NCBI GenBank assembly: GCA_050010755.1
Contig: JBEKKK010000001.1
Span: forward strand, 1,024,001-1,088,000
Length of the DNA stretch: 64,000 bases
Source: Candidatus Bathyarchaeia archaeon
GTDB lineage: Archaea > Thermoproteota > Bathyarchaeia > Bathyarchaeales > Bathycorpusculaceae
Direction: 5' to 3'
The translations under genes were made by a program, and so were the position numbers. Numbering within the stretch: the first letter of the stretch is position 1; every line of letters starts with the position of its first letter. Below are positions 1-64,000 of this stretch, one piece after another. A model generated the notes under the pieces. That model ran no database searches. It was given only the letters and a program-made list of their open reading frames with translations, and was not told the origin of the DNA.

Positions 1-5
1 ATAAA

Positions 6-362
6 ATGGCAGGTTTCACAGGCGGTGTCATGTCTTTCTTGGCTTACTTTATAATCACGTTGATAGTGGCACTGGCCCAAATCGGCATTCGAGGATATGA
101 CTTTGGAACATATATGGAACTTTGGGTCGTTCTCATGGTGTTCGCTTTGATCTTCTTACCAATAGGAGGGTTCCTGGCTGGCATGATGAATGGAACGAAG
201 GCGCCGATGCCTTCTTTCCTAAAGTTCCAGTTCCAGCGAGGCCCCGCGGCTCCTCCGCCCCCTCCTGGCTCTGCAAACATGTGCCCCACATGTGGTAGCC
301 CTTTGAGATACATAGAACAGTACAAAAGATGGTACTGCGACAAAGAACAAAAATACGTTTAG
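6..362 (+). CDS. Membrane protein with Pro-rich linker and C-terminal zinc-ribbon-like motif (possibly 5'-truncated by window edge)
   Basis: Two hydrophobic helices, PPPPP linker, CPTC...WYC motif; T-tract after stop. Confidence 0.7.
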   Translation: MAGFTGGVMSFLAYFIITLIVALAQIGIRGYDFGTYMELWVVLMVFALIFLPIGGFLAGMMNGTKAPMPSFLKFQFQRGPAAPPPPPGSANMCPTCGSPLRYIEQYKRWYCDKEQKYV

Positions 363-589
363 CAAACAACCCATCTTTTTTTTGTTGATACGCGCGCGGA
401 GACCATTATTTATAGCGTATGTACGCGCGAATTAACTCATAGAATAGTGCGCGAGTTGGTTCTTTGGGCAATTAATCAGTTTCTTTCTCGCGGTTTTCCT
501 TGTCTTTTTTGAGCGCGGGCTAGCCATTATTCATTCTTGTAAATGGTCTGATGAAACATTTGAACACTTTAGATTCGAGCCTTGCGCGT

Positions 590-1147
590 TTAATGTTTTG
601 CTGTCGCGGTCAGCACAATCAGGCTTTCAATGAGGTCGGCAATCGATTTCTTTGCTTTCTCGTCTTTCAGTTTGCCATCTTCATCGAATTTTTCTCGTGC
701 ATAGCTCACCATTACTTCTGGCCTGTTGACGGCGTGCATGTTTAGGAATACGAAGCATTGTCGCAGGTGATACTGTGCTCTCGCTGTTCCCAGCATTCCT
801 GTGGATGCGCCCATTATCGCCACTGGCTTGTCATTGAAGACATTGTCAGTTGGCGGCCTTGAGGCCCAGTCGATTGCGTTCTTGAGCACTCCTGGGATAG
901 AATAGTTGTATTCGGGCGTCGCTATCAGTAATGCATCGGACGCTCTGATTCTGTTCTTGAAGTCCACAATTTTTTCAGGTGGTCGTGTTTCTATATCTTG
1001 GTTGAACGGAGGGATTCCCTCAAGATCGAAAATCGTGAACATTGCATTCTTCGGCATTAGTTCAGCGGCCGCTTCCAGCAATGCTTTGTTGTATGAACCT
1101 TTCCTCAAACTTCCAGCAAAACCAAGAATGCGAACAGGTTCGACCAT
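590..1147 (-). CDS. NADPH-dependent FMN reductase (ChrR/SsuE-like)
   Basis: GSLRKGSYN, ATPEYNYSIPGVLKNAIDWASR motifs; ATG at 1147 preferred. Confidence 0.92.
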   Translation of the reverse strand: MVEPVRILGFAGSLRKGSYNKALLEAAAELMPKNAMFTIFDLEGIPPFNQDIETRPPEKIVDFKNRIRASDALLIATPEYNYSIPGVLKNAIDWASRPPTDNVFNDKPVAIMGASTGMLGTARAQYHLRQCFVFLNMHAVNRPEVMVSYAREKFDEDGKLKDEKAKKSIADLIESLIVLTATAKH

Positions 1148-1297
1148 GGTCACCGTGTATAGCACTTTTTCGTTAAATAGATTTTTGTCCGTCGAAAAAT
1201 TGTCCTCGAGAGAAGCTCAAGGATATATCGAAGTCTGGCCGGCCAAGCTTGCTCTCCCGAGTCCGCAGAAGCGCGCGCGTTACTTAGGCCAAGCTTC

Positions 1298-1954
1298 TCA
1301 GTCGAAAGTGAAGGCCGAGGGGCATATCTTGTTCAGAACGCAAACTCCGCACTTGGGCTTCTTTGCCACGCAGACGTTTCTGCCGAGGAACATGAGCAAG
1401 TCAGTGATTCTCATCCACTCGTTTTTCGGGACGATTTCCATCAGATCCTTTTCTATCTTTTCCGGGTCTTCCTTCTCTGTAAGTCCTAGCCGTTTGGACA
1501 ATCTGCGGACATGCGTATCCACGGCTATTCCGTCAATAACGCCGTAAGCATTCTGCAGAACAATGTTCGCGGTTTTTCTAGCGACTCCGGGCAACTGCAG
1601 CAGTTCTTCCATCGTTCTCGGAACTTGAGAGTCAAACCTGTCCACAAGGATGTTGTTGGTCTGTTTGATGTTCTTGGCTTTGTTTCGGAAGAAACCGGTG
1701 GGCTTTATGTCGAGTTCAAGCTCGTCCAAATATGCTTTGGCGTAGTCCTCTGCATTTCTGTATTTCTTGAAAAGTGTTTCCGTCACCTTGTTTACTCTTT
1801 CATCCGTGCATTGAGCAGAGAGAATAGTGGCGACCAGGAGTTCAAGCGGATTTCTGTATTTCAAGGCTATCTTGGCCTGAGGATATTCCTTTTCCAATAG
1901 TCTTATAGTCGTTGACGCTCTGGCTTTTCTATCTGTCCCCGCAGTCCTGCTCAT
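1298..1954 (-). CDS. nth: Endonuclease III
   Basis: LSAQCTD, HhH LPGVARKTAN, VDTHV, C-x6-C-x2-C-x5-C Fe-S motif. Confidence 0.95.
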   Translation of the reverse strand: MSRTAGTDRKARASTTIRLLEKEYPQAKIALKYRNPLELLVATILSAQCTDERVNKVTETLFKKYRNAEDYAKAYLDELELDIKPTGFFRNKAKNIKQTNNILVDRFDSQVPRTMEELLQLPGVARKTANIVLQNAYGVIDGIAVDTHVRRLSKRLGLTEKEDPEKIEKDLMEIVPKNEWMRITDLLMFLGRNVCVAKKPKCGVCVLNKICPSAFTFD

Positions 1955-2048
1955 TCAGGTCACTGTTCTCTCATGCATTGTTTGGCTAGAAAAAGCTTAC
2001 AGAAGCTTTTTACTCTCAGAGAATACATTTTGCTAGAGGCGATATTGT

Positions 2049-2198
2049 TTGAACACTAGATTGTTGGTTGACGGCGAAGTTATCGACTTGAACGAATTCG
2101 TCGAAAAAATCCTCGGCGGCACAATCGCAGGAGCGGTGACCTCGTTGCGAGACATAAAGAAAGACTGGAAAAAAATCGAAATACAGGTAACAAAATAA
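2049..2198 (+). CDS. Small protein (49 aa), resembles MobB C-terminal-like domain; not in ORF track
   Basis: Manual translation MNTRLLVDGEVIDLNEFVEKILGGTIAGAVTSLRDIKKDWKKIEIQVTK; TTG start with GAGG upstream. Confidence 0.7.
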   Translation: MNTRLLVDGEVIDLNEFVEKILGGTIAGAVTSLRDIKKDWKKIEIQVTK

Positions 2199-2218
2199 AA
2201 CCATGCTTTGTTATTGTG

Positions 2219-2779
2219 CTAACCCTGCACTGTCGTGTTTATTTCCAGTTGGGTGAACATTTCTCTTTTTGCTTTGCATATTGGACAGACGTAGGGTGGA
2301 TCTTCGCGGTATACGACGTAGCCGCATTGTTTGCAGTACCAGAGTTTCTTCTTAACCGAACCGGTTTGTGTAGTGGGCACTGGTTTGGCCTCAGGTGCTT
2401 GTGGGCCTACTGGCTTGGGTGCCGCTGCCGCCGTGGGGCCGTAGGCTCTGGCCTGTTTTTCTGGGGGTCTGCGTTCGGGGATTGGGTTTATCGGTGTTTT
2501 GCCTTCGTACAGGTCTTTTCGCATGTATAATGCGCAGTAACAGGCTCCGTATTCGGCGATGTCTGGATCTCGGTAGTCGCACGGGCAGATTATGTCTCGG
2601 TCGATCTCAAGGTTTCCCGTGGCAAGTCTGCAGGGGCATGAAGGATAGCCGTAACGTTCCTCGTTCTTTTTCAAACCTTCGAGGAGGTCTTGCAGAAATT
2701 TAGGGTCGGAATGTAAGTAGTACCCGTAGGTTTTTGCGTCACTCTCGGCTCTTTGGCGAACCTTTTCGAGCGATATCAA
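2219..2779 (-). CDS. Ferredoxin:thioredoxin/disulfide reductase catalytic domain fused to C-terminal rubredoxin-like domain (FDR-type)
   Basis: CPC...CPC...CYC FTR motifs plus CKQC...CPIC. Confidence 0.9.
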   Translation of the reverse strand: MISLEKVRQRAESDAKTYGYYLHSDPKFLQDLLEGLKKNEERYGYPSCPCRLATGNLEIDRDIICPCDYRDPDIAEYGACYCALYMRKDLYEGKTPINPIPERRPPEKQARAYGPTAAAAPKPVGPQAPEAKPVPTTQTGSVKKKLWYCKQCGYVVYREDPPYVCPICKAKREMFTQLEINTTVQG

Positions 2780-3069
2780 ATATCAAGTGCCTCTTTTATC
2801 TTGTCTTTACGGAAGCCCGTGACGACGGTTTTTCCGTCGACAATTATCGTTGGGTAGGTGGGTGAACCTCCTAGGCGTGTGATTTCGTTTCTGATTTTTT
2901 CATGGTCTTCGTCATTTGCCAAGTCAACGTCCACATATTCATATTCGATATCGTTTTCTTTCAGGAACTCCTTCGTCATTTTGCACCATGCACACGTACT
3001 TATCGCGTAAATCAGAACTTTATGTGTCTTGTTATTGCCGTTAACTCTGATTTTCTCCATTCTTTTCAC
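2776..3069 (-). CDS. Glutaredoxin-like protein (NrdH/MRX-like)
   Basis: CAWC motif, YPTIIVDG cis-Pro motif, 4-nt overlap with FDR. Confidence 0.88.
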   Translation of the reverse strand: MKRMEKIRVNGNNKTHKVLIYAISTCAWCKMTKEFLKENDIEYEYVDVDLANDEDHEKIRNEITRLGGSPTYPTIIVDGKTVVTGFRKDKIKEALDI

Positions 3070-3296
3070 ACCACTTTCTTAATGAGTCTACTATCAGCCT
3101 AGCCTATATCAATGTAGGATATAATAATTTAGCTCGGGTTTGACTTGGCGAAATATTGCACCTGAGTATTTCTCTTTGGCGTTTCTGGCGCAAAGGCGTT
3201 TGTTTTGACTACTTGATTCTTGGCTTTTAGTTTCATCTTTCGTGTGATGTAATGAAAAGATGGGGGTTGTGAGTTTGGCTTATTTCTTGTTCAAGC

Positions 3297-3911
3297 TTAT
3301 TTTTGGAATTCTTGAAGTCTTTCGTTAGCTTTGGCCCAGTTGACGATGCTCCAGAACGCTTCTATGTATTTGGCTCTGTCGTTTTTGTAGTCGACGTAGT
3401 ATGCGTGCTCCCAGACGTCTAGGACCATGAGGATGTGGAAGCCTGGGTAGACGTTGGTGTTGTGTTTTTCAATTTGCATTACTATCGGTCGTTTTGTTTG
3501 TTTGTCGATAGTCAATGCGGCCCATCCTGAGCCTTCAACGCTCTGGGCTGCCTGAGAGAATTCTTTCTTGAATCTGTCGAAGCTTCCGAACTCCTTGTCT
3601 AATGCGTCAGCAAGCGCACTTGCTGGTTTTCCTCCTGCCTTTTTAGGTGGTGCTAGGTTGTTCCAGAATAGTGAGTGGAGAAGGTTTCCGCCTATGTTGA
3701 AGGAGAGTTCTTTCAGGGAAGACTTAACGTCCACGTCAGCTCCTTCTTTTCTGGCCTTGTCCAGCTTTTGAAATATAGTATTCGCACCGTTGACGTATGC
3801 CTGATGGTGCTTGTCATGATGTAGCGTCAATTGCTCTTTGGACATGTACGGCTGTAAGTCCCCGTAATCGTACGGCAGCTTCGGCAGAATGTAGAGTTTG
3901 CTTGTTTCCAT
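3297..3911 (-). CDS. sod: Fe/Mn superoxide dismutase
   Basis: [24 protein letters not shown]. Confidence 0.96.
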
Positions 3912-4112
3912 AATACATTCCTTCTGTGACTAATACCTTGCAACTTGTGCAGTTTTAAACTTTCCTTACTACCGTGCTGCAGTAACGCCAACTTCGGTGT
4001 GAGGTTGCGATATGCAAGCATATGATGGTATGTCTTCTTAGATTTGTCGATGAAGACAATAAGTTTAAGCTTGAGCGCAGTAAGACTTCAGAAAGCTCAG
4101 GCGGATGGTTGA

Positions 4113-4469
4113 ATGGAGATGCTAACGATGGTAATCAGCAGCTCTCCGTATGGAGATGAGAGAATCTGGAATGCTTTGAGGTTGGCAGAAGCACTGTCAT
4201 GCTCGAATGCAAGGATGAAAGTCAGCATTTTCCTAATCGGCGACGCGGTGAACGCTGCCAAGAAGGGACAAAAACCTGCCAAGGGATTTTACAACATAGA
4301 AAGAATGCTTGAAGGCCTCGTCAAAGTAGGTGTCTGCGTCAACGTTTGCCACACGAGTATGAACCTGAGAGGGCTAACCGAGCAGGATCTAGTCGAAGGA
4401 ACAGAAATGGGCACTATAACGGGGCTTTCAAAATGGATAGCAGAAAGCCAGAGAGTTCTATCTTTCTAG
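4113..4469 (+). CDS. DsrE/YchN family protein
   Basis: SPYGDER..NALRLA, FLIGDAV, VCxxS..RG. Confidence 0.85.
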   Translation: MEMLTMVISSSPYGDERIWNALRLAEALSCSNARMKVSIFLIGDAVNAAKKGQKPAKGFYNIERMLEGLVKVGVCVNVCHTSMNLRGLTEQDLVEGTEMGTITGLSKWIAESQRVLSF

Positions 4470-4624
4470 AAGTAATTCACACTTGTCGCGGGCTTTGCTG
4501 GTTCATGTGAAGACCTTTGAACTGCTGCATGCCTTTTCATAGACTTGCGCGCCGTTCGGTTTGCAGTTTCATAAACGAAAGGGTTAATATTTCCAAGCTT
4601 TCCATCTAGGATGGGTGAATCAGT

Positions 4625-4939
4625 TTGCCGATAGATCCTGACTTTCAGAAGAAGCGTACAATTGCAGGCCAGCACAATGGGCACAATGTCTGGGGACCTG
4701 TTGAACCGCCCAAGAAACTGGGCGTTCATGGGACCGACGTGGCTGTCGACTGGGACATTTGTACTGGAGACGGAATCTGCATCGACGTTTGCCCCGTGAC
4801 ACTGTTTGATTGGGGTGATTCTCCCGGCCATCCGAATTCGGAGAAGAAATCTGACCCGGCAAGAGAGAAAGACTGCATAAAATGCCTTGCATGCGAAGTT
4901 CAATGCCCAGCACAAGCTATTAAAATATCACAAACCTGA
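4625..4939 (+). CDS. zfx: Zinc-containing dicluster (7Fe-type) ferredoxin
   Basis: N-terminal HxxH...GVHG extension, CxxDxxCxxxCP and CxxCxxCxxxCP, KSDP; closely resembles Sulfolobus-type Zn ferredoxin. Confidence 0.85.
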   Translation: MPIDPDFQKKRTIAGQHNGHNVWGPVEPPKKLGVHGTDVAVDWDICTGDGICIDVCPVTLFDWGDSPGHPNSEKKSDPAREKDCIKCLACEVQCPAQAIKISQT

Positions 4940-5007
4940 ATTGTTGCACTGTAGACCCAAAAGAAATTTATTCCCCTTTTTTAGCTTTTGAATTAAGAGG
5001 CTGAGTT

Positions 5008-5244
5008 ATGAAGGTCAAACCTGACAAAACGTTGGACTGTTTAGGCCTGTACTGTCCTGAACCCGTCTTCAAGACGAGACTTGAATTGGACGAGCTGAAA
5101 GTTGGCGAGACTCTGGAGGTTCTTGCAGACGATCCAGCTGCCGAGTCTGACATACGGAGTCTAGTGAAGAATCTGGAACAGGAACTAGTGAGTGTGAACA
5201 AGGAAGGCGAAACGGTTCGTATATTAATAAGGAAAGTTAAATGA
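5008..5244 (+). CDS. tusA: TusA family sulfur carrier
   Basis: LDCLGLYCPEP, LADDPAA..DI. Confidence 0.9.
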   Translation: MKVKPDKTLDCLGLYCPEPVFKTRLELDELKVGETLEVLADDPAAESDIRSLVKNLEQELVSVNKEGETVRILIRKVK

Positions 5245-5267
5245 GAAATATCGAGAAGTGAAGTGAA

Positions 5268-5639
5268 ATGAGCGTTAAGAAGAAAAAAATTCTGTACGTG
5301 CAAACCAGCGGTACCGACAATCCTGAACGCGCCTATGCACCTTTCATTCTGGCAACCACGGCCGCAATGATGAACGTTGAAGCCACCGTCTACTTCGTGA
5401 TAAAGGGCGTCACTCTTGTCAAAAAGGGTGAAGCTGAGAAAATCAAGATGGGCAGTTTTCCATCGCTCAAAGAGGTTATGGATCAGGCAGTCAAAGCAGG
5501 CGTCAAGCTCTCCGTGTGCGAACAGAGCTGCGGACTACTCGGAATTCCCAAGGGCGAGTTCACGAAAGAGGCACAGGTTGTGGGCGCTGCAACCCTTAAT
5601 GACCTAGCTCTCACCGCTGACGCTATTCTAAGCTTCTGA
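5268..5639 (+). CDS. DsrE family sulfur-relay protein
   Basis: PERAYAPF..A, YFVIKGV, VCEQS, GAATL. Confidence 0.85.
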   Translation: MSVKKKKILYVQTSGTDNPERAYAPFILATTAAMMNVEATVYFVIKGVTLVKKGEAEKIKMGSFPSLKEVMDQAVKAGVKLSVCEQSCGLLGIPKGEFTKEAQVVGAATLNDLALTADAILSF

Positions 5640-5650
5640 GTGAAAACACC

Positions 5651-6835
5651 TTGTCGGCAACGAAACGCGTCTACCTAGATCACGCAGCGGGCCGACCCGT
5701 AGAACCGCTCGCCATAGAAGCGATGCTACCCTACTTGAAATCGTCGTGCGGAAACCCATCGTCCCTGCACGAGATCGGCCAACAAGCAAAGCGTGCAGTC
5801 GAAGAAGCAAGGTCGAAAATTGCTGCGATGATAAACGCGGAGAAAAAAGAATCGATAATCTTCACTTCAGGCGCGACTGAAAGCAACAACTTGGCCATCA
5901 AAGGCGTGGCCAACCGTAAGAAGGATCGAGGACTCCGAATTCTCACCTCCAGCGTCGAACACATGTCCGTGGTCAACCCATGCAAGTTCCTCACCACAAA
6001 AGGATTTGAGACAGTCTTCATTCCAGTTGACAAGTACGGCTTCTTGAATCTTGAAAGCCTCCAGAAAGAACTAACAGAAAAAACAGTCCTGGTTTCTGTA
6101 ATATACGCAAACGCAGAAATAGGAACAATCGAACCGATAAAAGAAATCAGCAAGATCGTGCACAGCAAGAACGCCTATCTACACGTTGACGCCACAGCCG
6201 CTTGTGGCCACTTCCCAATTGACGTAAAGAACGAAGGCATAGACCTGCTCACCATCTCTTCGAACGATTTGTACGGGCCTAGGGGCGTAGGGGCTCTCTA
6301 TTTGAAAGAAGGAGTGCGCATTGAACCACTGTTCCACGGCGGCGGCCAAGAGAAGGGTCTGAGATCCGGCACGGAGAACGTTGCAGCCATCGTGGGGTTT
6401 GGAAAGGCTGCAGAAATAGCTAAGAAGGAATTGCAAACCGAAAGCGCGCAGCTTACAAAACTCAGAGACAGGTTCATCGACGGTTTGCTCAAGCCGATTC
6501 CATACTCTTTCTTGAACGGGCACCCCACGACGCGTTTGCCCGACAACGTCTCCGTCAGATACAGTTTCATAGAAGGAGAATCCATGCTTCTCAGCCTAGA
6601 CCTGAAGGGCGTGTACGCGTCGTCAGGCTCAGCCTGCGCATCCAAGACGCTGGAACCGTCCCACGTGCTGTTGGCAATTGGATTAAAGCACGAGGAGGCT
6701 CACGGTTCCCTAATGTTTACTCTGGGCAGAAACAACACTGAAGAAGACGTTGACTACGCAGCAAGCTTAATGCCAGACATCGTAAACAGACTAAGAGGTA
6801 TGTCACCTCTGACTCCGAAGGAGCTGAAAACATAA
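5651..6835 (+). CDS. iscS: IscS/NifS-family protein with PLP-binding Lys replaced by Asp
   Basis: YLDHAA, FTSGATESNN, HVDA, RSGTEN, SSGSAC; SSNDLYGPRG in place of SxHKxxGPKG. Confidence 0.92.
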   Translation: MSATKRVYLDHAAGRPVEPLAIEAMLPYLKSSCGNPSSLHEIGQQAKRAVEEARSKIAAMINAEKKESIIFTSGATESNNLAIKGVANRKKDRGLRILTSSVEHMSVVNPCKFLTTKGFETVFIPVDKYGFLNLESLQKELTEKTVLVSVIYANAEIGTIEPIKEISKIVHSKNAYLHVDATAACGHFPIDVKNEGIDLLTISSNDLYGPRGVGALYLKEGVRIEPLFHGGGQEKGLRSGTENVAAIVGFGKAAEIAKKELQTESAQLTKLRDRFIDGLLKPIPYSFLNGHPTTRLPDNVSVRYSFIEGESMLLSLDLKGVYASSGSACASKTLEPSHVLLAIGLKHEEAHGSLMFTLGRNNTEEDVDYAASLMPDIVNRLRGMSPLTPKELKT

Positions 6836-7224
6836 TGTACACCGAAAAAGTCATGGAACACTTCAAAAACCCCCGAAACGTCGGGGAAATCCCAGACGCA
6901 GACGGCGTCGGCACTGTCGGAAATCCTGTCTGCGGAGACTTGATGACCATCTACATCAAAGTAAAAGACAACCGTCTCGTGGACATCAAATTCAAAACAT
7001 TCGGGTGTGGCTCAGCGATTGCGACCAGCAGCATGATCACCGAATTGGCCAAAGGAAAAACGTTGGAAGAAGGACTGAAAATCTCGCGGGCAAACGTGGC
7101 TGACGAGCTTGGCGGGCTTCCACCGGTTAAAATGCACTGTTCAAACCTCGCCGCGGACGCGTTGCACGCCGCTATCGAAGATTATTACAAGAAGCATGGA
7201 AAAGGTGGAGATGTTAAGAAATGA
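6835..7224 (+). CDS. iscU: Fe-S scaffold IscU/NifU-N
   Basis: HFKNPRN, GNPVCGD, TFGCGSAIA, LPPVKMHCS. Confidence 0.95.
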   Translation: MYTEKVMEHFKNPRNVGEIPDADGVGTVGNPVCGDLMTIYIKVKDNRLVDIKFKTFGCGSAIATSSMITELAKGKTLEEGLKISRANVADELGGLPPVKMHCSNLAADALHAAIEDYYKKHGKGGDVKK

Positions 7225-7376
7225 AGCCGGAATTTGTCCGATGCGAATTCTGCCAAGCAGAAGTGCCGCAGGAAGCATGCAAACTCGCAGCTCACCGCAC
7301 AGTCATTGACGGGAAAGAGTACATTTTCTGCTGCGCAAAATGCGCCCAAAAATACCAACAGAAAAAGAAAAAGTAG
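7221..7376 (+). CDS. Small TRASH/YHS-like metal-binding protein (51 aa); not in ORF track
   Basis: Manual translation MKPEFVRCEFCQAEVPQEACKLAAHRTVIDGKEYIFCCAKCAQKYQQKKKK; ATGA overlap with iscU. Confidence 0.8.
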   Translation: MKPEFVRCEFCQAEVPQEACKLAAHRTVIDGKEYIFCCAKCAQKYQQKKKK

Positions 7377-7399
7377 GCCAGGCACTCAAAAAACTCCCG

Positions 7400-7414
7400 C
7401 TTTTTTTCCTTTTT
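7400..7414 (+). terminator. Putative archaeal oligo-T terminator of the isc operon
   Basis: T-rich tract about 25 nt after the last stop codon. Confidence 0.45.
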
Positions 7415-7479
7415 GTCATGGTTCATTGCTGACGATGTTTATAAGACAAACAGAAAAAAGGCGTATTGGGTGATTAAGA

Positions 7480-7698
7480 ATGACATGTTGGAAATGGTTT
7501 GAGAGAATGTTAAAAGAAGCTGGAATAGAGGTCACCGACAAGAACAAAGACAAAATCGATAAGATCATCCATCACTATGTCGGCGAGCAATCGAGATACG
7601 GCCGCTGCTCAGCACAATGGCACAAAGCCCTAGAAGAGATTGAAAATGATGAAGCGTTGAAAAAGGAACTCATCGAGCAGCTCCGGACTCCGATGTAG
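7480..7698 (+). CDS. Small hypothetical helical protein with two Cys
   Basis: Clean ORF with TTTATAA box upstream; charged helical composition. Confidence 0.7.
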   Translation: MTCWKWFERMLKEAGIEVTDKNKDKIDKIIHHYVGEQSRYGRCSAQWHKALEEIENDEALKKELIEQLRTPM

Positions 7699-7806
7699 CC
7701 TTCTCTCGGACGCGATTTGCCCTGAGAGACTTTCTGAAACGTTAAGCCGCACAGTAGGCTTTAAATGTCGTTTAGCACTTGTTTTTCGCGAATGTGAGGA
7801 ATAACC

Positions 7807-7968
7807 TTGGAAAAATGGGAATGTGCAGTTTGCGGCTACATTTACGATCCTGCAGTAGGAGACCCTGAACATGGCATAGAGGCTGGAAGGCCGTTCGAGG
7901 CTCTGCCGAACGACTGGGTTTGTCCGGTCTGCGGGGTTCCCAAGGACCAGTTTGTCAAGAAAGAATGA
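7807..7968 (+). CDS. Rubredoxin; not in ORF track
   Basis: Manual translation [53 protein letters not shown]; GAGG upstream of TTG. Confidence 0.95.
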
Positions 7969-8028
7969 AAAACTCGGCTTTTTTGTTGCAGAATTGTTTC
8001 TTGCAAACTTTATATTCTTAGGGTTAGC

Positions 8029-8052
8029 AAGTTTGAGTTGAAGTTTGAGTTG
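8029..8052 (+). repeat. Perfect 12-bp tandem repeat (AAGTTTGAGTTG)x2 between TATA box and nrdJ start
   Basis: Read directly; TTTATA at 8009-8014. Confidence 0.8.
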
Positions 8053-8059
8053 ATAAAGC

Positions 8060-10153
8060 ATGCCTATCTCAAAGATTTCCAAGAGGGACGGACGAATCGT
8101 TGATTTTGACTCGAGGAGGATCAGAGATGCGATATACAAGGCCTTCATCGCTGTGGAACTTGAAGATGGCGAGAAAGCTGAAGCCGTCTCGATAGAGGTT
8201 GTGAGCCTCTTAGAACAGAAGTTCGAGGGAAAGGTTCCCTCCGTAGAGGACGCGCAAGATGCCGTTGTGAAGGTTCTAAAGGAAAAAGGCTTCTCGAAAG
8301 TTGCTGAAAGCTACCAAGCCTACCGAGAGAAGAAGCAGGAAATCAGGAAGTTAAGACTAAAGCTGGCAATCGAAGAGCCCAAATTGACGGTGAACGCCCT
8401 TGAAGTCTTGAGACAGAGGTACCTTCTCAGGGACGAAGATGAAAAAATCGTAGAGTCTCCGGCTGAGCTGTTCAAGAGGGTGGCACAGGCTGTGGCGGCT
8501 GCAGAAAGTAACTACGGCGGGAATCCGAACGAAACTGAAAATGAATTCTACGGAATGATGTCGAGGCTTGAGTTCCTGCCAAACACTCCGACTCTCTTCA
8601 ACGCAGGGACACGGCTGGGTCAGCTGTCAGCTTGCTTTGTTCTGCCGGTTGAAGACTCGCTGGAGGGCATCTTCACGTCAGCAAAGAACATGGCATTGAT
8701 AGAGCAGAGCGGAGGAGGCGTCGGTTTTGACTTTTCTAGGCTCAGACCCAAGGGCGACATAGTCAAGTCAACAAAGGGAGTAGCGTCTGGACCCGTGAGT
8801 TTCATGCGAATCTTCGACACAGGAACGGAAATCATAAAGGCCGGCGGAAAACGCAGGGGCGCGATGATGGCAGTGCTGAGAGTCGACCACCCGGACATTA
8901 TCGAATTCATAGCATCCAAACAGCAGCCCGGGTTCTTGTCAAACTTTAACATTTCAGTCGCTGTCACCGATGACTTCATGAAGGCTGTCGAGGAAAACGG
9001 CGATTACTGGCTCGTCAACCCACGTAACAAGGAGAAGACGAAGAAGCTCAGGGCAAAAGAGGTTTGGGACTTGATGGCGAAATCGGCCTGGATGAGCGGC
9101 GACCCGGGAGTCATATTCATCGACGAAGTCAACCGGCAAAACCCTACTCCACAAGTTGGAAGAATAGAGTCCACGAACCCTTGCGGCGAGCAGCCGCTGC
9201 TTCCCTACGAGTCCTGCAACTTGGGTTCCGTCAACTTGTCCCACATGATCGTGGAAGGAAAGATAGACTGGGAGAAGCTCAGGGATACTGTTAGGAAAGC
9301 GGTGGTTTTTCTTGACAACGTGATTGACGCGAACCGCTACCCGTTGAAGGAAATCGAGAATATTACACATGCAAATAGAAAGATAGGTCTGGGCGTGATG
9401 GGTTTCGCGGACATGCTTGTCAAGCTTGGGATTCCTTACGATTCCGAACAGGCCTTGAAGATGGGCGACGATATCATGAAGTTCATCGAGGAAGAGGGGC
9501 ACAAACGGTCCGAGGAGCTGGGCCAACAGAGAGGATCTTTCAGAAACTTCGAGGGCAGCATCTGGCGAGACAAGCATTCAGCACTCAGAAACTCCACAGT
9601 CACAACCATCGCCCCCACAGGAACCATAAGCATAATAGCAGGATGCTCCTCAGGCATCGAACCGATTTTCGCAATCTCATTCATAAGAAACGTGCTGAAC
9701 GGGACAAGACTGTTTGAAACCAATCCCCTGTTCGAGACGATGGCCAAAGAAAAAGGTTTCTACAGCGCAAAATTGCTCGAAGAGATAGCACAGACAGGCT
9801 CAGTTCAAAAGATTGCGGGAGTGCCCGAGGACGTGAAGAGGCTCTTTCGCACGGCACTAGACATACTGCCTGAATGGCACGTAAGAATGCAGGCCGCGTT
9901 TCAGAAATACACCGACAACGCCGTGTCGAAGACAGTTAACCTGCCCTCAGAAGCAACGGTTGAAGACGTTAGGAAAATCTACGAGTTGGCTTGGAAGCTG
10001 AAATGCAAGGGAGTTACCGTCTTCAGGTACGGCAGCAAGCCCGAACAAGTACTCTACATCGGAGAGATAAAGACGGACAAGGGCAAGTTTCTGTCTTTGG
10101 AGCCGGAATATTCAGGAGGATGTCCGACTAAGAACTGCCCATTCCCAAGCTGA
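8060..10153 (+). CDS. nrdJ: Class II (adenosylcobalamin-dependent) ribonucleotide reductase with ATP-cone
   Basis: ISKRDGR ATP-cone, PNTPTLFNAG, SACF, TNPCGEQ, CNLGS, IAPTGT, VSKTVN. Confidence 0.93.
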   Translation: MPISKISKRDGRIVDFDSRRIRDAIYKAFIAVELEDGEKAEAVSIEVVSLLEQKFEGKVPSVEDAQDAVVKVLKEKGFSKVAESYQAYREKKQEIRKLRLKLAIEEPKLTVNALEVLRQRYLLRDEDEKIVESPAELFKRVAQAVAAAESNYGGNPNETENEFYGMMSRLEFLPNTPTLFNAGTRLGQLSACFVLPVEDSLEGIFTSAKNMALIEQSGGGVGFDFSRLRPKGDIVKSTKGVASGPVSFMRIFDTGTEIIKAGGKRRGAMMAVLRVDHPDIIEFIASKQQPGFLSNFNISVAVTDDFMKAVEENGDYWLVNPRNKEKTKKLRAKEVWDLMAKSAWMSGDPGVIFIDEVNRQNPTPQVGRIESTNPCGEQPLLPYESCNLGSVNLSHMIVEGKIDWEKLRDTVRKAVVFLDNVIDANRYPLKEIENITHANRKIGLGVMGFADMLVKLGIPYDSEQALKMGDDIMKFIEEEGHKRSEELGQQRGSFRNFEGSIWRDKHSALRNSTVTTIAPTGTISIIAGCSSGIEPIFAISFIRNVLNGTRLFETNPLFETMAKEKGFYSAKLLEEIAQTGSVQKIAGVPEDVKRLFRTALDILPEWHVRMQAAFQKYTDNAVSKTVNLPSEATVEDVRKIYELAWKLKCKGVTVFRYGSKPEQVLYIGEIKTDKGKFLSLEPEYSGGCPTKNCPFPS

Positions 10154-10213
10154 CCCTCCAGCCTGAAGTCGCATGCTAAATCAGCATGAACGATCCAACG
10201 TTTGGGTGAAAGG

Positions 10214-10468
10214 ATGGTCAGGAAGACCAGACGCACGCACATCGGCGAAAACCAAAGGAAGATTTTGGACATATTGACTAAATATCAAGAGTTAACAGCG
10301 AAGGACATAGCAGAGATTCTGTGGGCGAGAGACATAAACTACAAGACGCCAGAGTACACTTCAACTCATCGCAGCCTTGCAGCCCTCTGCGAAAAAGGTC
10401 TCGTCGAGAAAGTCGGAGGCCAACTGAAGTGGCGGAAAGCTAAACATGAGTCAAGAAAGCCGGGCTAA
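10214..10468 (+). CDS. Small winged-helix DNA-binding protein
   Basis: ILDIL..LTAKDIAE...L.EKGLVEK pattern. Confidence 0.65.
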   Translation: MVRKTRRTHIGENQRKILDILTKYQELTAKDIAEILWARDINYKTPEYTSTHRSLAALCEKGLVEKVGGQLKWRKAKHESRKPG

Positions 10469-10759
10469 GCCAAAGCCGCAATTTCTCACCTACGGCAGCG
10501 TACGACGTGCAGACTTCTCCAATTGTGCACAATGCTCAAAGGTACTGATTTATCAGAACCCATTCAACGAAAAACGTAGTGAATCAATCAGGCAAATTAT
10601 CAAGATATTATCCTCCAACTATTGCGGCGTAATTGTTTGGGCTGGTAAAGTTGACCTCTGGGAAGTGTCAATTTTTGTAAATGAAATTGGGGGTCGTATG
10701 GTGTTATGATAAGAAGGGCGATCACGTGCAAAGAAAGGCTTTCTTGTTTCTCATTTTAG

Positions 10760-11659
10760 TCACGGTCTATAATTTTCGAATGCGAATTCAACTTCTACGT
10801 CGCCACCGAAGTCCACATGGGCCCTCAAAACCTGGCCCTGCTGTGTCTTCACAGGCACAACTGTTAATGGAAAATGCACGTAAAAAGTGTACCCTGTTTC
10901 GTTATTAAACGTGCAATAGTGGTAGGGGCTCGGACGTGGCAGGTTCTTCACAGCGCCCGTTAAGAACCACCCATACCCCAACTGTGTTTCATACCCACTG
11001 AAAGTAGTGTTATCAGCAAAAAGAGCGTATCCTTGATCGCCCAGGTGAAAACCGTCGAATTCCTCGTCGAAGATTATCCCCAAGTCAATACTTGGATAGA
11101 AGGTTGTGTCGTTTATTTCTGCTGTTATTAGCAGTGAATCGTTAGTGAAGGCGAATTGAAGCTTCATGTTGAGGGTTCCATTTACCAAGACCTGGGCATT
11201 TTTGCTCCAATTGAATGAGTAGTCATACGTGGGCTCTGTGGCGGAGACTCTGCTGAGCGTTAATGTGAGTTCGAGCTGTGCTGGCGGCGCGTCTGACGCT
11301 ACGTTGATGCTGGCAGTGAGGTTGTTGAGGCCTGGGAGGACGGTGTATGTTGTATTGGAGAAGGTAACGTACGAATTTTGGTAGACGGTATCGTTCAGCG
11401 TAAAAGTGAGGGCGACAAGATAGTTCACGGTGGCGGCGTCGTTCACCGTGATGTTGAAAGCCTGCGTCATGTTTGGATAAAGCTCAAGAAGATTAGGAGA
11501 AGCGACGACGCTCAGAGGCTCCCCAACATTCACGGCTACATTGAAGGTGCCAAAAATATAAGCAGCAACACCTCCGACAACCAAACAAACTGACAGAGTT
11601 ACTAAGGCCCATATGGGAACGCCTCTCACTTTCCTGAAAAAATCTACCACGAACCCCAT
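10760..11659 (-). CDS. Membrane-anchored/secreted beta-rich surface protein
   Basis: N-terminal hydrophobic helix, many N-x-S/T sequons, Thr/Asn-rich. Confidence 0.7.
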   Translation of the reverse strand: MGFVVDFFRKVRGVPIWALVTLSVCLVVGGVAAYIFGTFNVAVNVGEPLSVVASPNLLELYPNMTQAFNITVNDAATVNYLVALTFTLNDTVYQNSYVTFSNTTYTVLPGLNNLTASINVASDAPPAQLELTLTLSRVSATEPTYDYSFNWSKNAQVLVNGTLNMKLQFAFTNDSLLITAEINDTTFYPSIDLGIIFDEEFDGFHLGDQGYALFADNTTFSGYETQLGYGWFLTGAVKNLPRPSPYHYCTFNNETGYTFYVHFPLTVVPVKTQQGQVLRAHVDFGGDVEVEFAFENYRP

Positions 11660-12027
11660 CCCCAAGAATATTATTCTATCATCAAACATATAGGGTTGTT
11701 GCAAGTTCGAAAAGCCAAAGAAATTGGAAGTCAAAACCATCCTGATCCGAGGGCGCTAAGCGTTTAGTTATTGAAGAAACGTTAGAGTTACTTGTTGATG
11801 TGTCGCCTCATTGCTTGAAGCATGTTGAAGCTTGGCCAAGATTAAGGCAGAAGTTCGTTTCTGCCGTCTTTTGGAGTTTGGGACGTAACTAAAAGGCCAA
11901 GGGAAAGGGCGAACGTTTTGCCTCAGATCTCGAGTCAAGCAAATGCAGCACAAACTCCTGACGAAGTCGATTTCATAAATTGACTTCTCAGGACAGTTGC
12001 GGCAACGTTCAATGACGTGTACGGTCG

Positions 12028-12444
12028 CTACTGTCTTTCTATCCTTAGCGTGTAGGTGATTTTGACTCCGGCCTTTTCAAAGAGCTTGCCAACAGGGCAA
12101 CCTTTCACTGTTAACTCGTGCAGTCTGTGCACCCTGTCTTCTGCCAAATCCGTCTTTGTCGTAATATCGAATTTTGTCTCTGTAACAGTTCCTGCTTGTT
12201 CAGACTTGACCGCTTCCACCTTTATCTCCAAGTCCTTTATGGTCGCTCGCATCTTGCTTGCCGTCAACATGAATATCGTTGCGTAGCATCCAGCGAAGCT
12301 CATTAATGCAAGCTCGAGCGCTGAGGGACCCATGTTGGTTCCGCCGCTCTCCTCTTCAAGATCAAGGCAAACAGCATGACCTCTGTCGTCGTCAACATCT
12401 ATCCTATAGTTCTTGACCAGCTTTGCGTTTGCATAAAACTTCAT
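12028..12444 (-). CDS. OsmC family protein
   Basis: GG.NMGPS.LEL...AGC and GCPV. Confidence 0.88.
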   Translation of the reverse strand: MKFYANAKLVKNYRIDVDDDRGHAVCLDLEEESGGTNMGPSALELALMSFAGCYATIFMLTASKMRATIKDLEIKVEAVKSEQAGTVTETKFDITTKTDLAEDRVHRLHELTVKGCPVGKLFEKAGVKITYTLRIERQ

Positions 12445-12674
12445 TGAAATCTGTCACCTCCTACCCAAGTTGCTTACTGAAGAACTGGTTCTGTGAATTT
12501 CAACTTTTTGCATAAGAATCGTGTTGGGCAACACCATCCTCATTCCTTCTTTCCTTTTTCATCTCTTTTGGAGAAAAGACTCTTATTTTGGTAGTGTTTT
12601 CATCTTTTGCGTACCAGCAAGTGCGAAAAAACGCGTCGAGAGTGCTGAAAAGAATTCGAGATTGGTGGAATGTG

Positions 12675-13319
12675 ATGAGTTTGATACCTGAAGATCAGAG
12701 GGAACGGGTCCGAAGCGAGCTTGCAGAGAGGTTAACGAGTCCTGTTCGAGTTATCATGTTCACACAGGCGATGGAATGCAAGTTCTGCGCGGACACAAAA
12801 CAACTGATTTATGAACTGGCAGAATTGAACGATAAGATTCAGGCTGAAATCCACGACTTTGTTGCTGACACTGAATTAGCCCGAGAATACGGCGTTGATA
12901 AGATCCCAGCAATAGTCGTCAGAAGCGAAAAAGACTATGGCATAAGATTCTACGGGTTCCCGTACGGCTACGAGTTCCAAACATTGATGGAGGCACTGGA
13001 CTCAGCTTCAAGAGGCCAAACCAACCTCTCGGAACAAACAAAACAGAAACTTCGAGAAATCAAGACTCCAACAGTCATCAAAGTCTTCACGACCCTGACC
13101 TGTCCGCACTGTCCCACCGCCGCAGCCATGGCCCACAAATTCGCCATCGAGAACAGCCTTATAAGGGCTGAAGCAATCGACGCCAACGAGTTTCCAGATC
13201 TGGCAATCAAATACGGAGTTATGGGTGTTCCCAAGGTAGTGATAAACGAAAAAGTCGAATTCGTGGGAGCGCTTCCCGAAGATGCATTTCTGGAGCAAGT
13301 ATTGAAGGCCACTCAGTGA
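12675..13319 (+). CDS. Archaeal protein disulfide oxidoreductase (PDO, two thioredoxin folds)
   Basis: CKFC and CPHC motifs; GVDKIPA, GVPK. Confidence 0.92.
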   Translation: MSLIPEDQRERVRSELAERLTSPVRVIMFTQAMECKFCADTKQLIYELAELNDKIQAEIHDFVADTELAREYGVDKIPAIVVRSEKDYGIRFYGFPYGYEFQTLMEALDSASRGQTNLSEQTKQKLREIKTPTVIKVFTTLTCPHCPTAAAMAHKFAIENSLIRAEAIDANEFPDLAIKYGVMGVPKVVINEKVEFVGALPEDAFLEQVLKATQ

Positions 13320-13350
13320 GCAAGATGAACCCTGACTGCATAGTTGACGT

Positions 13351-15510
13351 GTGATGAAAGAACGAGAAGTCGTCCTTCAGATTCTCGGAATGAGTTGTCC
13401 GTCCTGTTCGGAGGGAATTCAGACTGGTCTGGCCAGGCTGGAAGGGGTTATAGACGCTAAAGTGAATTTCGCCTCAAAAGAAGCCATCGTCAAGTTTGAC
13501 GAAGACACGATAAGCCTAGACAAGATCAAGGCTTCGATAAAGAGAGGCGGTTACGAAGCCGCCGAGCAGCTGGAGGACACAACTGAAAAACGCCGCAAAC
13601 AAGTCCGTAACAGCATGCTACTTTTTTTCTTGGGCCTTGCCCTCACAATTCCGATCTTGTTGATTTCTTATCTTTTCTCTTTTTCCGATAAAAACTATGT
13701 CCTGTTAGCCCTCGCGACTCCTGTCCAATTCATAGTGGGTTGGCACTTCTACAGAGGCGCGTACAACTCGATAAGAAACAGGTACGCCGACATGAACGTT
13801 CTAGTGGCTCTAAGCGCCACGGCCGCCTTCGTCTACTCGGTTTACTCGACCTTCACTTCGCAAGGCGCGGTTTTCTACGATGCCTCAGCGGTGGTAATAA
13901 CGACAATAACCTTGGGCATGCTGCTGGAAGAGATGGCAGTGGAACGGACGGGTGCAACAATAAAGAAGCTCATGGCACTGCAGCCCAAGACTGCAACCGT
14001 CGTCCGTGAGGGCCAAGAAAAGGAGGTTTCAGTTGATGAAGTTCAGGTCGGCGACACTGTTGTCGTCAGGCCTGGAGAAAGAGTTCCTGTTGATGGCGCG
14101 GTCGTCGAGGGCCGCACGTTCATAGATGAGTCAATGATCACTGGCGAATCTGTTCCAGTTGAAAAGAGCGTCGGGGATACGGTTTTCAGCGGAACGATAA
14201 ACAAGACTGGCACTTTGAAGTTCACGGCAGAAAAGGTGGGCCTTGAAACTACCTTGGCACAAATAGTGAGGCTGGCTCGAGAAGTTCAGGCGAGCAAAGC
14301 GCCAATCCAGAGAATCGCAGACAGGGTCGTGAACGTATTCGTCCCAGTTGTGGTGGTTGTTGCCGCATCAGTTTTTGTCACATGGCATTTGTTCATGAAT
14401 GACTCTTTGGCTTTGACGACCATGGTCTCTGTCCTCGCAATCTCTTGTCCCTGCGCATTGGGAATAGCGACGCCGGTAGCGATCATGATTGGAGTGGGCA
14501 ACGGCGCAGAAAACGGGATACTCATCAAGAATAGCGCCATCCTGGAAATAGTGGGAAAGCTCGATACTGTAGTTTTTGACAAGACTGGCACGTTGACGAA
14601 AGGCAAGCTGGAAGTCACCGACGTAGTCGGCGAAAACAGAAACTCCGTCTTGCAGGTTGCGGCCGCCGCGGAAAAATGGTCTGAACATCCGATAGGCCAA
14701 GCTATCGTCAGGAAAGCTGAACGTGAAAGAATCAGGTTCGGTGAGCCAGAATCTTTCGAGGCCTTACCCGGCTTCGGCGTGGCCGTCGAGGCCGAGGGCA
14801 AGAAGATCCTGATAGGAAACCGCGCCCTGATGAAGAACAACGGTGTCTCCTTCGAACGCTTCGAAAGCGACATTCAAAGGTTGGAAAGCGAGGGAAAAAC
14901 CGTTCTCAACGTCGCCGTAACCAACGAGCTCGTGGGCTTAGTAGCCGTTTCCGACACTCTCAACGAGCACTCGAAAGAGGCTGTGCAGTCTCTACACGAG
15001 AAGGGTTTGAGAGTTGTCATGCTCAGTGGCGACACCATGAGAACGGCGGAGGCCATAGCAAGACAACTGGGAATAACTGAAGTGCTAGCAGAAGTTGTAC
15101 CGGCCCAGAAGGTCGAGGAAATAAAGAAACTTCAAAGCCAAGGACGCTTCGTCGCCATGGTTGGAGACGGAATAAATGACGCCCCGGCAATAACACAGGC
15201 TAACGTGGGAATAGCGATTGGAAGCGGAACAGACATAGCAATTGAGGCCGGAGACATAGTGCTAATCAAGGACGACCCCCGAGATGTGGCGACCAGCATC
15301 GACCTCAGCAAAAAGACACTACGCAAGATCAAACAGAACCTGTTCTGGGCCTTCTTCTACAACGCGATAATGATCCCATTGGCCGCAGGCCTGCTCTACT
15401 TGCCGCTTGGCATCCTAATTCCGCCCGAGGCAGCGGCGACTTCAATGATACTCAGTGACCTCACAGTCGTTGGAAACTCAATGCTCCTGAGAAGATGGAA
15501 ACCCGAGTGA
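13351..15510 (+). CDS. copA: Cu(I)-translocating P1B-type ATPase
   Basis: GMSCPSC HMA domain, TGES, CPC, DKTGT, SEHP, GDGINDAP, YN. Confidence 0.93.
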   Translation: MMKEREVVLQILGMSCPSCSEGIQTGLARLEGVIDAKVNFASKEAIVKFDEDTISLDKIKASIKRGGYEAAEQLEDTTEKRRKQVRNSMLLFFLGLALTIPILLISYLFSFSDKNYVLLALATPVQFIVGWHFYRGAYNSIRNRYADMNVLVALSATAAFVYSVYSTFTSQGAVFYDASAVVITTITLGMLLEEMAVERTGATIKKLMALQPKTATVVREGQEKEVSVDEVQVGDTVVVRPGERVPVDGAVVEGRTFIDESMITGESVPVEKSVGDTVFSGTINKTGTLKFTAEKVGLETTLAQIVRLAREVQASKAPIQRIADRVVNVFVPVVVVVAASVFVTWHLFMNDSLALTTMVSVLAISCPCALGIATPVAIMIGVGNGAENGILIKNSAILEIVGKLDTVVFDKTGTLTKGKLEVTDVVGENRNSVLQVAAAAEKWSEHPIGQAIVRKAERERIRFGEPESFEALPGFGVAVEAEGKKILIGNRALMKNNGVSFERFESDIQRLESEGKTVLNVAVTNELVGLVAVSDTLNEHSKEAVQSLHEKGLRVVMLSGDTMRTAEAIARQLGITEVLAEVVPAQKVEEIKKLQSQGRFVAMVGDGINDAPAITQANVGIAIGSGTDIAIEAGDIVLIKDDPRDVATSIDLSKKTLRKIKQNLFWAFFYNAIMIPLAAGLLYLPLGILIPPEAAATSMILSDLTVVGNSMLLRRWKPE

Positions 15511-15546
15511 AAGACGTACGGTCGAATGCAACTGTCTCTTTTCGAC

Positions 15547-15732
15547 CTAGGCATGCATAGCGTCGCTGGAAGGCTGCACTTGGCCGCTTGCATATTTGGC
15601 TGGATTCTTGTCAAAAGTCGTCTTGCACATCTGGCTGCAGAAATAGTATGTTTTTCCTCTGTATTCCGTCTTGTGCTTGCCAGTCTTCTCGTTCACTTCC
15701 ATTCCGCAAATCGGATCTTTCGCCAATTTCAA
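15547..15732 (-). CDS. YHS domain protein (likely copper chaperone)
   Basis: DPICGM...YYFCSQMC. Confidence 0.88.
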   Translation of the reverse strand: MKLAKDPICGMEVNEKTGKHKTEYRGKTYYFCSQMCKTTFDKNPAKYASGQVQPSSDAMHA

Positions 15733-15899
15733 CCTCCTCCAGAATCACACTTCAAATTCTTGTTGGTCAAGCAGGTATGTAAACATATCTTGTTAGGACG
15801 GGGTAACACGCACTGATTTGGAGTGGCAAAAGTTCTAAATATCTGCACGTAGACGCAGCTTTAAGGTCGAGGATTGACACGAAGTTCAAGGCGTTTATC

Positions 15900-16112
15900 A
15901 TGATGAATGTGAACCTAGGTTGTGAAACTGAGGTCTTGAAAGCCCTGAAGAAGGTTCAAGGTTTTGACGACGCCTTCTATGTTCTCGGAGATTACGACAT
16001 AATAGCAAACGTGAGCGCGAATACGCTTGATGAGCTCAACCTGATTGTGTCTCATGTTAGGAAAATCGGAAACGTCAGGTCAACAACGACAATGATTACA
16101 CTGGATTTATAG
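15900..16112 (+). CDS. Stand-alone Lrp/AsnC ligand-binding (RAM) domain; true start probably slightly upstream
   Basis: VLGDYDIIA, IGNVRSTTT. Confidence 0.8.
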   Translation: MMNVNLGCETEVLKALKKVQGFDDAFYVLGDYDIIANVSANTLDELNLIVSHVRKIGNVRSTTTMITLDL

Positions 16113-16346
16113 TCTACCCAGCGCGCATTATCTAATGTTTCAAAATTCCTTTGCAAAACATAGTTCAGCACGGACGTGTATTTCGAATTTTGACCATTGG
16201 CCGGAGGAGGGTTCTAGTGTGCGTCAACGGCCCCTCCCCCCGGTCTACGATATGATCCAAATATGAATCCAAACACGACTTGCGACAAGGCTGCTCATCA
16301 AGTTTTTATATGGTTTCTTGTACCGTAGGCTGAGAGGTCCAACTCG

Positions 16347-17609
16347 TTGACTGGTTTCAGCGTTCTGAGAAAGATTCTGAGGAATTGGCGAGAGAGATTC
16401 TATCTCCCAGGCAACGCGTGGGTACTTTCCCTAAGCGCCCTTGTATGGAATATTGGAGGCGCGATGATCAACCCGTACCAGTCTGTCTATTTCTCAGGGT
16501 TGGGAGCAGATTCACTATTCATAGGTCTTCTCTTAGGAGTAAACTCGGCGGTCACAGCTTTGGTCCAATTGGTCGGCGGGTATGTTTGCGATGCTTGGGG
16601 CAGAAGAAAAGTGATTGTCATCTTCAGTTTTTTGAGCGCTGTCACCGCCTTCATCTTCATCTTTGTGTCCGGGCCAGCGCTTCTGATGATTCCCATAGTA
16701 ATCGGGGCGATTTCGGGCATTTATGGTCCCGCTTTCAACGCGACTTTGACCGATTCGATGGAGCCGGAGTTAAGAGCACGGGGTTTGGTTTCCTTCACGC
16801 TCGTCACTTCGCTGCCCTCCATTATCTTTCCGTACGTTGGAGGAACACTGATGCAGATTCTCGGAACCCTCCAAGGACTGCGAGTAGCATTTTTCTTCAG
16901 CGGACTCTTAGGCGTCATCGGAGTATCATACAGAGCTCTCAGACTCAAAGAGACCTTTGTAGGAAGCGCAGCTAAGGAAAAAAAGCCTATTCGGCGTATT
17001 GTTTCGGATTTCTTCGCCGATAATCTGTTTGCTCTACGGAACGCCACGGACGGAGCGAAGAAACTCTTGATCTACGCCGCCTTGGCAAGTGCGGGAACAG
17101 CCATGACCGTGCCCTACACTTCGATATATCTGGTTAACGTAGCAAAACTGCCCCCAGAATTCTATGGTCTTCTAACAAATGTTGCCGGACTAATCAGCGT
17201 CTTGCTCTTGCTGCCTGCGGCGAGAATACTCGAAAGGGTGGGTTTGAGGAAAAGTGCCATTTACGCGTCACTTTCAATTCCTGTGAACCAGCTAGTATTC
17301 GTCAGGGCCAAAGGAGCAGACGACTTTGTAACATGGACCGCAATAGGCGGTGCGAGCGGCGCTCTACTGGGCCCGTCGCTGACGGCGCTTCAAGCGAATT
17401 TTTCGTCGCAGGAGATGCGAGGGAGAATAATGGCCATGTTCAGTGTGTTTTCGCTGATCACTGCCGTCCCAGCGCAGATAGTCGGAGGTTACCTTTTCCA
17501 AACTCTTGGTCCACTTTCTCCATTCATCGCTTCAACACCAATCTTTGCGTTGGCGACGTTGATACTCATTCGAATAAGGGAGCCAGAACCGCGCCCAATC
17601 GAAAAATGA
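16347..17609 (+). CDS. MFS transporter
   Basis: About 12 TM helices, GYVCDAWGRR motif A. Confidence 0.9.
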   Translation: MTGFSVLRKILRNWRERFYLPGNAWVLSLSALVWNIGGAMINPYQSVYFSGLGADSLFIGLLLGVNSAVTALVQLVGGYVCDAWGRRKVIVIFSFLSAVTAFIFIFVSGPALLMIPIVIGAISGIYGPAFNATLTDSMEPELRARGLVSFTLVTSLPSIIFPYVGGTLMQILGTLQGLRVAFFFSGLLGVIGVSYRALRLKETFVGSAAKEKKPIRRIVSDFFADNLFALRNATDGAKKLLIYAALASAGTAMTVPYTSIYLVNVAKLPPEFYGLLTNVAGLISVLLLLPAARILERVGLRKSAIYASLSIPVNQLVFVRAKGADDFVTWTAIGGASGALLGPSLTALQANFSSQEMRGRIMAMFSVFSLITAVPAQIVGGYLFQTLGPLSPFIASTPIFALATLILIRIREPEPRPIEK

Positions 17610-17643
17610 TGAGAAGCACTAGGGGCAAGATTAGCCATGTGCC

Positions 17644-18225
17644 TCAAGATGTCAACCGCTCGATTTGATCGTGCCGGAAGCAGTTGACTAGATGATCGTT
17701 CACCATGCCCACGGCCTGCATGAAGGCATAGCAGATTGTAGGGCCGACGAACTTGAATCCCCTTTTCTTCAGCTCTTTGCTCATCGCTCTCGACTCCTCG
17801 GACTCTGCTGGCATATTTGAGAAATTCTTGAGCGCGTGGTTGATCGTTTTTCTCCGAACAAACTTCCAGATGAGCGCGTCGAATGAACCGAATTCTTTCT
17901 TAACTTCTCTGAATCGTCCTGCATTGTTTATGGTCGCCAGAATCTTCGCCCTGTTCCGAATCACGCCTGGATCTTTCATCAGACGCTCCACGTCTTCATC
18001 CGTGTATCGGGCTATCTTGTCCGGGTTGAAATTGTCGAAGGCTTTTCTCAGAGTAGTTCTTCTCTTCAGTATGAGTTCCCACGTTAACCCTGCTTGGAAT
18101 CCTTCAAGCGTCAAAAACTCGAACAGTGTCCTATTATCATGAACCGGAGTTCCCCACTCCTCATCATGGTACCTAACGTAAAGCGGGTTATCCGTGTCCC
18201 AGCATCTAATCACCCTTTTTTCCAT
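17644..18225 (-). CDS. tag: DNA-3-methyladenine glycosylase I
   Basis: RCW...YHDEEWG, LEGFQAGLTW, FKFVGPT, NDHLVNCF. Confidence 0.95.
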   Translation of the reverse strand: MEKRVIRCWDTDNPLYVRYHDEEWGTPVHDNRTLFEFLTLEGFQAGLTWELILKRRTTLRKAFDNFNPDKIARYTDEDVERLMKDPGVIRNRAKILATINNAGRFREVKKEFGSFDALIWKFVRRKTINHALKNFSNMPAESEESRAMSKELKKRGFKFVGPTICYAFMQAVGMVNDHLVNCFRHDQIERLTS

Positions 18226-18291
18226 GGTCAACAACCCCTAGGCTCGAAATTTAAATCAGCGCATTCTTTTATTCCAAATCTGAGCCGTTTC

Positions 18292-18624
18292 TCACAGCCA
18301 TCCATGCTGGATAGTTGCGGGTGCTGGAGAATGCTTCTTCTTTTTTTCATCCTTCTTCCCTTTAAACTTGTGGATTTTAACGGAGCTCCCTTCAAGCGAA
18401 ACCCAATACCTGTTGTTTAGATGCTGATGGTAAATGAACTTGTTCACCAGCCCCTTCAATTCTTCTGCGGAGATTTTCTCAGAATCCACCAAAAAATTAT
18501 GATCATCAGAAGCAATCTCTCCATTGAGGCTCCTGCGCAGAAAATTCGAAAGCGGGTCCTTCCCGCCCTCCAACTCGCCAAAATCCACTTTCAACTTCTT
18601 CCGACCAGAGAACAAGCAGCTCAC
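18292..18624 (-). CDS. Divergent eL22 (L22e)-like basic protein; start may be TTG 18594
   Basis: Pattern VD...L.NFL...V.SE..S...LK.L..KF....L....V resembles eL22; Lys-rich tail. Confidence 0.5.
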   Translation of the reverse strand: MSCLFSGRKKLKVDFGELEGGKDPLSNFLRRSLNGEIASDDHNFLVDSEKISAEELKGLVNKFIYHQHLNNRYWVSLEGSSVKIHKFKGKKDEKKKKHSPAPATIQHGWL

Positions 18625-18864
18625 TCTCCACAGTGGTGACAGTTAACTCTCCAAGAATGTATATGCTTTTTCTCTAAAGGATGCATGCGAGTTCCCAAAA
18701 TGGCCAAGAATGGCCATGATTCCAATCTCCGTGCTTGAGAAAACGGCTGCTCAAAGAGACAAAGCGCGCGGAGCGATTTGACCTATGATGCAGAATATAG
18801 GAAACGTGGAACATTACAGATCGAAAAAGTGCGACCGAGTTTCCAAACCTGATGAATTTAATGT

Positions 18865-19179
18865 CTAGATAGATTCATGTTCGCCCAGGGTGTGATGCCC
18901 CACATCTAAGCCTTCTTTCTCACAAAATTCCAGGATTTTTGACACGGCTCTCATGTCAATTTCTTTTATCTTTTCTTCCTCGGGTCCAACCACTTCGACT
19001 ATTAGGCCCAGTCCTCCAACTCCACAACACGAGTAGACATTCTTGTAGATTCTCACATCATATTCTGATGGGAGCTTCATTCCTTTGACAGCTTCTTTCA
19101 CCTTGTCGATCAAGAAATCGACTTGGCTCGGCTGTGTTGCTTTGATGAAGTGAACCTCCCTGCAGCCCATCTTGGGCAT
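18865..19179 (-). CDS. Hypothetical protein with CCGVGG motif
   Basis: ATG abuts upstream stop (TAGATG); typical codon usage. Confidence 0.75.
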   Translation of the reverse strand: MPKMGCREVHFIKATQPSQVDFLIDKVKEAVKGMKLPSEYDVRIYKNVYSCCGVGGLGLIVEVVGPEEEKIKEIDMRAVSKILEFCEKEGLDVGHHTLGEHESI

Positions 19180-19416
19180 CTAGATCCCCTTGAAAGCTAT
19201 CAAGGTTGCAGTCTCCTTTATCCCGGGGATTCTGCGGATTTGCTCAAAGATGAACTTGTCAAGCTCCTCCATCTTTTCAAAAGAAACTTCAACATGCAAG
19301 TCATACAAACCGTAAGTCGGAATGGCTTGCTTAACTCCTGCTATTTTCTTGACCTCTTTCAGGACATGTTGATCTTGTCCTGCTTCGACTTTTGCCAGCA
19401 CATATGCGATCGTCAA
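19180..19416 (-). CDS. Stand-alone Lrp/AsnC ligand-binding domain
   Basis: TYGLYDL, IRRIPGIKETATLI. Confidence 0.88.
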   Translation of the reverse strand: MTIAYVLAKVEAGQDQHVLKEVKKIAGVKQAIPTYGLYDLHVEVSFEKMEELDKFIFEQIRRIPGIKETATLIAFKGI

Positions 19417-19542
19417 GTTCCAAACCCCTTTTCTACACTTTACGTTTCTGGTTAATCAACTTTTCTGGTATGAAACCATAATGAACCAGAAGTCTCATTG
19501 GTCAGCAAGATTCAGGATGAATTTCCTTTCTTCAACGCGTTC

Positions 19543-20106
19543 TTAGAGCAATTCTCCTTTGTAATGAACAGTGGCAGGACAGCCCAGGCACCTGTCACTT
19601 GCGTACAAAGTGCAACTCCCACAATCTGCACTGCAGGGCGTGGTTTTTTGCTTGTCAACACTAGGTCTTATCTGTATCACGAAAGGCCGAACAGGCGTAA
19701 CTATCAGGTCGAGTTCCGTATCCTTCACGAGAGGATTCTGCCTCAGGTGTGAGTCCACACAAGACATTATGGATCTGATGTTTTCGCCTACGAGCATAAC
19801 GGTTAAGTTGTTTTTTCCAGAAGTCAAGAAACTGTTAAGATAAATTGGGCATCCTTCAAGGGACTTCAGAAATTGTTCAACGTGGTTCGTTGCAACGTCA
19901 AGATTGGCGAGAAAGAGCTGAGCTTTCTTAACGTCAGTTCCTACTATGTGAGCCAATGCTCCTCTTTCCTCAAGCTTGCGTATTCTCGAACTCACTGCAG
20001 GTTGTGAAACCTTCAACTGTTTCGCAAGTTCGACTTGAGAAACCTCAGGATTCTGAGACAGCAAGGACATAATCTTCCTGTCTGTATTATCCAGCTTGCC
20101 CGTCAA
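19543..20106 (-). CDS. Lrp/AsnC transcription factor with C-terminal Cys cluster
   Basis: LDNTDRKI...SQVELAKQL.VSQPAVSSRI HTH; PCSADCGSC...CLGCP tail. Confidence 0.88.
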   Translation of the reverse strand: MTGKLDNTDRKIMSLLSQNPEVSQVELAKQLKVSQPAVSSRIRKLEERGALAHIVGTDVKKAQLFLANLDVATNHVEQFLKSLEGCPIYLNSFLTSGKNNLTVMLVGENIRSIMSCVDSHLRQNPLVKDTELDLIVTPVRPFVIQIRPSVDKQKTTPCSADCGSCTLYASDRCLGCPATVHYKGELL

Positions 20107-20281
20107 AGTCTTTTCCCTCGCAGGTCTACCAATTCAAGTCATAACGAAGTACAGTCCAATATATACGAATTGCCTCTGGAAAATAAACAGTTGGTTCAGA
20201 AGACTTTTGAAATATAATGGAAAGACTTATAGCATATTTCTACAATACTCTATGTGTAGGTTCATAAGGGGCTGTATTAAA

Positions 20282-20656
20282 ATGAACGAGAATGAGTCTT
20301 GGGAAAGCAAGTGTTGCCGTTGTGAGGGAGATACTAACTTGAATCTAACCCCGGGAAAAAGAGCTTGCCATCTCACTTGTGGTCCTTGCCTTTACCCAGA
20401 AGATTGGGGTAAATGTGCCTCATGCGAAATCGTTGGACACTGCGCGTATGCGTTGGCTCATCTGAAAAGCCTGAAGGGTAACGGCATCCAGAAGGGTTGC
20501 TTTTTTGACCAGCAGCTTACGGGAGAAGAATCAATCTATCACACGATGAACTTTGTAAACGGGCAGCAGCAAATCATGAAAACAGCTGGTGAAAAAGCGT
20601 ATCTAGAGAGTTTGAAAAAAGCAAACGCCAAGAGCACATGTCTGCAAGCACCCTGA
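20282..20656 (+). CDS. Cys-rich hypothetical protein
   Basis: ATG 20282; CCRC, CxxxCxxC and CxxCx5C motifs; divergent from Lrp gene. Confidence 0.6.
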   Translation: MNENESWESKCCRCEGDTNLNLTPGKRACHLTCGPCLYPEDWGKCASCEIVGHCAYALAHLKSLKGNGIQKGCFFDQQLTGEESIYHTMNFVNGQQQIMKTAGEKAYLESLKKANAKSTCLQAP

Positions 20657-20859
20657 CCTCACCTTTTCCGGCGTTCCGATCTTCTACGTGATTTTATTAG
20701 CAAATAGGGGTTGCGCGGGTCGTTTCGTTGAATTAACGGAGTTTCTAGGTTATTTTTTCGCGCGCGCTTTTTGGCAGCTGTAGGGCTTCGGTTGCCCAGC
20801 TCATGGAGGTGCTTCTAGAACATTCTTCTAAATATTCTGTTCAGAAGATCCATTGCCTC

Positions 20860-21249
20860 TTATTTTCTTTCGATAAGTTCTATCAGAGTTCCATCCGGAT
20901 CCTCGATAAAGGCTATGAGCGGACCCGCGGGTCCAAGCGTGTACGGTTCATCTGTAATCGTGATTTTTTCGCTTCGCAACTTTGAGATGGTTTTGTTCAT
21001 GTCCTTAATCTCAAACGCGATATGATCAAACAAGCGATTCTGATATTCTGCTTGAATAAACTTCTTCTGGTCACGATAGTGAGTCAGCTCGAGTTTGGCG
21101 CCTTTTCCCTTAGGATCCTGCAGAAAAGCTATTTCAGCGTTGGTCTGCTTTATCTCACGCCGACTCAGAAGCTTTAACCCCATCAACCGCGTGTAGAAGT
21201 CAATCGACCTGTCCATATTTGATGCCCTAATACTCGTGTGTGTGAACAT
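20860..21249 (-). CDS. VOC/glyoxalase I family protein
   Basis: HTSIR...SIDFYT, LELT, DHIAF, FIEDPDGTLIELIE. Confidence 0.9.
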   Translation of the reverse strand: MFTHTSIRASNMDRSIDFYTRLMGLKLLSRREIKQTNAEIAFLQDPKGKGAKLELTHYRDQKKFIQAEYQNRLFDHIAFEIKDMNKTISKLRSEKITITDEPYTLGPAGPLIAFIEDPDGTLIELIERK

Positions 21250-21472
21250 TCTCAGCAATCCTTCCACTTGTTTAATGGGCATTCTCGGAATAAAGGATTA
21301 ACCCTTCGCAAATGAGCAAAATGGGCGGCAATGTCCCTTTACCTGATATTCGCGGGGCTGAAGAGCCAAGTGTGTGCTGTGGCTTCTATTCTAGGAAGAA
21401 AAGGTTAGTATCAATACATAAACCTTTAATTTTCCCATCTCAAGACAACGAGGGTGAAAGAAGGTTGCAGCG

Positions 21473-24274
21473 TTGGTTACCTTGAATCTTGGCAAGATTT
21501 TCAACCCAAAAAGCGTCGCCGTCATAGGAGCAAGTGATGAAGAAGGCTCAGTCGGCTACGCTTTGATAAAAAATTTCACAGAATCAGGTTTTGCAGGTCA
21601 TGTTTTTCCGGTTAATCTCAAGAAAGCCGAGATCTTAGGCCTAAAGGCATACCAAAGCGTTGAACAAGTTCCTGAACCCTTAGACCTTGCCGTAATTGCC
21701 ACGCCAGCGAGAACCGTGCCCGATGTGCTCGAACAGTGTGGGAAAGTTGGGATAACGGGCATAATCATAATCTCGGCCGGCTTCAAAGAAATAGGGCCAG
21801 AAGGCAGGGCGCTTGAGGAGAAAATAACTGAGATTAAAAAGAAATATAACATGCGCATCGTCGGACCAAACTGCTTGGGCGTGATTCGCCCAATGCTGCA
21901 CTTGAACGCGACGTTCATCAGCAAGATGCCGAAGCCGGGAAACATAGCGTTCATTTCTCAAAGCGGCGCTCTAGGCTCCGCAATCCTCGACTGGGCGATG
22001 CATGAAAACATAGGCTTCAGCAACTTCATATCCTTGGGGTCGATGATAGACGTGGATTTTGGAGATCTTATAGACTATTTCGGCACCGATCCCAAGACAA
22101 AAAGCATCCTCATGTACATTGAAGGAATAACAGACGCGAGAAAGTTCATGAGTGCAGCAAGACACTTTGCCAGGACAAAACCGATAATCGTTGTTAAGGC
22201 TGGAAAATTCAGTGAAAGCGCGAAAGCCGCTGCTTCGCACACCGGTTCGCTCACCGGCGAAGACATGATTTACGACAAGGCATTCAAACGGGCGGGCATG
22301 GTTAGAGTAGAAGAAATCGCTGATCTTTTCAATTGCGCCGCAGTCCTGGGAATGCAGCCCATTCCCCGCGGTCCCAATCTTGCCATAATCACAAACGCCG
22401 GCGGCCCAGGAGTCATGGCAACCGACGCCTTGATCGCTCAAGGAGGAACACTTGCAAAGCTCAGCGATAAGACGATGGAGACGCTCAATAGTATTTTGCC
22501 TCATTTCTGGAGCAGGGGAAACCCGATTGACATCCTCGGAGACGCCAAGGCCGACAGGTACAGGGCAGTGGTTGAGGCTTGTCTAAACGACGACAATGTG
22601 GATGGAATAGTAATAATATACACAGCCCAAGCCGTGGCAGAACCAGTAGAAGTGGCCAAGAGTCTCGCAGAGCTGATTCGAGCCCGAACTTATCAAAACA
22701 AGACAATACTGACTTCGTTCATGGGCTTTGGAGCTGTGGAGGAAGCCAACCGCATATTCGTCGACAACAACATTCCAACATATTCCACACCCGAGCAGGC
22801 GATCAAGACATACCAATTCATGCACCAGTATAAGCGCAATCTTGAATTGCTCTATGAAACGCCAGAAGAACTCCCAACGGACGTTGTGCCGCCAAAACGA
22901 CCGCTTCTGACCGTTTTGAGAAACGTTGCGGCTGAAAACCGCGAGATACTCACCGAAGTCGAAGCCAAAACCTTCTTGGAATATTACAACTTTCCAGTTG
23001 TAAGAACAAGAACAGCAACGACAGAAAACGACGCTGCCCTGTTGGCTTCCCAGCTTGGCTATCCTGTCGTTTTGAAGATTCTTTCTCCTCAGATCACGCA
23101 CAAGAGCGATGCAGGCGGCGTCGCGTTGGACTTAACAAACGAAAACGAAGTGCGAGAAGCGTTCAAAGAAATAATGCAGAGAGCAAAGCAGTACAACCCA
23201 GATGCTGATATTTTGGGTGTGACCGTTCAGCCGATGATTAAGAGGCAGGGCTACGAAGTGATAATTGGAGCCAAGGCCGACCCTTTGTTCGGCCCGGTCA
23301 TACTTTTCGGGATGGGAGGAGTCGGCGTGGAACTCTTCGAGGACTTTGCCATAGGAATCCCTCCGTTGAATCAGACTCTGGTGAGAAGGATGATAGAAGA
23401 AACCAAGATTTATCAGCTTCTGAAAGGGTACAGAAATGAGCCTCCCGCTAACGTCAAGCTCCTGGAGGAGATATTGGTTCGGTTCAGCCAGATGCTCGTT
23501 GATTTTCCTCAACTGAAAGAAGTTGACATCAACCCTCTTTTTATAAACGAAAAAGAAGCGTTCGCCTTCGACGCACGCATCGTGATTGATCCAAAGAAAG
23601 TTTTCAAAAAGTTTGAGCCTCATGAACACCTCGTCGTAACCCCGTATCCAACAAAATACGAAACCTTGTGGAGGCTCCGAGACGGAAGAACTGTCATACT
23701 CAGGCCGATAAAGCCCGAGGACGAACCGTTGTGGCTGGAAATGTTCCAAAACTTCTCAGAGGAGTCAATACGCTATAGGTTCTTCCAGATACTCAAGGAT
23801 ACACCGCATGAGACCAGAGTCCGCTATTGCAACATAGACTACGACCGGGAAATAGCCATAGTCGCGGAACTGACCGAAGAAGGACGAAAGAGAATCCTCG
23901 GCGTGGCCCGAGTGAGCATAGAACCTGACGGAAAAACGGGGGAAATCGCCTTCATCGTCGCAGATCCTTGGCAGGGTCTGGGACTGGGAACGAAGCTAGT
24001 GGATTATGTGCTTGAAATCTGCGCAGACATGAAACTCGAAACAATCTACGCCATAATGCTCGCTGACAACTACAGGGCAATGGGCCTCATGAAAAAAATG
24101 GGTTTTACGGTCAAGTACATGGACGACGGAACTGTAAAAGGGACGCTGGACTTGAGAGAAGAAGAGGCCAAATGCGCAGAACCAAAAATGGCCGAAGAGA
24201 ACCGAATCCAGAACCAAACAGAAACGCAAATGGAATCTAAACAACATAGAGAAGCAGAACCTATACCAAGTTGA
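21473..24274 (+). CDS. ADP-forming acyl-CoA synthetase (alpha-beta fusion) with C-terminal GNAT (Pat-like)
   Basis: VAVIGAS, GPNCLG, SQSGA, SHTGSL, NAGGPG, HKSDAGGV, DINP; GNAT WQGLGLG. Confidence 0.92.
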   Translation: MVTLNLGKIFNPKSVAVIGASDEEGSVGYALIKNFTESGFAGHVFPVNLKKAEILGLKAYQSVEQVPEPLDLAVIATPARTVPDVLEQCGKVGITGIIIISAGFKEIGPEGRALEEKITEIKKKYNMRIVGPNCLGVIRPMLHLNATFISKMPKPGNIAFISQSGALGSAILDWAMHENIGFSNFISLGSMIDVDFGDLIDYFGTDPKTKSILMYIEGITDARKFMSAARHFARTKPIIVVKAGKFSESAKAAASHTGSLTGEDMIYDKAFKRAGMVRVEEIADLFNCAAVLGMQPIPRGPNLAIITNAGGPGVMATDALIAQGGTLAKLSDKTMETLNSILPHFWSRGNPIDILGDAKADRYRAVVEACLNDDNVDGIVIIYTAQAVAEPVEVAKSLAELIRARTYQNKTILTSFMGFGAVEEANRIFVDNNIPTYSTPEQAIKTYQFMHQYKRNLELLYETPEELPTDVVPPKRPLLTVLRNVAAENREILTEVEAKTFLEYYNFPVVRTRTATTENDAALLASQLGYPVVLKILSPQITHKSDAGGVALDLTNENEVREAFKEIMQRAKQYNPDADILGVTVQPMIKRQGYEVIIGAKADPLFGPVILFGMGGVGVELFEDFAIGIPPLNQTLVRRMIEETKIYQLLKGYRNEPPANVKLLEEILVRFSQMLVDFPQLKEVDINPLFINEKEAFAFDARIVIDPKKVFKKFEPHEHLVVTPYPTKYETLWRLRDGRTVILRPIKPEDEPLWLEMFQNFSEESIRYRFFQILKDTPHETRVRYCNIDYDREIAIVAELTEEGRKRILGVARVSIEPDGKTGEIAFIVADPWQGLGLGTKLVDYVLEICADMKLETIYAIMLADNYRAMGLMKKMGFTVKYMDDGTVKGTLDLREEEAKCAEPKMAEENRIQNQTETQMESKQHREAEPIPS

Positions 24275-24502
24275 CCGACAACCCTGGTGTTTTTCCTAAA
24301 ACTCATTCTAATGTCCTTTCGATACGGGTAGAGTGTCAATCTTGGTCGGTTTTCATCGTGCTCTCGTTTAGAAGCGTCCAGTCTACCTGTTTCGATTAGC
24401 GTTCAAGTTATGTACCATTCTTTGAGGAGTCAAGGAAAAACTCTAAATAACTCAGACTTAATGCACATTTAGCTCAAAATCGAAGAAAGGGAGGGCCTGT
24501 GA

Positions 24503-25093
24503 ATGTCTGAATGGAAAACAATTAGCATCAGACAGGAACTCATAAAAGAAATCGAAAAAATCATCAAAACAGGCCGTTACCGAAGCATCTCAGAATTTGT
24601 GTCAGAAGCCGTTCGCCTGCGCCTGGAAGAACTCACACGCGTGGAAGGATTCTCAACGGGCAAGACTCAGGAAACGCATTCCGCACCTGACCATTTGTTA
24701 TACACGCCGAAACACACGTGGGCTCAAACGACGGAGGATGGAAACGTACGCGTCGGCATGTCTGACTATGCTCAGAAGCGGCTCAAGGGTCTGGCCGACG
24801 TTCGAACAGATCCTATAGGAAAAGAACTTAACAAGATGGAACCGTTCGGAGTCGCAGAAACATGGATGCTGCTATTCGACCTCTATTCGCCGATAAGCGG
24901 TCAAATAGTCAAAATCAACGAAAAACTAAGGGAAAAACCCACCGTGGTCAATGAAGACCCATACGGACGAGGGTGGATCGTGGAAATCAGACCCAATAAC
25001 TCTTTGAATTTGAAGCAGGAGCTTGACGGGCTGATGGGCGCGCGTGAATACACCAAATGGGTTGACAAACTGGAGGAAAGATCGCATGAGTAA
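24503..25093 (+). CDS. Ribbon-helix-helix domain fused to glycine-cleavage H-protein-like domain lacking the lipoyl Lys
   Basis: WKTISI...YRSISEFVSEAVR (RHH); YTPKHTW, VGMSDYAQ, LYSPISG, VNEDPYGRGWI (GcvH fold); AETWM instead of AESVK. Confidence 0.85.
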   Translation: MSEWKTISIRQELIKEIEKIIKTGRYRSISEFVSEAVRLRLEELTRVEGFSTGKTQETHSAPDHLLYTPKHTWAQTTEDGNVRVGMSDYAQKRLKGLADVRTDPIGKELNKMEPFGVAETWMLLFDLYSPISGQIVKINEKLREKPTVVNEDPYGRGWIVEIRPNNSLNLKQELDGLMGAREYTKWVDKLEERSHE

Positions 25094-25137
25094 ACAGGAT
25101 TGCAAGATGACATGTCGAGCCAGGGGTCTTGACATAT

Positions 25138-25160
25138 GCTACCCTTATGCCAAGGGTGGC
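25138..25160. promoter_or_regulatory. Inverted repeat GCTACCCTT-n5-AAGGGTGGC just upstream of the TATA-like box of the hdr/mvh cluster
   Basis: 8 of 9 bp dyad; TTTAATA at about 25169-25175. Confidence 0.45.
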
Positions 25161-25221
25161 TTAGGTGCTTTAATAAGTTCGCTTTGGAATCATTATTTGA
25201 CGAGTGAAGCGAGGTTCGAGA

Positions 25222-26940
25222 ATGACGACTGAGTCTGTTACGAACGTGAAAAGAAAACTGCCGCCATGCCGTTATGCGTGTCCAGCACACGTCAACGTTC
25301 AAGCATACGTTTCTCTTATTCAAAGAGGAAAGTACAAGGAAGCTGTTGACATAATTCGAAACGACATGCCCTTCCCAGCAATCTGCGGAAGAGTGTGCTT
25401 CAGCCCATGCGAGGATGCATGTGCAAGAACTGATGTCGACCAGGCTGTGGCCATACGCGCATTAAAGAAGTTTGTAGCAGACATTGAACGCCAACAGAGG
25501 AAGGTCAAACCCAAACCAATACCCAAGAGACATCCAGAGAAAGTCGCGATCATCGGAGCAGGTCCCGCAGGCCTAACCGCGGCATACGAACTCGCGAAAC
25601 TCGGTTATCCCGTAACAGTCTATGAACGCATGGCCGAGCCAGGAGGCATGATGCGCTACTGCATACCCGATTTCCGCCTTGAAAAATTCGTCGTCGAAAA
25701 CGAAGCAAACTACATCAAAGACTTGGGCGTGGAAATCAGAACAGGCGTAGAATTTGGAAAGGACATCACGATTGAGAGTCTGCAGAAGGAAGGCTACAGG
25801 GCTGTTTTTCTGGCCATCGGCACCCAGAAAGGCATGATGCTTAATGTTCCGGGTGAAGACCTGAAAGGCGTAGTGAACGCCGTTGACTTCCTAAGGGACA
25901 TGGCCCTCGGAAAACACGTTGAAATCGGGCAAAAAGTAGCCGTTGTCGGTGGGGGAAACAGCGCGATAGACGCTGCCAGAACAGCCAAAAGAATGGGCGC
26001 AAAAGAAGTCACCCTTCTCTACAGACGTTCCCGAGAGGAAATGCCCGCCCTACCAAGCGAAGTGGAAGAAGCCGAAAAAGACGGCGTCAAAATAGAAATT
26101 CTAGTCGCACCCAAACAGATCATCGGGCAAAACGGCAAAGTCGAAGCCCTCGAATGCTTGCGAATGAAGCTGGGTGAACCCGACGAAAGCGGCAGGAGGC
26201 GTCCAGTGCCAATAGCCGGTTCTGAACACAAATACGAGGTGGACATGGTCATTCCAGCCCTGGGTCAGTTGGCAGAAGCCGCGTGTATTCCAAAGCCCTT
26301 ACAGGATGAAAAAGCAAGGATTCCAACAGTTGCCACGGATCCATTAACGCTCGAGACCAGGGTTCCAGGGGTCTTCGCTGGTGGTGACATAGCCACTGGG
26401 CCGGCAAGTATAATCGAAGCCGTGGGGCAGGGAAAACGGGCAGCCGCGTCAATTCACCTTCACCTTAGCGGACAAGACGTGCACAAGGACCGAGAGGAAA
26501 ACTTCGAAGAGGCAACATGGGCTAAGGATCTGAAGCAGATAAAGAAGAAAGAGCGTCGGTACAATCCGCTTCCAGAGAAATCCCGCACCACTTTCGAAGA
26601 AGTGCAAGACTACGTGGAAAAGCTGGAGAGAGATGCCAAGTTTGAAGCTTGCCGTTGCTTGGGTTGCGGGCCTTGCGCAGAATGTCTCGGAACCACAGAA
26701 TTGTGCGAAGGTGACAAAGCTGCCGTGGACGAAGCTCTCTGCATAGGCTGCAACGTGTGCGCCATCGTCTGTCCATTCGGAGCGGTTGAAAAGGACGAGA
26801 ACAACATCGCGCGAATAAACGAGGATCTTTGCAAGGGATGCGGACTCTGTGCCGCAAGATGCCCAGTGAGGGCGATAACGATGAAGAAAATAACCAACGA
26901 GCGCATACTAAACTTTGCCATACCAACCCTTAAGGAGTAG
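25222..26940 (+). CDS. GltD/NfnB/SudA-like NAD(P)H Fe-S flavoprotein with C-terminal 2x[4Fe-4S] domain
   Basis: PCxxACP, CGRVCxxPCExxC, GAGPAG, GGGNSA, YRRS, CIGCNVC and CKGCGLC. Confidence 0.9.
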   Translation: MTTESVTNVKRKLPPCRYACPAHVNVQAYVSLIQRGKYKEAVDIIRNDMPFPAICGRVCFSPCEDACARTDVDQAVAIRALKKFVADIERQQRKVKPKPIPKRHPEKVAIIGAGPAGLTAAYELAKLGYPVTVYERMAEPGGMMRYCIPDFRLEKFVVENEANYIKDLGVEIRTGVEFGKDITIESLQKEGYRAVFLAIGTQKGMMLNVPGEDLKGVVNAVDFLRDMALGKHVEIGQKVAVVGGGNSAIDAARTAKRMGAKEVTLLYRRSREEMPALPSEVEEAEKDGVKIEILVAPKQIIGQNGKVEALECLRMKLGEPDESGRRRPVPIAGSEHKYEVDMVIPALGQLAEAACIPKPLQDEKARIPTVATDPLTLETRVPGVFAGGDIATGPASIIEAVGQGKRAAASIHLHLSGQDVHKDREENFEEATWAKDLKQIKKKERRYNPLPEKSRTTFEEVQDYVEKLERDAKFEACRCLGCGPCAECLGTTELCEGDKAAVDEALCIGCNVCAIVCPFGAVEKDENNIARINEDLCKGCGLCAARCPVRAITMKKITNERILNFAIPTLKE

Positions 26941-26946
26941 ATATGA

Positions 26947-27702
26947 ATGACGGATAAAGAACCCAGAATTGTTTGTTTGATGTGTAACTTCGCCTTCTGC
27001 AGCAGCGAAAACCCAGTGCCATCTAACTTCAACGTGGGACGCGTAAACTGCATCGGAGAAATAGACCCGACGGTTGTTCTAGAAATATTCGAGAAAGGCG
27101 CCGATGCTGTGATGCTGGCAGGATGCAAACCGCCAGACTGTCACTTCGTTGAAGGTAACCTGCAGGCAGAACGCGCCGTAAGAATGATGAAGAAGCTTTT
27201 GGCATTGACAGGCTTGGAGCCTGAACGTCTAAACCTGCTCTGGTACTCGCCCTTTGAAGAAACGAGTTTCACGCCTTCAGCGAAAGAGTTCTCCAAGGAA
27301 ATAGAGAAACTGGGAACTTCCCCGCTGAAAAATGCAGGGCGTGAATCTATGCTTATGGTGAACCTCCTTGCTGCCAAGAACGCTGCCGGCGAGTTTCGCC
27401 TGAGAGTCCTGCTTGGCAGGGAGAAGGAACTCACCGAGGGCGTGAACGTTTACGGTGACAGACTCACACCTGAGGAATTCGACACATTGATGGATGACGT
27501 TGTTGAAGACGAATTCATCAGGTACAAGATTCACGTTCTCACAAGAACCAAGCCGCTTTCAGTCAAGGCCTTGGCGGAAGTAACCGAAATGAAGCCAGCG
27601 GCGGTTCTCAAGCAGATTGTTAACATGCGCAGAAAAAACATGATAGCTCTAGACAGCATTGAAGGAACGACACCTCTCTACAAAGCTTTGGAGATTGAAT
27701 AG
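26947..27702 (+). CDS. MvhD-like [2Fe-2S] subunit with long C-terminal extension (putative winged helix)
   Basis: MCN, RVNCIG, GAD...AGCKPPDCHF; tail LSVKALAE...VLKQIVNMRRKNMI. Confidence 0.82.
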   Translation: MTDKEPRIVCLMCNFAFCSSENPVPSNFNVGRVNCIGEIDPTVVLEIFEKGADAVMLAGCKPPDCHFVEGNLQAERAVRMMKKLLALTGLEPERLNLLWYSPFEETSFTPSAKEFSKEIEKLGTSPLKNAGRESMLMVNLLAAKNAAGEFRLRVLLGREKELTEGVNVYGDRLTPEEFDTLMDDVVEDEFIRYKIHVLTRTKPLSVKALAEVTEMKPAAVLKQIVNMRRKNMIALDSIEGTTPLYKALEIE

Positions 27703-27703
27703 A

Positions 27704-30700
27704 ATGAAAAACCAAAAAATCGGAGCAGTAATGGTGGTCGGCGGAGGAGTCGCTGGCATACAAGCATCCTTGGATCTAGCCGATTCTGGATTCAAAGTGT
27801 ATCTTGTTGACAAAGGACCAAGCATAGGCGGGGTGATGGCTCAGCTCGACAAGACGTTTCCAACAAACGACTGTTCAATGTGCATCTTGTCACCCAAGCT
27901 TGTTGCAACTGGAAGACACCCGAACATCACGATTCTGACGAACGCAGATATCATGGGATTGAACGGTGAAGCTGGAAACTTCGAAGTAAAGATTCGAAAA
28001 AACAGCCGTTACATAATCGAAGACAAGTGCAACGGCTGCGGCATCTGCGCGCAGAAGTGTCCAATCGAAGCCGTTGACACGTTTAACGAAGGCCTAGCGA
28101 AGAGAGGCGCTGTCTACGTGGAGTATCCACAGGCAGTCCCGCTGAAGTACAAGATTGACCGCGAAAAATGCATAGGATGCGGAACGTGCTACGAAATCTG
28201 CAAAGCAAGAGCAATTGAGTACGACCAGAAAGAGACCGAGACAACCCTGAAAGTTGGCTCAATAATCCTCGCTCCCGGATTCGAACCCTTCGACGCAACG
28301 CTCAAAACCGAGTACGGCTACGGACGCTTCCAAAACGTGGTCACAAGCCTCGAATTCGAGCGAATCCTTAGCGCCTCCGGCCCGTACGGCGGACTCGTCA
28401 TAAGACCATCAGACGGTGAAATACCGAAAAGAGTAGCCTTTATCCAATGCGTCGGCTCAAGAGACTATCAACTCGGAAACAACTACTGTTCCGCGGCATG
28501 TTGCATGTACGGCATAAAAGAAGCCGTCATAGCAAAAGAGCACACACCCATCCAAATTGACGCGTCAATCTTTTACATGGACATGCGTTCGTACGGAAAA
28601 GAGTTCGACGCGTACCGCAACCGCGCCGAGGAAGAGTACGGCATAAGATTCACGAGATCACGCGTCGCCGGAGTCACTGAAGACCCGTTGACGGGTAACC
28701 CCTTCGTCCATTACGTCCAAGACGAAACCCCAAAGACGGAAGAGTTCGACATGGTTGTGCTGGCAATAGGCATGCAACCCCCGAAAGGCGTTAAAGAACT
28801 GGCCAAAAACCTGGGAATCAAGCTCAACAAGTACAACTTCTGCGCAACACAAACTTTCTCTCCGATGGACACTTCGAAACCCGGCATCTACGTCTGTGGT
28901 GCTTTCTCAGCACCGAAAGACATACCTGAAAGCGTAGCCCAAGCAAGCGGCGCGGCGGCAAGAGCCATGGGAATAATCGCAGACGCAAGAGGAACACAGG
29001 TTGTAGCAAGGGTGTATCCTGCTGAAAGAGACGTGAGCAAAGAAGAGCCTCGCATCGGAGTCTTCGTCTGCCACTGCGGAATCAACATAGGCGGAGTCGT
29101 GAATGTACCACAAGTCGTGGAATACGCAAAGACCTTGCCAAATGTGGCCTACGCAGAAGCAAACGTTTACACTTGCTCACAGGACACTCAGAAGCTCATG
29201 TGCGAAGAAATCAAGCAGAACAAACTGAACCGGGTTATAGTTGCTTCGTGCACACCGAGGACGCATGAGCCGCTCTTCAAAGAAACAGTCCGGGAAGCTG
29301 GATTGAACCCGTACTTGTTTGAGATGACGAACATCCGAGACCAGTGCAGCTGGGTGCATATGCACGAACCGAAAGAAGCTACGGAAAAAGCCAAAGACCT
29401 CATCAGGTCGATAGTTGCCAAAACAGCACTCTTGAAACCCTTGAAGAAACCGGTGATAAGCGTCACCCAAGTGGGTCTCATAATAGGAGGCGGCGTCTCT
29501 GGTATGACGGCAGCTTTGGAGCTTGCAAAACAGGGTTTCGAAGTGCATTTGATTGAAAAAGAAAAGGAATTGGGTGGTCATCTTCTCACGATGTACTCTC
29601 TACTTGGAGAGAAAGGCGATCCGAAAGAAAAAGTAAATGCCATCGTCGACGAAGTCATGAAGAATGACAAGATACACGTCTACACCGAAGCAGAAGTTGC
29701 CGAGGTCCACGGTTTCGTGGGAAACTTCAAGTCAAAAATCCACCAACAGAACGGTAGCGAAAAGGAAATTCAGCACGGCATAGTGATAGTCGCCACTGGT
29801 GCGGTAGAATACAGACCCACGGAGTACTTCTATGACAAAGACCCGAGAGTCGTGACACAACATGAGCTGGAAGAAGACCTTGCAAAAGGAGAATTCAACG
29901 CCAAAAACGTGGTCATGGTCCAATGTATCGGGGCAAGGACAAAAGAGCGACCCAACTGCTCAAGAATATGCTGTGGACAAGCCATCAAGAACGCTTTGAA
30001 AATCAAGGAAGTAAGCCCGCAGACCGAAGTGTACGTGTTATTCAAGGACATCAGATCCTACGGGTTCAAAGAAGACTACTACCGTGACGCTGCAATGAAA
30101 GGGGTCACGTTCATAAACTATGGCGATGAACGCAAGCCGGAACTCACCAAGGAGGGAAACAAACTCAAAATGGCCTTCTGGGAACCCGTGCTGAAGCAAC
30201 AACTCGATATTGAGCCTGATCTAGTGGTTTTGAGTGTGGCAACGATTCCGAACCCTGGGAACAAGCATATAGCCGAACTTCTCAAGGTGCCGCTGACAAA
30301 GGATGGCTCATTCTTGGAAGCACACATGAAACTCCGCCCAGTGGATTTCGCAACCGACGGCGTTTTCCTGTGCGGAATGGCTCATTCGCCAAAGTACATC
30401 GAAGAAAGCATCGCACAAGCGTGTGCAGCTGCTTCGAGGGCCGCAACAATACTCTCCAAAAGCACGCTCGAGATGGAAGGAATTATCGCGAACGTTGACG
30501 AAGATTTATGTAGTGCCTGTAGGGTCTGTGAGTATTTGTGTCCGTACAGTGCAGTCGAAATTAAGGACAAGGATGGAAAATCAATCGCACACGTGATTGA
30601 AGCCTTGTGCAAGGGCTGCGGCGCCTGTGGGACTGCCTGTCCGACCAAAGCTATTACGATGGGACACTTTACCACGCAGGAAATACTTGCCCAGGTCAAA

Positions 30701-30724
30701 GCAGCTTTAGTGGAGGCGGAATGA
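27704..30724 (+). CDS. hdrA: Heterodisulfide reductase subunit A, tandem-duplicated (two FAD modules)
   Basis: GGGVAG, LDKTFPTNDC, QCVGSR..CSAACC, internal VCHCG, second GGGVSG, QCIGAR..CSRICC, HMKLRPVD, terminal ferredoxin motifs. Confidence 0.93.
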   Translation: MKNQKIGAVMVVGGGVAGIQASLDLADSGFKVYLVDKGPSIGGVMAQLDKTFPTNDCSMCILSPKLVATGRHPNITILTNADIMGLNGEAGNFEVKIRKNSRYIIEDKCNGCGICAQKCPIEAVDTFNEGLAKRGAVYVEYPQAVPLKYKIDREKCIGCGTCYEICKARAIEYDQKETETTLKVGSIILAPGFEPFDATLKTEYGYGRFQNVVTSLEFERILSASGPYGGLVIRPSDGEIPKRVAFIQCVGSRDYQLGNNYCSAACCMYGIKEAVIAKEHTPIQIDASIFYMDMRSYGKEFDAYRNRAEEEYGIRFTRSRVAGVTEDPLTGNPFVHYVQDETPKTEEFDMVVLAIGMQPPKGVKELAKNLGIKLNKYNFCATQTFSPMDTSKPGIYVCGAFSAPKDIPESVAQASGAAARAMGIIADARGTQVVARVYPAERDVSKEEPRIGVFVCHCGINIGGVVNVPQVVEYAKTLPNVAYAEANVYTCSQDTQKLMCEEIKQNKLNRVIVASCTPRTHEPLFKETVREAGLNPYLFEMTNIRDQCSWVHMHEPKEATEKAKDLIRSIVAKTALLKPLKKPVISVTQVGLIIGGGVSGMTAALELAKQGFEVHLIEKEKELGGHLLTMYSLLGEKGDPKEKVNAIVDEVMKNDKIHVYTEAEVAEVHGFVGNFKSKIHQQNGSEKEIQHGIVIVATGAVEYRPTEYFYDKDPRVVTQHELEEDLAKGEFNAKNVVMVQCIGARTKERPNCSRICCGQAIKNALKIKEVSPQTEVYVLFKDIRSYGFKEDYYRDAAMKGVTFINYGDERKPELTKEGNKLKMAFWEPVLKQQLDIEPDLVVLSVATIPNPGNKHIAELLKVPLTKDGSFLEAHMKLRPVDFATDGVFLCGMAHSPKYIEESIAQACAAASRAATILSKSTLEMEGIIANVDEDLCSACRVCEYLCPYSAVEIKDKDGKSIAHVIEALCKGCGACGTACPTKAITMGHFTTQEILAQVKAALVEAE

Positions 30725-31164
30725 TGAGCAAGAACGACGGGTTTGAACCGAAAATAATAGGTTTTCTGTGCAACTGGTGCAGTTACGCAGGCGCAGACTT
30801 GGCCGGTGTGAGCAGAATCCAGTACCCCCCGAACATCAGAATCATACGCGTGATGTGCAGCGGCAGGATAGACCCAGCGTTCGTGCTTGAAGCCTTCAAA
30901 GACGGCGCCGACGGAGTGCTGGTTGCTGGTTGTCACTTGCCGTCTGACTGTCACTACATTAGCGGTAATTTCAAGGCTATGAGAAGGATAAACCTGTTGA
31001 AGAGAGTCTTGAAAGATTTCGGGATAGAACCTGAACGTTTGCGGCTGGAATGGATCTCGGCGAGTGAGGGAGACAAATGGGCAGCTGTGGTCAAAAGCAT
31101 GGTGGAGGACCTGAAGAAGCTCGGTCCGAGCCAAGTGCAGGATATGGAAGCTGAAGTCGAATGA
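30721..31164 (+). CDS. mvhD: F420-non-reducing hydrogenase subunit D
   Basis: FLCNWCSYAGAD, RVMCSGR, GCH..DCHY, WISASEG. Confidence 0.95.
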   Translation: MMSKNDGFEPKIIGFLCNWCSYAGADLAGVSRIQYPPNIRIIRVMCSGRIDPAFVLEAFKDGADGVLVAGCHLPSDCHYISGNFKAMRRINLLKRVLKDFGIEPERLRLEWISASEGDKWAAVVKSMVEDLKKLGPSQVQDMEAEVE

Positions 31165-31688
31165 CGGAAACCGCCGGTGAAAAGCCGATAAAGGCTTCAG
31201 AAATCGATCCCAAGTTTAAGTATGAGATATCGAAGATGCACGGCGGAGAAAAACTGATGCGCTGCTTCCAGTGTGGAACATGCACATCAGACTGTCCGGT
31301 TGCGAGGTTCAGCGAGACCTACAGGCCCAGACAGATAATACGCATGGCACAGCTCGGTCTCAGAGACAGAGTGCTGAACAGCGACACTCTGTGGCTTTGC
31401 GCAGCCTGCTTCACGTGCACAGACCGGTGTCCACAAGATGTTGAGGTTGCCAGTGTGATACGTGTTCTGAGAAACTTGGCAGCTGAGAAGGGCATCGTTC
31501 CTCAAATGTTCAAAGAGGAAGCATCAAGCATACTCGAGTCAGGCTACGCCTACCGAATTCCCGAGTTAAGGCTAAAGAAGAGAGAAACCCTGGGCCTGCC
31601 GCCGCTACCGAAGGGGAACCCCGGAAGCATAGGAAAAACGCTTCGGGAAATAAAGTTTCTTAAGTGCGTCGAAAAGAAGGGAAGCTAG
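31161..31688 (+). CDS. hdrC: Heterodisulfide reductase subunit C
   Basis: CFQCGTCTSDCP; WLCAACFTCTDRCP. Confidence 0.93.
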   Translation: MTETAGEKPIKASEIDPKFKYEISKMHGGEKLMRCFQCGTCTSDCPVARFSETYRPRQIIRMAQLGLRDRVLNSDTLWLCAACFTCTDRCPQDVEVASVIRVLRNLAAEKGIVPQMFKEEASSILESGYAYRIPELRLKKRETLGLPPLPKGNPGSIGKTLREIKFLKCVEKKGS

Positions 31689-31689
31689 G

Positions 31690-32580
31690 ATGGCCGAACA
31701 CAAGTATCTCCTGTTTCTGGGATGCGCAATTCCCTACCGTGTAGCCGCGTACGAGATCTCGGCGCGCAAAATCCTGCAGAGACTCGGCGTGGAAATAGTT
31801 GAGATGCCCGAGTTCAACTGTTGCGGGCTTCCGTTAGATCCTGTGAGCCACGAAACGATGCTCATTCTGGCAGCCAGAAATCTTGCAATAGCGGAGCAGA
31901 AAGGATTGGATATCGTGGCCTTGTGCCCAGGCTGTGCTGGGACTTTGAAGAAAGTCAGCAAGATGTTGAAAGAAGATAAGCACATGTGTGAAGAGATAAA
32001 CGGCCATTTGAAGGAAGCTGGATTGGAGTTCAAGGGAAACGTTACAGCAAAGCACTTGTTGCAGGTGCTGATTGAAGACGTAGGGTTGGAGAAGATAAAA
32101 GAAATGGTCGTCAGGCCGCTTACAAACGTGAAAGTTGCTGAACACAACGGTTGCCACATTTTGAGGCCAAAGGAATATATCGGTTTTGATGATCCTGAGG
32201 ATCCGAAAACACTCAAGACCTTGATTGAAGCGACTGGGGCAACATGTTTGGATTACTTGGATGAGATAGAATGCTGCGGTGCTCCAAGCGTTGGCGTGAA
32301 CGATAAGGTCGCTCTACAGCTCGCAAGGGACAAGTTGAACCACATCAAGACTGTGGATGCGCAGGCGTTGATAACCATATGCCCGTTCTGTCACATCATG
32401 TACGACACGAACGAGTTGCGCATCGAAAAAATGTTCAACGAGGTTTACGGTATTCCAATCCTGCATTACCCTCAACTACTGGGTTTGGCAATGGGGATGT
32501 CGCCTGAAGAACTGGCTTTCAATGAACTTCGCGTTAACTGTTCAAAAATATTGGGACAAGTGTGTGAGGGTGGAAAGTAA
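31690..32580 (+). CDS. hdrB: Heterodisulfide reductase subunit B
   Basis: Two CCG domains: FLGC..NCCG..CPGC; GCH..ECCG..CPFC. Confidence 0.93.
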   Translation: MAEHKYLLFLGCAIPYRVAAYEISARKILQRLGVEIVEMPEFNCCGLPLDPVSHETMLILAARNLAIAEQKGLDIVALCPGCAGTLKKVSKMLKEDKHMCEEINGHLKEAGLEFKGNVTAKHLLQVLIEDVGLEKIKEMVVRPLTNVKVAEHNGCHILRPKEYIGFDDPEDPKTLKTLIEATGATCLDYLDEIECCGAPSVGVNDKVALQLARDKLNHIKTVDAQALITICPFCHIMYDTNELRIEKMFNEVYGIPILHYPQLLGLAMGMSPEELAFNELRVNCSKILGQVCEGGK

Positions 32581-33561
32581 ATGAGCGAAAAACTGAAACT
32601 GGGTTTCTACTGGGCTGCAAGCTGTGGCGGGTGCGAAATCGCGGTGCTGGACATAAACGAGAAAATACTGGACGTAGTGAAAATCGCGGACATAGTGTTT
32701 TGGCCTGTTGCTATAGACGTCAAGTACAAAGACGTTGAAGCCATGCCCGACAAGTACATAGACATATGCTTCTTCAACGGGTCAATCAGGACCGGGGAAC
32801 AGGAACACATGGCCAAACTCCTCAGACAAAAATCCAAGACGCTCGTGGCGTTCGGCTCCTGCGCCCAAGAAGGATGCATACCGGGCCTAGCGAACCTTCA
32901 TGACCGAAAAGAAATCTTTGACAAAGTCTATTTGGAAAGCAAATCCATCGCGAACCCGAAAAGAATCGTTCCCAAAACCGAGACTGAGGTAAAAGAAGGC
33001 GTGTTAAAGCTGCCGAAGTTCTACGATACGGTGAAAACCCTTGATCAGACCGTTGACGTTGACTACTACCTGCCTGGCTGCCCACCTCCTGTAAAGCTAA
33101 TAGCAACTGCCGTGGAAGCCATCGCAAATAATCAGCTACCACCAAAGGGCTCAGTGCTTGCACCATTAAAATCTGTCTGCGACGAATGCCCACGCAAGAA
33201 GGACAACAAGAAAATCTCAAAAATATATCGTGTCTACGAGAAGATACCGGAACCGGAGAAGTGCCTGCTCGAACAAGGCATAATATGCATGGGACCAGCA
33301 ACTCGTAGCGGCTGCGGTGCTCAATGCCTCACCGTTGACATGCCCTGCACAGGATGTGGTGGACCCTGCCCAAACTCTCCAGAACAGGGAGCAGCAATGA
33401 TGAGCGCAGTAGCTTCGATACTTGGGCTTGAAGGCGAGACGGAGCATTACAGTCAGGAGGATGTTGACAACTTGATGAATCAGATCAAAGATCCTCTTGG
33501 AACATTCTACATGTACTCTTTGCCATCGTCTATTCTTAGAAGGAAAGTGATGGAAAAATGA
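32581..33561 (+). CDS. mvhG: Group 3c [NiFe]-hydrogenase small subunit
   Basis: CGGC, FGSC, PGCPP, VCDEC, CMGPATRSGC, PCTGCGG. Confidence 0.92.
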   Translation: MSEKLKLGFYWAASCGGCEIAVLDINEKILDVVKIADIVFWPVAIDVKYKDVEAMPDKYIDICFFNGSIRTGEQEHMAKLLRQKSKTLVAFGSCAQEGCIPGLANLHDRKEIFDKVYLESKSIANPKRIVPKTETEVKEGVLKLPKFYDTVKTLDQTVDVDYYLPGCPPPVKLIATAVEAIANNQLPPKGSVLAPLKSVCDECPRKKDNKKISKIYRVYEKIPEPEKCLLEQGIICMGPATRSGCGAQCLTVDMPCTGCGGPCPNSPEQGAAMMSAVASILGLEGETEHYSQEDVDNLMNQIKDPLGTFYMYSLPSSILRRKVMEK

Positions 33562-35012
33562 AGGAAATAGTAATAGATCCGATAACTAGACTGGAAGGCC
33601 ACGGCAATGTTTCGATCTTCCTGAACAACGAGGGCGAAGTTGACAACGCCTACCTCAAGATACCTGAACTCAGGGGGTTCGAACAGTTCTGCGTCGGCAG
33701 AAGAGCCGAGTTGATGCCGATTCTAACGACCAGAATCTGCGGCGTCTGCCCAGTAGCGCATCATTTTGCGGCAACAAAAGCCTTGGATGCAGCTTTCAAC
33801 GTTGAACCTCCGTCAGCCGCCAAGAAGCTCAGAGAACTCATGTACGCCGGTTACGTCATTTATGATCACACTCTGCACTTTTACTTTCTCGGAGGACCGG
33901 ACTTCATCGTTGGACCGGATGCACCGCCAGAAAAGAGGAACATTCTAGGAGTCATCGAGAAGGCCGGGATGGACGTGGCGAAAGAAGTTATCAAACACAG
34001 GGCGTACGGGCAGAGAATAACTGCCATTCTCGGCGGAAAGGCGACGCATCCAGTGTGCGGTCTACCAGGCGGCATCTCGAAGCCATTAAGCGAAGAGAAC
34101 AGGCAGGAAATTGAGATGATGGCCGCGTCGTCCCTAGAGTTCGCAAAGCTCACGCTGAAGATTTTCCACGAAATCGTCCTCGGAAACCCGAAGTACGTTG
34201 ACATGATCAAGAGCGACGCGTACACGATGAACACTTACTACATGGGCATGGTAGATGAGCACAACAAGGTTAACTTTTACGACGGCAAAATCAGAGTCGT
34301 CTATCCCAGCGGCGGCGAATTCCTCAAGTTTGAACCAAAAGACTACCTGACACAGATTGGCGAACACGTGGAAGAATGGACCTACGCAAAGTTCCCGTTC
34401 CTCAAAAAGGTAGGGTGGAAAGGCCTGGTTTACGGTCCTGACAGCGGAGTCTACCGCGTTGGCCCACTTGGAAGACTCAATGCTTCAGACGGAATGGCGA
34501 CACCGCTCGCACAGGAAGAGTACGATGTAATGTACAAGACTCTAGGCGGAAAACCGGTGCACGGCACTCTGGCATTCCACTGGGCAAGGCTGATTGAGCT
34601 GCTCTACGCAACTGAACGGGCGCTTGAGCTTGTCAAAGATCCTGAGATAACGAGCACGAACGTGCGGAACAAGCCGGGCGAGCCTGGAGAAGGCGTCGGT
34701 GTCGTCGAGGCAGCGAGGGGCACCCTGTTCCACCACTACGTGTTGGACAAGGACGCGCTCATCAAAGACGTGAACATGATCGTGGCGACAACCAACAACT
34801 ATCCCGCAATCTGCATGTCCATCCGCGACGCGGCAAAAGGCCTTATACACAAGGGCAAAGTGGACCAAGGCATGCTCAACATGGTCGAAATGGCTTTCAG
34901 AGCATACGACCCCTGCTTCGGATGCGCTACGCACTATGCCGTAGGACAAATGCCCCTAACCGTAAAAATCTACGACGCAAACAAAAACCTGATCCAGAAA
35001 CTGGAAAGATAA
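33558..35012 (+). CDS. mvhA: Group 3c [NiFe]-hydrogenase large subunit
   Basis: TRLEGH, RGFE, RICGVC (L1), RAYDPCFGCATH (L2) plus cleavable C-terminal extension. Confidence 0.94.
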   Translation: MKEIVIDPITRLEGHGNVSIFLNNEGEVDNAYLKIPELRGFEQFCVGRRAELMPILTTRICGVCPVAHHFAATKALDAAFNVEPPSAAKKLRELMYAGYVIYDHTLHFYFLGGPDFIVGPDAPPEKRNILGVIEKAGMDVAKEVIKHRAYGQRITAILGGKATHPVCGLPGGISKPLSEENRQEIEMMAASSLEFAKLTLKIFHEIVLGNPKYVDMIKSDAYTMNTYYMGMVDEHNKVNFYDGKIRVVYPSGGEFLKFEPKDYLTQIGEHVEEWTYAKFPFLKKVGWKGLVYGPDSGVYRVGPLGRLNASDGMATPLAQEEYDVMYKTLGGKPVHGTLAFHWARLIELLYATERALELVKDPEITSTNVRNKPGEPGEGVGVVEAARGTLFHHYVLDKDALIKDVNMIVATTNNYPAICMSIRDAAKGLIHKGKVDQGMLNMVEMAFRAYDPCFGCATHYAVGQMPLTVKIYDANKNLIQKLER

Positions 35013-35060
35013 AACCTTTTTCTTTCCTTCCTCTTTCTTATAGTCTGTTGGCGATTTCTA

Positions 35061-35558
35061 GTGGCCATCCTTGAATCTAGCTTCAGGAAGGAGCTTAGTG
35101 ATTGGCTTTCAAAGGCTAACAGGGTCGTTCTGGCCGGTATCGGAAACCCCATTAGAATGGACGATTATGTCGGAGTGAAAATAGTCCAGGATTTGCGTGA
35201 CAAGCTTTCTGACAGAGTTCTCCTCTTAGAATGCGAAACGGTTCCTGAGGGTTTCATGCAGCAGATCATAGATTTCAATCCAACTCATGTTCTTCTTGTA
35301 GACGCAGCAGTTCTGGGCCTGAAGCCAGGCGCCTGCAGGCTCGTTGAACCTGAGCGATTGGCGGTATCTCCTGCCTTCTCAACGCACATGCTTCCGTTGC
35401 GAATTTTCTGTGACCAAGTCAAGGAGACAACGCGAGCCAAGATCGCCCTTTTGCTTGTTGAGCCTGAGAAAGATGATTTTGGGGAGGGTTTGACGCCCCG
35501 TGTCCAAGCTTCTGCAAAAGAAATTGCAAGGATCCTGCTTGAACTACTCCCACGATAG
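35061..35558 (+). CDS. hycI: Hydrogenase maturation endopeptidase (HycI-type)
   Basis: GIGNPIRMDD.VG, ETVPE, VDAA, STH.LPL. Confidence 0.9.
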   Translation: MAILESSFRKELSDWLSKANRVVLAGIGNPIRMDDYVGVKIVQDLRDKLSDRVLLLECETVPEGFMQQIIDFNPTHVLLVDAAVLGLKPGACRLVEPERLAVSPAFSTHMLPLRIFCDQVKETTRAKIALLLVEPEKDDFGEGLTPRVQASAKEIARILLELLPR

Positions 35559-35682
35559 GTTCAACGGTTTCGAACGGCGTATGGGTACAACTTCGATCGC
35601 GCACGGCAACGGTATGTTCCCACAAGGTTCCTGCTTAAAACTTATATTTAGGGTCGGGTATCGAGTTCGATGTGTGATTATC

Positions 35683-36813
35683 ATGTCGGACAAGAAAGCG
35701 GATCTTGCAGGTCCAGGGATCGGCAACTACGATGAGCTGGAGAAGATTCTGCCGAAAGACTACCACTCCATTTTGAACCCGAAAGACACGCAGAAAGCTA
35801 TTTTTGCGGTGAAGAACTACATCGAAGAAAACCTGTGCAAAGAACTCAATCTGATAATGGTGCAAGTTCCCCTCATCGTGGACGTTGAAAGCGGCGTGAA
35901 CGACCTTTTGGATCGTGATGGCTCGCGTACACCCATTCAATTTCACATTTCAAACGATTATGACAAGCATCCTGTTAACGCTCAAATTGTTCAGGCCGCA
36001 ACCAAGTGGAAGCGGCTCGCCCTGAAAGAGTTCGGGATGAAACCTAGTGAAGGCATCTGCACTGACATGCGCGCCGTTCGCAAGGACTACTTCCTCGATC
36101 ATGACCACAGCGCCTACGTAGACCAATGGGACTGGGAAAAGGCGATAACTGAGAAGGAGCGCAACCTCAAATATCTTACCGAGACGGTGGAGAAAATCTG
36201 GGGGGTCATAAAGGGCGCCGAGAAACACGTCCAGAAGCTCTATCCCCAATTGAAAACGTACAATTATCCAGACCTGCCTGAAAAGCTCACTTTCCTGCAC
36301 GCCGAAGATATACTAGACAAGTACCCCAACCTTCCGCGCAAACAGCGCGAAACGAGGATTCTGCAGGACTATCCGGGAATTTTCATCTACGGAATCGGCT
36401 GGCCGCTCAGAGACGGTTACCCCCATGAAATGAGGGCGGCAGACTATGACGACTGGGTAACCGAAACAAAGTCTAAGGACGGAAGACCGATGCACGGCCT
36501 CAACGGCGACATCCTCGTATGGAACCCCGTAACGAAGCGACGCCACGAACTGACATCGATGGGAATAAGGGTAAACGCCGATACACTCAAGAAACAACTA
36601 GAGATGTCCGGTCAACTTGATTTTCTCAAGTACCCGTACCACCAGGGCATAATGAAAAACGAGATTCCGCTAAGCATCGGCGGAGGCATCGGCCAGTCCC
36701 GCACGCAGATGGCGATCCTGAAGAAAGCACACCTCGGCGAAGTGAGCGTTACGGTGTGGCCGAAAATACTCAAAGAAATGGGCCGCAAGAAAAATATATT
36801 CGTACTCGACTAG
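35683..36813 (+). CDS. asnA: Aspartate-ammonia ligase, bacterial (E. coli) type
   Basis: HSAYVDQWDWEK, RAADYDDW, GLNGDILVW, ELTSMGIRV, SIGGGIGQSR. Confidence 0.93.
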   Translation: MSDKKADLAGPGIGNYDELEKILPKDYHSILNPKDTQKAIFAVKNYIEENLCKELNLIMVQVPLIVDVESGVNDLLDRDGSRTPIQFHISNDYDKHPVNAQIVQAATKWKRLALKEFGMKPSEGICTDMRAVRKDYFLDHDHSAYVDQWDWEKAITEKERNLKYLTETVEKIWGVIKGAEKHVQKLYPQLKTYNYPDLPEKLTFLHAEDILDKYPNLPRKQRETRILQDYPGIFIYGIGWPLRDGYPHEMRAADYDDWVTETKSKDGRPMHGLNGDILVWNPVTKRRHELTSMGIRVNADTLKKQLEMSGQLDFLKYPYHQGIMKNEIPLSIGGGIGQSRTQMAILKKAHLGEVSVTVWPKILKEMGRKKNIFVLD

Positions 36814-36978
36814 TGACACAGGCCGCCACGTCCCCCTTTCTCTTATTTTCTCGTGATGCCCCAAGAACTAGAACTCCATCCTCGGCTAGACCGACGTGAG
36901 AACCTTAACCAAAAGCGCACAGGTAAACAGCTGCGCCATTATAATTGTTGAGTTACATTTGCGCCTAGAAAAAAGGTT

Positions 36979-37488
36979 TTAGGAGGTTTTCTGGGGTTCT
37001 TTCACAGCTTCTTGGAAAAGCTTCTTAACAGCTGTTATTCTTGCTTTCTGAGCTAATACGTCGCTTGTCGTCACTTCCAAGGCTTCTTCTGGGCACCACT
37101 TGACGCATTGCGGTTCTCCTTTCTCTTTGCACAGGTCACAGACGTAGACAACTTTGTTCTCAGGATGCAGCATGATTGCTCCGTAGTCGCAGGCTTCTAT
37201 GCACCATCCGCAGCCGTTGCACTTGTCTTTGTCCACGCTTATCAGTCCTGTTTCTTCGGACTGTGTCAAGGCTTCTCTTGGGCATGCGGCGACGCACGGC
37301 GGGTCTTCGCAGAGCCTGCATGTGACGGCTAGGTTTATCAGCTGGTTTATTCTGACGACTCTTATCCTGGATTTCAGCGGGTTGAACGCCTTCTCCTTGG
37401 TCAGTGAGCACACGTATTCACAGACTTGGCATCCTACGCATTTATCAGGGTCTGCGGAAACGAATTTTCTTTCATGAATCTTCACCAC
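36979..37488 (-). CDS. 4x[4Fe-4S] electron-transfer subunit associated with AOR
   Basis: Four Cys clusters of DmsB/HydN type. Confidence 0.88.
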   Translation of the reverse strand: MVKIHERKFVSADPDKCVGCQVCEYVCSLTKEKAFNPLKSRIRVVRINQLINLAVTCRLCEDPPCVAACPREALTQSEETGLISVDKDKCNGCGWCIEACDYGAIMLHPENKVVYVCDLCKEKGEPQCVKWCPEEALEVTTSDVLAQKARITAVKKLFQEAVKEPQKTS

Positions 37489-37502
37489 TTTCTCTTCCTC
37501 CG

Positions 37503-39350
37503 TTATTTGTAGATGATGTGAATCAGGTCATCCATGCCCAGTTCCTTGAGCTTTTCTACGGTGGGCACTCCTTCTTTTGTCCAGCCTCGGGATTCATAGT
37601 AATCGTCCAATAGCAGGTCAAGTTCTTGCTGCGTTACAAAGGCTCCTTTGGACGGGCCTTCGTCTGGGATTGGGTCGTGCATCACCTTGTATGGAAGCGT
37701 GTCGTCTTTTCTGCCCAGTCCTTCTCTGAGGTTTATGATTTTGGCGAGGTTTTCTATTCTTTCGCCTGCTTTCTTCAGCTCTTCGGGTGTCGTGGCGAAT
37801 CCTGTCACCAGAGTGTAGAGTTTCGCCATGTCTGGCAATTCTTTGTAGTACGTTCCTCTTGAAAATTTGCAGACGATGAATGAGTCGATGAGGTTGTAAA
37901 CGTCTTGCATATCTCTGACAAGCTTGCCCCGGCCTTTTTCGGCTATGAGCCTGTTGACTTTGCCCTTCACGTCAAAAGCGTAGGCTCCGTGTCTGTTGTG
38001 ATCAGCCCCGCGGAAAGAGACGGCAAAACCCAGCGCGGCTGTCTTGAGGCATCTCAGGTCATAGCCTGTGGTTTCAACGCCCTTTATGGTTGCAGCCAGC
38101 TTGTAGGAGTCTTTGCCTATACGGTCAGCCGCAAATTTCGCGCCGTCCGCCAGTAGATCGCCGACGCCTTCGCGTTTGCCGATTTTCTCGACCAGTTGAA
38201 CCATTGCTTCGGCGTTGCCAAACTTCGCGTCTAAACCATCCATTTCTTTCTGGCTCAGTATGCCTCTCTCATAGCAGTCCATGGCGAAGCCGATGGTCAC
38301 GCCTGCGCTTATCGAATCCATTCCATAAAAGTTTGTGAGCTCCATTCCCTTTATTATTGCGTCAAGCCGGTCCACACCACAATAGGGACCCAGAGCCCAC
38401 AGAGTCTCGTATTCCATCCGTGTCATAGTGCCCTTGTATGGGCCCTCTGGAACCACACAGGTGTGCTCGCATCGCATCGCGCAGGAACTGCATCCTATTA
38501 TCTTAGCGAGATACTTCTCGTTGAGGCATTCGCCGCTAACTTTCTCGGCGCCTTCAAATCGTGAGTTGTTAAAATTCCTAGTGGGCATACAGGACAATGA
38601 ATTGTGAACAAGAACGTTTTCCGGCGTTCCGAGGGTTCTGTATTTCTGCGTAGCCGGGCCTTTCATTCTTTCATGGAATTCTTTCACGTATTCCATGAAC
38701 TCATCCAGCTTTGCAACCTTGACGTCATTTGTTCCTCGCACGGCAATCGCCTTCAGGTTTTTTGAACCCATGACCGCGCCGAGGCCGGTTCTTCCTGCCG
38801 CCCTGGTCTTGTCGTTGATGATGCAAGCCATTCGGGCCAGCTTTTCTCCTGCGACGCCTATAGCTGCGACTCGAATGTAGTAGTCGCCCAGCTCCTCTCT
38901 TATGGCATCCTCAGTGTCGCCTGGCGATTTTCCCATCAAACCTGAAGCATCCAATAGCTGGACTGAATCGTCGTCGATCCACATATAAACAGGCTTTTCG
39001 GCTTTGCCCTTGATGATTACAGCATCGTATCCAGCTCTCTTCAATTCGGTTCCAAAAGTGCCGTGAGCCTTGGCCTCGCCTAGCCCGAAGCTCTGCGGGG
39101 ACTTGGAGACGAATGTGTGTCCGTTTCCGCCTGTTGGCCACATCGTGCCCGATATGGGGCCATTCGCGACGACCAACGGGTTTTCGGGGTCGAATGGATC
39201 TATCTTGGGCTTAGAATTTTCCAACCAAAGTCGCATGCCCAGACCCATTCCGCCAATGTACTTTTTGGCAAATTCTTCGTTAAGAGGTTCAGTGTAAGTT
39301 TTTCCTGTTGTTAAATCAACATGAAGAACGCGCCCTGCATAACCAAACAA
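37503..39350 (-). CDS. aor: Tungsten aldehyde:ferredoxin oxidoreductase family protein
   Basis: GYAGRVL.VDL, KSP, AAGRTGLGAVMGSKNLKAI, CxxCxxxC, EYET, RGADH. Confidence 0.93.
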   Translation of the reverse strand: MFGYAGRVLHVDLTTGKTYTEPLNEEFAKKYIGGMGLGMRLWLENSKPKIDPFDPENPLVVANGPISGTMWPTGGNGHTFVSKSPQSFGLGEAKAHGTFGTELKRAGYDAVIIKGKAEKPVYMWIDDDSVQLLDASGLMGKSPGDTEDAIREELGDYYIRVAAIGVAGEKLARMACIINDKTRAAGRTGLGAVMGSKNLKAIAVRGTNDVKVAKLDEFMEYVKEFHERMKGPATQKYRTLGTPENVLVHNSLSCMPTRNFNNSRFEGAEKVSGECLNEKYLAKIIGCSSCAMRCEHTCVVPEGPYKGTMTRMEYETLWALGPYCGVDRLDAIIKGMELTNFYGMDSISAGVTIGFAMDCYERGILSQKEMDGLDAKFGNAEAMVQLVEKIGKREGVGDLLADGAKFAADRIGKDSYKLAATIKGVETTGYDLRCLKTAALGFAVSFRGADHNRHGAYAFDVKGKVNRLIAEKGRGKLVRDMQDVYNLIDSFIVCKFSRGTYYKELPDMAKLYTLVTGFATTPEELKKAGERIENLAKIINLREGLGRKDDTLPYKVMHDPIPDEGPSKGAFVTQQELDLLLDDYYESRGWTKEGVPTVEKLKELGMDDLIHIIYK

Positions 39351-39504
39351 TACTATTCCTTCTCGACCTTGCCTGATTCTTTATCAACGTTCATGCTTGA
39401 TATTAATTTATCGTTGCAAAATTCGAGTTTTGAAAGGTGCGAATCGACGCTGCTGAGAGACGCGTATTTTGAAAGAGAGTGTGAAGATTGGCGCTTCTTG
39501 TTAG

Positions 39505-41070
39505 TTACATCGCTTCTTTGACGAGTTCCAGAATGTCTTTCACTGAAATTTTGTTCTCGACGTCTAGAACTTTCACCGCATCTTCCAAGGTTGTTACGCA
39601 GTATGGGCAGGCAACGGCAACAGTGTCGACGTTGAGGCTGAGTGCTTCTCGGAGTCGGTTTGTGCTGGGTCTTTTTTCGGGTAATGCATCCTCCGTCCAG
39701 ACTCTTCCAGCTCCTCCACCGCAGCAGAAGCTGCTCTGTCGTGTTCTCTTCATCTCGACGAGTTCCACACCTTTCAACGAGCGTAGGATCTTTCGCGGTG
39801 GGTCAAACACGTCGTTTCTCTTGCCTAGGAAGCATGGGTCGTGGTAGGCTATCCTTTTCTTCAAGGGTTTCGAGAGTTTCAGGCTGCCCTCTTCAATTGC
39901 CTCGGTCAGGAATTGCGTATAGTGTTGAACGTTCAGGCCTGCGTCACTGTAGGGCTTGTCGTTCTTGAAAGTGTTGTAGCAGTGCGGCGATAATGTCACG
40001 ATTTTCTCTGCATCGAACTTCTTGAACATGGAGACGTTGTGCTCGGCCAGCTCTTCGAATAGACCTTTTTCGCCGAGCCTAAGCATGTGGTCTCCGCAGC
40101 ACCATTCTTCTGTGCCCAATGTCGCAAACGTGAGGTGCATGCTGTTAAACACTGAGACCATGGTTCTTGCGGCCTCTTGGTTTCTCATGTCGTAAGTGTT
40201 TGAGCAGCAGGTGAAGAACAGGACGTCGGCTTTTGTTGTCGTCGGAAACGTTTTGACGTTGAGATCTTTTGCCCAGTCCATTCTTTTTGCCTGGGGTGTT
40301 CCCATGGGGTTGTGGTATTTGTAAACGCTTTCAAGCACGTCTTTGACGGTTTTTGGGATGTCTCCAGTTTCGACCAGTAGGCTGTGATCGTCAACTATGG
40401 CGTTTGCGCAGGTCAGTTTCTTGGGACAGAACATCGTGCACGAGTTGCACTGGGTGCACAGCCAAATGTTGTCGGCCATCGGTTTTAGGCGTTGCTCCGA
40501 GCCTTGATCCCTCGAGTCTGTGACGAAGCGATACGTGGCTGTCAAGGCTGAGGGCCCGAGGAATTTTTCGTCGATGATGGCAGGACAGGCTGAGTTGCAA
40601 ATCGAGCATTTTATGCACAATGTCAGATCCCAGTATTTCTTAAGCTCTGCTGGACTTTGTGGGAATTCGCTAGGTTTCTTGAGTTCCTCTTGGGGCTTTA
40701 TGAGTGTCGGGTTAATCCTCTTGTAGGTTTCAAAGAACGGTTGCATGTCAACGACGAGGTCTTTTATCACCGTGGTGTTGGATAGAGGTTCAACGGTCAG
40801 AGAGTCCAGTTCGAGGTCAAGCACCTGCGTGTAGCAGGCCAACATCGGTTTGCCGTTAACGTTGATTGCGCAGTCTCCGCATATGCCCATCCTACACGAC
40901 TGTCTGAATGTTAGCGAATCATCAAAGTGATCTTTGATGTAGAGCAGAGCGTCGAGGAGGGTTGTTCCTCGGCGAATCGGAACTTTGAAGGTTGAAGTGT
41001 AGCTTTTTTTCTGTTCTGGGTTGTATCTGCTTATGTTGAATTCGACGGTTTTCTCAACTTTGGTGTTCAC
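39505..41070 (-). CDS. tfrB: SdhB/FrdB Fe-S domain fused to two CCG domains (TfrB-like)
   Basis: SCRMGICGDC..LAC [2Fe-2S]; CIKCSIC; CTQCNSC; WCCG; YHDPC..FCCGGG..CPYC. Confidence 0.8.
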   Translation of the reverse strand: MNTKVEKTVEFNISRYNPEQKKSYTSTFKVPIRRGTTLLDALLYIKDHFDDSLTFRQSCRMGICGDCAINVNGKPMLACYTQVLDLELDSLTVEPLSNTTVIKDLVVDMQPFFETYKRINPTLIKPQEELKKPSEFPQSPAELKKYWDLTLCIKCSICNSACPAIIDEKFLGPSALTATYRFVTDSRDQGSEQRLKPMADNIWLCTQCNSCTMFCPKKLTCANAIVDDHSLLVETGDIPKTVKDVLESVYKYHNPMGTPQAKRMDWAKDLNVKTFPTTTKADVLFFTCCSNTYDMRNQEAARTMVSVFNSMHLTFATLGTEEWCCGDHMLRLGEKGLFEELAEHNVSMFKKFDAEKIVTLSPHCYNTFKNDKPYSDAGLNVQHYTQFLTEAIEEGSLKLSKPLKKRIAYHDPCFLGKRNDVFDPPRKILRSLKGVELVEMKRTRQSSFCCGGGAGRVWTEDALPEKRPSTNRLREALSLNVDTVAVACPYCVTTLEDAVKVLDVENKISVKDILELVKEAM

Positions 41071-41083
41071 GTCACTTCACCTC

Positions 41084-42784
41084 TTAGTACGTTCTGGCCA
41101 CCGGCGGCCACCTTGTTATCGTCACTGGGATGTACTCCAATCTCGGCCCGTCTTTGGTGTAGTATGCGAGGGTGTGTTTTAGCCAGTTTTGGTCGTCGCG
41201 TTTCGGATAGTCCGTTCTGGAGTGTGCTCCGCGCGATTCGTTTCTGGGGAGGGCGCAAACCATCGTTATTTCGGCCAAGTCTAGCATGAAGTCGAGTTGT
41301 ATTGCGTTCAGCATTCCAGTGTTGAAGGGTCTTCCTTTGTCCTGAACCTTCATCTTTTTGAACCTTTGTTTGAGCTGTCTGATTTCTCTGAGGCCGGCTT
41401 CGAGTTGGTCTCCTCTTCTGTATATCCAGGCCTTATCGTTCATTATTCGTCTCATTTCGTCTCTGATGTCGGGGACTCTTTCGGAGCCTTCGCTTCCCAA
41501 GATCTGGTCAAAGACTCGTTTTTCTTCTGCTGCCAGTTTTTCCTGAGGCAGTTCGTGTAAGCCCGCGGTTAACGCGTGTTTGGCGGCTTGTTCGCCTGAT
41601 ACTGCGCCGAAGACTAGGCATTCTGCTGTGGAGTTTGTTCCGAGCCTGTTTGCTCCGTGAAGGCTGAGGCATGAGCATTCTCCTGAAGCGTACAGGCCTG
41701 AAATGGGCGTCTCAGTTTTTATGTTGGCTTTGATTCCTCCCATCGAGTAATGTGCTGCCGGTCTGATGGGTATAGGCTCTTTCACGGGGTCCACTCCGCC
41801 GAGTTTTATCGCGACGTCTCTGATGAGCGGCAGTCGTAAGTTTATTTTCTCTTCGCCCAGGTGCCGGAGGTCTATGGCTATGTACGGCCCGTAGGGTCCT
41901 TGCAGGCCTCTTCCTTCCAGTATTTCTGTCTGTTCGGCTCGCGAAACCACATCGCGTGGGGCTAGTTCCATTTTTTCAGGTGCGTACTTTTTCATGAAGC
42001 GCTCACCGTTGGCGTTTATAAGGAAACCTCCTTCCCCTCTTGCGCCTTCAGTTATCAACACCCCGGAAGGAACCATGCCCGTTGGGTGAAACTGGACGAA
42101 CTCCATGTCTTCCATTGCTGCTCCCGCGCGATAAGCCATGGCCATGCCGTCGCCGGTTGTCGTGTGTGAAAAAGTTGTGAACTCGTAGATGCGTTCGTGT
42201 CCTCCAGTTGCCATTACTATCGATTTGGCTTGGAAGGCGTACATGCGACCTGTCTTCATTTCCAACGCTGTGAGACCTGCTGCCACGGCGTTTTCAACGA
42301 TTAGGGAAGTCGCGAACCATTCGTCGTAGAATTTTATGTTGCTGTACGATGTTGCTTTTCCGTACAAGGCATGCATCTCATGAAAGCCCGTCATGTCGGC
42401 GGCAAAGCATGCCCGTGCGAAGCTGTGTCCACCGAACGCTCTTTGATCTATTTTTCCATCGGCAGTTCTGCTCCACGGGCATCCCCAGTGTTCTGTGAGA
42501 ACTATTTCTTTAGGCGCTCCTCTGACAAAGTGTTCTACAACGTCTTGGTCTGCGAGAAAATCTGAGCCCTTCACCGTGTCATAGGCATGAAGATCGTACG
42601 AGTCTTTTTCGTTTGTAACTGCTCCAGTTCCACCCTGCGCGCAAACGGAGTGCGATCGCAAAGGATGGTGTTTCGAGATGACGGCGATGTCTAGTTTGTC
42701 GTCGACATCGGCGGCGGCTACGGCGGCCCTCAGGCCGGCCAAGCCAGCGCCGACGATTATTACATCATGAGTGAATTTCTCCAC
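41084..42784 (-). CDS. tfrA: Fumarate reductase/succinate dehydrogenase flavoprotein (TfrA/SdhA-like)
   Basis: GAGLAG, RSHSVCAQGG, QFHPT, EGARGEGG, APRD, HYSMGG, HGANRLG, ESRGAH; start taken at GTG with GGTGG upstream. Confidence 0.88.
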   Translation of the reverse strand: MEKFTHDVIIVGAGLAGLRAAVAAADVDDKLDIAVISKHHPLRSHSVCAQGGTGAVTNEKDSYDLHAYDTVKGSDFLADQDVVEHFVRGAPKEIVLTEHWGCPWSRTADGKIDQRAFGGHSFARACFAADMTGFHEMHALYGKATSYSNIKFYDEWFATSLIVENAVAAGLTALEMKTGRMYAFQAKSIVMATGGHERIYEFTTFSHTTTGDGMAMAYRAGAAMEDMEFVQFHPTGMVPSGVLITEGARGEGGFLINANGERFMKKYAPEKMELAPRDVVSRAEQTEILEGRGLQGPYGPYIAIDLRHLGEEKINLRLPLIRDVAIKLGGVDPVKEPIPIRPAAHYSMGGIKANIKTETPISGLYASGECSCLSLHGANRLGTNSTAECLVFGAVSGEQAAKHALTAGLHELPQEKLAAEEKRVFDQILGSEGSERVPDIRDEMRRIMNDKAWIYRRGDQLEAGLREIRQLKQRFKKMKVQDKGRPFNTGMLNAIQLDFMLDLAEITMVCALPRNESRGAHSRTDYPKRDDQNWLKHTLAYYTKDGPRLEYIPVTITRWPPVARTY

Positions 42785-42961
42785 GGATTCCACCTGTTCT
42801 TCATTATTTTGATTGGAGATTAGGTAAGTCATTGACCCTTGTTTTATAGTTTTCCAGTTTTCCTTGCGAGAACGATGGCCGAGGTGTCGCATAGTGTATC
42901 ATGAAACTTGTTTACAAGACTTTTATAGGCGCCTCATTCAATCCTACCGTGTGGTAGCCGC

Positions 42962-43915
42962 ATGTTCAATGCTGCAAAGTTCATAGACGAGACGGTTAAG
43001 CAACTGAGTGAAAGGATTAAGGGTGTGGCTATCATGGGCGTTTCTGGCGGTGTTGACTCGACTACCGCGGCGATTCTCGTGAACAGAGCTATCGGGGCGA
43101 ACCTGCGCTGTGTCCTGGTGGACACTGGTTACATGAGGAAGAACGAAGTCGAGAACAATGGAAAAATGTTGAAAAAACTGGGTTTGAACGTCATTGTCGT
43201 GGATGCCACGGAACGGTTCTATGACAAGCTCAAGGGCATAGTTGATCCAGAGCAGAAGAGGAAAATCATCGGTGAATTGTTCATTAGAGTGTTTGAGGAA
43301 GTCGCCAGAAAGGAAAACGCCAAGTTTTTTGTTCAAGGAACAATCGCTCCAGACTGGATAGAGAGTGGAGGCGGACTCAGGGACAGGATAAAGTCCCATC
43401 ACAACGTCGGCGGCTTGCCTGGGAAAATAGAATTTGAAATCGTCGAGCCGCTCAGAGATTTGTACAAGGATGAGGTTAGAATCGTCGGGAAGGAGCTGGG
43501 CCTGCCTGAGGAACTGTATGGGCGCCAGCCTTTTCCAGGTCCAGGCTTAGCCGTGAGGATACTCGGAGAGGCTGATCCTGTCAGCGTGAAAATTGTTAGA
43601 GAGGCCTGCGCGATTGCAGAGGAGGAGATTGAGAGGGCGTCAGTCAACGGGGAGATGAGTAGGCCGTGGCAGTACTTCGCCGTGTTGCTGCCATGCAAGA
43701 CGGTTGGAGTTCATGGCGACGTGAGATTTTACGGGAACGTTATTGCAGTGCGCGCGGTTGAAAGTTTGGACGGAATGAGCGCTGCCTATTCGAAGATTCC
43801 GCAGGCCGTGTTGGAGAGAATATCGGTGAGAATCACTAACACTCTGAAAGATTCTGTAGGCAGGGTCGTTTACGACGTGACGAACAAGCCGCCTGGGACG
43901 ATTGAGTATGAGTAG
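42962..43915 (+). CDS. guaAB: GMP synthase, ATP-pyrophosphatase subunit
   Basis: SGGVDS, PEQKRKIIG, IKSHHNVGG, RQPFPGPGL, KPPGTIE. Confidence 0.95.
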   Translation: MFNAAKFIDETVKQLSERIKGVAIMGVSGGVDSTTAAILVNRAIGANLRCVLVDTGYMRKNEVENNGKMLKKLGLNVIVVDATERFYDKLKGIVDPEQKRKIIGELFIRVFEEVARKENAKFFVQGTIAPDWIESGGGLRDRIKSHHNVGGLPGKIEFEIVEPLRDLYKDEVRIVGKELGLPEELYGRQPFPGPGLAVRILGEADPVSVKIVREACAIAEEEIERASVNGEMSRPWQYFAVLLPCKTVGVHGDVRFYGNVIAVRAVESLDGMSAAYSKIPQAVLERISVRITNTLKDSVGRVVYDVTNKPPGTIEYE

Positions 43916-44489
43916 ACCTACAAGGATCTACGTTGTGGATAACGGTGGCCAATGGACTCACAGGATCTGGAGAGTTTTGGGGGAAATCGGCTGCGATTCG
44001 AAGATTATAGCCAACACTACACCAGTGGAGGAGATAGAGGCTGACGCTTTGGTTCTGAGCGGAGGAGCGCCTCGAATCACTTGGGAATCTCCCAAAATGG
44101 GCAAGTGCATCGATTATTTGCAACAGTTCGACGGTCCGATCCTGGGAATCTGCGTGGGGCTTCAACTGATGGCTCTGCACTGCGGCGGGAAGGTCGGACC
44201 TTCCGACGTCCCTGAATACGGCCTAGCAAAGCTAAGAATCATCGAGGAAGACGATCTGTTCAAAGGATTGCCGAGAGAGTTCCACGTGTGGGAGTCGCAC
44301 AACGACGAGGTGAAGTCTGCAAAGGGGTTTACCGTGCTCGCCGTGTCAGACAATTGCAGCGTGCAAGCCGTGAAGCATTTGGAGAAGCAGTACTATGGGG
44401 TCCAGTTTCATCCCGAAGTTAACAACACTGAACATGGAGAAGAAATCCTCAGAAACTTCGCGGCTGTGGTAAAACATCGCCGAGACTGA
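43908..44489 (+). CDS. guaAA: GMP synthase, glutamine amidotransferase subunit
   Basis: DNGGQW, LSGG, GICVG, SHNDEV, QFHPE. Confidence 0.94.
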   Translation: MSRPTRIYVVDNGGQWTHRIWRVLGEIGCDSKIIANTTPVEEIEADALVLSGGAPRITWESPKMGKCIDYLQQFDGPILGICVGLQLMALHCGGKVGPSDVPEYGLAKLRIIEEDDLFKGLPREFHVWESHNDEVKSAKGFTVLAVSDNCSVQAVKHLEKQYYGVQFHPEVNNTEHGEEILRNFAAVVKHRRD

Positions 44490-44539
44490 GAAAGTCACTC
44501 AGTTCGTGATAATCTCTGCCGACGCAGTGTAGGTTGTGT

Positions 44540-44815
44540 TCACTCGAGTCTCTTGATTATGTGGTACCCGAATTTTGTCTTCACGATGGCCGAAGTTTGT
44601 CCTTTCTGAAGCGTGAATGCGCACGTTTCGAATTCCTTGACCATTTTTCCTCTTGTGAATGTTCCCAGATCTCCGCCATGTTTTCCAGATGGGCAGAGTG
44701 AGAGTTCCTTAGCAATGTTTGCGAATTTTTCGCCTTTGTTGAGTTTGTCTAGGACAGACTTGGCTTCTGGTTCTGTTTTCACGAGAATGTGAGCACAGTG
44801 AACCTTGTCTGGCAT
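44540..44815 (-). CDS. Parvulin-type peptidyl-prolyl isomerase
   Basis: HILV, S.CPSG..GGDLG.F..G.MV.EFE, FGYHII. Confidence 0.93.
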   Translation of the reverse strand: MPDKVHCAHILVKTEPEAKSVLDKLNKGEKFANIAKELSLCPSGKHGGDLGTFTRGKMVKEFETCAFTLQKGQTSAIVKTKFGYHIIKRLE

Positions 44816-44941
44816 GGATAATGATATTTTGGTATTGTTTAAAAACGTTTGCAACCGTGCTATTCTTGCGGACCCTTAAACGTGCGTCTAGAAACTCTTT
44901 ATAGCATGTTCAAACATGCTTTCTAGCATCGCTGGAAAGGG

Positions 44942-45358
44942 TTGATGAGCGTGTCGGGAAGAAAGTTGGATCACATCGGAGTAGCTGTGAAGGATCTGGA
45001 CGCAGCGATTGGCCTGTATCGCGATGTTTTGGGCTTGAAACTTGAAGGTACTCACGTCCTCGCCGAACGAGGAGTCAGAGTGGCCTTTTTCTCAATAGGC
45101 GACGAGGCGCACATCGAGCTTTTGGAGCCGCTCAGCAGTGAAAGCACAATCGCGAAGTTCCTCTCATCCCGCGGCGAAGGATTACACCATATCGCCCTGA
45201 AAGTTGACAACATTCAAGCCGTGCTGGAAGAGTTCAAACAAAAGGGTATAACGTTGATTGATGAGAAGCCTCAGACAGGTGCAGAGGGAAAGAAAATAGC
45301 CTTTGTACATCCGAAAAGCACTAGAGGCGTCCTCTTGGAACTCTGTGAGGGGCCATAA
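44942..45358 (+). CDS. mce: Methylmalonyl-CoA epimerase
   Basis: DHIGVAV, IELLEP, GEGLHHIA, FVHPKSTRGVLLEL. Confidence 0.92.
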   Translation: MMSVSGRKLDHIGVAVKDLDAAIGLYRDVLGLKLEGTHVLAERGVRVAFFSIGDEAHIELLEPLSSESTIAKFLSSRGEGLHHIALKVDNIQAVLEEFKQKGITLIDEKPQTGAEGKKIAFVHPKSTRGVLLELCEGP

Positions 45359-45371
45359 CGGCGGGCCCTGG

Positions 45372-46166
45372 GTGTCAGCAGATATAGGCCTTGAAAAGCT
45401 CCAAGAGAGTTTGCACACCAAACGTTTCGGAAGACGTGTCTTTTTCAGTCGCAAAGTCAAATCGACGAACGATTGGGCCAAGAAACTCGCCAAAATGGGC
45501 GCAGAAGAAGGAACCGTCACAGTGGCCGAGACTCAGACCGCTGGAAGAGGAAGACTGGGGAGAGAATGGGCTTCGCCCAGAGGAGGATTGTGGTTCTCAA
45601 TAGTCCTACAGCCCAAGAAGAAAGTCCAGGAGACGGCAAAGCTGGTGTTCGTGGCCAGCTTCACTGTGGCTGAAGTTTTGCGGCGGGAGTACGACCTGAG
45701 AACCGAGACAAAGTGGCCTAATGATGTGCTAGTGGACGGCAAGAAGATATGTGGGATACTGGCTGAGATGAGCACCAAAGCCGAAAAGGTCAACTTCGTT
45801 ATCCTGGGCATCGGAGTGAACGCAAACTTTCGTGCAGATGATGCTTTGCCAGAATCGGTGAAGACGCATGCAACTTCAATCGAGACGGAGGTTGGCAAAA
45901 AGATCCGCTTGGAAAGTCTGCTCAAGGAGTTGCTTGAGAAGATGGAGACTGTTTATGGCGGGTATCTAGATCGCGGCTTTGCTCCATTGCTGGAACAGTG
46001 GAAAAAGTATGCCGAATTCCTAGGCCGGAAAGTGGTTATTGCGAATCAAGAGGAAACGTTGAACGGGTTGGCTTTGGACGTTGATCTTGACGGTGCGCTA
46101 ATCCTGAAGCTTGACGACGGAGCAAGGAAACGAGTTTTCGTGGGGGACCTTCTCTTCGCGCGTTAG
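45372..46166 (+). CDS. birA: Biotin-protein ligase (no HTH)
   Basis: STND, QTAGRGRLGREW, KWPND, KICGIL, GIGVN. Confidence 0.93.
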   Translation: MSADIGLEKLQESLHTKRFGRRVFFSRKVKSTNDWAKKLAKMGAEEGTVTVAETQTAGRGRLGREWASPRGGLWFSIVLQPKKKVQETAKLVFVASFTVAEVLRREYDLRTETKWPNDVLVDGKKICGILAEMSTKAEKVNFVILGIGVNANFRADDALPESVKTHATSIETEVGKKIRLESLLKELLEKMETVYGGYLDRGFAPLLEQWKKYAEFLGRKVVIANQEETLNGLALDVDLDGALILKLDDGARKRVFVGDLLFAR

Positions 46167-46684
46167 CTCTGTTTGAGTGGAATTGCCCAGAAGCTGTTGA
46201 CGTCGCCTTTCATCCATCTGCCGCCCAAACTTCTAACGACATCGCTAATTTCATCCCACTCATCCTTCAAGTATTGGGTTGGCGTCACTTTGACGTATTC
46301 TCCGTCTACCGTGAAACTCAGCAATTTGCGCTGCTCCGGACTGAACTCTTTTTCTATTGGGCTTGTGTCTCGACTTGGTTGAATCGGCGTTTTCTTTGCG
46401 GGATTAGATTCAGGTTTGAAGCTTGTCGTGGGCTGAGATTCGGTTTTGGAGCTTGCAGCGTAGACTAGATTGAACTCTGGAATTGGATAGGATTCTGCAA
46501 CGTTTTCAAAACTGTCGCTTCTTACGATTGCGAATACTTGCTTGGAAAACAAGTCGTACTTCATATCCAAAAGTTCAACATCGCTTGGCAGGTTGGAAGT
46601 GAAAGATGGCGCTTTTCCTTGCAATGTTTCTATAATGAACTCAGGACGCAGTTTTATCATTCTCATTTTCATGGTTTCAACCAC
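46163..46684 (-). CDS. Hypothetical two-domain protein
   Basis: Clean ORF with Pro/Ser/Thr linker; overlaps birA stop convergently. Confidence 0.7.
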   Translation of the reverse strand: MVETMKMRMIKLRPEFIIETLQGKAPSFTSNLPSDVELLDMKYDLFSKQVFAIVRSDSFENVAESYPIPEFNLVYAASSKTESQPTTSFKPESNPAKKTPIQPSRDTSPIEKEFSPEQRKLLSFTVDGEYVKVTPTQYLKDEWDEISDVVRSLGGRWMKGDVNSFWAIPLKQS

Positions 46685-46818
46685 TCAGAATTGCTTATTA
46701 CTGGTGACAAGTAACTTAAGGGTATTGTAGCGCACGCAGGGTCAAGACGAACCATTCGCGAGTCTGGGGGGTATGCAGGGTCAAATATGAGCATAGAGGC
46801 AAGACCTCAAAACCGTTT

Positions 46819-47520
46819 GTGAGTTTTTGGGAGTCGCTTACAAGCAAGGAAGGAGCAAGGGAGAGGGCACGCTATGTGCTGGAACCCGTGAATGAATACC
46901 GCAAGCAGGCAAAGAAGATACTGGAAATAGGTTGCGGAATTGGAGAGGTCTTAGTCAATCTTCCCGAGAGATACGCTGTCTACGGCTTGGACGTCGAAAG
47001 GGACTACATTGAGGTTTGCAGGAGGAGAATGCCAAGGGGTAAGTTCTTTGTTTCCAGCATGCACAACTTCCACATTGATGAGAAATTTGATGTCATATTC
47101 TCTGCCAACGATGCCGTCAACTTTTTGAAAGATTTTGCCCAGTGGAAATCAACGTTCAAGACAGTGAATCAACATCTTAACAGAGACGGGCTGTTCATCT
47201 TTGATGTGTACACTCCTAAAATGCTGAGAGATACGCTTCATTGGCTGGAAAAATACAACAGGTCCACTTCGTCAGTCAGGGAATTCGCCAAAGGATTCTA
47301 CTATGACAGAGAGATAGTGAAGGGCAATTCGCTGACTTGGGATTCCAGAATCTTTGAAAAACTCCCAAATGGACTTTATCAACTTCACAAATACAAGTTC
47401 AAAGAAACAATATACTCAGTCGCAAAGATGAAATCTGCTCTGTCCAAATATTTCGATATCCTCGAAGCAAATTTGAGAGAAGAAGGCAGGAAGATTCTGT
47501 TCGTATGCAGGAAAATTTGA
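46819..47520 (+). CDS. Class I SAM-dependent methyltransferase
   Basis: ILEIGCGIG, GLD, FDVI, L..DGLFIFD. Confidence 0.88.
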   Translation: MSFWESLTSKEGARERARYVLEPVNEYRKQAKKILEIGCGIGEVLVNLPERYAVYGLDVERDYIEVCRRRMPRGKFFVSSMHNFHIDEKFDVIFSANDAVNFLKDFAQWKSTFKTVNQHLNRDGLFIFDVYTPKMLRDTLHWLEKYNRSTSSVREFAKGFYYDREIVKGNSLTWDSRIFEKLPNGLYQLHKYKFKETIYSVAKMKSALSKYFDILEANLREEGRKILFVCRKI

Positions 47521-48133
47521 AAGCGCGCGCTGGCGCATTGAATAATTCGAGTAAGTGTTGAATGAACTTTTTTGTTGAAAATGACGTGAAGTGGCAAAGG
47601 ATGTCAACGTGATCTGCTGCGTGATGACTGCAACCGTCTCCTCGCCTCCCAAGCGCTGTCCGATGAGTTTGAAGAGGTTTGAGCAGGCTGGAGCGCAATC
47701 TAGGTAAGGTCATTATTTCGCGTTTTTACAATCGTGGAACGGAATAATCCTCTTCGGTCTGGACGGGGGCGATTTGTGCAGTGTGTTTACATGTCGTTAT
47801 GAGTGAGTTTTGAGTCTGAACAGAGCCTGTTTGGAGCTTTATTCGTAAAACACAGTCTCCGTTCAGCTTAGTTCTGAAAAAATTTTTTTTCTCGGATCAA
47901 AATCCCGCGTCCAAACTCAACGTTACCTTTCTCAGTATCCAAAACAAGGCGCTCCCAAATTATGTAACTAGCCTGCGCGCGTTATCTGTTGACAATCTTA
48001 CTTGCACTGATGCCGGCTATTCTCAGAATCATATTCCTTTACATTGAGCGTGCTGTAATAACCAAACTATTCCACGTGTTGTGTCTAAATACTTAATAGG
48101 ACAATGTTACAGCAAAAATTGAGGGAATTTCAT

Positions 48134-49702
48134 TTGGCCACGTCGAAGGAACCTTCAGTCGAGGAGAAGATCAAGAAACTAAAGAGCATGAGGGAGCAGG
48201 CTGGCCTAGGTGGTGGGCAGAAACGAATTGAGGAGCAGCATGCAAAAGGCAAGCTGACGGCTAGAGAGCGCATTAACCTCTTACTCGATGAAGGCAGTTT
48301 CAACGAGATTGACCAGTTTGTCGTTCACCAATGCACCGAATTTGGAGTGTCTGACCGTAAGTTTCTCGGGGACGGCGTAGTCACGGGTTATGGCACGATA
48401 GACGGCAGACTCGTCTACGTCTTCTCGCAGGATTTCACGGTTTTCGGAGGATCGCTCGGCGAGATGTTTGCGAAGAAAGTGTGCAAGCTCATGGATTTAG
48501 CTTTGAAAACAGGTGCACCCGTAATCGGTTTGAATGATTCTGGCGGTGCCAGGATTCAGGAGGGTGTGGCGAGCCTGGCGGGTTACGGTGACATCTTCTT
48601 CAGAAATGTGATAAGCTCAGGAGTTGTGCCGCAGATTTCAGCTGTTTTAGGACCCTGCGCTGGCGGAGCTGTTTATTCGCCGGCCTTGACCGACTTCATA
48701 ATCATGGTGGACAAGACAAGCCACATGTTCATAACAGGCCCAGACGTTGTTAAAACGGTGCTGGGGCAAGAGGTGTCTTTCGAGGATCTTGGCGGAGCCA
48801 TGATACACAGTCAAACAAGCGGCGTTGCCCACTTCATCGCAAAAGACGAAGAACAGTGCATACAAATCGTAAAGAAGATTTTGAGCTACTTGCCCAGCAA
48901 CTACTTGGAGGATCCGCCTATCGTCGAGACCGGCGACGACCCGAACCGCACTGATGAAGGCTTGGCCAAAGTGCTGCCAGAAGATCCTGACAAGCCCTAC
49001 AACACGAAAGATATCATCGTTCGAGTGGTCGATAACGGCGAATTCTTTGAAATTCAGCCCCTGTGGGCGCAGAACATCGTAATCGGCTTCGCGCGGTTGA
49101 ACGGGAAATCGATAGGGATAGTGGCTAACCAGCCGACGCACTATGCTGGAGCGTTAGACATTAACAGTTCGATGAAGGCAGGCAGGTTCGTCCGTTTCTG
49201 CGACGCCTTTAACATTCCGATAGTGACGTTCGTGGATGTGCCCGGTTTCTTGCCAGGCATGGAACAGGAACACGGCGGGATAATCAAGCACGGCTCCAAG
49301 CTGCTATACGCCTATTGCGAAGCCACAGTGCCGAAAGTGACGGTCATCATCAGAAAAGATTACGGTGGAGCTTACGACGTCATGGGAAGCAAACATTCGG
49401 GCGCAGACATCAACTATGCGTGGCCAACGGCTGAGATCGCCGTCATGGGTCCACATGGCGCCATCAACATAATCTTCAGAAAGGAAATCTCTGAAGCCAA
49501 AGACCCTCAGGAAAAACACAACGAGCTTGTCGCTGAGTACCGCCAGAAATTCGCAAGTCCCTACATCGCCGCCCAGAAAGGATACATAGACGAGGTCATC
49601 GAACCCTCCGAGACCCGGCCGAAGCTCATTAGCGCCCTCGAAAGCCTGGCTACAAAACGCGAAACTCGCCCAGCCAAAAAACACTCCAACGTGCCATTAT
49701 GA
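48134..49702 (+). CDS. Acyl-CoA carboxyltransferase (PccB/MmdA/transcarboxylase 12S-like)
   Basis: [56 protein letters not shown]. Confidence 0.93.
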
Positions 49703-49852
49703 ATTAGAGCCTATTTGATTCGTACGGGAGTGGCGTCAAGTCTGCGATCTTACCCGCCAGTTTAGGCTAAGTGAATATCTTGACATGGTCGCTTTGGTGC
49801 GAAGCCTTTAAGAATCGTCGAGTCGGCTGTTTGTTGTTTCAGGTTTGAAAGC

Positions 49853-51226
49853 ATGAGCGAGTCCGCTGGGCAAGGGTTGTTTTCTGGCAACTGGTCTCGA
49901 AATTACGGTTTGCTTTTGGCAATCGTGTTTCTTGCGAATTTTGCGAGTTCGATGGTTTCGGGTTCAGCCGTGTTTTTTCTGGTCAAGTCTTTGGCAGTGA
50001 CTCCTGAGGCTACGACGGAATTCATTGGAGTTTTGATTTCCGTGAGCAGTCTAGCTCTGATTTCAGGGAGTTTTGCTGGAGGTTTTCTCGCGGATAGAGT
50101 CGGTAAGAAGCTGACGATTGGTTTGGCCTGCGTGGTCCTCGCCCCAAGCTTGTTTTTCTATTCGGTCGTCAACAGCGTGTTCCTGGTCGTGATCGGATAT
50201 TTCGCGCAGATGTTTGCGATGGCCTTGTTTCAGCCGGCTTTCACTGCTTTCGTGGCTGATTTGAGCAGGTTGAGTTCGAGGGGGAGAGCTTTCGGCGGTT
50301 TCAACTTGTTTTGGATGATTAGTACGGTTCCGGCGCCTTTGATAGGTGGAATATTGGTTGACCGTGTGGGGCTGCGTTTTCCTTTCATGATTGGCTCTGC
50401 GGTGGCCGTTGCAGGTTTGGTAGCTTCTTTCGGGCTTGTGAACCTCTCTGGCAGGGTTGTTCCCCTGGGCGAAGTTTCGGACGGTCAGGTTGCTGAAAAG
50501 GCTCCGATGCCATTGGCCAAGGTTCTGTGGCTTTTCGGGGCAATCTCTCTTTTCACGGGCTTGGCTAACGGGTTGGGTGGACCTTTGCTCAGAGATTTTC
50601 CAATATACAAGTTGGGTGTAGATGCCACACAGTTGGGCCTGATATTCTCATTGGGTTCAGGTTTGGCGACCGCGCTAGTTCAGGTTCCTGGCGGATTCTT
50701 GACGGACAGGTTCGGCCGGAAGCCACTGATGCTCATAAGCTTGCTGGGAGCGCCTTTTGTCGTTGGTTTGGCATTCACTGGGTCACTCTCCCAATTTATC
50801 CTCGTCTGCGTGGGTTTGTTTGCTTTTGGCAACCTCGGTTCTCCAGCGTATCAGGCCTGGCTGATGGAGCTTGTTCACGACGCGCGGAGAGCGAGAGTTT
50901 GGGGATTAATGAACGCGATTATGGGTGCGGGATCGTTTTTTGGGCCTTTCCTCGCCACTTGGCTCTTCCAGACTCAAGCGTGGGTCGCCGTCCCGTTTAT
51001 AGTGGCGGCTGTTCCATGGGTCGTGCAAGTTCCGCCCATCTTGAAACTGGCAGAGACCAAAAAAAGGGAAAAGCCGTCTCCTCACAGTCCACCTATACGC
51101 TTTCGGGTGCGCAGCGTTCCTCATGTTCTAAAGGTGTTTAAACGAGCCATCAGAATGTTCCAACAGAACCACCAGAAATTAATAGGGCTTCGCCGCATTT
51201 TTGCACGTTTGAGGCAAGAGAGTTAA
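49853..51226 (+). CDS. MFS transporter
   Basis: GGFLADRVGKK and GGFLTDRFGRK; about 12 TM helices. Confidence 0.88.
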   Translation: MSESAGQGLFSGNWSRNYGLLLAIVFLANFASSMVSGSAVFFLVKSLAVTPEATTEFIGVLISVSSLALISGSFAGGFLADRVGKKLTIGLACVVLAPSLFFYSVVNSVFLVVIGYFAQMFAMALFQPAFTAFVADLSRLSSRGRAFGGFNLFWMISTVPAPLIGGILVDRVGLRFPFMIGSAVAVAGLVASFGLVNLSGRVVPLGEVSDGQVAEKAPMPLAKVLWLFGAISLFTGLANGLGGPLLRDFPIYKLGVDATQLGLIFSLGSGLATALVQVPGGFLTDRFGRKPLMLISLLGAPFVVGLAFTGSLSQFILVCVGLFAFGNLGSPAYQAWLMELVHDARRARVWGLMNAIMGAGSFFGPFLATWLFQTQAWVAVPFIVAAVPWVVQVPPILKLAETKKREKPSPHSPPIRFRVRSVPHVLKVFKRAIRMFQQNHQKLIGLRRIFARLRQES

Positions 51227-51241
51227 GGGAAGCTAACCAGC

Positions 51242-52786
51242 TTGGCTTCGAAACCCGTCAAAATCACGGATACCACTTTTCGGGATGCGCACCAGAGCCT
51301 ACTCGCCACCAGAATGCGGACCGAGACAATGCTTCCAATAGCTGAGAAGATGGATAAAGTCGGTTTCTTCTCGCTGGAGGCCTGGGGCGGGGCGACGTTC
51401 GACGTTTCAATTCGTTTTCTAAACGAGGATCCTTGGGAACGTATCCGAGAGCTGAAGCGGCACGTTAGACGGACACCGCTGCAGATGCTTCTGCGGGGAC
51501 AGAACGTGGTCGGCTATCGCAACTACCCGGACGACGTAGTTATAAAGTTCGTCGAAAAAGCCGCTGAGAACGGTGTCGACATTTTCAGGATATTCGACGC
51601 GTTGAACGACATTAGAAACATGGAAGTCGCAATCAAAACAGTCAAGAAGGTCGGGAAGCACGCGCAGGGGACAATCAGTTACACCATAAGCCCAGTCCAC
51701 ACTGTCGGACATTTCGTGGAATTTGCGAAGCAGCTCGCAGCGTTGCATTGTGACTCTATCTGCATAAAGGACATGGCTGGCATGCTCGCACCGCAGCCCG
51801 CGTACGACTTGATCAGGGCTCTGAAGAAAGAAGTGGAGTTGCCAGTGCATTTGCACACTCATAGCACCAGCGGAATGGCGATGATGACCTATCTACGCTC
51901 TTGCGAGGCGGGTGTCGACATCTTAGACACAGCATTCTCTCCCTTGGCATGGGGCACGTCTCAGCCGCCTGTGGAGTCCGTCGTCGCGGGGCTCAGGGGA
52001 ACGCCATATGACACGGGTCTGAACAGCGAGCTTCTGGACGAAATTGCACAATATTTCAGAGAACTGCGCGAAAAGTACTATGATCCATTGAAGCTCATCG
52101 ACCCGAAGGCTGAAAGAGTTGATGCCTCGATAATCGTTCATCAGATTCCTGGTGGAATGTTTTCCAACCTGTTGGAGCAGCTTCGCGAGCAGAAAGCACT
52201 TGACCGGCTGAACGAGGTTCTCGAAGAAGTGCCTAAGGTCAGAAAGGAGCTAGGATATCCACCTCTTGTGACGCCTACCAGTCAGCTGGTGGGAATACAG
52301 GCCGTCCTAAACGTTATTTCAGGAAAACGGTACAGCATCGTTCCGAATGAAATAAAGGACTATGTTCGAGGCCTCTATGGAAAACCCCCGGGGCCGATAG
52401 ACCCAAAAATCAAGAAGAAAATCATCGGCGACGAGGAACCCATAACAGGCCGCCCAGCCGACAAGCTGAAACCAGCACTGGACAAGATACCAGAAGATGT
52501 TAAGCCTTATCTGGAGACTGAAGAGGACAAGATTACCTACGCACTTTTCCCTCAGACGGCCTTAGAATTCTTCAAAAAGAGAAAAGCCAGGCACCAGGAG
52601 ACGAAACCGGCAATCGCGCCTGAAAGGCTTGCTGAACTCGAAGAAGTTGCCGCACTATCAGCCACACTTGCTACCGTCACTACATACAGTTCGGGCATCC
52701 AAGCACTTGTCCAGCACCGCCCCAAGGGGACGATATCACCATGGGTTCTTGCAGGCCGCCAGAGCATGACAGAAAGAGGCGGCTAG
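51242..52786 (+). CDS. Pyruvate/oxaloacetate carboxyltransferase (OadA/PycB/transcarboxylase 5S-like), no biotinyl domain, epsilon-like tail
   Basis: RDAHQSLLATR, WGGATFD, QMLLRGQN, IKDMAG, HTH, HQIPGGM, VTPTSQ. Confidence 0.92.
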   Translation: MASKPVKITDTTFRDAHQSLLATRMRTETMLPIAEKMDKVGFFSLEAWGGATFDVSIRFLNEDPWERIRELKRHVRRTPLQMLLRGQNVVGYRNYPDDVVIKFVEKAAENGVDIFRIFDALNDIRNMEVAIKTVKKVGKHAQGTISYTISPVHTVGHFVEFAKQLAALHCDSICIKDMAGMLAPQPAYDLIRALKKEVELPVHLHTHSTSGMAMMTYLRSCEAGVDILDTAFSPLAWGTSQPPVESVVAGLRGTPYDTGLNSELLDEIAQYFRELREKYYDPLKLIDPKAERVDASIIVHQIPGGMFSNLLEQLREQKALDRLNEVLEEVPKVRKELGYPPLVTPTSQLVGIQAVLNVISGKRYSIVPNEIKDYVRGLYGKPPGPIDPKIKKKIIGDEEPITGRPADKLKPALDKIPEDVKPYLETEEDKITYALFPQTALEFFKKRKARHQETKPAIAPERLAELEEVAALSATLATVTTYSSGIQALVQHRPKGTISPWVLAGRQSMTERGG

Positions 52787-52788
52787 AA

Positions 52789-53346
52789 TTGCCTACCTAC
52801 GAAGCCACCATAAACGGCAAACAAAGAAAAATCGAACTGAACAGAACCTCGCCAAACTCTTTCACAGCCAAGGTGGATGGCAAACTGCGGCAAATCAAAC
52901 TTCAAAGAGACGGAATCACTTCGGAAGAAGCCTCTGTCATAGAAATAGACGGCAAAACCTACAAAGTTGAACTGTCCAAAACCGAGCCGGGAAAGAAGAT
53001 TCCTGTCAAAGTGGAGGAAGCCAAGTTTGAAGTGGAAGTCCAGACTGCAAAGAGGGGACAGGCGTTTACGAGTTTCGAACCGACACTTCAAGTTGCCGCG
53101 AAAAAAACGGGAACGATGAGGAAGGCTGGTGTCGAGGGTGCGGTGACCGCTCCCATGACTGGCAGGATAGTTAAGGTCAAGGTGAGGAAGGGCGACCAAA
53201 TTAAGGCGGGCCAGGTTCTGTGCGTGGTTGAAGCGATGAAGATGGAGAATGAGATCTCGGCTCCCCGAGCTGGGACGGTTCAAGAGGTAAATGTTGCCGA
53301 TGGAACGCCTGTGAACGAAGGGGAAACGCTCTTCGTAATAGGTTAG
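52789..53346 (+). CDS. Biotin carboxyl carrier protein (1.3S-like)
   Basis: APMTG...[10 protein letters not shown]. Confidence 0.93.
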
Positions 53347-55025
53347 AAAATGGAAGGCGGTTTGTACTCGCCGAACACTTCTCGCAAGGTTCGGCAGATC
53401 TCGCCCAACGTTGCATACTCCTTCACGGCTTCGAAGATGAGCGGCATTAGGTTCACGTTTTCCTGTTCAGCTGCCCCACGGAGCTTGTGCAAGCTTTCCC
53501 TGGTTTTGGCTTCGTCTCTTCGCTGCTTGACCATTTTCAACTGTTCGACAAGTCTCTTCTCGATGGCTGGGTCTAGCTGTAACAGTTTCATCGGAACCTG
53601 TTCTTCGCTCAGAAAGTCGTTAACGCCTATCACGGTTCGCTTCTTGGTTTCAACGTCCTTCTGGAAACTGTAAGCGCTTTCCGTGATTTCCCGCTGCATG
53701 AAACCCTTCTCGATGGCTGCAACTGCTCCGCCCATGCCGTCGATGTGTTCAATGTATTTCTGTGCTCTCTCCTCAATCTCGTTCGTGAGGGACTCCAAGT
53801 AGTACGCGCCTCCCAAGGGATCAGCAGTTTCCGTCACTCCACTCTCGTGGGCGATTATCTGCTGCGTCCTAAGGGCAACGGTGACTGCCTGTTCGCTCGG
53901 CAATGCGTAGGCTTCGTCGAAGGAGTTCGTGTGCAGAGACTGTGTCCCCCCAAACACGGCTGACAACGCCTGCAGCGCCACTCGGACGATGTTGTTGTAG
54001 GGTTGTTGAGCGGTGAGTGAAACACCGGAAGTCTGAGTGTGGAACCGTAGCATCCAGGAGTTCGCATTCTTGGCTCCGAAGCGTTCCCTCATGATTCGCG
54101 CCCACAGACGCCTCGCAGCTCTGAACTTTGCAATTTCCTCAAGGAAGTTGCTGTGTGCTGCGAAGAAGAATGACAACCTGCCTGCGAACTTATCCAAGTC
54201 CAGTCCTCTGTCGATCGCGGCCTGAACATACGCGATGCCGTTGGCGAGTGTGAACGCGATTTCCTGAACTGCCGTGGAACCGGCTTCTCGGATGTGGTAT
54301 CCGCTTATGCTGATGGTGTTCCATTGGGGCATGTTTCGGCTGCAATACTCGAAAATGTCTGTTACCATGCGCATCGAAGGCTTGGGCGGGAAAATGTACA
54401 TGCCTCTAGCGACGTATTCCTTCAGAACGTCATTTTGCACGGTCCCCCCAAGCTTGGGTTGCTCGACACCCTGCTTTTGCCCCACGACGGCGTACATTGC
54501 GAGCAGAACGTTTGCCGGAGCGTTAATGGTCATGGAAGTGGTGACCTTGTCGAGGGGAATTCCGTCAAATAAGACTTCCATATCTCGTAGCGTGCTTGCG
54601 CTGACTCCCACTTTACCTACTTCGCCGAGGGCCATTTGATCGTCACAGTCGTAGCCGACTTGCGTTGGAAAGTCGAACGCCACGCTTAAGCCTGTTTGGC
54701 CGTGGCCGAGCAGGTATTTGAAGCGTTGGTTCGTCTGCTCTGCAGTTCCGAAGCCCGCGTACTGGCGCATGGTCCAATATCTCGCTCGGTACATCGTTGG
54801 ATAAACGCCGCGGGTGAAGGGAAAATCTCCTGGAAAACCCAAATCAAGCAGGTAATCGACGTTTTTGGTTTCGATGGGAGTGTAAACTCGGCTGACTGGA
54901 ATATGGGAAGTTGTTGAAAACTCGCCTCTCTCTGGAAGCTTGTCGAAGCTTTTCAGGACTGTCTCTGCTTCCCATTTTTGCTTGTGCTGAACGATTTCAT
55001 CAAGCTTTTGCTTGTCAGATGGCAA
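53343..55025 (-). CDS. Methylmalonyl-CoA mutase, substrate-binding (large) subunit
   Basis: [10 protein letters not shown] (Tyr), [12 protein letters not shown] (Arg), [18 protein letters not shown]; no B12-binding domain; start TTG 55025 with GGTG upstream. Confidence 0.92.
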
Positions 55026-55155
55026 GAGATGCACCTTAAGGCTAGACTGTCTGAGAAGCATAAAAGAATTGTCGGAAACCTGCACCTTCCGAAAGCTGGG
55101 TAGGAACTGAAACAGATATATAGCGACTTCAAGTCTAGATAACATTGGCGCTCGG

Positions 55156-55455
55156 GTGCCTTCTTTGAGAGTTAAGGTTGAATATCTGGGCCACATCAAG
55201 AACATGCTTGGCAACCGCCGAGAGGAAGAGATTGACGTACATGACGATACGTCGATATGCGACCTGCTAACGGTGCTTTCTGAGAAGCACGGGAAGTCAT
55301 TCAAGGAGGCCCTTTATGAAGCCGGCGGAAAGGACATAAAGTCAAATTTCATAGCCACGGTAAACGGTTACCTTCTTAATCAGTTAAACGGCCTTGAGAC
55401 AAAACTCAAGAACGGAGACCACGTGGTGCTGATGCCCATCGTGAGCGGCGGCTGA
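55156..55455 (+). CDS. MoaD/SAMP ubiquitin-like sulfur carrier
   Basis: VNG...L..GD...PIVSGG C-terminus. Confidence 0.9.
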
Positions 55456-55518
55456 GCAAAGGGACAAAGCATTTTAGCCCAGAATTATAAACGGCTCCTT
55501 TGTTAACGGTGAAAAGCG

Positions 55519-56592
55519 TTGGACAGGGTAGAGGCTTTAGGCGAATTGGCTTTTGAGAAGAAGAGTTTCGACGCGTTTCTGGTTGGTAACGAAAAGAACC
55601 TGCTGTATCTTACCGGAACTCCGGGCGCGTTCTGTCTACTGATTCCAAGAAGAGGCGAAAGCACACTCTTCGTCTACGGTACTAATTACGAGCAGACGAA
55701 AGCGGAAACAAAAAGCTTCAATGTTGAGCTTCTCAAGCGAGGAGACGAATTTTCTGACAGAGTCGCACCATTGCTCAAGGCATCTAAGATTGAGAAAATT
55801 GCGGTGGACGCGCTGAGCCATGATTTCTACCGCTTCCTTGCCAAAGGTTTCCGGGGACGCGCTAGAATGAAAGTGCAGAGTGGACTCATCTGGAATCTGC
55901 GCAGAGTCAAAGAAGAAGAAGAAATTCGACTCATGCGAAAGGCCGGAACGATTACAAGTGCAGGTATGCAGGCAGCTTATGAAACCATTAGACCAGGGAT
56001 TACCGAAATCGAGGTTGCCGCGGAAATCGAGTACGCGATGCGCAGGGAGGGCGGCTGGGGAACGGGATTCGAGACCATAGTAGCATCAGGCGTCCGATCG
56101 GCCTACCCGCACGGCGGGTGCGCTGACAGAAAAATCCGCGCAGGAGATCTTGTAGTCGTGGACATTGGCTCCAGCTATGAATACTATCTTTCGGACATGA
56201 CAAGGACAATCGTGGCTGGAAAATCCTCTGAAAAACAAGCGAAAATGTACGAAGCTGTCAAAACGGCCCAAGAAAAGGCATATCAAGCAATAAGAGCAGG
56301 AGCAAGAGCCAAAGACATAGATCTGACAGCCCGCAAAAAACTAGAGGACGCAGGGTACGGGCCGTATTTCGTCCACTCTCTGGGCCACGGTGTAGGCTTG
56401 GACATTCATGAACCTCCCGGCTTAGGAGCGACGAGCAAAGACGTATTGGTCGCCCGCAACGTTGTGACAAACGAGCCCGGAATATACATTCCTGACTTCG
56501 GAGGCGTTCGCATCGAAGACACCGTCCTGGTGGGAGAGGGCAAAGCCGAGAAACTTACGAAGGGTCCGTACACCCTGGAACCCGAAAAATAG
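55519..56592 (+). CDS. Xaa-Pro aminopeptidase/prolidase (M24)
   Basis: PHG, DIG, SDMTRT, HSLGHGVGLDIHE, EPGIY, GVRIED. Confidence 0.93.
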   Translation: MDRVEALGELAFEKKSFDAFLVGNEKNLLYLTGTPGAFCLLIPRRGESTLFVYGTNYEQTKAETKSFNVELLKRGDEFSDRVAPLLKASKIEKIAVDALSHDFYRFLAKGFRGRARMKVQSGLIWNLRRVKEEEEIRLMRKAGTITSAGMQAAYETIRPGITEIEVAAEIEYAMRREGGWGTGFETIVASGVRSAYPHGGCADRKIRAGDLVVVDIGSSYEYYLSDMTRTIVAGKSSEKQAKMYEAVKTAQEKAYQAIRAGARAKDIDLTARKKLEDAGYGPYFVHSLGHGVGLDIHEPPGLGATSKDVLVARNVVTNEPGIYIPDFGGVRIEDTVLVGEGKAEKLTKGPYTLEPEK

Positions 56593-56647
56593 TTGACCAT
56601 AAACTTTTTCTATTCTTTACTCATGAATTTACTCAGGAGCTGAGTTC

Positions 56648-57205
56648 TTGGACTATAAGGCTGTGATTGTTCTGGACATGCTGAACGACTTCGTCACCGG
56701 AGGTTTGAAGTGCGAGAGATGCGTGCACATCATTCCAAACCTCAAGAAGCTTGTGGTCGCAGCCCGCAAACAGGGAGTACCCGTCATTTACGCCAACGAT
56801 GCGCATCTTCCCGTCGATGAAGAGGTCGTTGAAAGATGGGGAAAACACGCGATAAAAGGCACCAAGGGAGCAGAGGTTATCACTGAGCTCAAACCACAGA
56901 AAAAGGATTACGTTGTTGAAAAACACACGTACAGCGGCTTCCACGAAACAGGCTTGGACATGCTTCTCAGGAGCCTGTACCATGGCGAAGGCGTCAAAAC
57001 AGTCATTCTTACGGGGTTACACACCAACATATGCGTCAGACATACGGCGGCAGATGCCTTCTTCAGGGGCTACAAGATAATAATAGCAAAGGACGGCGTT
57101 GAAGCTTTCACCAAAGAAGATCACGAGAAAGGATTGGAATACCTAAGAAACATCTACAACGCAAAGATTAAGACCATTGACGAAATCATTAGTGGTTTCA
57201 GTTAG
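56648..57205 (+). CDS. Isochorismatase/nicotinamidase-family cysteine hydrolase
   Basis: DMLNDF, EK..YSGF, GLHTNICV. Confidence 0.9.
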   Translation: MDYKAVIVLDMLNDFVTGGLKCERCVHIIPNLKKLVVAARKQGVPVIYANDAHLPVDEEVVERWGKHAIKGTKGAEVITELKPQKKDYVVEKHTYSGFHETGLDMLLRSLYHGEGVKTVILTGLHTNICVRHTAADAFFRGYKIIIAKDGVEAFTKEDHEKGLEYLRNIYNAKIKTIDEIISGFS

Positions 57206-57648
57206 CCTATTTTCCTCTTTCTCTTGTTCTAGCTGAAGGAAACAGTATTTACCAGAATCAAAACAGAATGTCATAATCTGCATTGCTGACAGGTTTTTCA
57301 ATAAAACTGAAAAATCTGAATAAGAAATCGGCTTTTCATCGGTTTTGAAGGGGTTCTATCTTGTCTTTTGGCAAATTCGATTCAAAAACGGAGGAAAAAC
57401 TTAAAAGCAAGATGTGCATGCATAGTGGGAATTGAATGAGGGAAATGGTAGTTAAGTTTTTATCCCTTCTCTCCTTTCTCCCCTCGTAAGTAAAACTACC
57501 ATCTTCCCTCATCTTCAATTTAAGGCGATCATTAAGCACTTATAGGTTGTGGAACAAAGTTCTATTCTTACAGAAAACATGCGTTTGAGCAGGATGACTC
57601 AAGACTTAAAACGGCATCACGTCATTAGAATTTCGGAGCGTAGCGCAC

Positions 57649-58128
57649 ATGGCAAAAGTTCTGATTGTTTATGATTCCGAGACCGGTAATACGGAGAAAA
57701 TGGCGTTGGCGGTTGCTGAGGGTGTAAAAGAGGTTAAGAGCGTCGAGGTGAGCGTGAAGAAAGTTGAACAGGCATGCCTCGATGACCTTTGCCGAGCTGA
57801 CGGCATCATAATGGGTTCACCAACGTACTATGGACAAATGTCGGGCAAACTCAAGATGTTCATCGACAGCTCGGAGAAGATACATGGGAAGCTTGAAGGA
57901 AAAGTTGGAGCGGCTTTCACAAGCTCAGGCGGGACGGCAACTGGTGCTGAAATAACACTTCTCTCGATTATCGAAACAATGCTGGTCCACGGAATGATTA
58001 TCAGAGGCAGATCGGATGACAAACACTTCGGCGCGGCGGCCGTTGGAGCACCCCACGCAAAAGAGATCGAATACTGCGAGGAACTCGGAAGAAGAGTCGC
58101 ACATCTTGTCCTCAAGCTAGAAGAATGA
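57649..58128 (+). CDS. Flavodoxin/WrbA-like protein
   Basis: YDSETGNT, GSPTYYG, GAAFTSSG. Confidence 0.9.
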   Translation: MAKVLIVYDSETGNTEKMALAVAEGVKEVKSVEVSVKKVEQACLDDLCRADGIIMGSPTYYGQMSGKLKMFIDSSEKIHGKLEGKVGAAFTSSGGTATGAEITLLSIIETMLVHGMIIRGRSDDKHFGAAAVGAPHAKEIEYCEELGRRVAHLVLKLEE

Positions 58129-58180
58129 ATTGATTTTGCGCGCGCGGAGCGACGCTTTCTCTGGTTTTGGGCGCTCGGAT

Positions 58181-58198
58181 CTACGAACGCGTTCGTAG
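58181..58198. repeat. Perfect 18-bp palindrome CTACGAACGCGTTCGTAG
   Basis: Self-complementary, read directly. Confidence 0.85.
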
Positions 58199-58379
58199 CT
58201 CATGTCAGTTGAGAATCAATACTTAGGAAAAAGATGTATCAATGCTTCTAACCATGGAGTTGCAGCGACAATATGAAATCGTATGACACAGTATTTATTA
58301 TAGGCTACGCAATAGTCAAGGCTAACGAAGGATACAACACGCTGACAACATGGGATTAATGAAGGGGGTGAAAGATGTC

Positions 58380-58991
58380 ATGATCAAACTTCGAAAGAAT
58401 CATAGGGCCTTAAGCCAGGTTGTGACCACGTTAATCATACTTGTAGTGGCTGTGCTTCTTGCGACAGTCGTGGTTTTTTACGCTATCAATGTGGTGAGTA
58501 CGAGAGTCCAGGACGAAAGCCTCAGCTTGACAAATGAACACATATGGGTCAATTCAACCGCAACAGTGGGGACTGCAAACTACACTGTTGCAGCTTTGAT
58601 GATAACGAATACAGGAGGCAGAGACGTTGTGCTGAGCAATATCGCGGTTCGTGGCCAACAATGTCCATGGAACGCAACTACCGATCCAACAAACCAAAAA
58701 TTCGTTCTATACTGTACATTAGATGCTGCCATACAGTCAGACTTAGTCTATGTTCCAAATTTCAACTACACTAGCGGGGCGAACGATGTGGTCATTTCAG
58801 GAACACAATACAACTTTACAGTAGCTAACAATCCCTTAGTGTTGAAGTCTGGCAATACCATGCTAGTTTACATTGTCAACCCTGATAGCGTCAGAGTCAA
58901 CGACGTTGGTATCTCAACGAGCATTGCAGTTCACTCGGCACAGGCAGTGTACTATACAGAAGTTAACGTCGAAGCAGTGGCTTCCTCCTAG
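58380..58991 (+). CDS. Archaeal type IV pilin/archaellin-like protein 1
   Basis: Class III signal RKNHRA|LSQVVTTLIILVVAVLLA; NTGGRDVVL; N-glycosylation sequons. Confidence 0.85.
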   Translation: MIKLRKNHRALSQVVTTLIILVVAVLLATVVVFYAINVVSTRVQDESLSLTNEHIWVNSTATVGTANYTVAALMITNTGGRDVVLSNIAVRGQQCPWNATTDPTNQKFVLYCTLDAAIQSDLVYVPNFNYTSGANDVVISGTQYNFTVANNPLVLKSGNTMLVYIVNPDSVRVNDVGISTSIAVHSAQAVYYTEVNVEAVASS

Positions 58992-59134
58992 CTTTGTCTT
59001 TTTCTTGTCACTCTTGTTTTTCATGTGAACATGGAGAGAATATGTATCGCGCATGAAGACATCTATGACGTGCGAGTCACTTCAGAAATCAAAACAAAAA
59101 AACAAGAGGAAAAGAGAAAAAGGGTGGTGTTGCT

Positions 59135-59707
59135 TTAAGCTGCGTTGACGTTGGTTTCTTTGATATAGGTTGCCTGCGCGCTGAAGATTGATATGTCGAT
59201 TGTCAGACCCACGTCATTCACCGTGACGCTGCCTGGTGCAATGCCCGTCGGGGTTTGCGCCATGTAAACTGCTACGCTGCTGCCAGATGCTAGGACTATC
59301 GTGTTGGTATGTAAGAACTTGCCTGAATAGCCGAAACCCGTAGGAGCAGTGACACTAGTGCTAATGTTTGTCGTTTGGCTAACATATGGCAAGTCACCCT
59401 GTACAGTCACCGGGAAGTAGAAAACATAGCTTGAATTCATGGACTGTCCTCGGACTGCGATGTTTTGTAAGACAACGTCTCTTCCGCCTGTATTGGTTAC
59501 CATTATGGCTGCCTCCGCCGCTCCTTCCGTGGTGTTGTACCATACGTGTTGATATGTCAGGTTTAGGCTTTCATTCTGGACTCTTGTGCTGACCACGTTG
59601 ATAGCGAAGTACGTTACGACTCCTGCTAATAGCACTGAAACCACTAGAATAATCAGCGTCGTCACAACTGTGCTTAGAGCTTTACGATTTCTCAACAGGT
59701 TCTTCAT
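59135..59707 (-). CDS. Archaeal type IV pilin/archaellin-like protein 2 (paralog of protein 1)
   Basis: RNRKA|LSTVVTTLIILVVSVLLA; shares VSTRVQ.ESL, NTGGRDVVL, VNDVG, SAQA. Confidence 0.87.
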   Translation of the reverse strand: MKNLLRNRKALSTVVTTLIILVVSVLLAGVVTYFAINVVSTRVQNESLNLTYQHVWYNTTEGAAEAAIMVTNTGGRDVVLQNIAVRGQSMNSSYVFYFPVTVQGDLPYVSQTTNISTSVTAPTGFGYSGKFLHTNTIVLASGSSVAVYMAQTPTGIAPGSVTVNDVGLTIDISIFSAQATYIKETNVNAA

Positions 59708-59742
59708 TATTTATCTCCTGACCACCCTTAACAGCCATTTCT

Positions 59743-59779
59743 GATATGACAATTTGTGTGTAGAACAAAGCTACACATA
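59743..59779 (-). promoter_or_regulatory. 37-bp motif TATGTGT-n8-TCTACACACA-n6-CATATC, copy A, upstream of pilin 2
   Basis: Matches copy B in inverted orientation; contains dyad TGTGTAG-n7-CTACACA. Confidence 0.65.
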
Positions 59780-59836
59780 ACCTGTGAGAATAGATGAATA
59801 CTTGGAGAAGAGTGATTAAGAAGGAAAATGGAGTTT

Positions 59837-59995
59837 TTATGGTCTTACTGCGTTGACGTTGGTTTCTTCGTAGCACGTTGCCTGCACGGTGAAAACTGAT
59901 TTGGCTATCGTCAAACCTATGAAGTTGACTGAAACTGCCAAGCGACGAGTGGCCCCCTCTGACACCATGGGGGTTACCATAGTATTACCCGAATT
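59837..59995 (-). pseudogene. Orphan pilin C-terminal fragment
   Basis: Translates NSGNTMVTP...VSVNFIGLTIAKSVFTVQATCYEETNVNAVRP*, aligning to pilin 2 VTVNDVGLTIDISIFSAQATYIKETNVNAA and pilin 1 SGNTM; exact 21-bp match 59848-59868 = 59140-59160. Confidence 0.75.
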
Positions 59996-60123
59996 CGCTT
60001 TTTCTCAAAGCACTTTGTTTAAGGTCTCCGATTTTGCAGGTGGAAACTTTGCTCTTATTTCTACTTCAATTCCATTATCTTTTCCGTCTTCATTCGTGAA
60101 CGAAATAGTAAAACCATGCTCAA

Positions 60124-60160
60124 TATGTGTGAGGTTCCTCTACACACACATCAACATATC
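60124..60160 (+). promoter_or_regulatory. 37-bp motif TATGTGT-n8-TCTACACACA-n6-CATATC, copy B, upstream of the pilus assembly operon
   Basis: Three blocks (23 nt) identical to copy A with identical spacing. Confidence 0.65.
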
Positions 60161-60187
60161 GCATCGACACGCCAACATTGTTGAAAG

Positions 60188-61042
60188 ATGCTAAGGGTGA
60201 GGAAGATGACAATCAGAGAAGTCAAGCTGGCAATTAAGAAACTGCATCGATCAAACTTGGCTTTGGCAATTCCCGTCACTTTTATGATTATCTTCGTCAC
60301 TATGCTGGGTATAATATCCGTTACTTATTATTTTGCAGTGGAAAGAGTCAACGCTGGAAGCCAACTTCTCAAAGTTTCAATGGCAACGGAAAACATGTAC
60401 TCATTCGACAATGCTATTCATTCAGTCCTCTGGCAACCCGGCTCTTCCAGAACCTTAGAGGTTGGTGGTTACGGAGGAACATTTGAGGTTGAGCCCCTCT
60501 CCAACTCGCTGTTCATCAATGCAACAGATGGCAACAACTTTTCAAGCACAATCTTCAATGAAACCGTCGGAGAAGTAGCCTATCAGCTTCCCTACGCTGA
60601 ATCTATCGACACCGGCCTTTTCCTACAAGGAGATGGCCGACCGATAATCAACCAAAGCGGACCTGAAATAACTCAAATGTCCATTCAAAGCGCAATACCT
60701 CACCCCGAGATCGTTCTGGACTACCGTCCAATAACATCCATCGCTTCTGAAACAGAAAGCAACATTACAACAAACGACTTGAACATATACGTTGTGAACC
60801 TGAACTCTTCTCAGGAAATCACAGTCTCAGGTGAAATTCCACTAATAATTTCCTGCACCACAATCGAGAGCACAGTCACCTCCTACAACATTTCATACCA
60901 AGTAAACTCATTAACGATCACTGCGATTCTGAACGGAATCGCCGGTCAAGTATCAGTACCCGTTGTAAGCAACGCTAACGGAACCACGATCAACGTCACG
61001 TTGGTCTTATGCAACATCCAAATCAACAGATGGATAGAGTGA
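60188..61042 (+). CDS. Putative minor pilin / pilus-associated secreted protein
   Basis: Basic N-terminus then A|LAIPVTFMIIFV hydrophobic helix; many sequons; first gene of ATPase operon. Confidence 0.7.
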   Translation: MLRVRKMTIREVKLAIKKLHRSNLALAIPVTFMIIFVTMLGIISVTYYFAVERVNAGSQLLKVSMATENMYSFDNAIHSVLWQPGSSRTLEVGGYGGTFEVEPLSNSLFINATDGNNFSSTIFNETVGEVAYQLPYAESIDTGLFLQGDGRPIINQSGPEITQMSIQSAIPHPEIVLDYRPITSIASETESNITTNDLNIYVVNLNSSQEITVSGEIPLIISCTTIESTVTSYNISYQVNSLTITAILNGIAGQVSVPVVSNANGTTINVTLVLCNIQINRWIE

Positions 61043-61046
61043 CACT

Positions 61047-61493
61047 TTGCCATCCATAATCCCAGGCTATATCTACACTCTTTTCGCTATGATGGTAGTT
61101 GGTTCGCTGCTGGTTGTCGCCTTCGCCTTTTCAACAGCAAACTTGAGGAATCAGGCAGAACTCCAACAGCTCAAAAGAATAGCCGAATATGTCGCAGCCA
61201 AAGGCTGCGAACTTGTCTCCGCAAGCAAAACTAACGTCATTTATGCTAATCTCACGTTGGATGTTCCCGTCCTTGTCGGAAATCAACAGTATTGGATTCA
61301 ACTTGAAAATGATTCGTCTTCAGCTTGGGTTGAAACTGGCTTCGGTGATGTTGCGTCAGGAATAGGGCAACGGGTGACAATACCTCTCCAAGTTTCCGCT
61401 TCTGGCGCATTCATCAGCGAGTACGGCGTCGCAGTCTTACAGTGTAATATCAGCGACGGCAACGCGCGCTTGGGACTTTCAGGAGGCTACTGA
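61047..61493 (+). CDS. Putative minor pilin-like membrane-anchored protein
   Basis: N-terminal TM helix, operon context. Confidence 0.65.
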   Translation: MPSIIPGYIYTLFAMMVVGSLLVVAFAFSTANLRNQAELQQLKRIAEYVAAKGCELVSASKTNVIYANLTLDVPVLVGNQQYWIQLENDSSSAWVETGFGDVASGIGQRVTIPLQVSASGAFISEYGVAVLQCNISDGNARLGLSGGY

Positions 61494-61494
61494 T

Positions 61495-63069
61495 TTGACA
61501 TTGGGAAAGGAGAACAAAGAGAAAACTGTGGAAAAGCAAAAGACATCCGAGGAAGATATTGCGGGATACTTGGGCATCCAAGGCTGCAGGGTCCCAGAGG
61601 GCTACGTTCAGGTTGAGAGCTACCCTTTGAAACCACCGTATTCTTACGCGTGGATATTCCAGAAGGAAAATGAGCCGATTTACCTGTACGTGGTTGACGA
61701 ATTGCCATTAACGCAAGAAGAAAAAGAAGTTTTCAACAGACTCAAGAACATACTCGAATACGAGTTGAAAGCCCCTTACGCGGAAGAGACGCTTCCAGAA
61801 TCGTTTGAGAGGCAATTGCCAGGGATTTTAGAAAGCCACAAGAAAGCCCTCGAGGGATTAACGCAGATAGGAACTAGAAAGATATTGTACTATCTCAAAA
61901 GAGACATGATAGGCTTCGGTCGCATCGACCCGCTGATGTTCGATCCATTCATTGAGGACATAAGTTGCGGCGGGATAGGCAAACCGATTTTCCTATGGCA
62001 CAGGAAATACGAAAACATAAAGACCAATGTCATTTTCGAAGATGAACAGGAATTAGACGACTTCGTCATGAGAGTAGTGCACAGGGAAGGAAAACACATC
62101 AGCGTCGCTCACCCAATAGTCGACCTAACTCTGCCCGGAAAACACCGAATGGCCGTCCAATTTGGCAAAGAAACAACACCGGCGGGAACAAGCTTCACAA
62201 TCCGGAAATTCAGAGAAGATCCATTCACAATTATCGACTTGATCGCAAACGAGACAATTGATGAAACAGTCGGAGCATACCTGTGGCTGTTAATGGAAAA
62301 CAAGATGTCTGTCATGATAGTCGGGCCTACGGGAGCTGGAAAAACAACGGCCTTGAACGCAATCGCCTGCCTCTCAAGACCCGAATTCAAAATAATATCC
62401 GTCGAAGAAGTCGCGGAAATCAACCTGCCACAAGAAAACTGGGTCTCAACTATAGCAAGAATAGGGTACGGCGCTGACCGGGAAGGAGAAGTCACCCTTT
62501 ACGACCTCATCAAATCTGCCGTCAGACACCGGCCTGCACTGATTATTGTAGGAGAGGTAAGAGGAGAAGAAGCCTACGTTCTCTTTCAGGCTCTTGCAAC
62601 CGGACACGGTGGACTTTGCACAATGCACGCAGAAGACGCGGAAACAGCCATCAAACGCTTAACACAACCCCCAATGAACATCCCAGCCTCTATAATTCCC
62701 CTGATGAACTGTATGATCGTAGTTAAACAAGTCAGTATCCCCATGTACAATGCTCCTGGGCGCAGAACATCAAGCAGAAAATTCGTCGGAATCTCGGAGA
62801 TAGATAACGGCGGAAACATTCACAACATCTTTTCCTGGAACCCTTCAGGAGACTCCTTTACTCAAGACTTAGAACACAGCTACCTACTAGCAAAAATAGC
62901 CAAAAATCTTGACGTACCGCTAACTATAGTGTTACAGGAACTCGACAGACGGAAACAACTTCTTCTAAGGATGATTGAAAGAAACCTGCGCGACTTCAGA
63001 AGCGTGCATAAGGCCCTGAGCAGTTCAACGAGCTTCTTAGACATTTCCAGGGAATCGATGGAGGAATAA
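61495..63069 (+). CDS. Type II/IV secretion ATPase (ArlI/TadA/VirB11 family)
   Basis: GPTGAGKTT Walker A, SVEEVAEI Asp box, IIVGEVRG Walker B, TGH...TMHA His box. Confidence 0.93.
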   Translation: MTLGKENKEKTVEKQKTSEEDIAGYLGIQGCRVPEGYVQVESYPLKPPYSYAWIFQKENEPIYLYVVDELPLTQEEKEVFNRLKNILEYELKAPYAEETLPESFERQLPGILESHKKALEGLTQIGTRKILYYLKRDMIGFGRIDPLMFDPFIEDISCGGIGKPIFLWHRKYENIKTNVIFEDEQELDDFVMRVVHREGKHISVAHPIVDLTLPGKHRMAVQFGKETTPAGTSFTIRKFREDPFTIIDLIANETIDETVGAYLWLLMENKMSVMIVGPTGAGKTTALNAIACLSRPEFKIISVEEVAEINLPQENWVSTIARIGYGADREGEVTLYDLIKSAVRHRPALIIVGEVRGEEAYVLFQALATGHGGLCTMHAEDAETAIKRLTQPPMNIPASIIPLMNCMIVVKQVSIPMYNAPGRRTSSRKFVGISEIDNGGNIHNIFSWNPSGDSFTQDLEHSYLLAKIAKNLDVPLTIVLQELDRRKQLLLRMIERNLRDFRSVHKALSSSTSFLDISRESMEE

Positions 63070-63073
63070 TGCA

Positions 63074-64000
63074 ATGCAGCCATCCAGTGGACTATTCGGC
63101 AAACTTCTGAACCGTGTGAGTAGAGCAACGAGTGAAGAAAAGGAAAACATCGAGCGTGAACTACCCTTCGCCGTGATGATATTCACATTAATGGCAGCCA
63201 CCGGAGTGTCCGTTTATGACAGTTGGAAAAAACTTGCAAAGCTAAGTTTCCTGCCGACCTTCAAGAAAGAAGCTAATGAGGTAATAAGGCAGGTGGAGGT
63301 CTTGGGAAAAGACCCATTAACCGTTATGTACAGCAAAGCAGAGAAAACTACCTCAAAACCCTACAGAAATTTTCTAGGCGGCTTCGTCTCCACTGCGACA
63401 AGCGGTGGCAAAATGGTCGATTACATGAAAAATGAGCTCAAATCCATTTTCGAAATCCGCAAGATTTCCATGACACAATCTATTGAGAAGATAGCAACCC
63501 TAGTCGAGTCGTACACGGTTATGCTGATCGTGACTCTATGTGTCTACATACTTTTTGTCGTGTTCGCAGCAACAAACATGATGGGACAACTGACAGACAT
63601 TTCCCTTCCAAATTCCCCATTAATCTCATATCTGGTCGCCTTCCTTTTCATGCCCATAATATCTTTTTTCTTTATACTAATAGCCCACAACTTGCAGAAA
63701 AGCTCATTCTCCGACCTGCGGGACATCTACAGAAAGGCAATCTTCATATTCATAGCCGTCGGAGTACCGTTAAGTCTGATCTCTCTAATTCCATCGCTTC
63801 TACAAATCGTGAACAAAGTTGGACTTGCAGAAGTCGTCACGGCAGGTCTTGTTACAATGTCCGCGCCACCAGCGATCTTGTACTACCGAATCTCCAAAAT
63901 AAATTCCAATGCGGAAGACTCCATTTCCAATTTTATTCGAGACGTGACCGAATCACAGAAGACAGGTCTATCACCCGAAAAGAGCATAATCCAAGCATCT
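63074..64000 (+). CDS. TadC/ArlJ (T2SS-F) membrane platform protein, 3'-truncated by window; not in ORF track
   Basis: Manual translation MQPSSGLFG...IERELPFAVMIFTLMAATGVS...VEVLGKDPL...SGGKMVDYM followed by TM helices. Confidence 0.85.
   Translation, partial: MQPSSGLFGKLLNRVSRATSEEKENIERELPFAVMIFTLMAATGVSVYDSWKKLAKLSFLPTFKKEANEVIRQVEVLGKDPLTVMYSKAEKTTSKPYRNFLGGFVSTATSGGKMVDYMKNELKSIFEIRKISMTQSIEKIATLVESYTVMLIVTLCVYILFVVFAATNMMGQLTDISLPNSPLISYLVAFLFMPIISFFFILIAHNLQKSSFSDLRDIYRKAIFIFIAVGVPLSLISLIPSLLQIVNKVGLAEVVTAGLVTMSAPPAILYYRISKINSNAEDSISNFIRDVTESQKTGLSPEKSIIQAS

Follow-up and report, generated by a model that had tools for sequence, protein, structure and literature searches.

Why does a gene that public pipelines name as a glycine cleavage H protein stand at the head of a cluster of heterodisulfide reductase (Hdr) and hydrogenase genes, and why does its product begin with what resembles a DNA-binding domain? 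The question is raised by a 196-aa open reading frame in the window, by which we mean the whole stretch of 64,000 nucleotides from a Candidatus Bathyarchaeia archaeon that was analysed. The gene and the parts of its product are as follows.

24503..25093, + strand: RHH-GcvH-like gene, an open reading frame of 196 aa with an ATG start (Pfam RHH_1 and GCV_H)
24515..24631, + strand: ribbon-helix-helix (RHH) domain, residues 5-43 (Pfam, hhalign)
24644..24679, + strand: flexible linker, residues 48-59 (AlphaFold2 pLDDT <50, alignment)
24695..25066, + strand: H-protein (GcvH) fold, residues 65-188 (Pfam, pLDDT, Foldseek)
24857..24877, + strand: hairpin E119-T120-W121-M122-L123-L124-F125, replacing the lipoylation motif E-S-V-K (sequence, alignment to solved GcvH)

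The start codon is preceded by a Shine-Dalgarno sequence, GGGAGGG, at 24489-24495, and the 196-aa product contains no cysteine. The C-terminal part matches Pfam GCV_H over residues 65-188 (E 8e-30), was predicted by AlphaFold2 with a pLDDT of 83-97, and aligns in Foldseek to solved H-proteins with a target-normalised TM of 0.92-0.94 and an rmsd of 1.1-1.4 A, at 31-39% identity. The EHxW-like and NEDPY..GW motifs of GcvH are retained, and descent from GcvH is the best explanation of this domain. When the family profile was compared by hmmsearch with solved GcvH structures, the lipoyl lysine of the E-S-T-K hairpin fell on position 122, which in the window is a methionine (ATG, 24866-24868) within the codons ACA TGG ATG (24860-24868) for T120, W121 and M122, followed by L123, L124 and F125. 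Because its lipoyl lysine is replaced by methionine, the domain cannot carry lipoate. Both the fusion of an RHH N-terminus to a full H-protein fold and the reading AETWM in place of AESVK, followed by LLF, had been put forward in a preliminary description of this locus, and the analysis confirms that the two domains, without the lipoyl lysine, lie in one protein.

The same description had asked whether homologs share the loss, and they do. Among 121 copies from 98 loci, position 122 is methionine in 96, tryptophan in 20, proline in two, and serine, leucine or phenylalanine in one each, with lysine in none; W121 is present in 120 of the 121. In a separate alignment of the query with the best 120 listed homologs (121 rows), every row has E-T-W, and position 122 holds methionine in 112 rows and valine in nine. 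The lysine loss is thus family-wide, and the hairpin together with the strand after it now forms a hydrophobic patch that is conserved, E-T-W-M-(F/L)-(M/L)-F. Residues of the H-fold are conserved across the family alignment in a pattern of purifying conservation, and the linker varies in both length and sequence.

The N-terminus can be placed, at profile level, in the RHH superfamily (RHH_1 / CopG-Arc-MetJ), which upholds the initial assignment. Pfam RHH_1 matches residues 6-43 of the whole protein above its cut-off (E 2.5e-4, 21.3 bits against 20.5) and matches residues 1-56 by themselves with 24.3 bits (E 2.8e-5), and 20 of 35 family members give RHH_1 matches at E <= 0.01. An hhalign comparison of the family alignment with 23 RHH segments from Bathyarchaeia genomes, mostly NikR- and CdrS-like, returned a probability of 91.6% (E 8.4e-7) over 41 columns, that is, the whole domain (query residues 5-45), and the best RHH matches among solved PDB structures were NikR chains (E about 0.03). 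The predicted layout comprises a strand WKTISIRQ, helix A, a loop G-R-Y-R-S and a helix B from S30-E31; the loop and helix cap, G-x-Y-x-S-x-S-E, align with G-Y-x-S-R-S-E of the NikR-like segments, and S30-E31 is nearly invariant. The strand and this cap rank with the best-conserved regions of the protein, an argument for a DNA-reading surface under constraint. In the AlphaFold2 monomer a single helix spans residues 2-22 (pLDDT 64-78), where a strand and a helix would be expected, and a prediction for the natural tandem fusion P0121 lacks the ribbon (mean pLDDT 64, RHH parts 35-60), from a folding alignment whose single-unit rows all fall on the second half and whose first half has only 6 rows.

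The pattern exceeds chance by a wide margin: we identified homologs at E <= 1e-5 in 642 of 737 scored candidates, with lengths of 177-200 aa among the 120 listed. Of 401 genomes in one order of Bathyarchaeia, 101 have intact frames of about 196 aa, and the family occurs in 65 of the 238 high-quality genomes and 48 of the 117 genera of that order; the best explanation is that it is almost entirely confined to this order, as far as searched. A locus search seeded by a single query gave 3 loci, and a search for related loci with P0130 as query gave none. In the ESM Atlas the only cluster was of the protein's own kind, named as GCV_H-containing. In a quick tree, in which the hairpins of six rows were checked by reading, a branch with SH-aLRT 92 separates all 31 lysine-less rows from 107 other rows, suggesting from sequence comparison that the lysine-less H-fold likely arose once. 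Tandem paralog pairs are present at 25 of the 98 loci, and six protein clusters of 408-417 aa are natural head-to-tail fusions of RHH-GcvH-like units, both of which fit a protein working as an RHH dimer. Three lysine-less copies, P0125, P0126 and P0138, have no RHH domain, indicating that the H-fold has a role for which no fused DNA-binding domain is required.

The genes that follow in the window, and the two intergenic regions beside the gene, are listed below.

24275..24502, + strand: upstream intergenic region, candidate autoregulatory site (sequence; putative promoter)
25094..25203, + strand: intergenic region before the GltD-like gene, candidate operator/promoter (inverted repeat, TATA-like; putative function)
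25204..26940, + strand: GltD/NfnB-like FAD and NAD(P)H oxidoreductase with Fe-S domains, 578 aa (Pfam Fer4_20, Pyr_redox_2, Fer4_21)
26947..27702, + strand: MvhD-like protein, 251 aa, with a C-terminal extension of about 120 aa (Pfam FlpD, residues 19-123)
27659..30724, + strand: HdrA-like flavoprotein, open reading frame of 1021 aa (Pfam Pyr_redox_2, 4 Fer4 stretches, FAD domains); true start likely the ATG near 27704
30607..31164, + strand: MvhD, open reading frame from GTG (Pfam FlpD, E 5.2e-56); true start likely the ATG near 30718
31161-31688, + strand: HdrC (Pfam Fer4_8, Fer4_17)
31690-32580, + strand: HdrB (Pfam, two CCG domains)
32581-33561, + strand: MvhG, [NiFe] hydrogenase small subunit (Pfam Oxidored_q6)
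33558-35012, + strand: MvhA, [NiFe] hydrogenase large subunit (Pfam NiFeSe_Hases)
35061-35558: HycI protease, after MvhA

The GltD-like gene is the first gene of the linked module, and the C-terminus of the MvhD-like protein gave a weak MarR_2 match only (E 0.11).

This arrangement is conserved well beyond the window. A GltD-like gene lies immediately downstream on the same strand at 75 of the 98 loci, and is followed by MvhD-like and HdrA genes wherever the stretch is long enough (53 of the 75). At a further 15 loci the downstream gene on the same strand encodes TauE, followed by a Hox-type hydrogenase or by the GltD-like/MvhD-like/HdrA module, and beyond TauE a hydrogenase of a different type is present in 7 of the 15. 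A 127-aa protein of unassigned family takes this place at three loci; four have no listed downstream gene, three of them reaching far enough and the other, L169, stopping at the end of its stretch. Counted over related, non-independent genomes, and with an E-value line for orthology chosen after a gap in the match list was visible, a full-length GltD-like ortholog was found in 74 genomes, 73 of which also have the RHH-GcvH-like gene, and 299 of the 401 genomes have neither. The preliminary description had the gene heading an Hdr cluster, as borne out by the + strand genes from GltD-like to MvhA (25204-35012), and the linkage it proposed to check holds across the family. Given that hydrogenase and heterodisulfide-reductase genes almost always follow directly, the product is probably a local regulator of these genes rather than a GcvH.

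We examined the intergenic regions for candidate sites. Upstream of the gene there is a TATA-like TAAATAA (24444-24450), and a block CTAAATAACTCA with its flanks recurs in two congeneric loci, L005 and L006. In the intergenic regions (75 to 363 bases) of seven single-copy orthologs from outside the window's genus, the last 70 or so bases ahead of the start codon contain two conserved TATATAT boxes spaced about 21 nt apart, a pair that also appears when a further 63 upstream sequences are reduced to a consensus. Downstream, before the GltD-like gene, an inverted repeat GCTACCC (25138-25144) / GGGTGGC (25154-25160) precedes a TATA-like CTTTAATAAG at 25168-25177; the repeat is kept in four congeneric sequences, with one pair changed on both sides. 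A pattern search for this palindrome family gave 0 matches in the window, where the copy has a T and the pattern a C. Orthologs at 60-75% identity carry, after the gene, C/T-rich sequence with a T run at its end, and a conserved TTAATATA box then occupies the same place before the GltD-like gene, an arrangement that fits a regulator gene transcribed alone. Around the downstream TATA box, orthologs with the same RHH strand have different inverted repeats, and a split repeat TTTGGATG-N20-CATCCAAA is perfect only in L091 and L038 among the rows displayed. The promoter of the gene itself has no operator sequence in common with that of the downstream genes, the longest shared words being A/T-rich and 8-10 nt per genome.

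On these data, we consider the protein probably a local RHH transcription factor on the plan of NikR, its lysine-less H-fold serving for effector response, partner binding or oligomerisation. In characterised families RHH domains are DNA-binding modules, and the domain here would be expected to dimerise and to read DNA through its strand, where alignment to NikR-type RHH predicts that T6, S8 and R10 point towards the bases. The protein would control the promoter of the adjoining module, comprising the GltD-like, MvhD-like and HdrA genes and in the window also MvhD, HdrC, HdrB, MvhG and MvhA, and in one family of genomes that of a module of TauE and a Hox-type hydrogenase; it would probably also control its own promoter. 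It might act by repression or activation in response to a signal, for which the lysine-less H-fold would most likely be the effector, partner-binding or oligomerisation module, like the C-terminal domain of NikR. The original proposal, that an H-fold repurposed for sensing a ligand or protein controls hdr/mvh transcription, is therefore partly supported: the sequence-level parts stand, and we infer the control of transcription and the sensing. Against the regulator reading stand the single helix in the AlphaFold2 model, the lack of a common operator, the variable inverted repeats, the lysine-less copies that have no RHH, and the four loci with no listed downstream gene.

NikR, a nickel-responsive regulator with an RHH domain and a C-terminal ACT-like metal-binding domain, controls the supply of nickel and, in some organisms, also genes related to hydrogenase. 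Both proteins have an N-terminal RHH, a linker and a C-terminal domain that does not bind DNA. However, the C-terminus here is an H-protein fold (GCV_H) and not a nickel-binding domain, the query scores 14.4 and 12.6 with the NCBIfam NikR models, whose cut-offs are 83 and 119, and a metal site is not evident in the cysteine-free query. We hypothesise, by analogy, that the RHH-GcvH-like protein could form a NikR-like tetramer. In PutA, a "trigger" protein type, an RHH domain is likewise fused to domains of metabolic origin, although these are active enzymes, whereas the domain here is a carrier fold without its cofactor site. The literature searched, including a passage of 10.1101/2025.01.14.632903, contained no description of an RHH-GcvH protein; the one paper in which both terms occur uses them in unrelated contexts. 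Among the 20 sequencing runs listed with a match, from 14 studies, none was an RNA run.

A more specific version of the regulator, which we regard as unlikely, is that the H-fold is a docking mimic. It would bind the CCG-type (HdrB) or the GltD-like subunit of the adjacent electron-bifurcating complex, much as lipoylated LbpA presents its arm to sHdr; or it would close a NikR-like tetramer, the hydrophobic W-M-F hairpin inserting where a lipoyl arm would sit. Transcription of the hdr/mvh module would then follow the enzyme's own assembly or redox state. If so, a dead cofactor carrier would have given rise to an archaeal regulator that senses its partner, and bacterial fusions of hairpin-less H-folds with HdrD-like proteins would be the same docking made permanent.

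Docking might also occur without regulation. In an alternative to which we give equally little credence, the gene product is a subunit of accessory or adaptor type, whose lysine-less H-fold docks on the GltD-like protein or on Hdr proteins with CCG domains, and whose RHH only dimerises. The tight link to the GltD-like module, by adjacency and by co-occurrence, is consistent with this, as are the standalone lysine-less H-folds and 15 bacterial protein clusters (P0127 and 14 further clusters, Anaerolineae MAGs) in which one to three H-folds without the E-S-x-K hairpin are fused to GlcD-like and HdrD-like (CCG) parts. In these bacterial proteins H-folds lacking that hairpin are physically joined to Hdr-type CCG enzymes, but they have no RHH, are fused to the enzyme itself, and carry H-folds only about 33% identical to the query. 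The precedent for such a subunit is LbpA, described in two papers as lipoylated on a conserved lysine and acting with sHdr, sulfur transferases and dedicated ligases (PMC6067878, PMC11094781), and as essential to sHdr-based sulfur oxidation (PMC6067878). The comparison with sHdr-LbpA drawn in the preliminary description survives as an analogy only: an H-protein-like fold is encoded beside Hdr-type genes in both, but here the lysine is absent, a putative DNA-binding (RHH) domain is present, and the neighbours are GltD-like, MvhD, HdrABC and MvhAG. The Pfam scan of the gene's surroundings covered 10 proteins, including ACS-GNAT, GltD-like, MvhD-like, HdrA, MvhD, HdrC, HdrB, MvhG and MvhA, and detected no DsrE, TusA or LplA/lipoate-ligase family. 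Several observations count against a subunit without a regulatory role. RHH domains of characterised families bind DNA, and the conserved S30-E31 cap and strand point to such a surface here; the T run after the gene and the operon's own TATA box, in the group at 60-75% identity, set the gene apart from the operon; and at 15 loci the next gene encodes the TauE transporter, with a different hydrogenase after it in 7.

A somewhat less probable explanation again is a two-protein switch, in which the H-fold binds a PhoU partner, the divergently encoded AbrB-PhoU protein, and the pair sets expression of the redox operon. The AbrB-PhoU gene lies divergently and directly upstream at 84 of the 98 loci, and the two conserved TATATAT boxes near the start codon would suit such a switch. 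However, in the window's genus an ADP-forming acetyl-CoA synthetase-GNAT gene occupies this position at 4 of 4 such loci, and the window's genome has only two PhoU-AbrB paralogs, which are distant (26-30% identity) and encoded elsewhere. Thus, this partner is dispensable.

That the protein functions as a glycine-cleavage H protein or carries a lipoyl group is highly improbable, and is refuted as far as sequence can tell. The JGI and NCBI name for these proteins, "glycine cleavage system protein GcvH", favours it, as does the NCBIfam subfamily PRK01202, which the query passes by about one bit (118.2 against 117). Against this, the score to the equivalog TIGR00527 (99.2) lies under the cut-off of 115.85, the lipoylation position has lysine in none of the 121 copies, and the same genome encodes elsewhere a canonical GcvH of 136 aa with a V-E-S-V-K motif. 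The likeness to GcvH (PF01597, TIGR00527) is one of fold and retained motifs, and the differences are M122, the N-terminal RHH and an unrelated genomic context of Hdr and hydrogenase genes. As a consequence of the public naming, genome-based claims of glycine cleavage or reductive glycine metabolism in Bathyarchaeia can count a protein unable to carry lipoate. Least probable of all is a decaying, strain-specific gcvH remnant, for which the missing lysine speaks and nothing else, and which is refuted by the intact frames in 101 of 401 genomes, the invariant E-T-W hairpin, the conserved fold residues and the absence of lysine from all 121 copies.

To our knowledge, almost nothing is known of how hydrogenase and Hdr electron-bifurcating modules are controlled in uncultured Bathyarchaeia, and the RHH-GcvH-like family with its usual AbrB-PhoU neighbour provides a concrete regulator candidate that can be tested in vitro. 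The family also shows clearly how a cofactor-carrier fold can be reused once its cofactor site is lost, here with a newly conserved hydrophobic hairpin, and the bacterial Hdr-like enzymes offer a parallel to this reuse. Finally, a second, weak GCV_H match in the window (53140-53295) is unrelated, since it belongs to a biotin-carrier protein (Biotin_lipoyl E 1.5e-23).

The gene for the RHH-GcvH-like protein lies directly downstream of a gene for an acetyl-CoA synthetase-acetyltransferase fusion (ACS-GNAT), and is followed on the same strand by genes for a GltD-like Fe-S flavoprotein, an MvhD-like protein, HdrA, MvhD, HdrC, HdrB, MvhG, MvhA and then a HycI protease, in agreement with its placement at the head of the Hdr cluster in the preliminary description. 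The following genes of the window are considered here.

21473-24274, + strand: ACS-GNAT, 933 aa, with ADP-forming acetyl-CoA synthetase domains (CoA_binding, Succ_CoA_lig, ATP-grasp_5) and a C-terminal GNAT acetyltransferase
24503-25093, + strand: RHH-GcvH-like gene, ATG start after GGGAGGG, 196 residues
26947-27702, + strand: MvhD-like gene after the GltD-like gene, with a C-terminal extension of ~120 aa (weak MarR_2 match, E 0.11)
37503-39350, - strand: aldehyde:ferredoxin oxidoreductase
39505-41070, - strand: protein with Fer2_3 and two CCG domains
41084-42892, - strand: fumarate-reductase-type flavoprotein

The last two genes look like a thiol:fumarate reductase. At the related locus L042, a second MvhD-type gene lies further down the cluster (10494-11273, +; FlpD, E 2.4e-55), and its own C-terminal extension matches HTH_11 (E 4.6e-6). 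The extended MvhD-type proteins may combine an Fe-S domain with a winged helix in one chain.

Profile searches recovered both domains that had been read from the sequence, a ribbon-helix-helix (RHH) and a full H-protein fold in one open reading frame. In Pfam, RHH_1 matches residues 6-43 of the 196-residue protein (21.3 bits against a cut-off of 20.5; 24.3 bits and E 2.8e-5 on residues 1-56 alone), and GCV_H matches residues 65-188 (E 8e-30). In NCBIfam, the protein scores 118.2 bits with the broad GcvH subfamily model (cut-off 117) and 99.2 with the GcvH equivalog TIGR00527, below its cut-off of 115.85, while the ParD, CdrS and NikR models match weakly at the N-terminus. RHH_1 is matched at E ≤ 0.01 by 20 of 35 family members, and when the family alignment was compared by hhalign with 23 RHH_1 segments, which came from genomes of the same order and are mostly NikR- and CdrS-like, the probability was 91.6% (E 8.4e-7) over 41 columns that span the RHH from its strand through helix A and the loop to helix B. 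The protein contains no cysteines.

An AlphaFold2 monomer model built on a 35-row alignment has a mean pLDDT of 82, with values of 83-97 in the H-fold and below 50 in the linker (residues 48-59). Compared with solved H-proteins by Foldseek, the model gives a target-normalised TM of 0.92-0.94 and an rmsd of 1.1-1.4 Å, and, among the matches listed at E ≤ 0.001, the best 21 are all chains of GcvH or GcvH-L. Residues 2-22 of the monomer are modelled as a single helix (pLDDT 64-78), not as strand and helix; RHH strands form solely in the dimer. When P0121, a natural 417-aa tandem of two units, was folded, its RHH parts had pLDDT of 35-60 and no ribbon.

When the family profile was searched against solved structures with hmmsearch, its hairpin v-e-t-w-l fell opposite V-E-S-T-K in a solved H-protein, which puts residue 122 at the position of the lipoyl lysine. 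T120, W121 and M122 are encoded by codons 24860-24868 and followed by L L F, as originally read. Of 737 candidates from a word-indexed search, 642 are homologs at E ≤ 1e-5; the 120 matches listed have lengths of 177-200 aa and identities of 68-95%, and several of them are named as Bathyarchaeia GcvH. E119, T120 and W121 are invariant in these 120 and the query, with M (112) or V (9) at position 122. Across 121 copies from 98 genomic loci we found no K at this position (M 96, W 20, P 2, S 1, L 1, F 1), and W121 is kept in 120; remoter representatives of the family likewise have no lysine. The loss noted in the preliminary description is kept across homologs. A canonical GcvH (136 aa, V-E-S-V-K) is encoded separately in the window's genome. 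We built a quick maximum-likelihood tree from 138 H-fold rows, leaving out proteins of P0136-P0270 outside 115-175 aa; a branch with SH-aLRT 92 has all 31 lysine-less rows on the same side. Six rows labelled canonical by length fall in the lysine-less group; these also lack the canonical hairpin, and one of them, P0161, has K one position earlier.

Nine loci were annotated by Pfam and 98 were classified by tblastn, using proteins from the window and the nine loci as references; L005 and L006, which duplicate the records L084 and L085, were excluded. The next same-strand gene downstream is GltD-like in 75/98 loci, with MvhD-like and HdrA genes after it wherever the locus reaches. In a further 15 the same-strand neighbour encodes a TauE-family (TauE/SafE) transporter (e.g. 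L040:11407-12354, -; L041:4131-5593, +), after which we identified an unannotated protein of ~125-127 aa in 10, a NuoE/NuoF/HoxU/HoxY/HoxH-type [NiFe] hydrogenase in seven, and the GltD-like gene directly in four. The remaining loci have an unannotated 127-aa protein on the same strand (three), a convergent Hox operon (one) or nothing recognised downstream (four).

A full-length GltD-like ortholog (E ≤ 4.8e-217, a cut-off set after a gap down to 3.6e-199 was seen) is present in 74 of the 401 genomes of the window's order, and 73 of these 74 also have the RHH-GcvH-like gene. That gene occurs without the ortholog in 28 genomes, mostly as the TauE/Hox type or truncated forms, and 299 have neither; these counts describe a pattern among related genomes and do not amount to a statistical test. 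The MvhD-like protein is present in one of five high-quality genomes from the same family that have no RHH-GcvH-like gene; there the cluster starts with HdrA, not GltD-like, and both the RHH-GcvH-like gene and PhoU are absent beside it. The linkage to hdr and hydrogenase genes is conserved, and we regard both the domain architecture and its close association with these modules as solid.

In 63 distinct upstream sequences of orthologs with 60-75% identity, two TATATAT boxes ~21 nt apart and AAGGAGG are at least 90% conserved; across these sequences and loci L038-L045 the pattern is TTTGCAT-N3/4-TATATAT-N13/14-TATATATCA-N12-AAGGAGG. The same two boxes stand at most ~70 bases from the start codon in the seven upstream regions read from single-copy orthologs of other genera, within intergenic regions of 75 to 363 bases. 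On the 3' side of the stop codon, the orthologs of 60-75% identity have a C/T-rich stretch with a terminal T run and, ~40 nt beyond it, a conserved (T/C)TnRRTG-N2-TTAATATA ahead of the GltD-like gene. Such a layout looks like a gene that ends in a putative terminator-like signal of its own, with a separate promoter for the operon behind it, and would suit a regulator gene. Two elements stand out in the window.

24444-24450: TATA-like TAAATAA, the one such box kept in the upstream region of the window and its congeners
25138-25144 / 25154-25160: inverted repeat GCTACCC-N9-GGGTGGC, 7 bp, 8 nt ahead of the TATA-like CTTTAATAAG that precedes the GltD-like gene

Among four congeneric sequences, too small a set to judge from, one pair of the repeat is altered in both arms, and in one sequence the repeat is broken. 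We could not find a motif common to the gene's own promoter and the downstream promoter when these regions were compared, and every operator proposal, drawn from sequence patterns, is a candidate and a lead only.

The protein conforms to the RHH superfamily at sequence level. It has the GcvH fold but lacks the defining lysine and the equivalog score, and it lacks the defining features of NikR and those of LbpA, the lipoate-binding protein of sulfur-oxidiser Hdr systems (PMC6067878, PMC11094781). We therefore place it as a probable RHH-type regulator on the NikR plan that belongs to none of GcvH, LbpA or NikR; the name GcvH in public databases is wrong for this family. A search of article full texts gave no description of an RHH-GcvH protein. 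Within that search, the architecture and its link to Hdr and hydrogenase modules are unpublished, and the protein is probably an RHH regulator whose effector domain is without precedent.

Of the readings considered, a local RHH transcription factor has the best support, and we favour it with some reserve. Of the earlier proposal of an hdr/mvh regulator sensing through its H-fold, the domains, lysine loss and hdr linkage stand, and the regulatory role is likely rather than established. The effector domain would be an H-protein fold with its lipoyl-lysine hairpin swapped for a conserved hydrophobic one, and the layout of RHH, linker and C-terminal domain would have NikR as its nearest working analogy. 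In NikR, the C-terminal domain is both the tetramerisation module and the receiver of the signal. The partner of the H-fold could be itself, the AbrB-PhoU neighbour, an adjacent redox-complex subunit or a small hydrophobic ligand.

Lysine-less H-folds without an RHH (P0125, P0126, P0138) were also identified, and in MAGs named as Anaerolineae 15 clusters (P0127, P0326-P0339; 953-1405 aa) fuse one to three N-terminal GCV_H domains without the E-S-x-K hairpin to GlcD-like (FAD_binding_4/FAD-oxidase_C) and HdrD-like (Fer4 dicluster, two CCG domains) enzyme parts. These point towards an H-fold that binds protein partners. Such binding is compatible with an adaptor that does not bind DNA, which we consider unlikely for a protein carrying an RHH.

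Upstream, a divergent AbrB(MazE-like)-PhoU fusion gene is found in 84/98 loci (L038-L045, L086-L169; e.g. L039:4198-5316, -). The ACS-GNAT gene is upstream in four, the window and three congeners, and nothing or the locus end in ten; the PhoU-AbrB paralogs of the window's genome lie elsewhere and are merely 26-30% identical. That the RHH-GcvH-like protein and PhoU form an obligate two-protein switch is accordingly quite improbable. The loss of the lysine is old and has been kept under constraint, and a working GcvH or a decaying gene, even taken together, can be given hardly any weight beside a local RHH transcription factor.

Tandem pairs occur in 25/98 loci (e.g. L044:7597-8802, -; L045:2191-3393, +), with a 'B' paralog (E-S/T-W-W-F-T-Y) upstream and an 'A' paralog (ETWMFMF) downstream, and six clusters of in-frame B+A fusions (P0121, P0271-P0275; 408-417 aa) are natural single-chain pairs. 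P0280 (397 aa), a single-member cluster on a 2.7-kb contig, is an A-type protein with a C-terminal DUF2096 (four-helix bundle and KH-like domain).

Some H-protein match at E ≤ 1e-10 was identified in 137/151 sampled Bathyarchaeia genomes, and matches spanning RHH and H-fold in only nine, all in the window's order. Within that order the family (E ≤ 1e-35) is present in 101/401 genomes, and in 65/238 high-quality genomes and 48/117 genera. When 185,579 species genomes were scanned with a pattern, 108 relatives were found; the titles of 80 kept comprise 77 Bathyarchaeia/Bathyarchaeota/Bathyarchaeales, two 'uncultured archaeon' and one 'Thermoproteota archaeon', and one member of the distant cluster P0130 is named Candidatus Baldrarchaeota. 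At locus L047 (G062:C65, ~11077-11675, -), the match covers no more than residues 54-193 and lies in an open frame of 148 aa that a short ORF abuts; this copy could be frameshifted or RHH-less.

Follow-up and report, generated by a model that had tools for sequence, protein, structure and literature searches.

The concept of an Mvh hydrogenase acting with Hdr and TFR is already in print for bacteria, where analogues of a thiol cycle have been published (PMC8542988, PMC6315080). In Methanothermobacter, TfrAB is described in PMC8764690 as the source of succinate for 2-oxoglutarate synthesis. The window analyzed here, a stretch of 64,000 nucleotides from the genome of an uncultured Bathyarchaeia archaeon (assembly 93.5% complete), belongs to a non-methanogenic lineage member and contains three modules with conserved layouts: an Mvh/Hdr operon (module 1), TfrAB with an AOR and a ferredoxin (module 2), and a biotin/B12 methylmalonyl block (module 3).

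Gene identities were assigned from Pfam and NCBIfam profile matches of the window translations (Table 1, in window positions). Every gene listed in an earlier note on this DNA was recovered inside the window, and the interpretation which that note built on them is partly supported. The upstream "acyl-CoA synthetase" is indeed of the ADP-forming (ACD) type, but it is an ACD-GNAT fusion rather than a plain enzyme. For comparison, a set of 41 genomes was used, wherein the window's own genome is counted in the mcrA tally. The absence of MCR held throughout this set, this genome included (mcrA, 0 of 41), and ComA, a marker of CoM biosynthesis, was likewise found in none of the 41 genomes.

Table 1. 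Genes of the three modules and the upstream ACD-GNAT fusion, with window positions, strand and profile evidence (scores in bits; cut-offs of the models in parentheses).
Feature	Position	Strand	Evidence
ADP-forming acyl-CoA synthetase (alpha+beta fused) with C-terminal GNAT, 933 aa	21473..24274	+	Pfam CoA_binding_2, Succ_CoA_lig, Ligase_CoA_2, ATP-grasp_5, Acetyltransf_1; TIGR02717 575.8 (567)
RHH + GcvH-like protein, head of hdr operon	24503..25093	+	Pfam GCV_H 8e-30, RHH_1 2.5e-4; NF002270 118 (117)
GltD/NfnB-like NAD(P)-binding iron-sulfur flavoprotein, 578 aa	25204..26940	+	Pfam Fer4_20, Pyr_redox_2, Fer4; NF009410 519 (516)
Second MvhD-like protein, ~130-aa C-terminal extension	26947..27702	+	Pfam FlpD 4e-30, residues 19-123; VhuD and HdrA2 C-terminus matches 1.5e-23
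HdrA, 1021 aa, two tandem flavin/NAD-binding modules + ferredoxin domains	27659..30724	+	Pfam Pyr_redox_2 (2 stretches), Fer4 (3 stretches); HdrA2 model 1022 in 3 stretches (1100)
MvhD	30607..31164 (ORF as listed)	+	Pfam FlpD 5e-56
HdrC	31161..31688	+	Pfam Fer4_8, Fer4_17; between mvhD and hdrB
HdrB, two CCG domains	31690..32580	+	Pfam CCG x2; TIGR03288 288.7 (345)
MvhG, [NiFe] hydrogenase small subunit	32581..33561	+	Pfam Oxidored_q6
MvhA, [NiFe] hydrogenase large subunit	33558..35012	+	Pfam NiFeSe_Hases; VhuA model 442 (800)
HycI-type hydrogenase maturation protease	35061..35558	+	Pfam HycI
16-cysteine (4 x [4Fe-4S]) ferredoxin-like protein, AOR partner	36979..37488	-	Pfam Fer4_11
Tungsten-type aldehyde:ferredoxin oxidoreductase, AOR family	37503..39350	-	Pfam AFOR_N, AFOR_C
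TfrB-type subunit: SdhB-like N-terminal half + ferredoxin-like domain + two CCG	39505..41070	-	Pfam Fer2_3, Fer4_8, CCG x2; NF004898
TfrA/SdhA-type flavoprotein	41084..42892	-	Pfam FAD_binding_2, Succ_DH_flav_C; NF004724 874.5 (826); TfrA model 491.9 (718)
Methylmalonyl-CoA epimerase-type glyoxalase-fold protein	44942..45358	+	Pfam Glyoxalase_4
Biotin-protein ligase BirA	45303..46166	+	Pfam BPL_LplA_LipB, BPL_C
12S-type carboxyltransferase, methylmalonyl-/propionyl-CoA side	48104..49702	+	Pfam Carboxyl_trans 3e-205; TIGR01117 mmdA 869 (999)
MFS transporter between 12S and 5S	49853..51226	+	Pfam MFS_1
5S-type carboxyltransferase, pyruvate/oxaloacetate side	51242..52786	+	Pfam HMGL-like, PYC_OADA; NF006761 790 (402), NF008985 727.5 (718)
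1.3S-type biotin carboxyl carrier protein	52741..53346	+	Pfam Biotin_lipoyl; AMKM biotinyl motif in translation
Methylmalonyl-CoA mutase large subunit	53343..55304	-	Pfam MM_CoA_mutase 3e-228; TIGR00641 800

Module 1 is a group-3c-like Mvh hydrogenase/HdrABC operon, made larger by its tandem HdrA and by the addition of both a second MvhD and a GltD/NfnB-like flavoprotein. Homologues of the ACD-GNAT fusion adjoin mvh clusters in three relatives, and the RHH-GcvH-like gene is kept upstream of the gltD-like gene in relatives as well. The MvhD domain begins at residue 50, and the real start is therefore probably downstream of that of the listed ORF. A genome-wide BLASTP search with MvhA returned the self-hit alone; no second large subunit was detected with this query.

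The TfrAB of module 2 is a soluble SdhAB without a membrane anchor, and its iron-sulfur subunit carries at the C-terminal end a pair of CCG domains like that of HdrB/HdrD. The anchor-free SdhA and SdhB-CCG pair of the earlier note has the TfrAB architecture, and no Sdh_cyt-type (SdhCD) anchor was found in the genome. The TfrB model NF004898 matches its window counterpart from end to end, at 318.9 bits (cut-off 385). The window proteins all fall under the cut-offs of the NCBIfam equivalog models for TfrA, TfrB, HdrB, VhuA, 12S and the 5S transcarboxylase (NF008984, 564 vs 827). The AOR is one of 8 paralogues in the genome, and its ferredoxin-like partner has 16 invariant or nearly invariant Cys residues across 19 orthologues.

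Module 3 diverges from tfrA. The match of the mutase to its family begins at residue ~130, which places the real start probably near 55025; a second copy, on contig C3, adjoins the gene for the B12-binding subunit. An MFS gene between those of the 12S and 5S proteins was otherwise seen in just two genomes, both among the nearest relatives. Neither a biotin carboxylase nor an OAD-beta pump subunit was found in this genome, which limits the 12S/5S/1.3S proteins here to carboxyl-group transfer. In 11 of 41 relatives, all of them 5S-positive, a biotin carboxylase is present, so that ATP-dependent carboxylases are there as likely as a transcarboxylase.

The strongest result concerns the distribution of these genes across the 41 genomes. 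Full-length TfrB occurs in 23 of the 41 genomes, 5S in 23, the mutase in 24 and all three in 21. In the window's family, 14 genomes contain both TfrB and 5S, 2 TfrB alone, 1 5S alone and 8 neither; the corresponding numbers for other families are 7, 0, 1 and 8. TfrAB, 5S and the mutase are thus present or absent together, and TfrAB is gained or lost with module 3. Of the 41 genomes, 22 also encode an HdrD-like paralogue that shares 38-44% identity with the C-terminal part of TfrB, and TfrB is present in 20 of these; the HdrD-like/HdrA-MvhD module shares this distribution pattern.

Synteny was tallied at 55 TfrB-bearing loci of other genomes, the denominators being the loci with enough flank. 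The tfrB gene is followed by that of an AOR at 32 of 42 loci (>=2.5 kb downstream) and by AOR plus ferredoxin at 31 of 38 (>=4 kb downstream); mvh, hycI or hdrB lies within 10 kb at 16 of 27 (>=8 kb downstream). On the other side, the epimerase, whose gene adjoins tfrA in many relatives, or birA is upstream at 29 of 41 loci (>=3 kb upstream), and 12S at 17 of 34 (>=7 kb upstream). Since the layout recurs across many Bathyarchaeia genomes, the arrangement is not due to chance. Among 20 fetched loci, tfrAB-aor-fd converges on mvh/hdr in 10, as in the window, whereas in 4, from other families, an hdrD-like gene is directly upstream of tfrA, with a divergent hdrA-mvhD wherever the contig is long enough to show it. 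The presence of TfrAB goes with that of 5S and the mutase, and its genes are found in synteny with Hdr-type modules in two layouts, but MvhA orthologues (E<=1e-20) are present in 36 of 41 genomes, in most relatives with or without TfrB, and HdrBC is likewise found in TfrAB-less relatives. Consequently, Tfr cannot be an obligate partner for regeneration of the disulfide. Four TfrAB-less genomes retain fd-aor converging on the mvh cluster, three of them with hdrCB as well, and the neighbourhood may thus mirror AOR rather than Tfr.

Mdh, SucCD and the small (B12) subunit of the mutase, which had been noted as absent from the window, were all located elsewhere in the genome. A genome-wide search for fumarase found none in this assembly: its only Lyase_1 member is PurB, and nothing in it is collinear with the 14-kb region that contains fumarase in three congeneric genomes. 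Among the relatives, 35 of 41 have a class I fumarase, and 3 of the 4 other congeneric genomes that were searched are among these. Taken with the window genes, these enzymes would constitute a Wood-Werkman-type methylmalonyl-CoA route, leading from pyruvate through oxaloacetate, malate, fumarate, succinate, succinyl-CoA and methylmalonyl-CoA to propionyl-CoA, in which 12S/5S/1.3S would act as a transcarboxylase. The partnership of a soluble CCG-type fumarate reductase with such a route is supported by the data. More tentatively, the CCG domain of TfrB may be fed electrons by an Hdr-type module. This could be the adjoining Mvh-Hdr complex or else the HdrD-like/HdrA-MvhD pair that co-occurs with TfrB, and the electrons could pass through direct contact or via a putative thiol/disulfide other than CoM/CoB. 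The high-potential sink during ferredoxin reduction would in that case be fumarate, and CODH/ACS (CdhC), present in the genome, offers an outlet for the reduced ferredoxin. To this explanation as a whole, comprising the three modules, the Wood-Werkman-type route and Hdr-type electrons to TfrB, we assign a probability of about 50%.

An anabolic role, though on balance unlikely, is the strongest competitor. TfrAB would only make succinate for succinyl-CoA and 2-oxoglutarate (a reductive TCA branch), for which the Methanothermobacter enzyme is the precedent; the methylmalonyl block would convert to succinyl-CoA the propionyl-CoA released when amino acids or odd-chain compounds are degraded, and Mvh/Hdr, found without TfrAB in relatives, would be an unrelated housekeeping complex. 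Such a role is made plausible by the scarcity of citrate synthase (PF00285, in 4 of 41 genomes and none of this genus) together with two KorA-like 2-oxoacid:acceptor oxidoreductase alpha subunits that exceed the NF006412 cut-off, and it agrees with the presence of SucCD and with the biotin carboxylase that adjoins tfrA in four relatives. However, full-length TfrB was not found in 18 of 41 relatives, most of them also without citrate synthase, which argues that TfrAB is not the order's general route to 2-oxoglutarate. TfrAB is not universal but tracks 5S and the mutase, and in a genus where no biotin carboxylase was detected (0 of 5 genomes) the biotin enzymes would yield no net C4 synthesis.

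The full model of the earlier note is doubtful. It held that a diffusible thiol pair is reduced at HdrB by H2, with co-reduction of ferredoxin, and oxidized at TfrB by fumarate, as the main energy-coupling device. An Hdr/Mvh-Tfr cycle with a putative thiol is supported only at the level of gene neighbourhood, in that all parts are present and adjacent. CCG domains occur in HdrB as well as in TfrB, and their cysteines are largely retained (9 of 10 HdrB cysteine positions hold Cys in the aligned TfrB). The bacterial analogues add to its appeal. By textbook potentials, fumarate/succinate (+33 mV) is a better acceptor than CoM-S-S-CoB. Against it stand the lack of ComA and the retention of Mvh/Hdr where TfrAB is missing, as well as the convergent orientation of the mvh/hdr and tfrAB operons, which implies separate transcripts. 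The GcvH-like neighbour lacks the lipoyl-lysine, with ETWM where the second GcvH of the genome has ESVK, and the negative search for fumarase in this assembly counts against the cycle too.

The reverse direction, in which TfrAB would act as a succinate dehydrogenase in syntrophic propionate/succinate oxidation and Hdr/Mvh would confurcate its electrons with reduced ferredoxin to H2, is improbable. TfrA retains at residue 79 the motif RSHSVCAQGG with the covalent-FAD histidine, which is typical of enzymes able to oxidize succinate, so that it may run in this direction, and syntrophic propionate oxidizers possess the same transcarboxylase-type set without biotin carboxylase. By textbook potentials, however, succinate oxidation with a low-potential disulfide or H2 is strongly endergonic, the search of this assembly gave no fumarase for the step that would have to follow, and the cluster is devoid of a membrane-bound partner for reverse electron transport.

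Very improbable is a single soluble complex in which TfrAB joins with AOR and its 16-Cys ferredoxin, linking the oxidation of an aldehyde (or the reduction of an acid) with fumarate/succinate independently of Hdr. The tfrA-tfrB-aor-fd order is the tightest conserved adjacency, and AOR-ferredoxin recurs as a two-gene unit, with two more such pairs in the genome; yet fd-aor stays at mvh/hdr in TfrAB-less genomes, tfrB and aor are 154 nt apart, and tfrAB occurs without AOR in other families. That TfrAB is a type-E-like quinol:fumarate reductase, its fused CCG domain serving for membrane attachment and quinol electron uptake, is scarcely credible: type E succinate:quinone reductases do use CCG subunits and the window HdrB also matches SdhE, the MFR anchor model, at 159 bits, but MqnA/D was found in 0 of 41 genomes and Sdh_cyt nowhere in this one.

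What is new here with respect to the bacterial systems is the archaeal version, linked to propionate-pathway genes and AOR. The position of a soluble fumarate reductase beside a hydrogenase/Hdr operon and a methylmalonyl-CoA block hints that this Bathyarchaeia archaeon may carry out an H2-linked succinate/propionate metabolism.

The ORF listing, together with Pfam and NCBIfam scans, confirmed each of the genes named in the earlier note, and their arrangement is given in the table. The genes tfrA and tfrB (a soluble SdhA-like and SdhB-CCG pair), aor (aldehyde:ferredoxin oxidoreductase) and a 16-Cys ferredoxin gene converge on the Mvh/Hdr operon, in which the six MvhADG-HdrABC subunit types, mvhD, hdrA, hdrC, hdrB, mvhG and mvhA, are contiguous (27659-35012, by Pfam and NCBIfam) and share the operon with a HycI protease gene. 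An AsnA-type gene lies between hycI and the ferredoxin gene, a position conserved within the genus and at one additional locus.

Positions and strands of the genes of the Mvh/Hdr, tfrAB and biotin/B12 neighbourhood in the window
Feature	Position	Strand	Remark
Double thioredoxin-fold protein, resembling protein disulfide oxidoreductase	12588-13319	+	12 kb upstream of the hdr operon
ACD-type acyl-CoA synthetase + GNAT fusion	21473-24274	+	933 aa
RHH/GcvH-like protein	24503-25093	+	heads the hdr operon
GltD/NfnB-like flavoprotein	25204-26940	+	
MvhD-like protein	26947-27702	+	second MvhD, ~130-aa extension
HdrA	27659-30724	+	1021 aa
MvhD, HdrC, HdrB, MvhG, MvhA, HycI, in order	30607-35558	+	
AsnA-like (aspartate-ammonia ligase-type) gene	35500-36813	+	
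16-cysteine ferredoxin	36979-37488	-	
AOR	37503-39350	-	
tfrB	39505-41070	-	
tfrA	41084-42892	-	
Epimerase, birA, 12S, MFS transporter, 5S, 1.3S; mutase large subunit	44942-55304	+; mutase -	after guaA (both subunits)
MFS transporter	49853-51226	+	between 12S and 5S

TfrA is a flavoprotein of the SdhA/FrdA type (FAD_binding_2, 4e-105; Succ_DH_flav_C, 1e-43) with an RSHS..A.GG motif, which we take to be the covalent-FAD site. It scores 874.5 with NF004724 (cut-off 826) and 491.9 with the TfrA equivalog model, short of the cut-off of 718, and so is closer to a general SdhA/FrdA subfamily than to the TfrA model. TfrB combines Fer2_3, Fer4_8 and two CCG domains in a single 521-aa protein, aligns end to end (residues 7-520) with the methanogen TfrB model NF004898 at a score of 318.9, below the cut-off of 385, and has Cys residues at nine of the ten HdrB cysteine positions. 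Among PDB chains, its CCG half most resembles 9ojn_A, an HdrD-type “iron-sulfur-binding reductase” (2.9e-48), and its CCG and ferredoxin parts weakly match 8rvv_B and 7bkb_C of methanogen MvhADG-HdrABC. A complex prediction pairing TfrB and the 16-Cys ferredoxin (alignments A1 and A2) scored 0.00 and carries no weight either way. The homologue search returned close relatives of TfrB only (74-96% identity), with no methanogen TfrB among them, and the closest TfrB-bearing public loci (89-91% identical) are labelled Candidatus Bathyarchaeia. The 57 closest loci comprise 52 with Bathyarchae- names, two from Methanomethylicia (54% identity) and three short contigs in Acidobacteria-type bins. The TfrAB of the latter three (L067, L074 and L099, in Acidiferrales/Acidoferrum bins) is 73-82% identical to the Bathyarchaeia protein, and the contigs are probably archaeal and mis-binned.

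HdrA, HdrB and MvhA all fall below their equivalog cut-offs (1022 against 1100 for the HdrA2 model, 288.7 against 345 for TIGR03288 and 442 against 800 for VhuA, respectively). HdrA is a tandem form with two flavin/NAD-binding modules; together with the GltD/NfnB-like flavoprotein and the second MvhD, it hints that the Mvh-Hdr complex has a branch linked to NAD(P)H. By BLASTP comparison of the window proteins with the complete ORF set, the genome contains eight HdrA, three HdrB and eight AOR paralogues, and a single MvhA-type large subunit.

The GcvH-like protein encoded at the head of the operon has a GcvH fold and a weak RHH match, and its lipoyl-lysine is replaced. The gene is conserved in this position in relatives, with two copies in one of them, and its product may act in regulation and not as a carrier; a lipoyl-protein as the thiol carrier between Hdr and Tfr was dropped, since this protein lacks the lipoyl-lysine. 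The double thioredoxin-fold protein might conceivably serve as a protein thiol. Homologues of the ACD-GNAT fusion adjoin mvh clusters in three relatives (G008, G014 and G020). The ACD plus GNAT architecture resembles the bacterial Pat lysine acetyltransferases, and the SHTGS stretch, presumably the place of the catalytic histidine, is kept.

The host was proposed to be independent of MCR, and this was upheld: mcrA is absent from all 41 genomes (this one and 40 relatives), as is ComA, the sole CoM marker searched. CoM-SH and CoB-SH are therefore unlikely donors to TfrAB, and CoM-S-S-CoB likewise drops out as the high-potential acceptor of Mvh-Hdr. MqnA/D are also absent from the 41 genomes, which makes menaquinone from the futalosine pathway an unlikely donor. 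The pair was said to lack membrane anchors, and indeed Sdh_cyt (PF01127) has no match in the genome and the tfrA-tfrB-aor-ferredoxin unit contains no membrane-protein gene. A quinol-dependent TfrAB was rejected on the combined absence of MqnA/D and Sdh_cyt.

The 12S, 5S and 1.3S components are all present (Carboxyl_trans, HMGL-like with PYC_OADA, and Biotin_lipoyl, respectively). The 5S protein is best identified as PycB/OadA-like, scoring 790 with the PycB domain (cut-off 402) and 727.5 with OadA NF008985 (718), compared to 564 with the transcarboxylase model NF008984, where 827 is not reached. Biotin carboxylase (PF02785) was found neither in this genome nor in any of the five genomes of the genus, which limits 12S/5S/1.3S there to carboxyl transfer, as in the transcarboxylase reading; the Na+-pumping OAD-beta subunit (PF03977) likewise has no match in the genome. 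Biotin carboxylase occurs in 11 of the 41 genomes, all of them 5S-positive, and adjoins tfrA in four (G010, G012, G023 and G030). In other genera, ATP-dependent carboxylation of pyruvate or propionyl-CoA is equally possible. The MFS transporter may be a carboxylate carrier; it occupies its position in only two of the closest relatives.

Several steps of the proposed succinate/propionate route lie outside the window and were sought in the 2.19-Mb assembly (8 contigs, 93.5% complete), on which the inventory is based. Malate dehydrogenase and SucCD were located, and the B12-binding small subunit of the mutase stands beside a second mutase large subunit on contig C3, such that Mdh, SucCD, both mutase subunits, epimerase and TfrAB are all accounted for. 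The genome also encodes CdhC of CODH/ACS. Fumarase, the absence of which had been named beforehand as counting against the scheme, was not found in the assembly, either as the class I N-domain or as the class II C-domain; the one Lyase_1 protein in the genome is PurB, and Ldh_2 was not found there. Class I fumarase occurs in 35 of the 41 genomes of the order sample, among them three of the genus's four other members, and class II fumarase in four of the 41. The 14-kb class I fumarase region of G002 (C18), G003 (C16) and G004 (C27), i.e., the first 14 kb of loci L042-L044, has no collinear match in the present assembly. The assembly may have a gap here, or the strain may have lost the gene.

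The neighbourhood was compared in two sets of loci. In 10 of 20 loci fetched from relatives, distributed among eight genera of the window's family, tfrA-tfrB-aor-ferredoxin converges on hycI-mvhAG-hdrBC. In four others, from three other families, an hdrD-like gene (ferredoxin domain plus two CCG) directly precedes tfrAB; divergent hdrA and mvhD homologues accompany it in three of these, and the fourth contig breaks off within hdrA. The other six loci, mostly on short contigs, showed recognisable tfrAB or tfrAB-aor-ferredoxin alone. The second set, drawn from public genomes, comprised 55 TfrB loci, counted only where enough flank was available. AOR lies downstream in 32 of 42 loci, AOR plus ferredoxin in 31 of 38, mvh, hycI or hdrB within 10 kb in 16 of 27, and epimerase or birA (29 of 41) and 12S (17 of 34) upstream. 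This recurrence marks the supercluster as a feature of the lineage rather than a coincidence of a single genome.

The specific link between Tfr and Mvh is weakened by four relatives without TfrAB (G009, G013, G014 and G015; loci L109 and L111-L113), in which the ferredoxin-aor pair still converges on the mvh cluster, with hdrCB in three; G014 has two AOR-ferredoxin pairs in tandem beside its mvh cluster. This conservation hints that AOR is linked to the hydrogenase complex. It may thus be AOR that belongs to the neighbourhood, and tfrAB with the biotin/B12 block may be an accessory insert beside it.

Across the 41 genomes, full-length TfrB occurs in 23, 5S in 23 and the mutase large subunit in 24, and the three occur together in 21; the relatives are not independent of one another, and the counts overstate the number of independent events. 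The exceptions are two genomes with TfrB but without 5S and mutase (G008 and G016), two with 5S and mutase but without TfrB (G001 and G031, both less than 80% complete) and one with the mutase alone (G032). Inside the window's family, 14 genomes contain both TfrB and 5S, two TfrB only, one 5S only and eight neither; outside it, the corresponding numbers are seven, none, one and eight. MvhA is present in 36 genomes (E<=1e-20), and its co-occurrence with TfrB consequently says little. In G001, of the same genus and 77% complete (L124-L125, C12:18000-57800), many stops and frameshifts interrupt 12S, 5S, 1.3S and one copy of the mutase, whereas epimerase and birA seem undamaged; searches for TfrB and MvhA in this genome found neither, and its synteny with the window ends just before the guaA/tfrAB position. 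The pattern may represent joint decay into pseudogenes, or assembly error and incompleteness, and was left out of the evidence.

An HdrD-like paralogue of the C-terminal part of TfrB (38-44% identity, frames of 369-444 aa) was found in 22 genomes, 20 of which have TfrB. In the present genome, this gene (427 aa; ferredoxin domain plus two CCG) is divergent from an 813-aa HdrA-MvhD fusion (C2 156333-159906; L126:10334-13907), and NfnAB-like and thioredoxin-reductase-like genes lie ~6 kb from the pair. Elsewhere on the same contig (C2 134395-139702; L127, L118), a KorA-like alpha gene comes after those for another HdrA-MvhD fusion and for a GltD-like protein that shows similarity to HdrC, thus pairing another Hdr-type module with a ferredoxin-dependent oxoacid enzyme.

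RNA library X1, from a peat metagenome, contained 7% of the sampled words, and each of the 30 bins of 25200-45199 was covered to some depth by its contigs. The 603 pieces comprise 30 that are at least 99% alike, 139 at 95-99% and 434 at 90-95%; the library, comprising contigs mostly of related populations with possible DNA carry-over, cannot rank or correlate expression.

A thiol:fumarate reductase TfrAB was reportedly described from Methanothermobacter by Heim et al. in 1998. The present pair has the same design, i.e., two soluble subunits, SdhA-like and SdhB-like, the latter fused to a double CCG, and no anchor; it differs in falling below the TfrA and TfrB cut-offs, in a host without mcrA and ComA, and in its setting among methylmalonyl-CoA genes and AOR. 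Like the methanogen MvhADG-HdrABC, the operon unites six subunit types and a HycI protease, but it has in addition the GltD/NfnB-like flavoprotein, a second MvhD and the tandem HdrA, scores below the cut-offs, and has no MCR to make a heterodisulfide. Propionibacteria operate the Wood-Werkman cycle with a 12S/5S/1.3S transcarboxylase and a membrane-bound, menaquinone-linked fumarate reduction. The 12S/5S/1.3S, mutase and epimerase are shared with them, with biotin carboxylase not found in this genus, whereas fumarate reduction here is of the soluble CCG type and 5S is closest to PycB/OadA.

Two bacterial systems are closer in concept. Candidatus Celaenobacter (Cloacimonadota) has a TFR-OGOR-fumarase-SCS-Mvh-Hdr cluster (PMC8542988), whose parts its authors regard as functionally linked, with H2 driving a reverse TCA cycle. 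It too is a non-methanogen with TFR, group 3c Mvh and Hdr in one neighbourhood; it is a bacterium with reverse-TCA enzymes (ACL, OGOR), in contrast to an archaeon with transcarboxylase, mutase, epimerase and AOR, whose genome gave no match to citrate synthase or of the ACL type. In sulfur-oxidising tubeworm symbionts and Thioflavicoccus, tfrAB is interspersed with flxABCD-hdrABC, and PMC6315080 proposes electron flow from a bifurcating Hdr-type complex to TfrAB outside methanogens; there the donor is the NADH-linked Flx instead of Mvh, and the setting is the reverse TCA cycle in Gammaproteobacteria. The core idea, an Hdr-type complex feeding TfrAB, is thus already known (PMC8542988, PMC6315080). 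What the present cluster adds is its occurrence in an archaeon, its association with transcarboxylase, mutase, epimerase and AOR in place of enzymes of the reverse TCA cycle, and the data on co-occurrence. The literature search found no paper on this cluster in Bathyarchaeia; supplementary gene tables might mention it.

In the best-supported reading, TfrAB carries out fumarate reduction within a methylmalonyl-CoA route to which the biotin/B12 block also belongs. The main alternative, which has real support, is anabolic: TfrAB would make succinate for 2-oxoglutarate. The same role is stated for Methanothermobacter TfrAB in PMC8764690. Citrate synthase occurs in only four of the 41 genomes, and of the seven POR_N proteins in the present genome two are KorA-like. 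This alternative leaves unexplained why TfrAB tracks with the mutase and 5S, and why 18 relatives do without it although the majority of them have no citrate synthase either. If it is right, the finding is one of ordinary central metabolism.

For TfrAB as part of the methylmalonyl-CoA route, the gene neighbourhood and domain logic suggest an Hdr-type module as the putative electron source. Electrons would reach fumarate through the CCG domain of TfrB, by a thiol or by direct contact, the partner in the latter case being either the HdrD-like/HdrA-MvhD or the Mvh-HdrABC module. Oxidation of H2 coupled to succinate/propionate formation would then yield reduced ferredoxin for the Wood-Ljungdahl pathway. 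We therefore propose, tentatively and with a probability of roughly one in five, that in Bathyarchaeia lacking MCR and CoM synthesis fumarate is a physiological high-potential acceptor of Hdr-type flavin-based electron bifurcation, and that H2-linked succinate/propionate formation supplies reduced ferredoxin.

Bathyarchaeia are often counted, as in PMC10477458, among the most abundant archaea of anoxic sediments and of peat. Many of them have Mvh-Hdr without methanogenesis, which raises the question of the acceptor of that complex. A conserved block, gained or lost as a unit, combining a soluble CCG-type fumarate reductase with methylmalonyl-CoA enzymes, is a concrete and testable candidate. 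It suggests succinate/propionate formation by archaea, which would alter models of carbon flow in methanogenic habitats. If fumarate is indeed such an acceptor, these Bathyarchaeia would be propionate producers, and one solution would be at hand to the question of what non-methanogenic archaea reduce with Mvh-Hdr.
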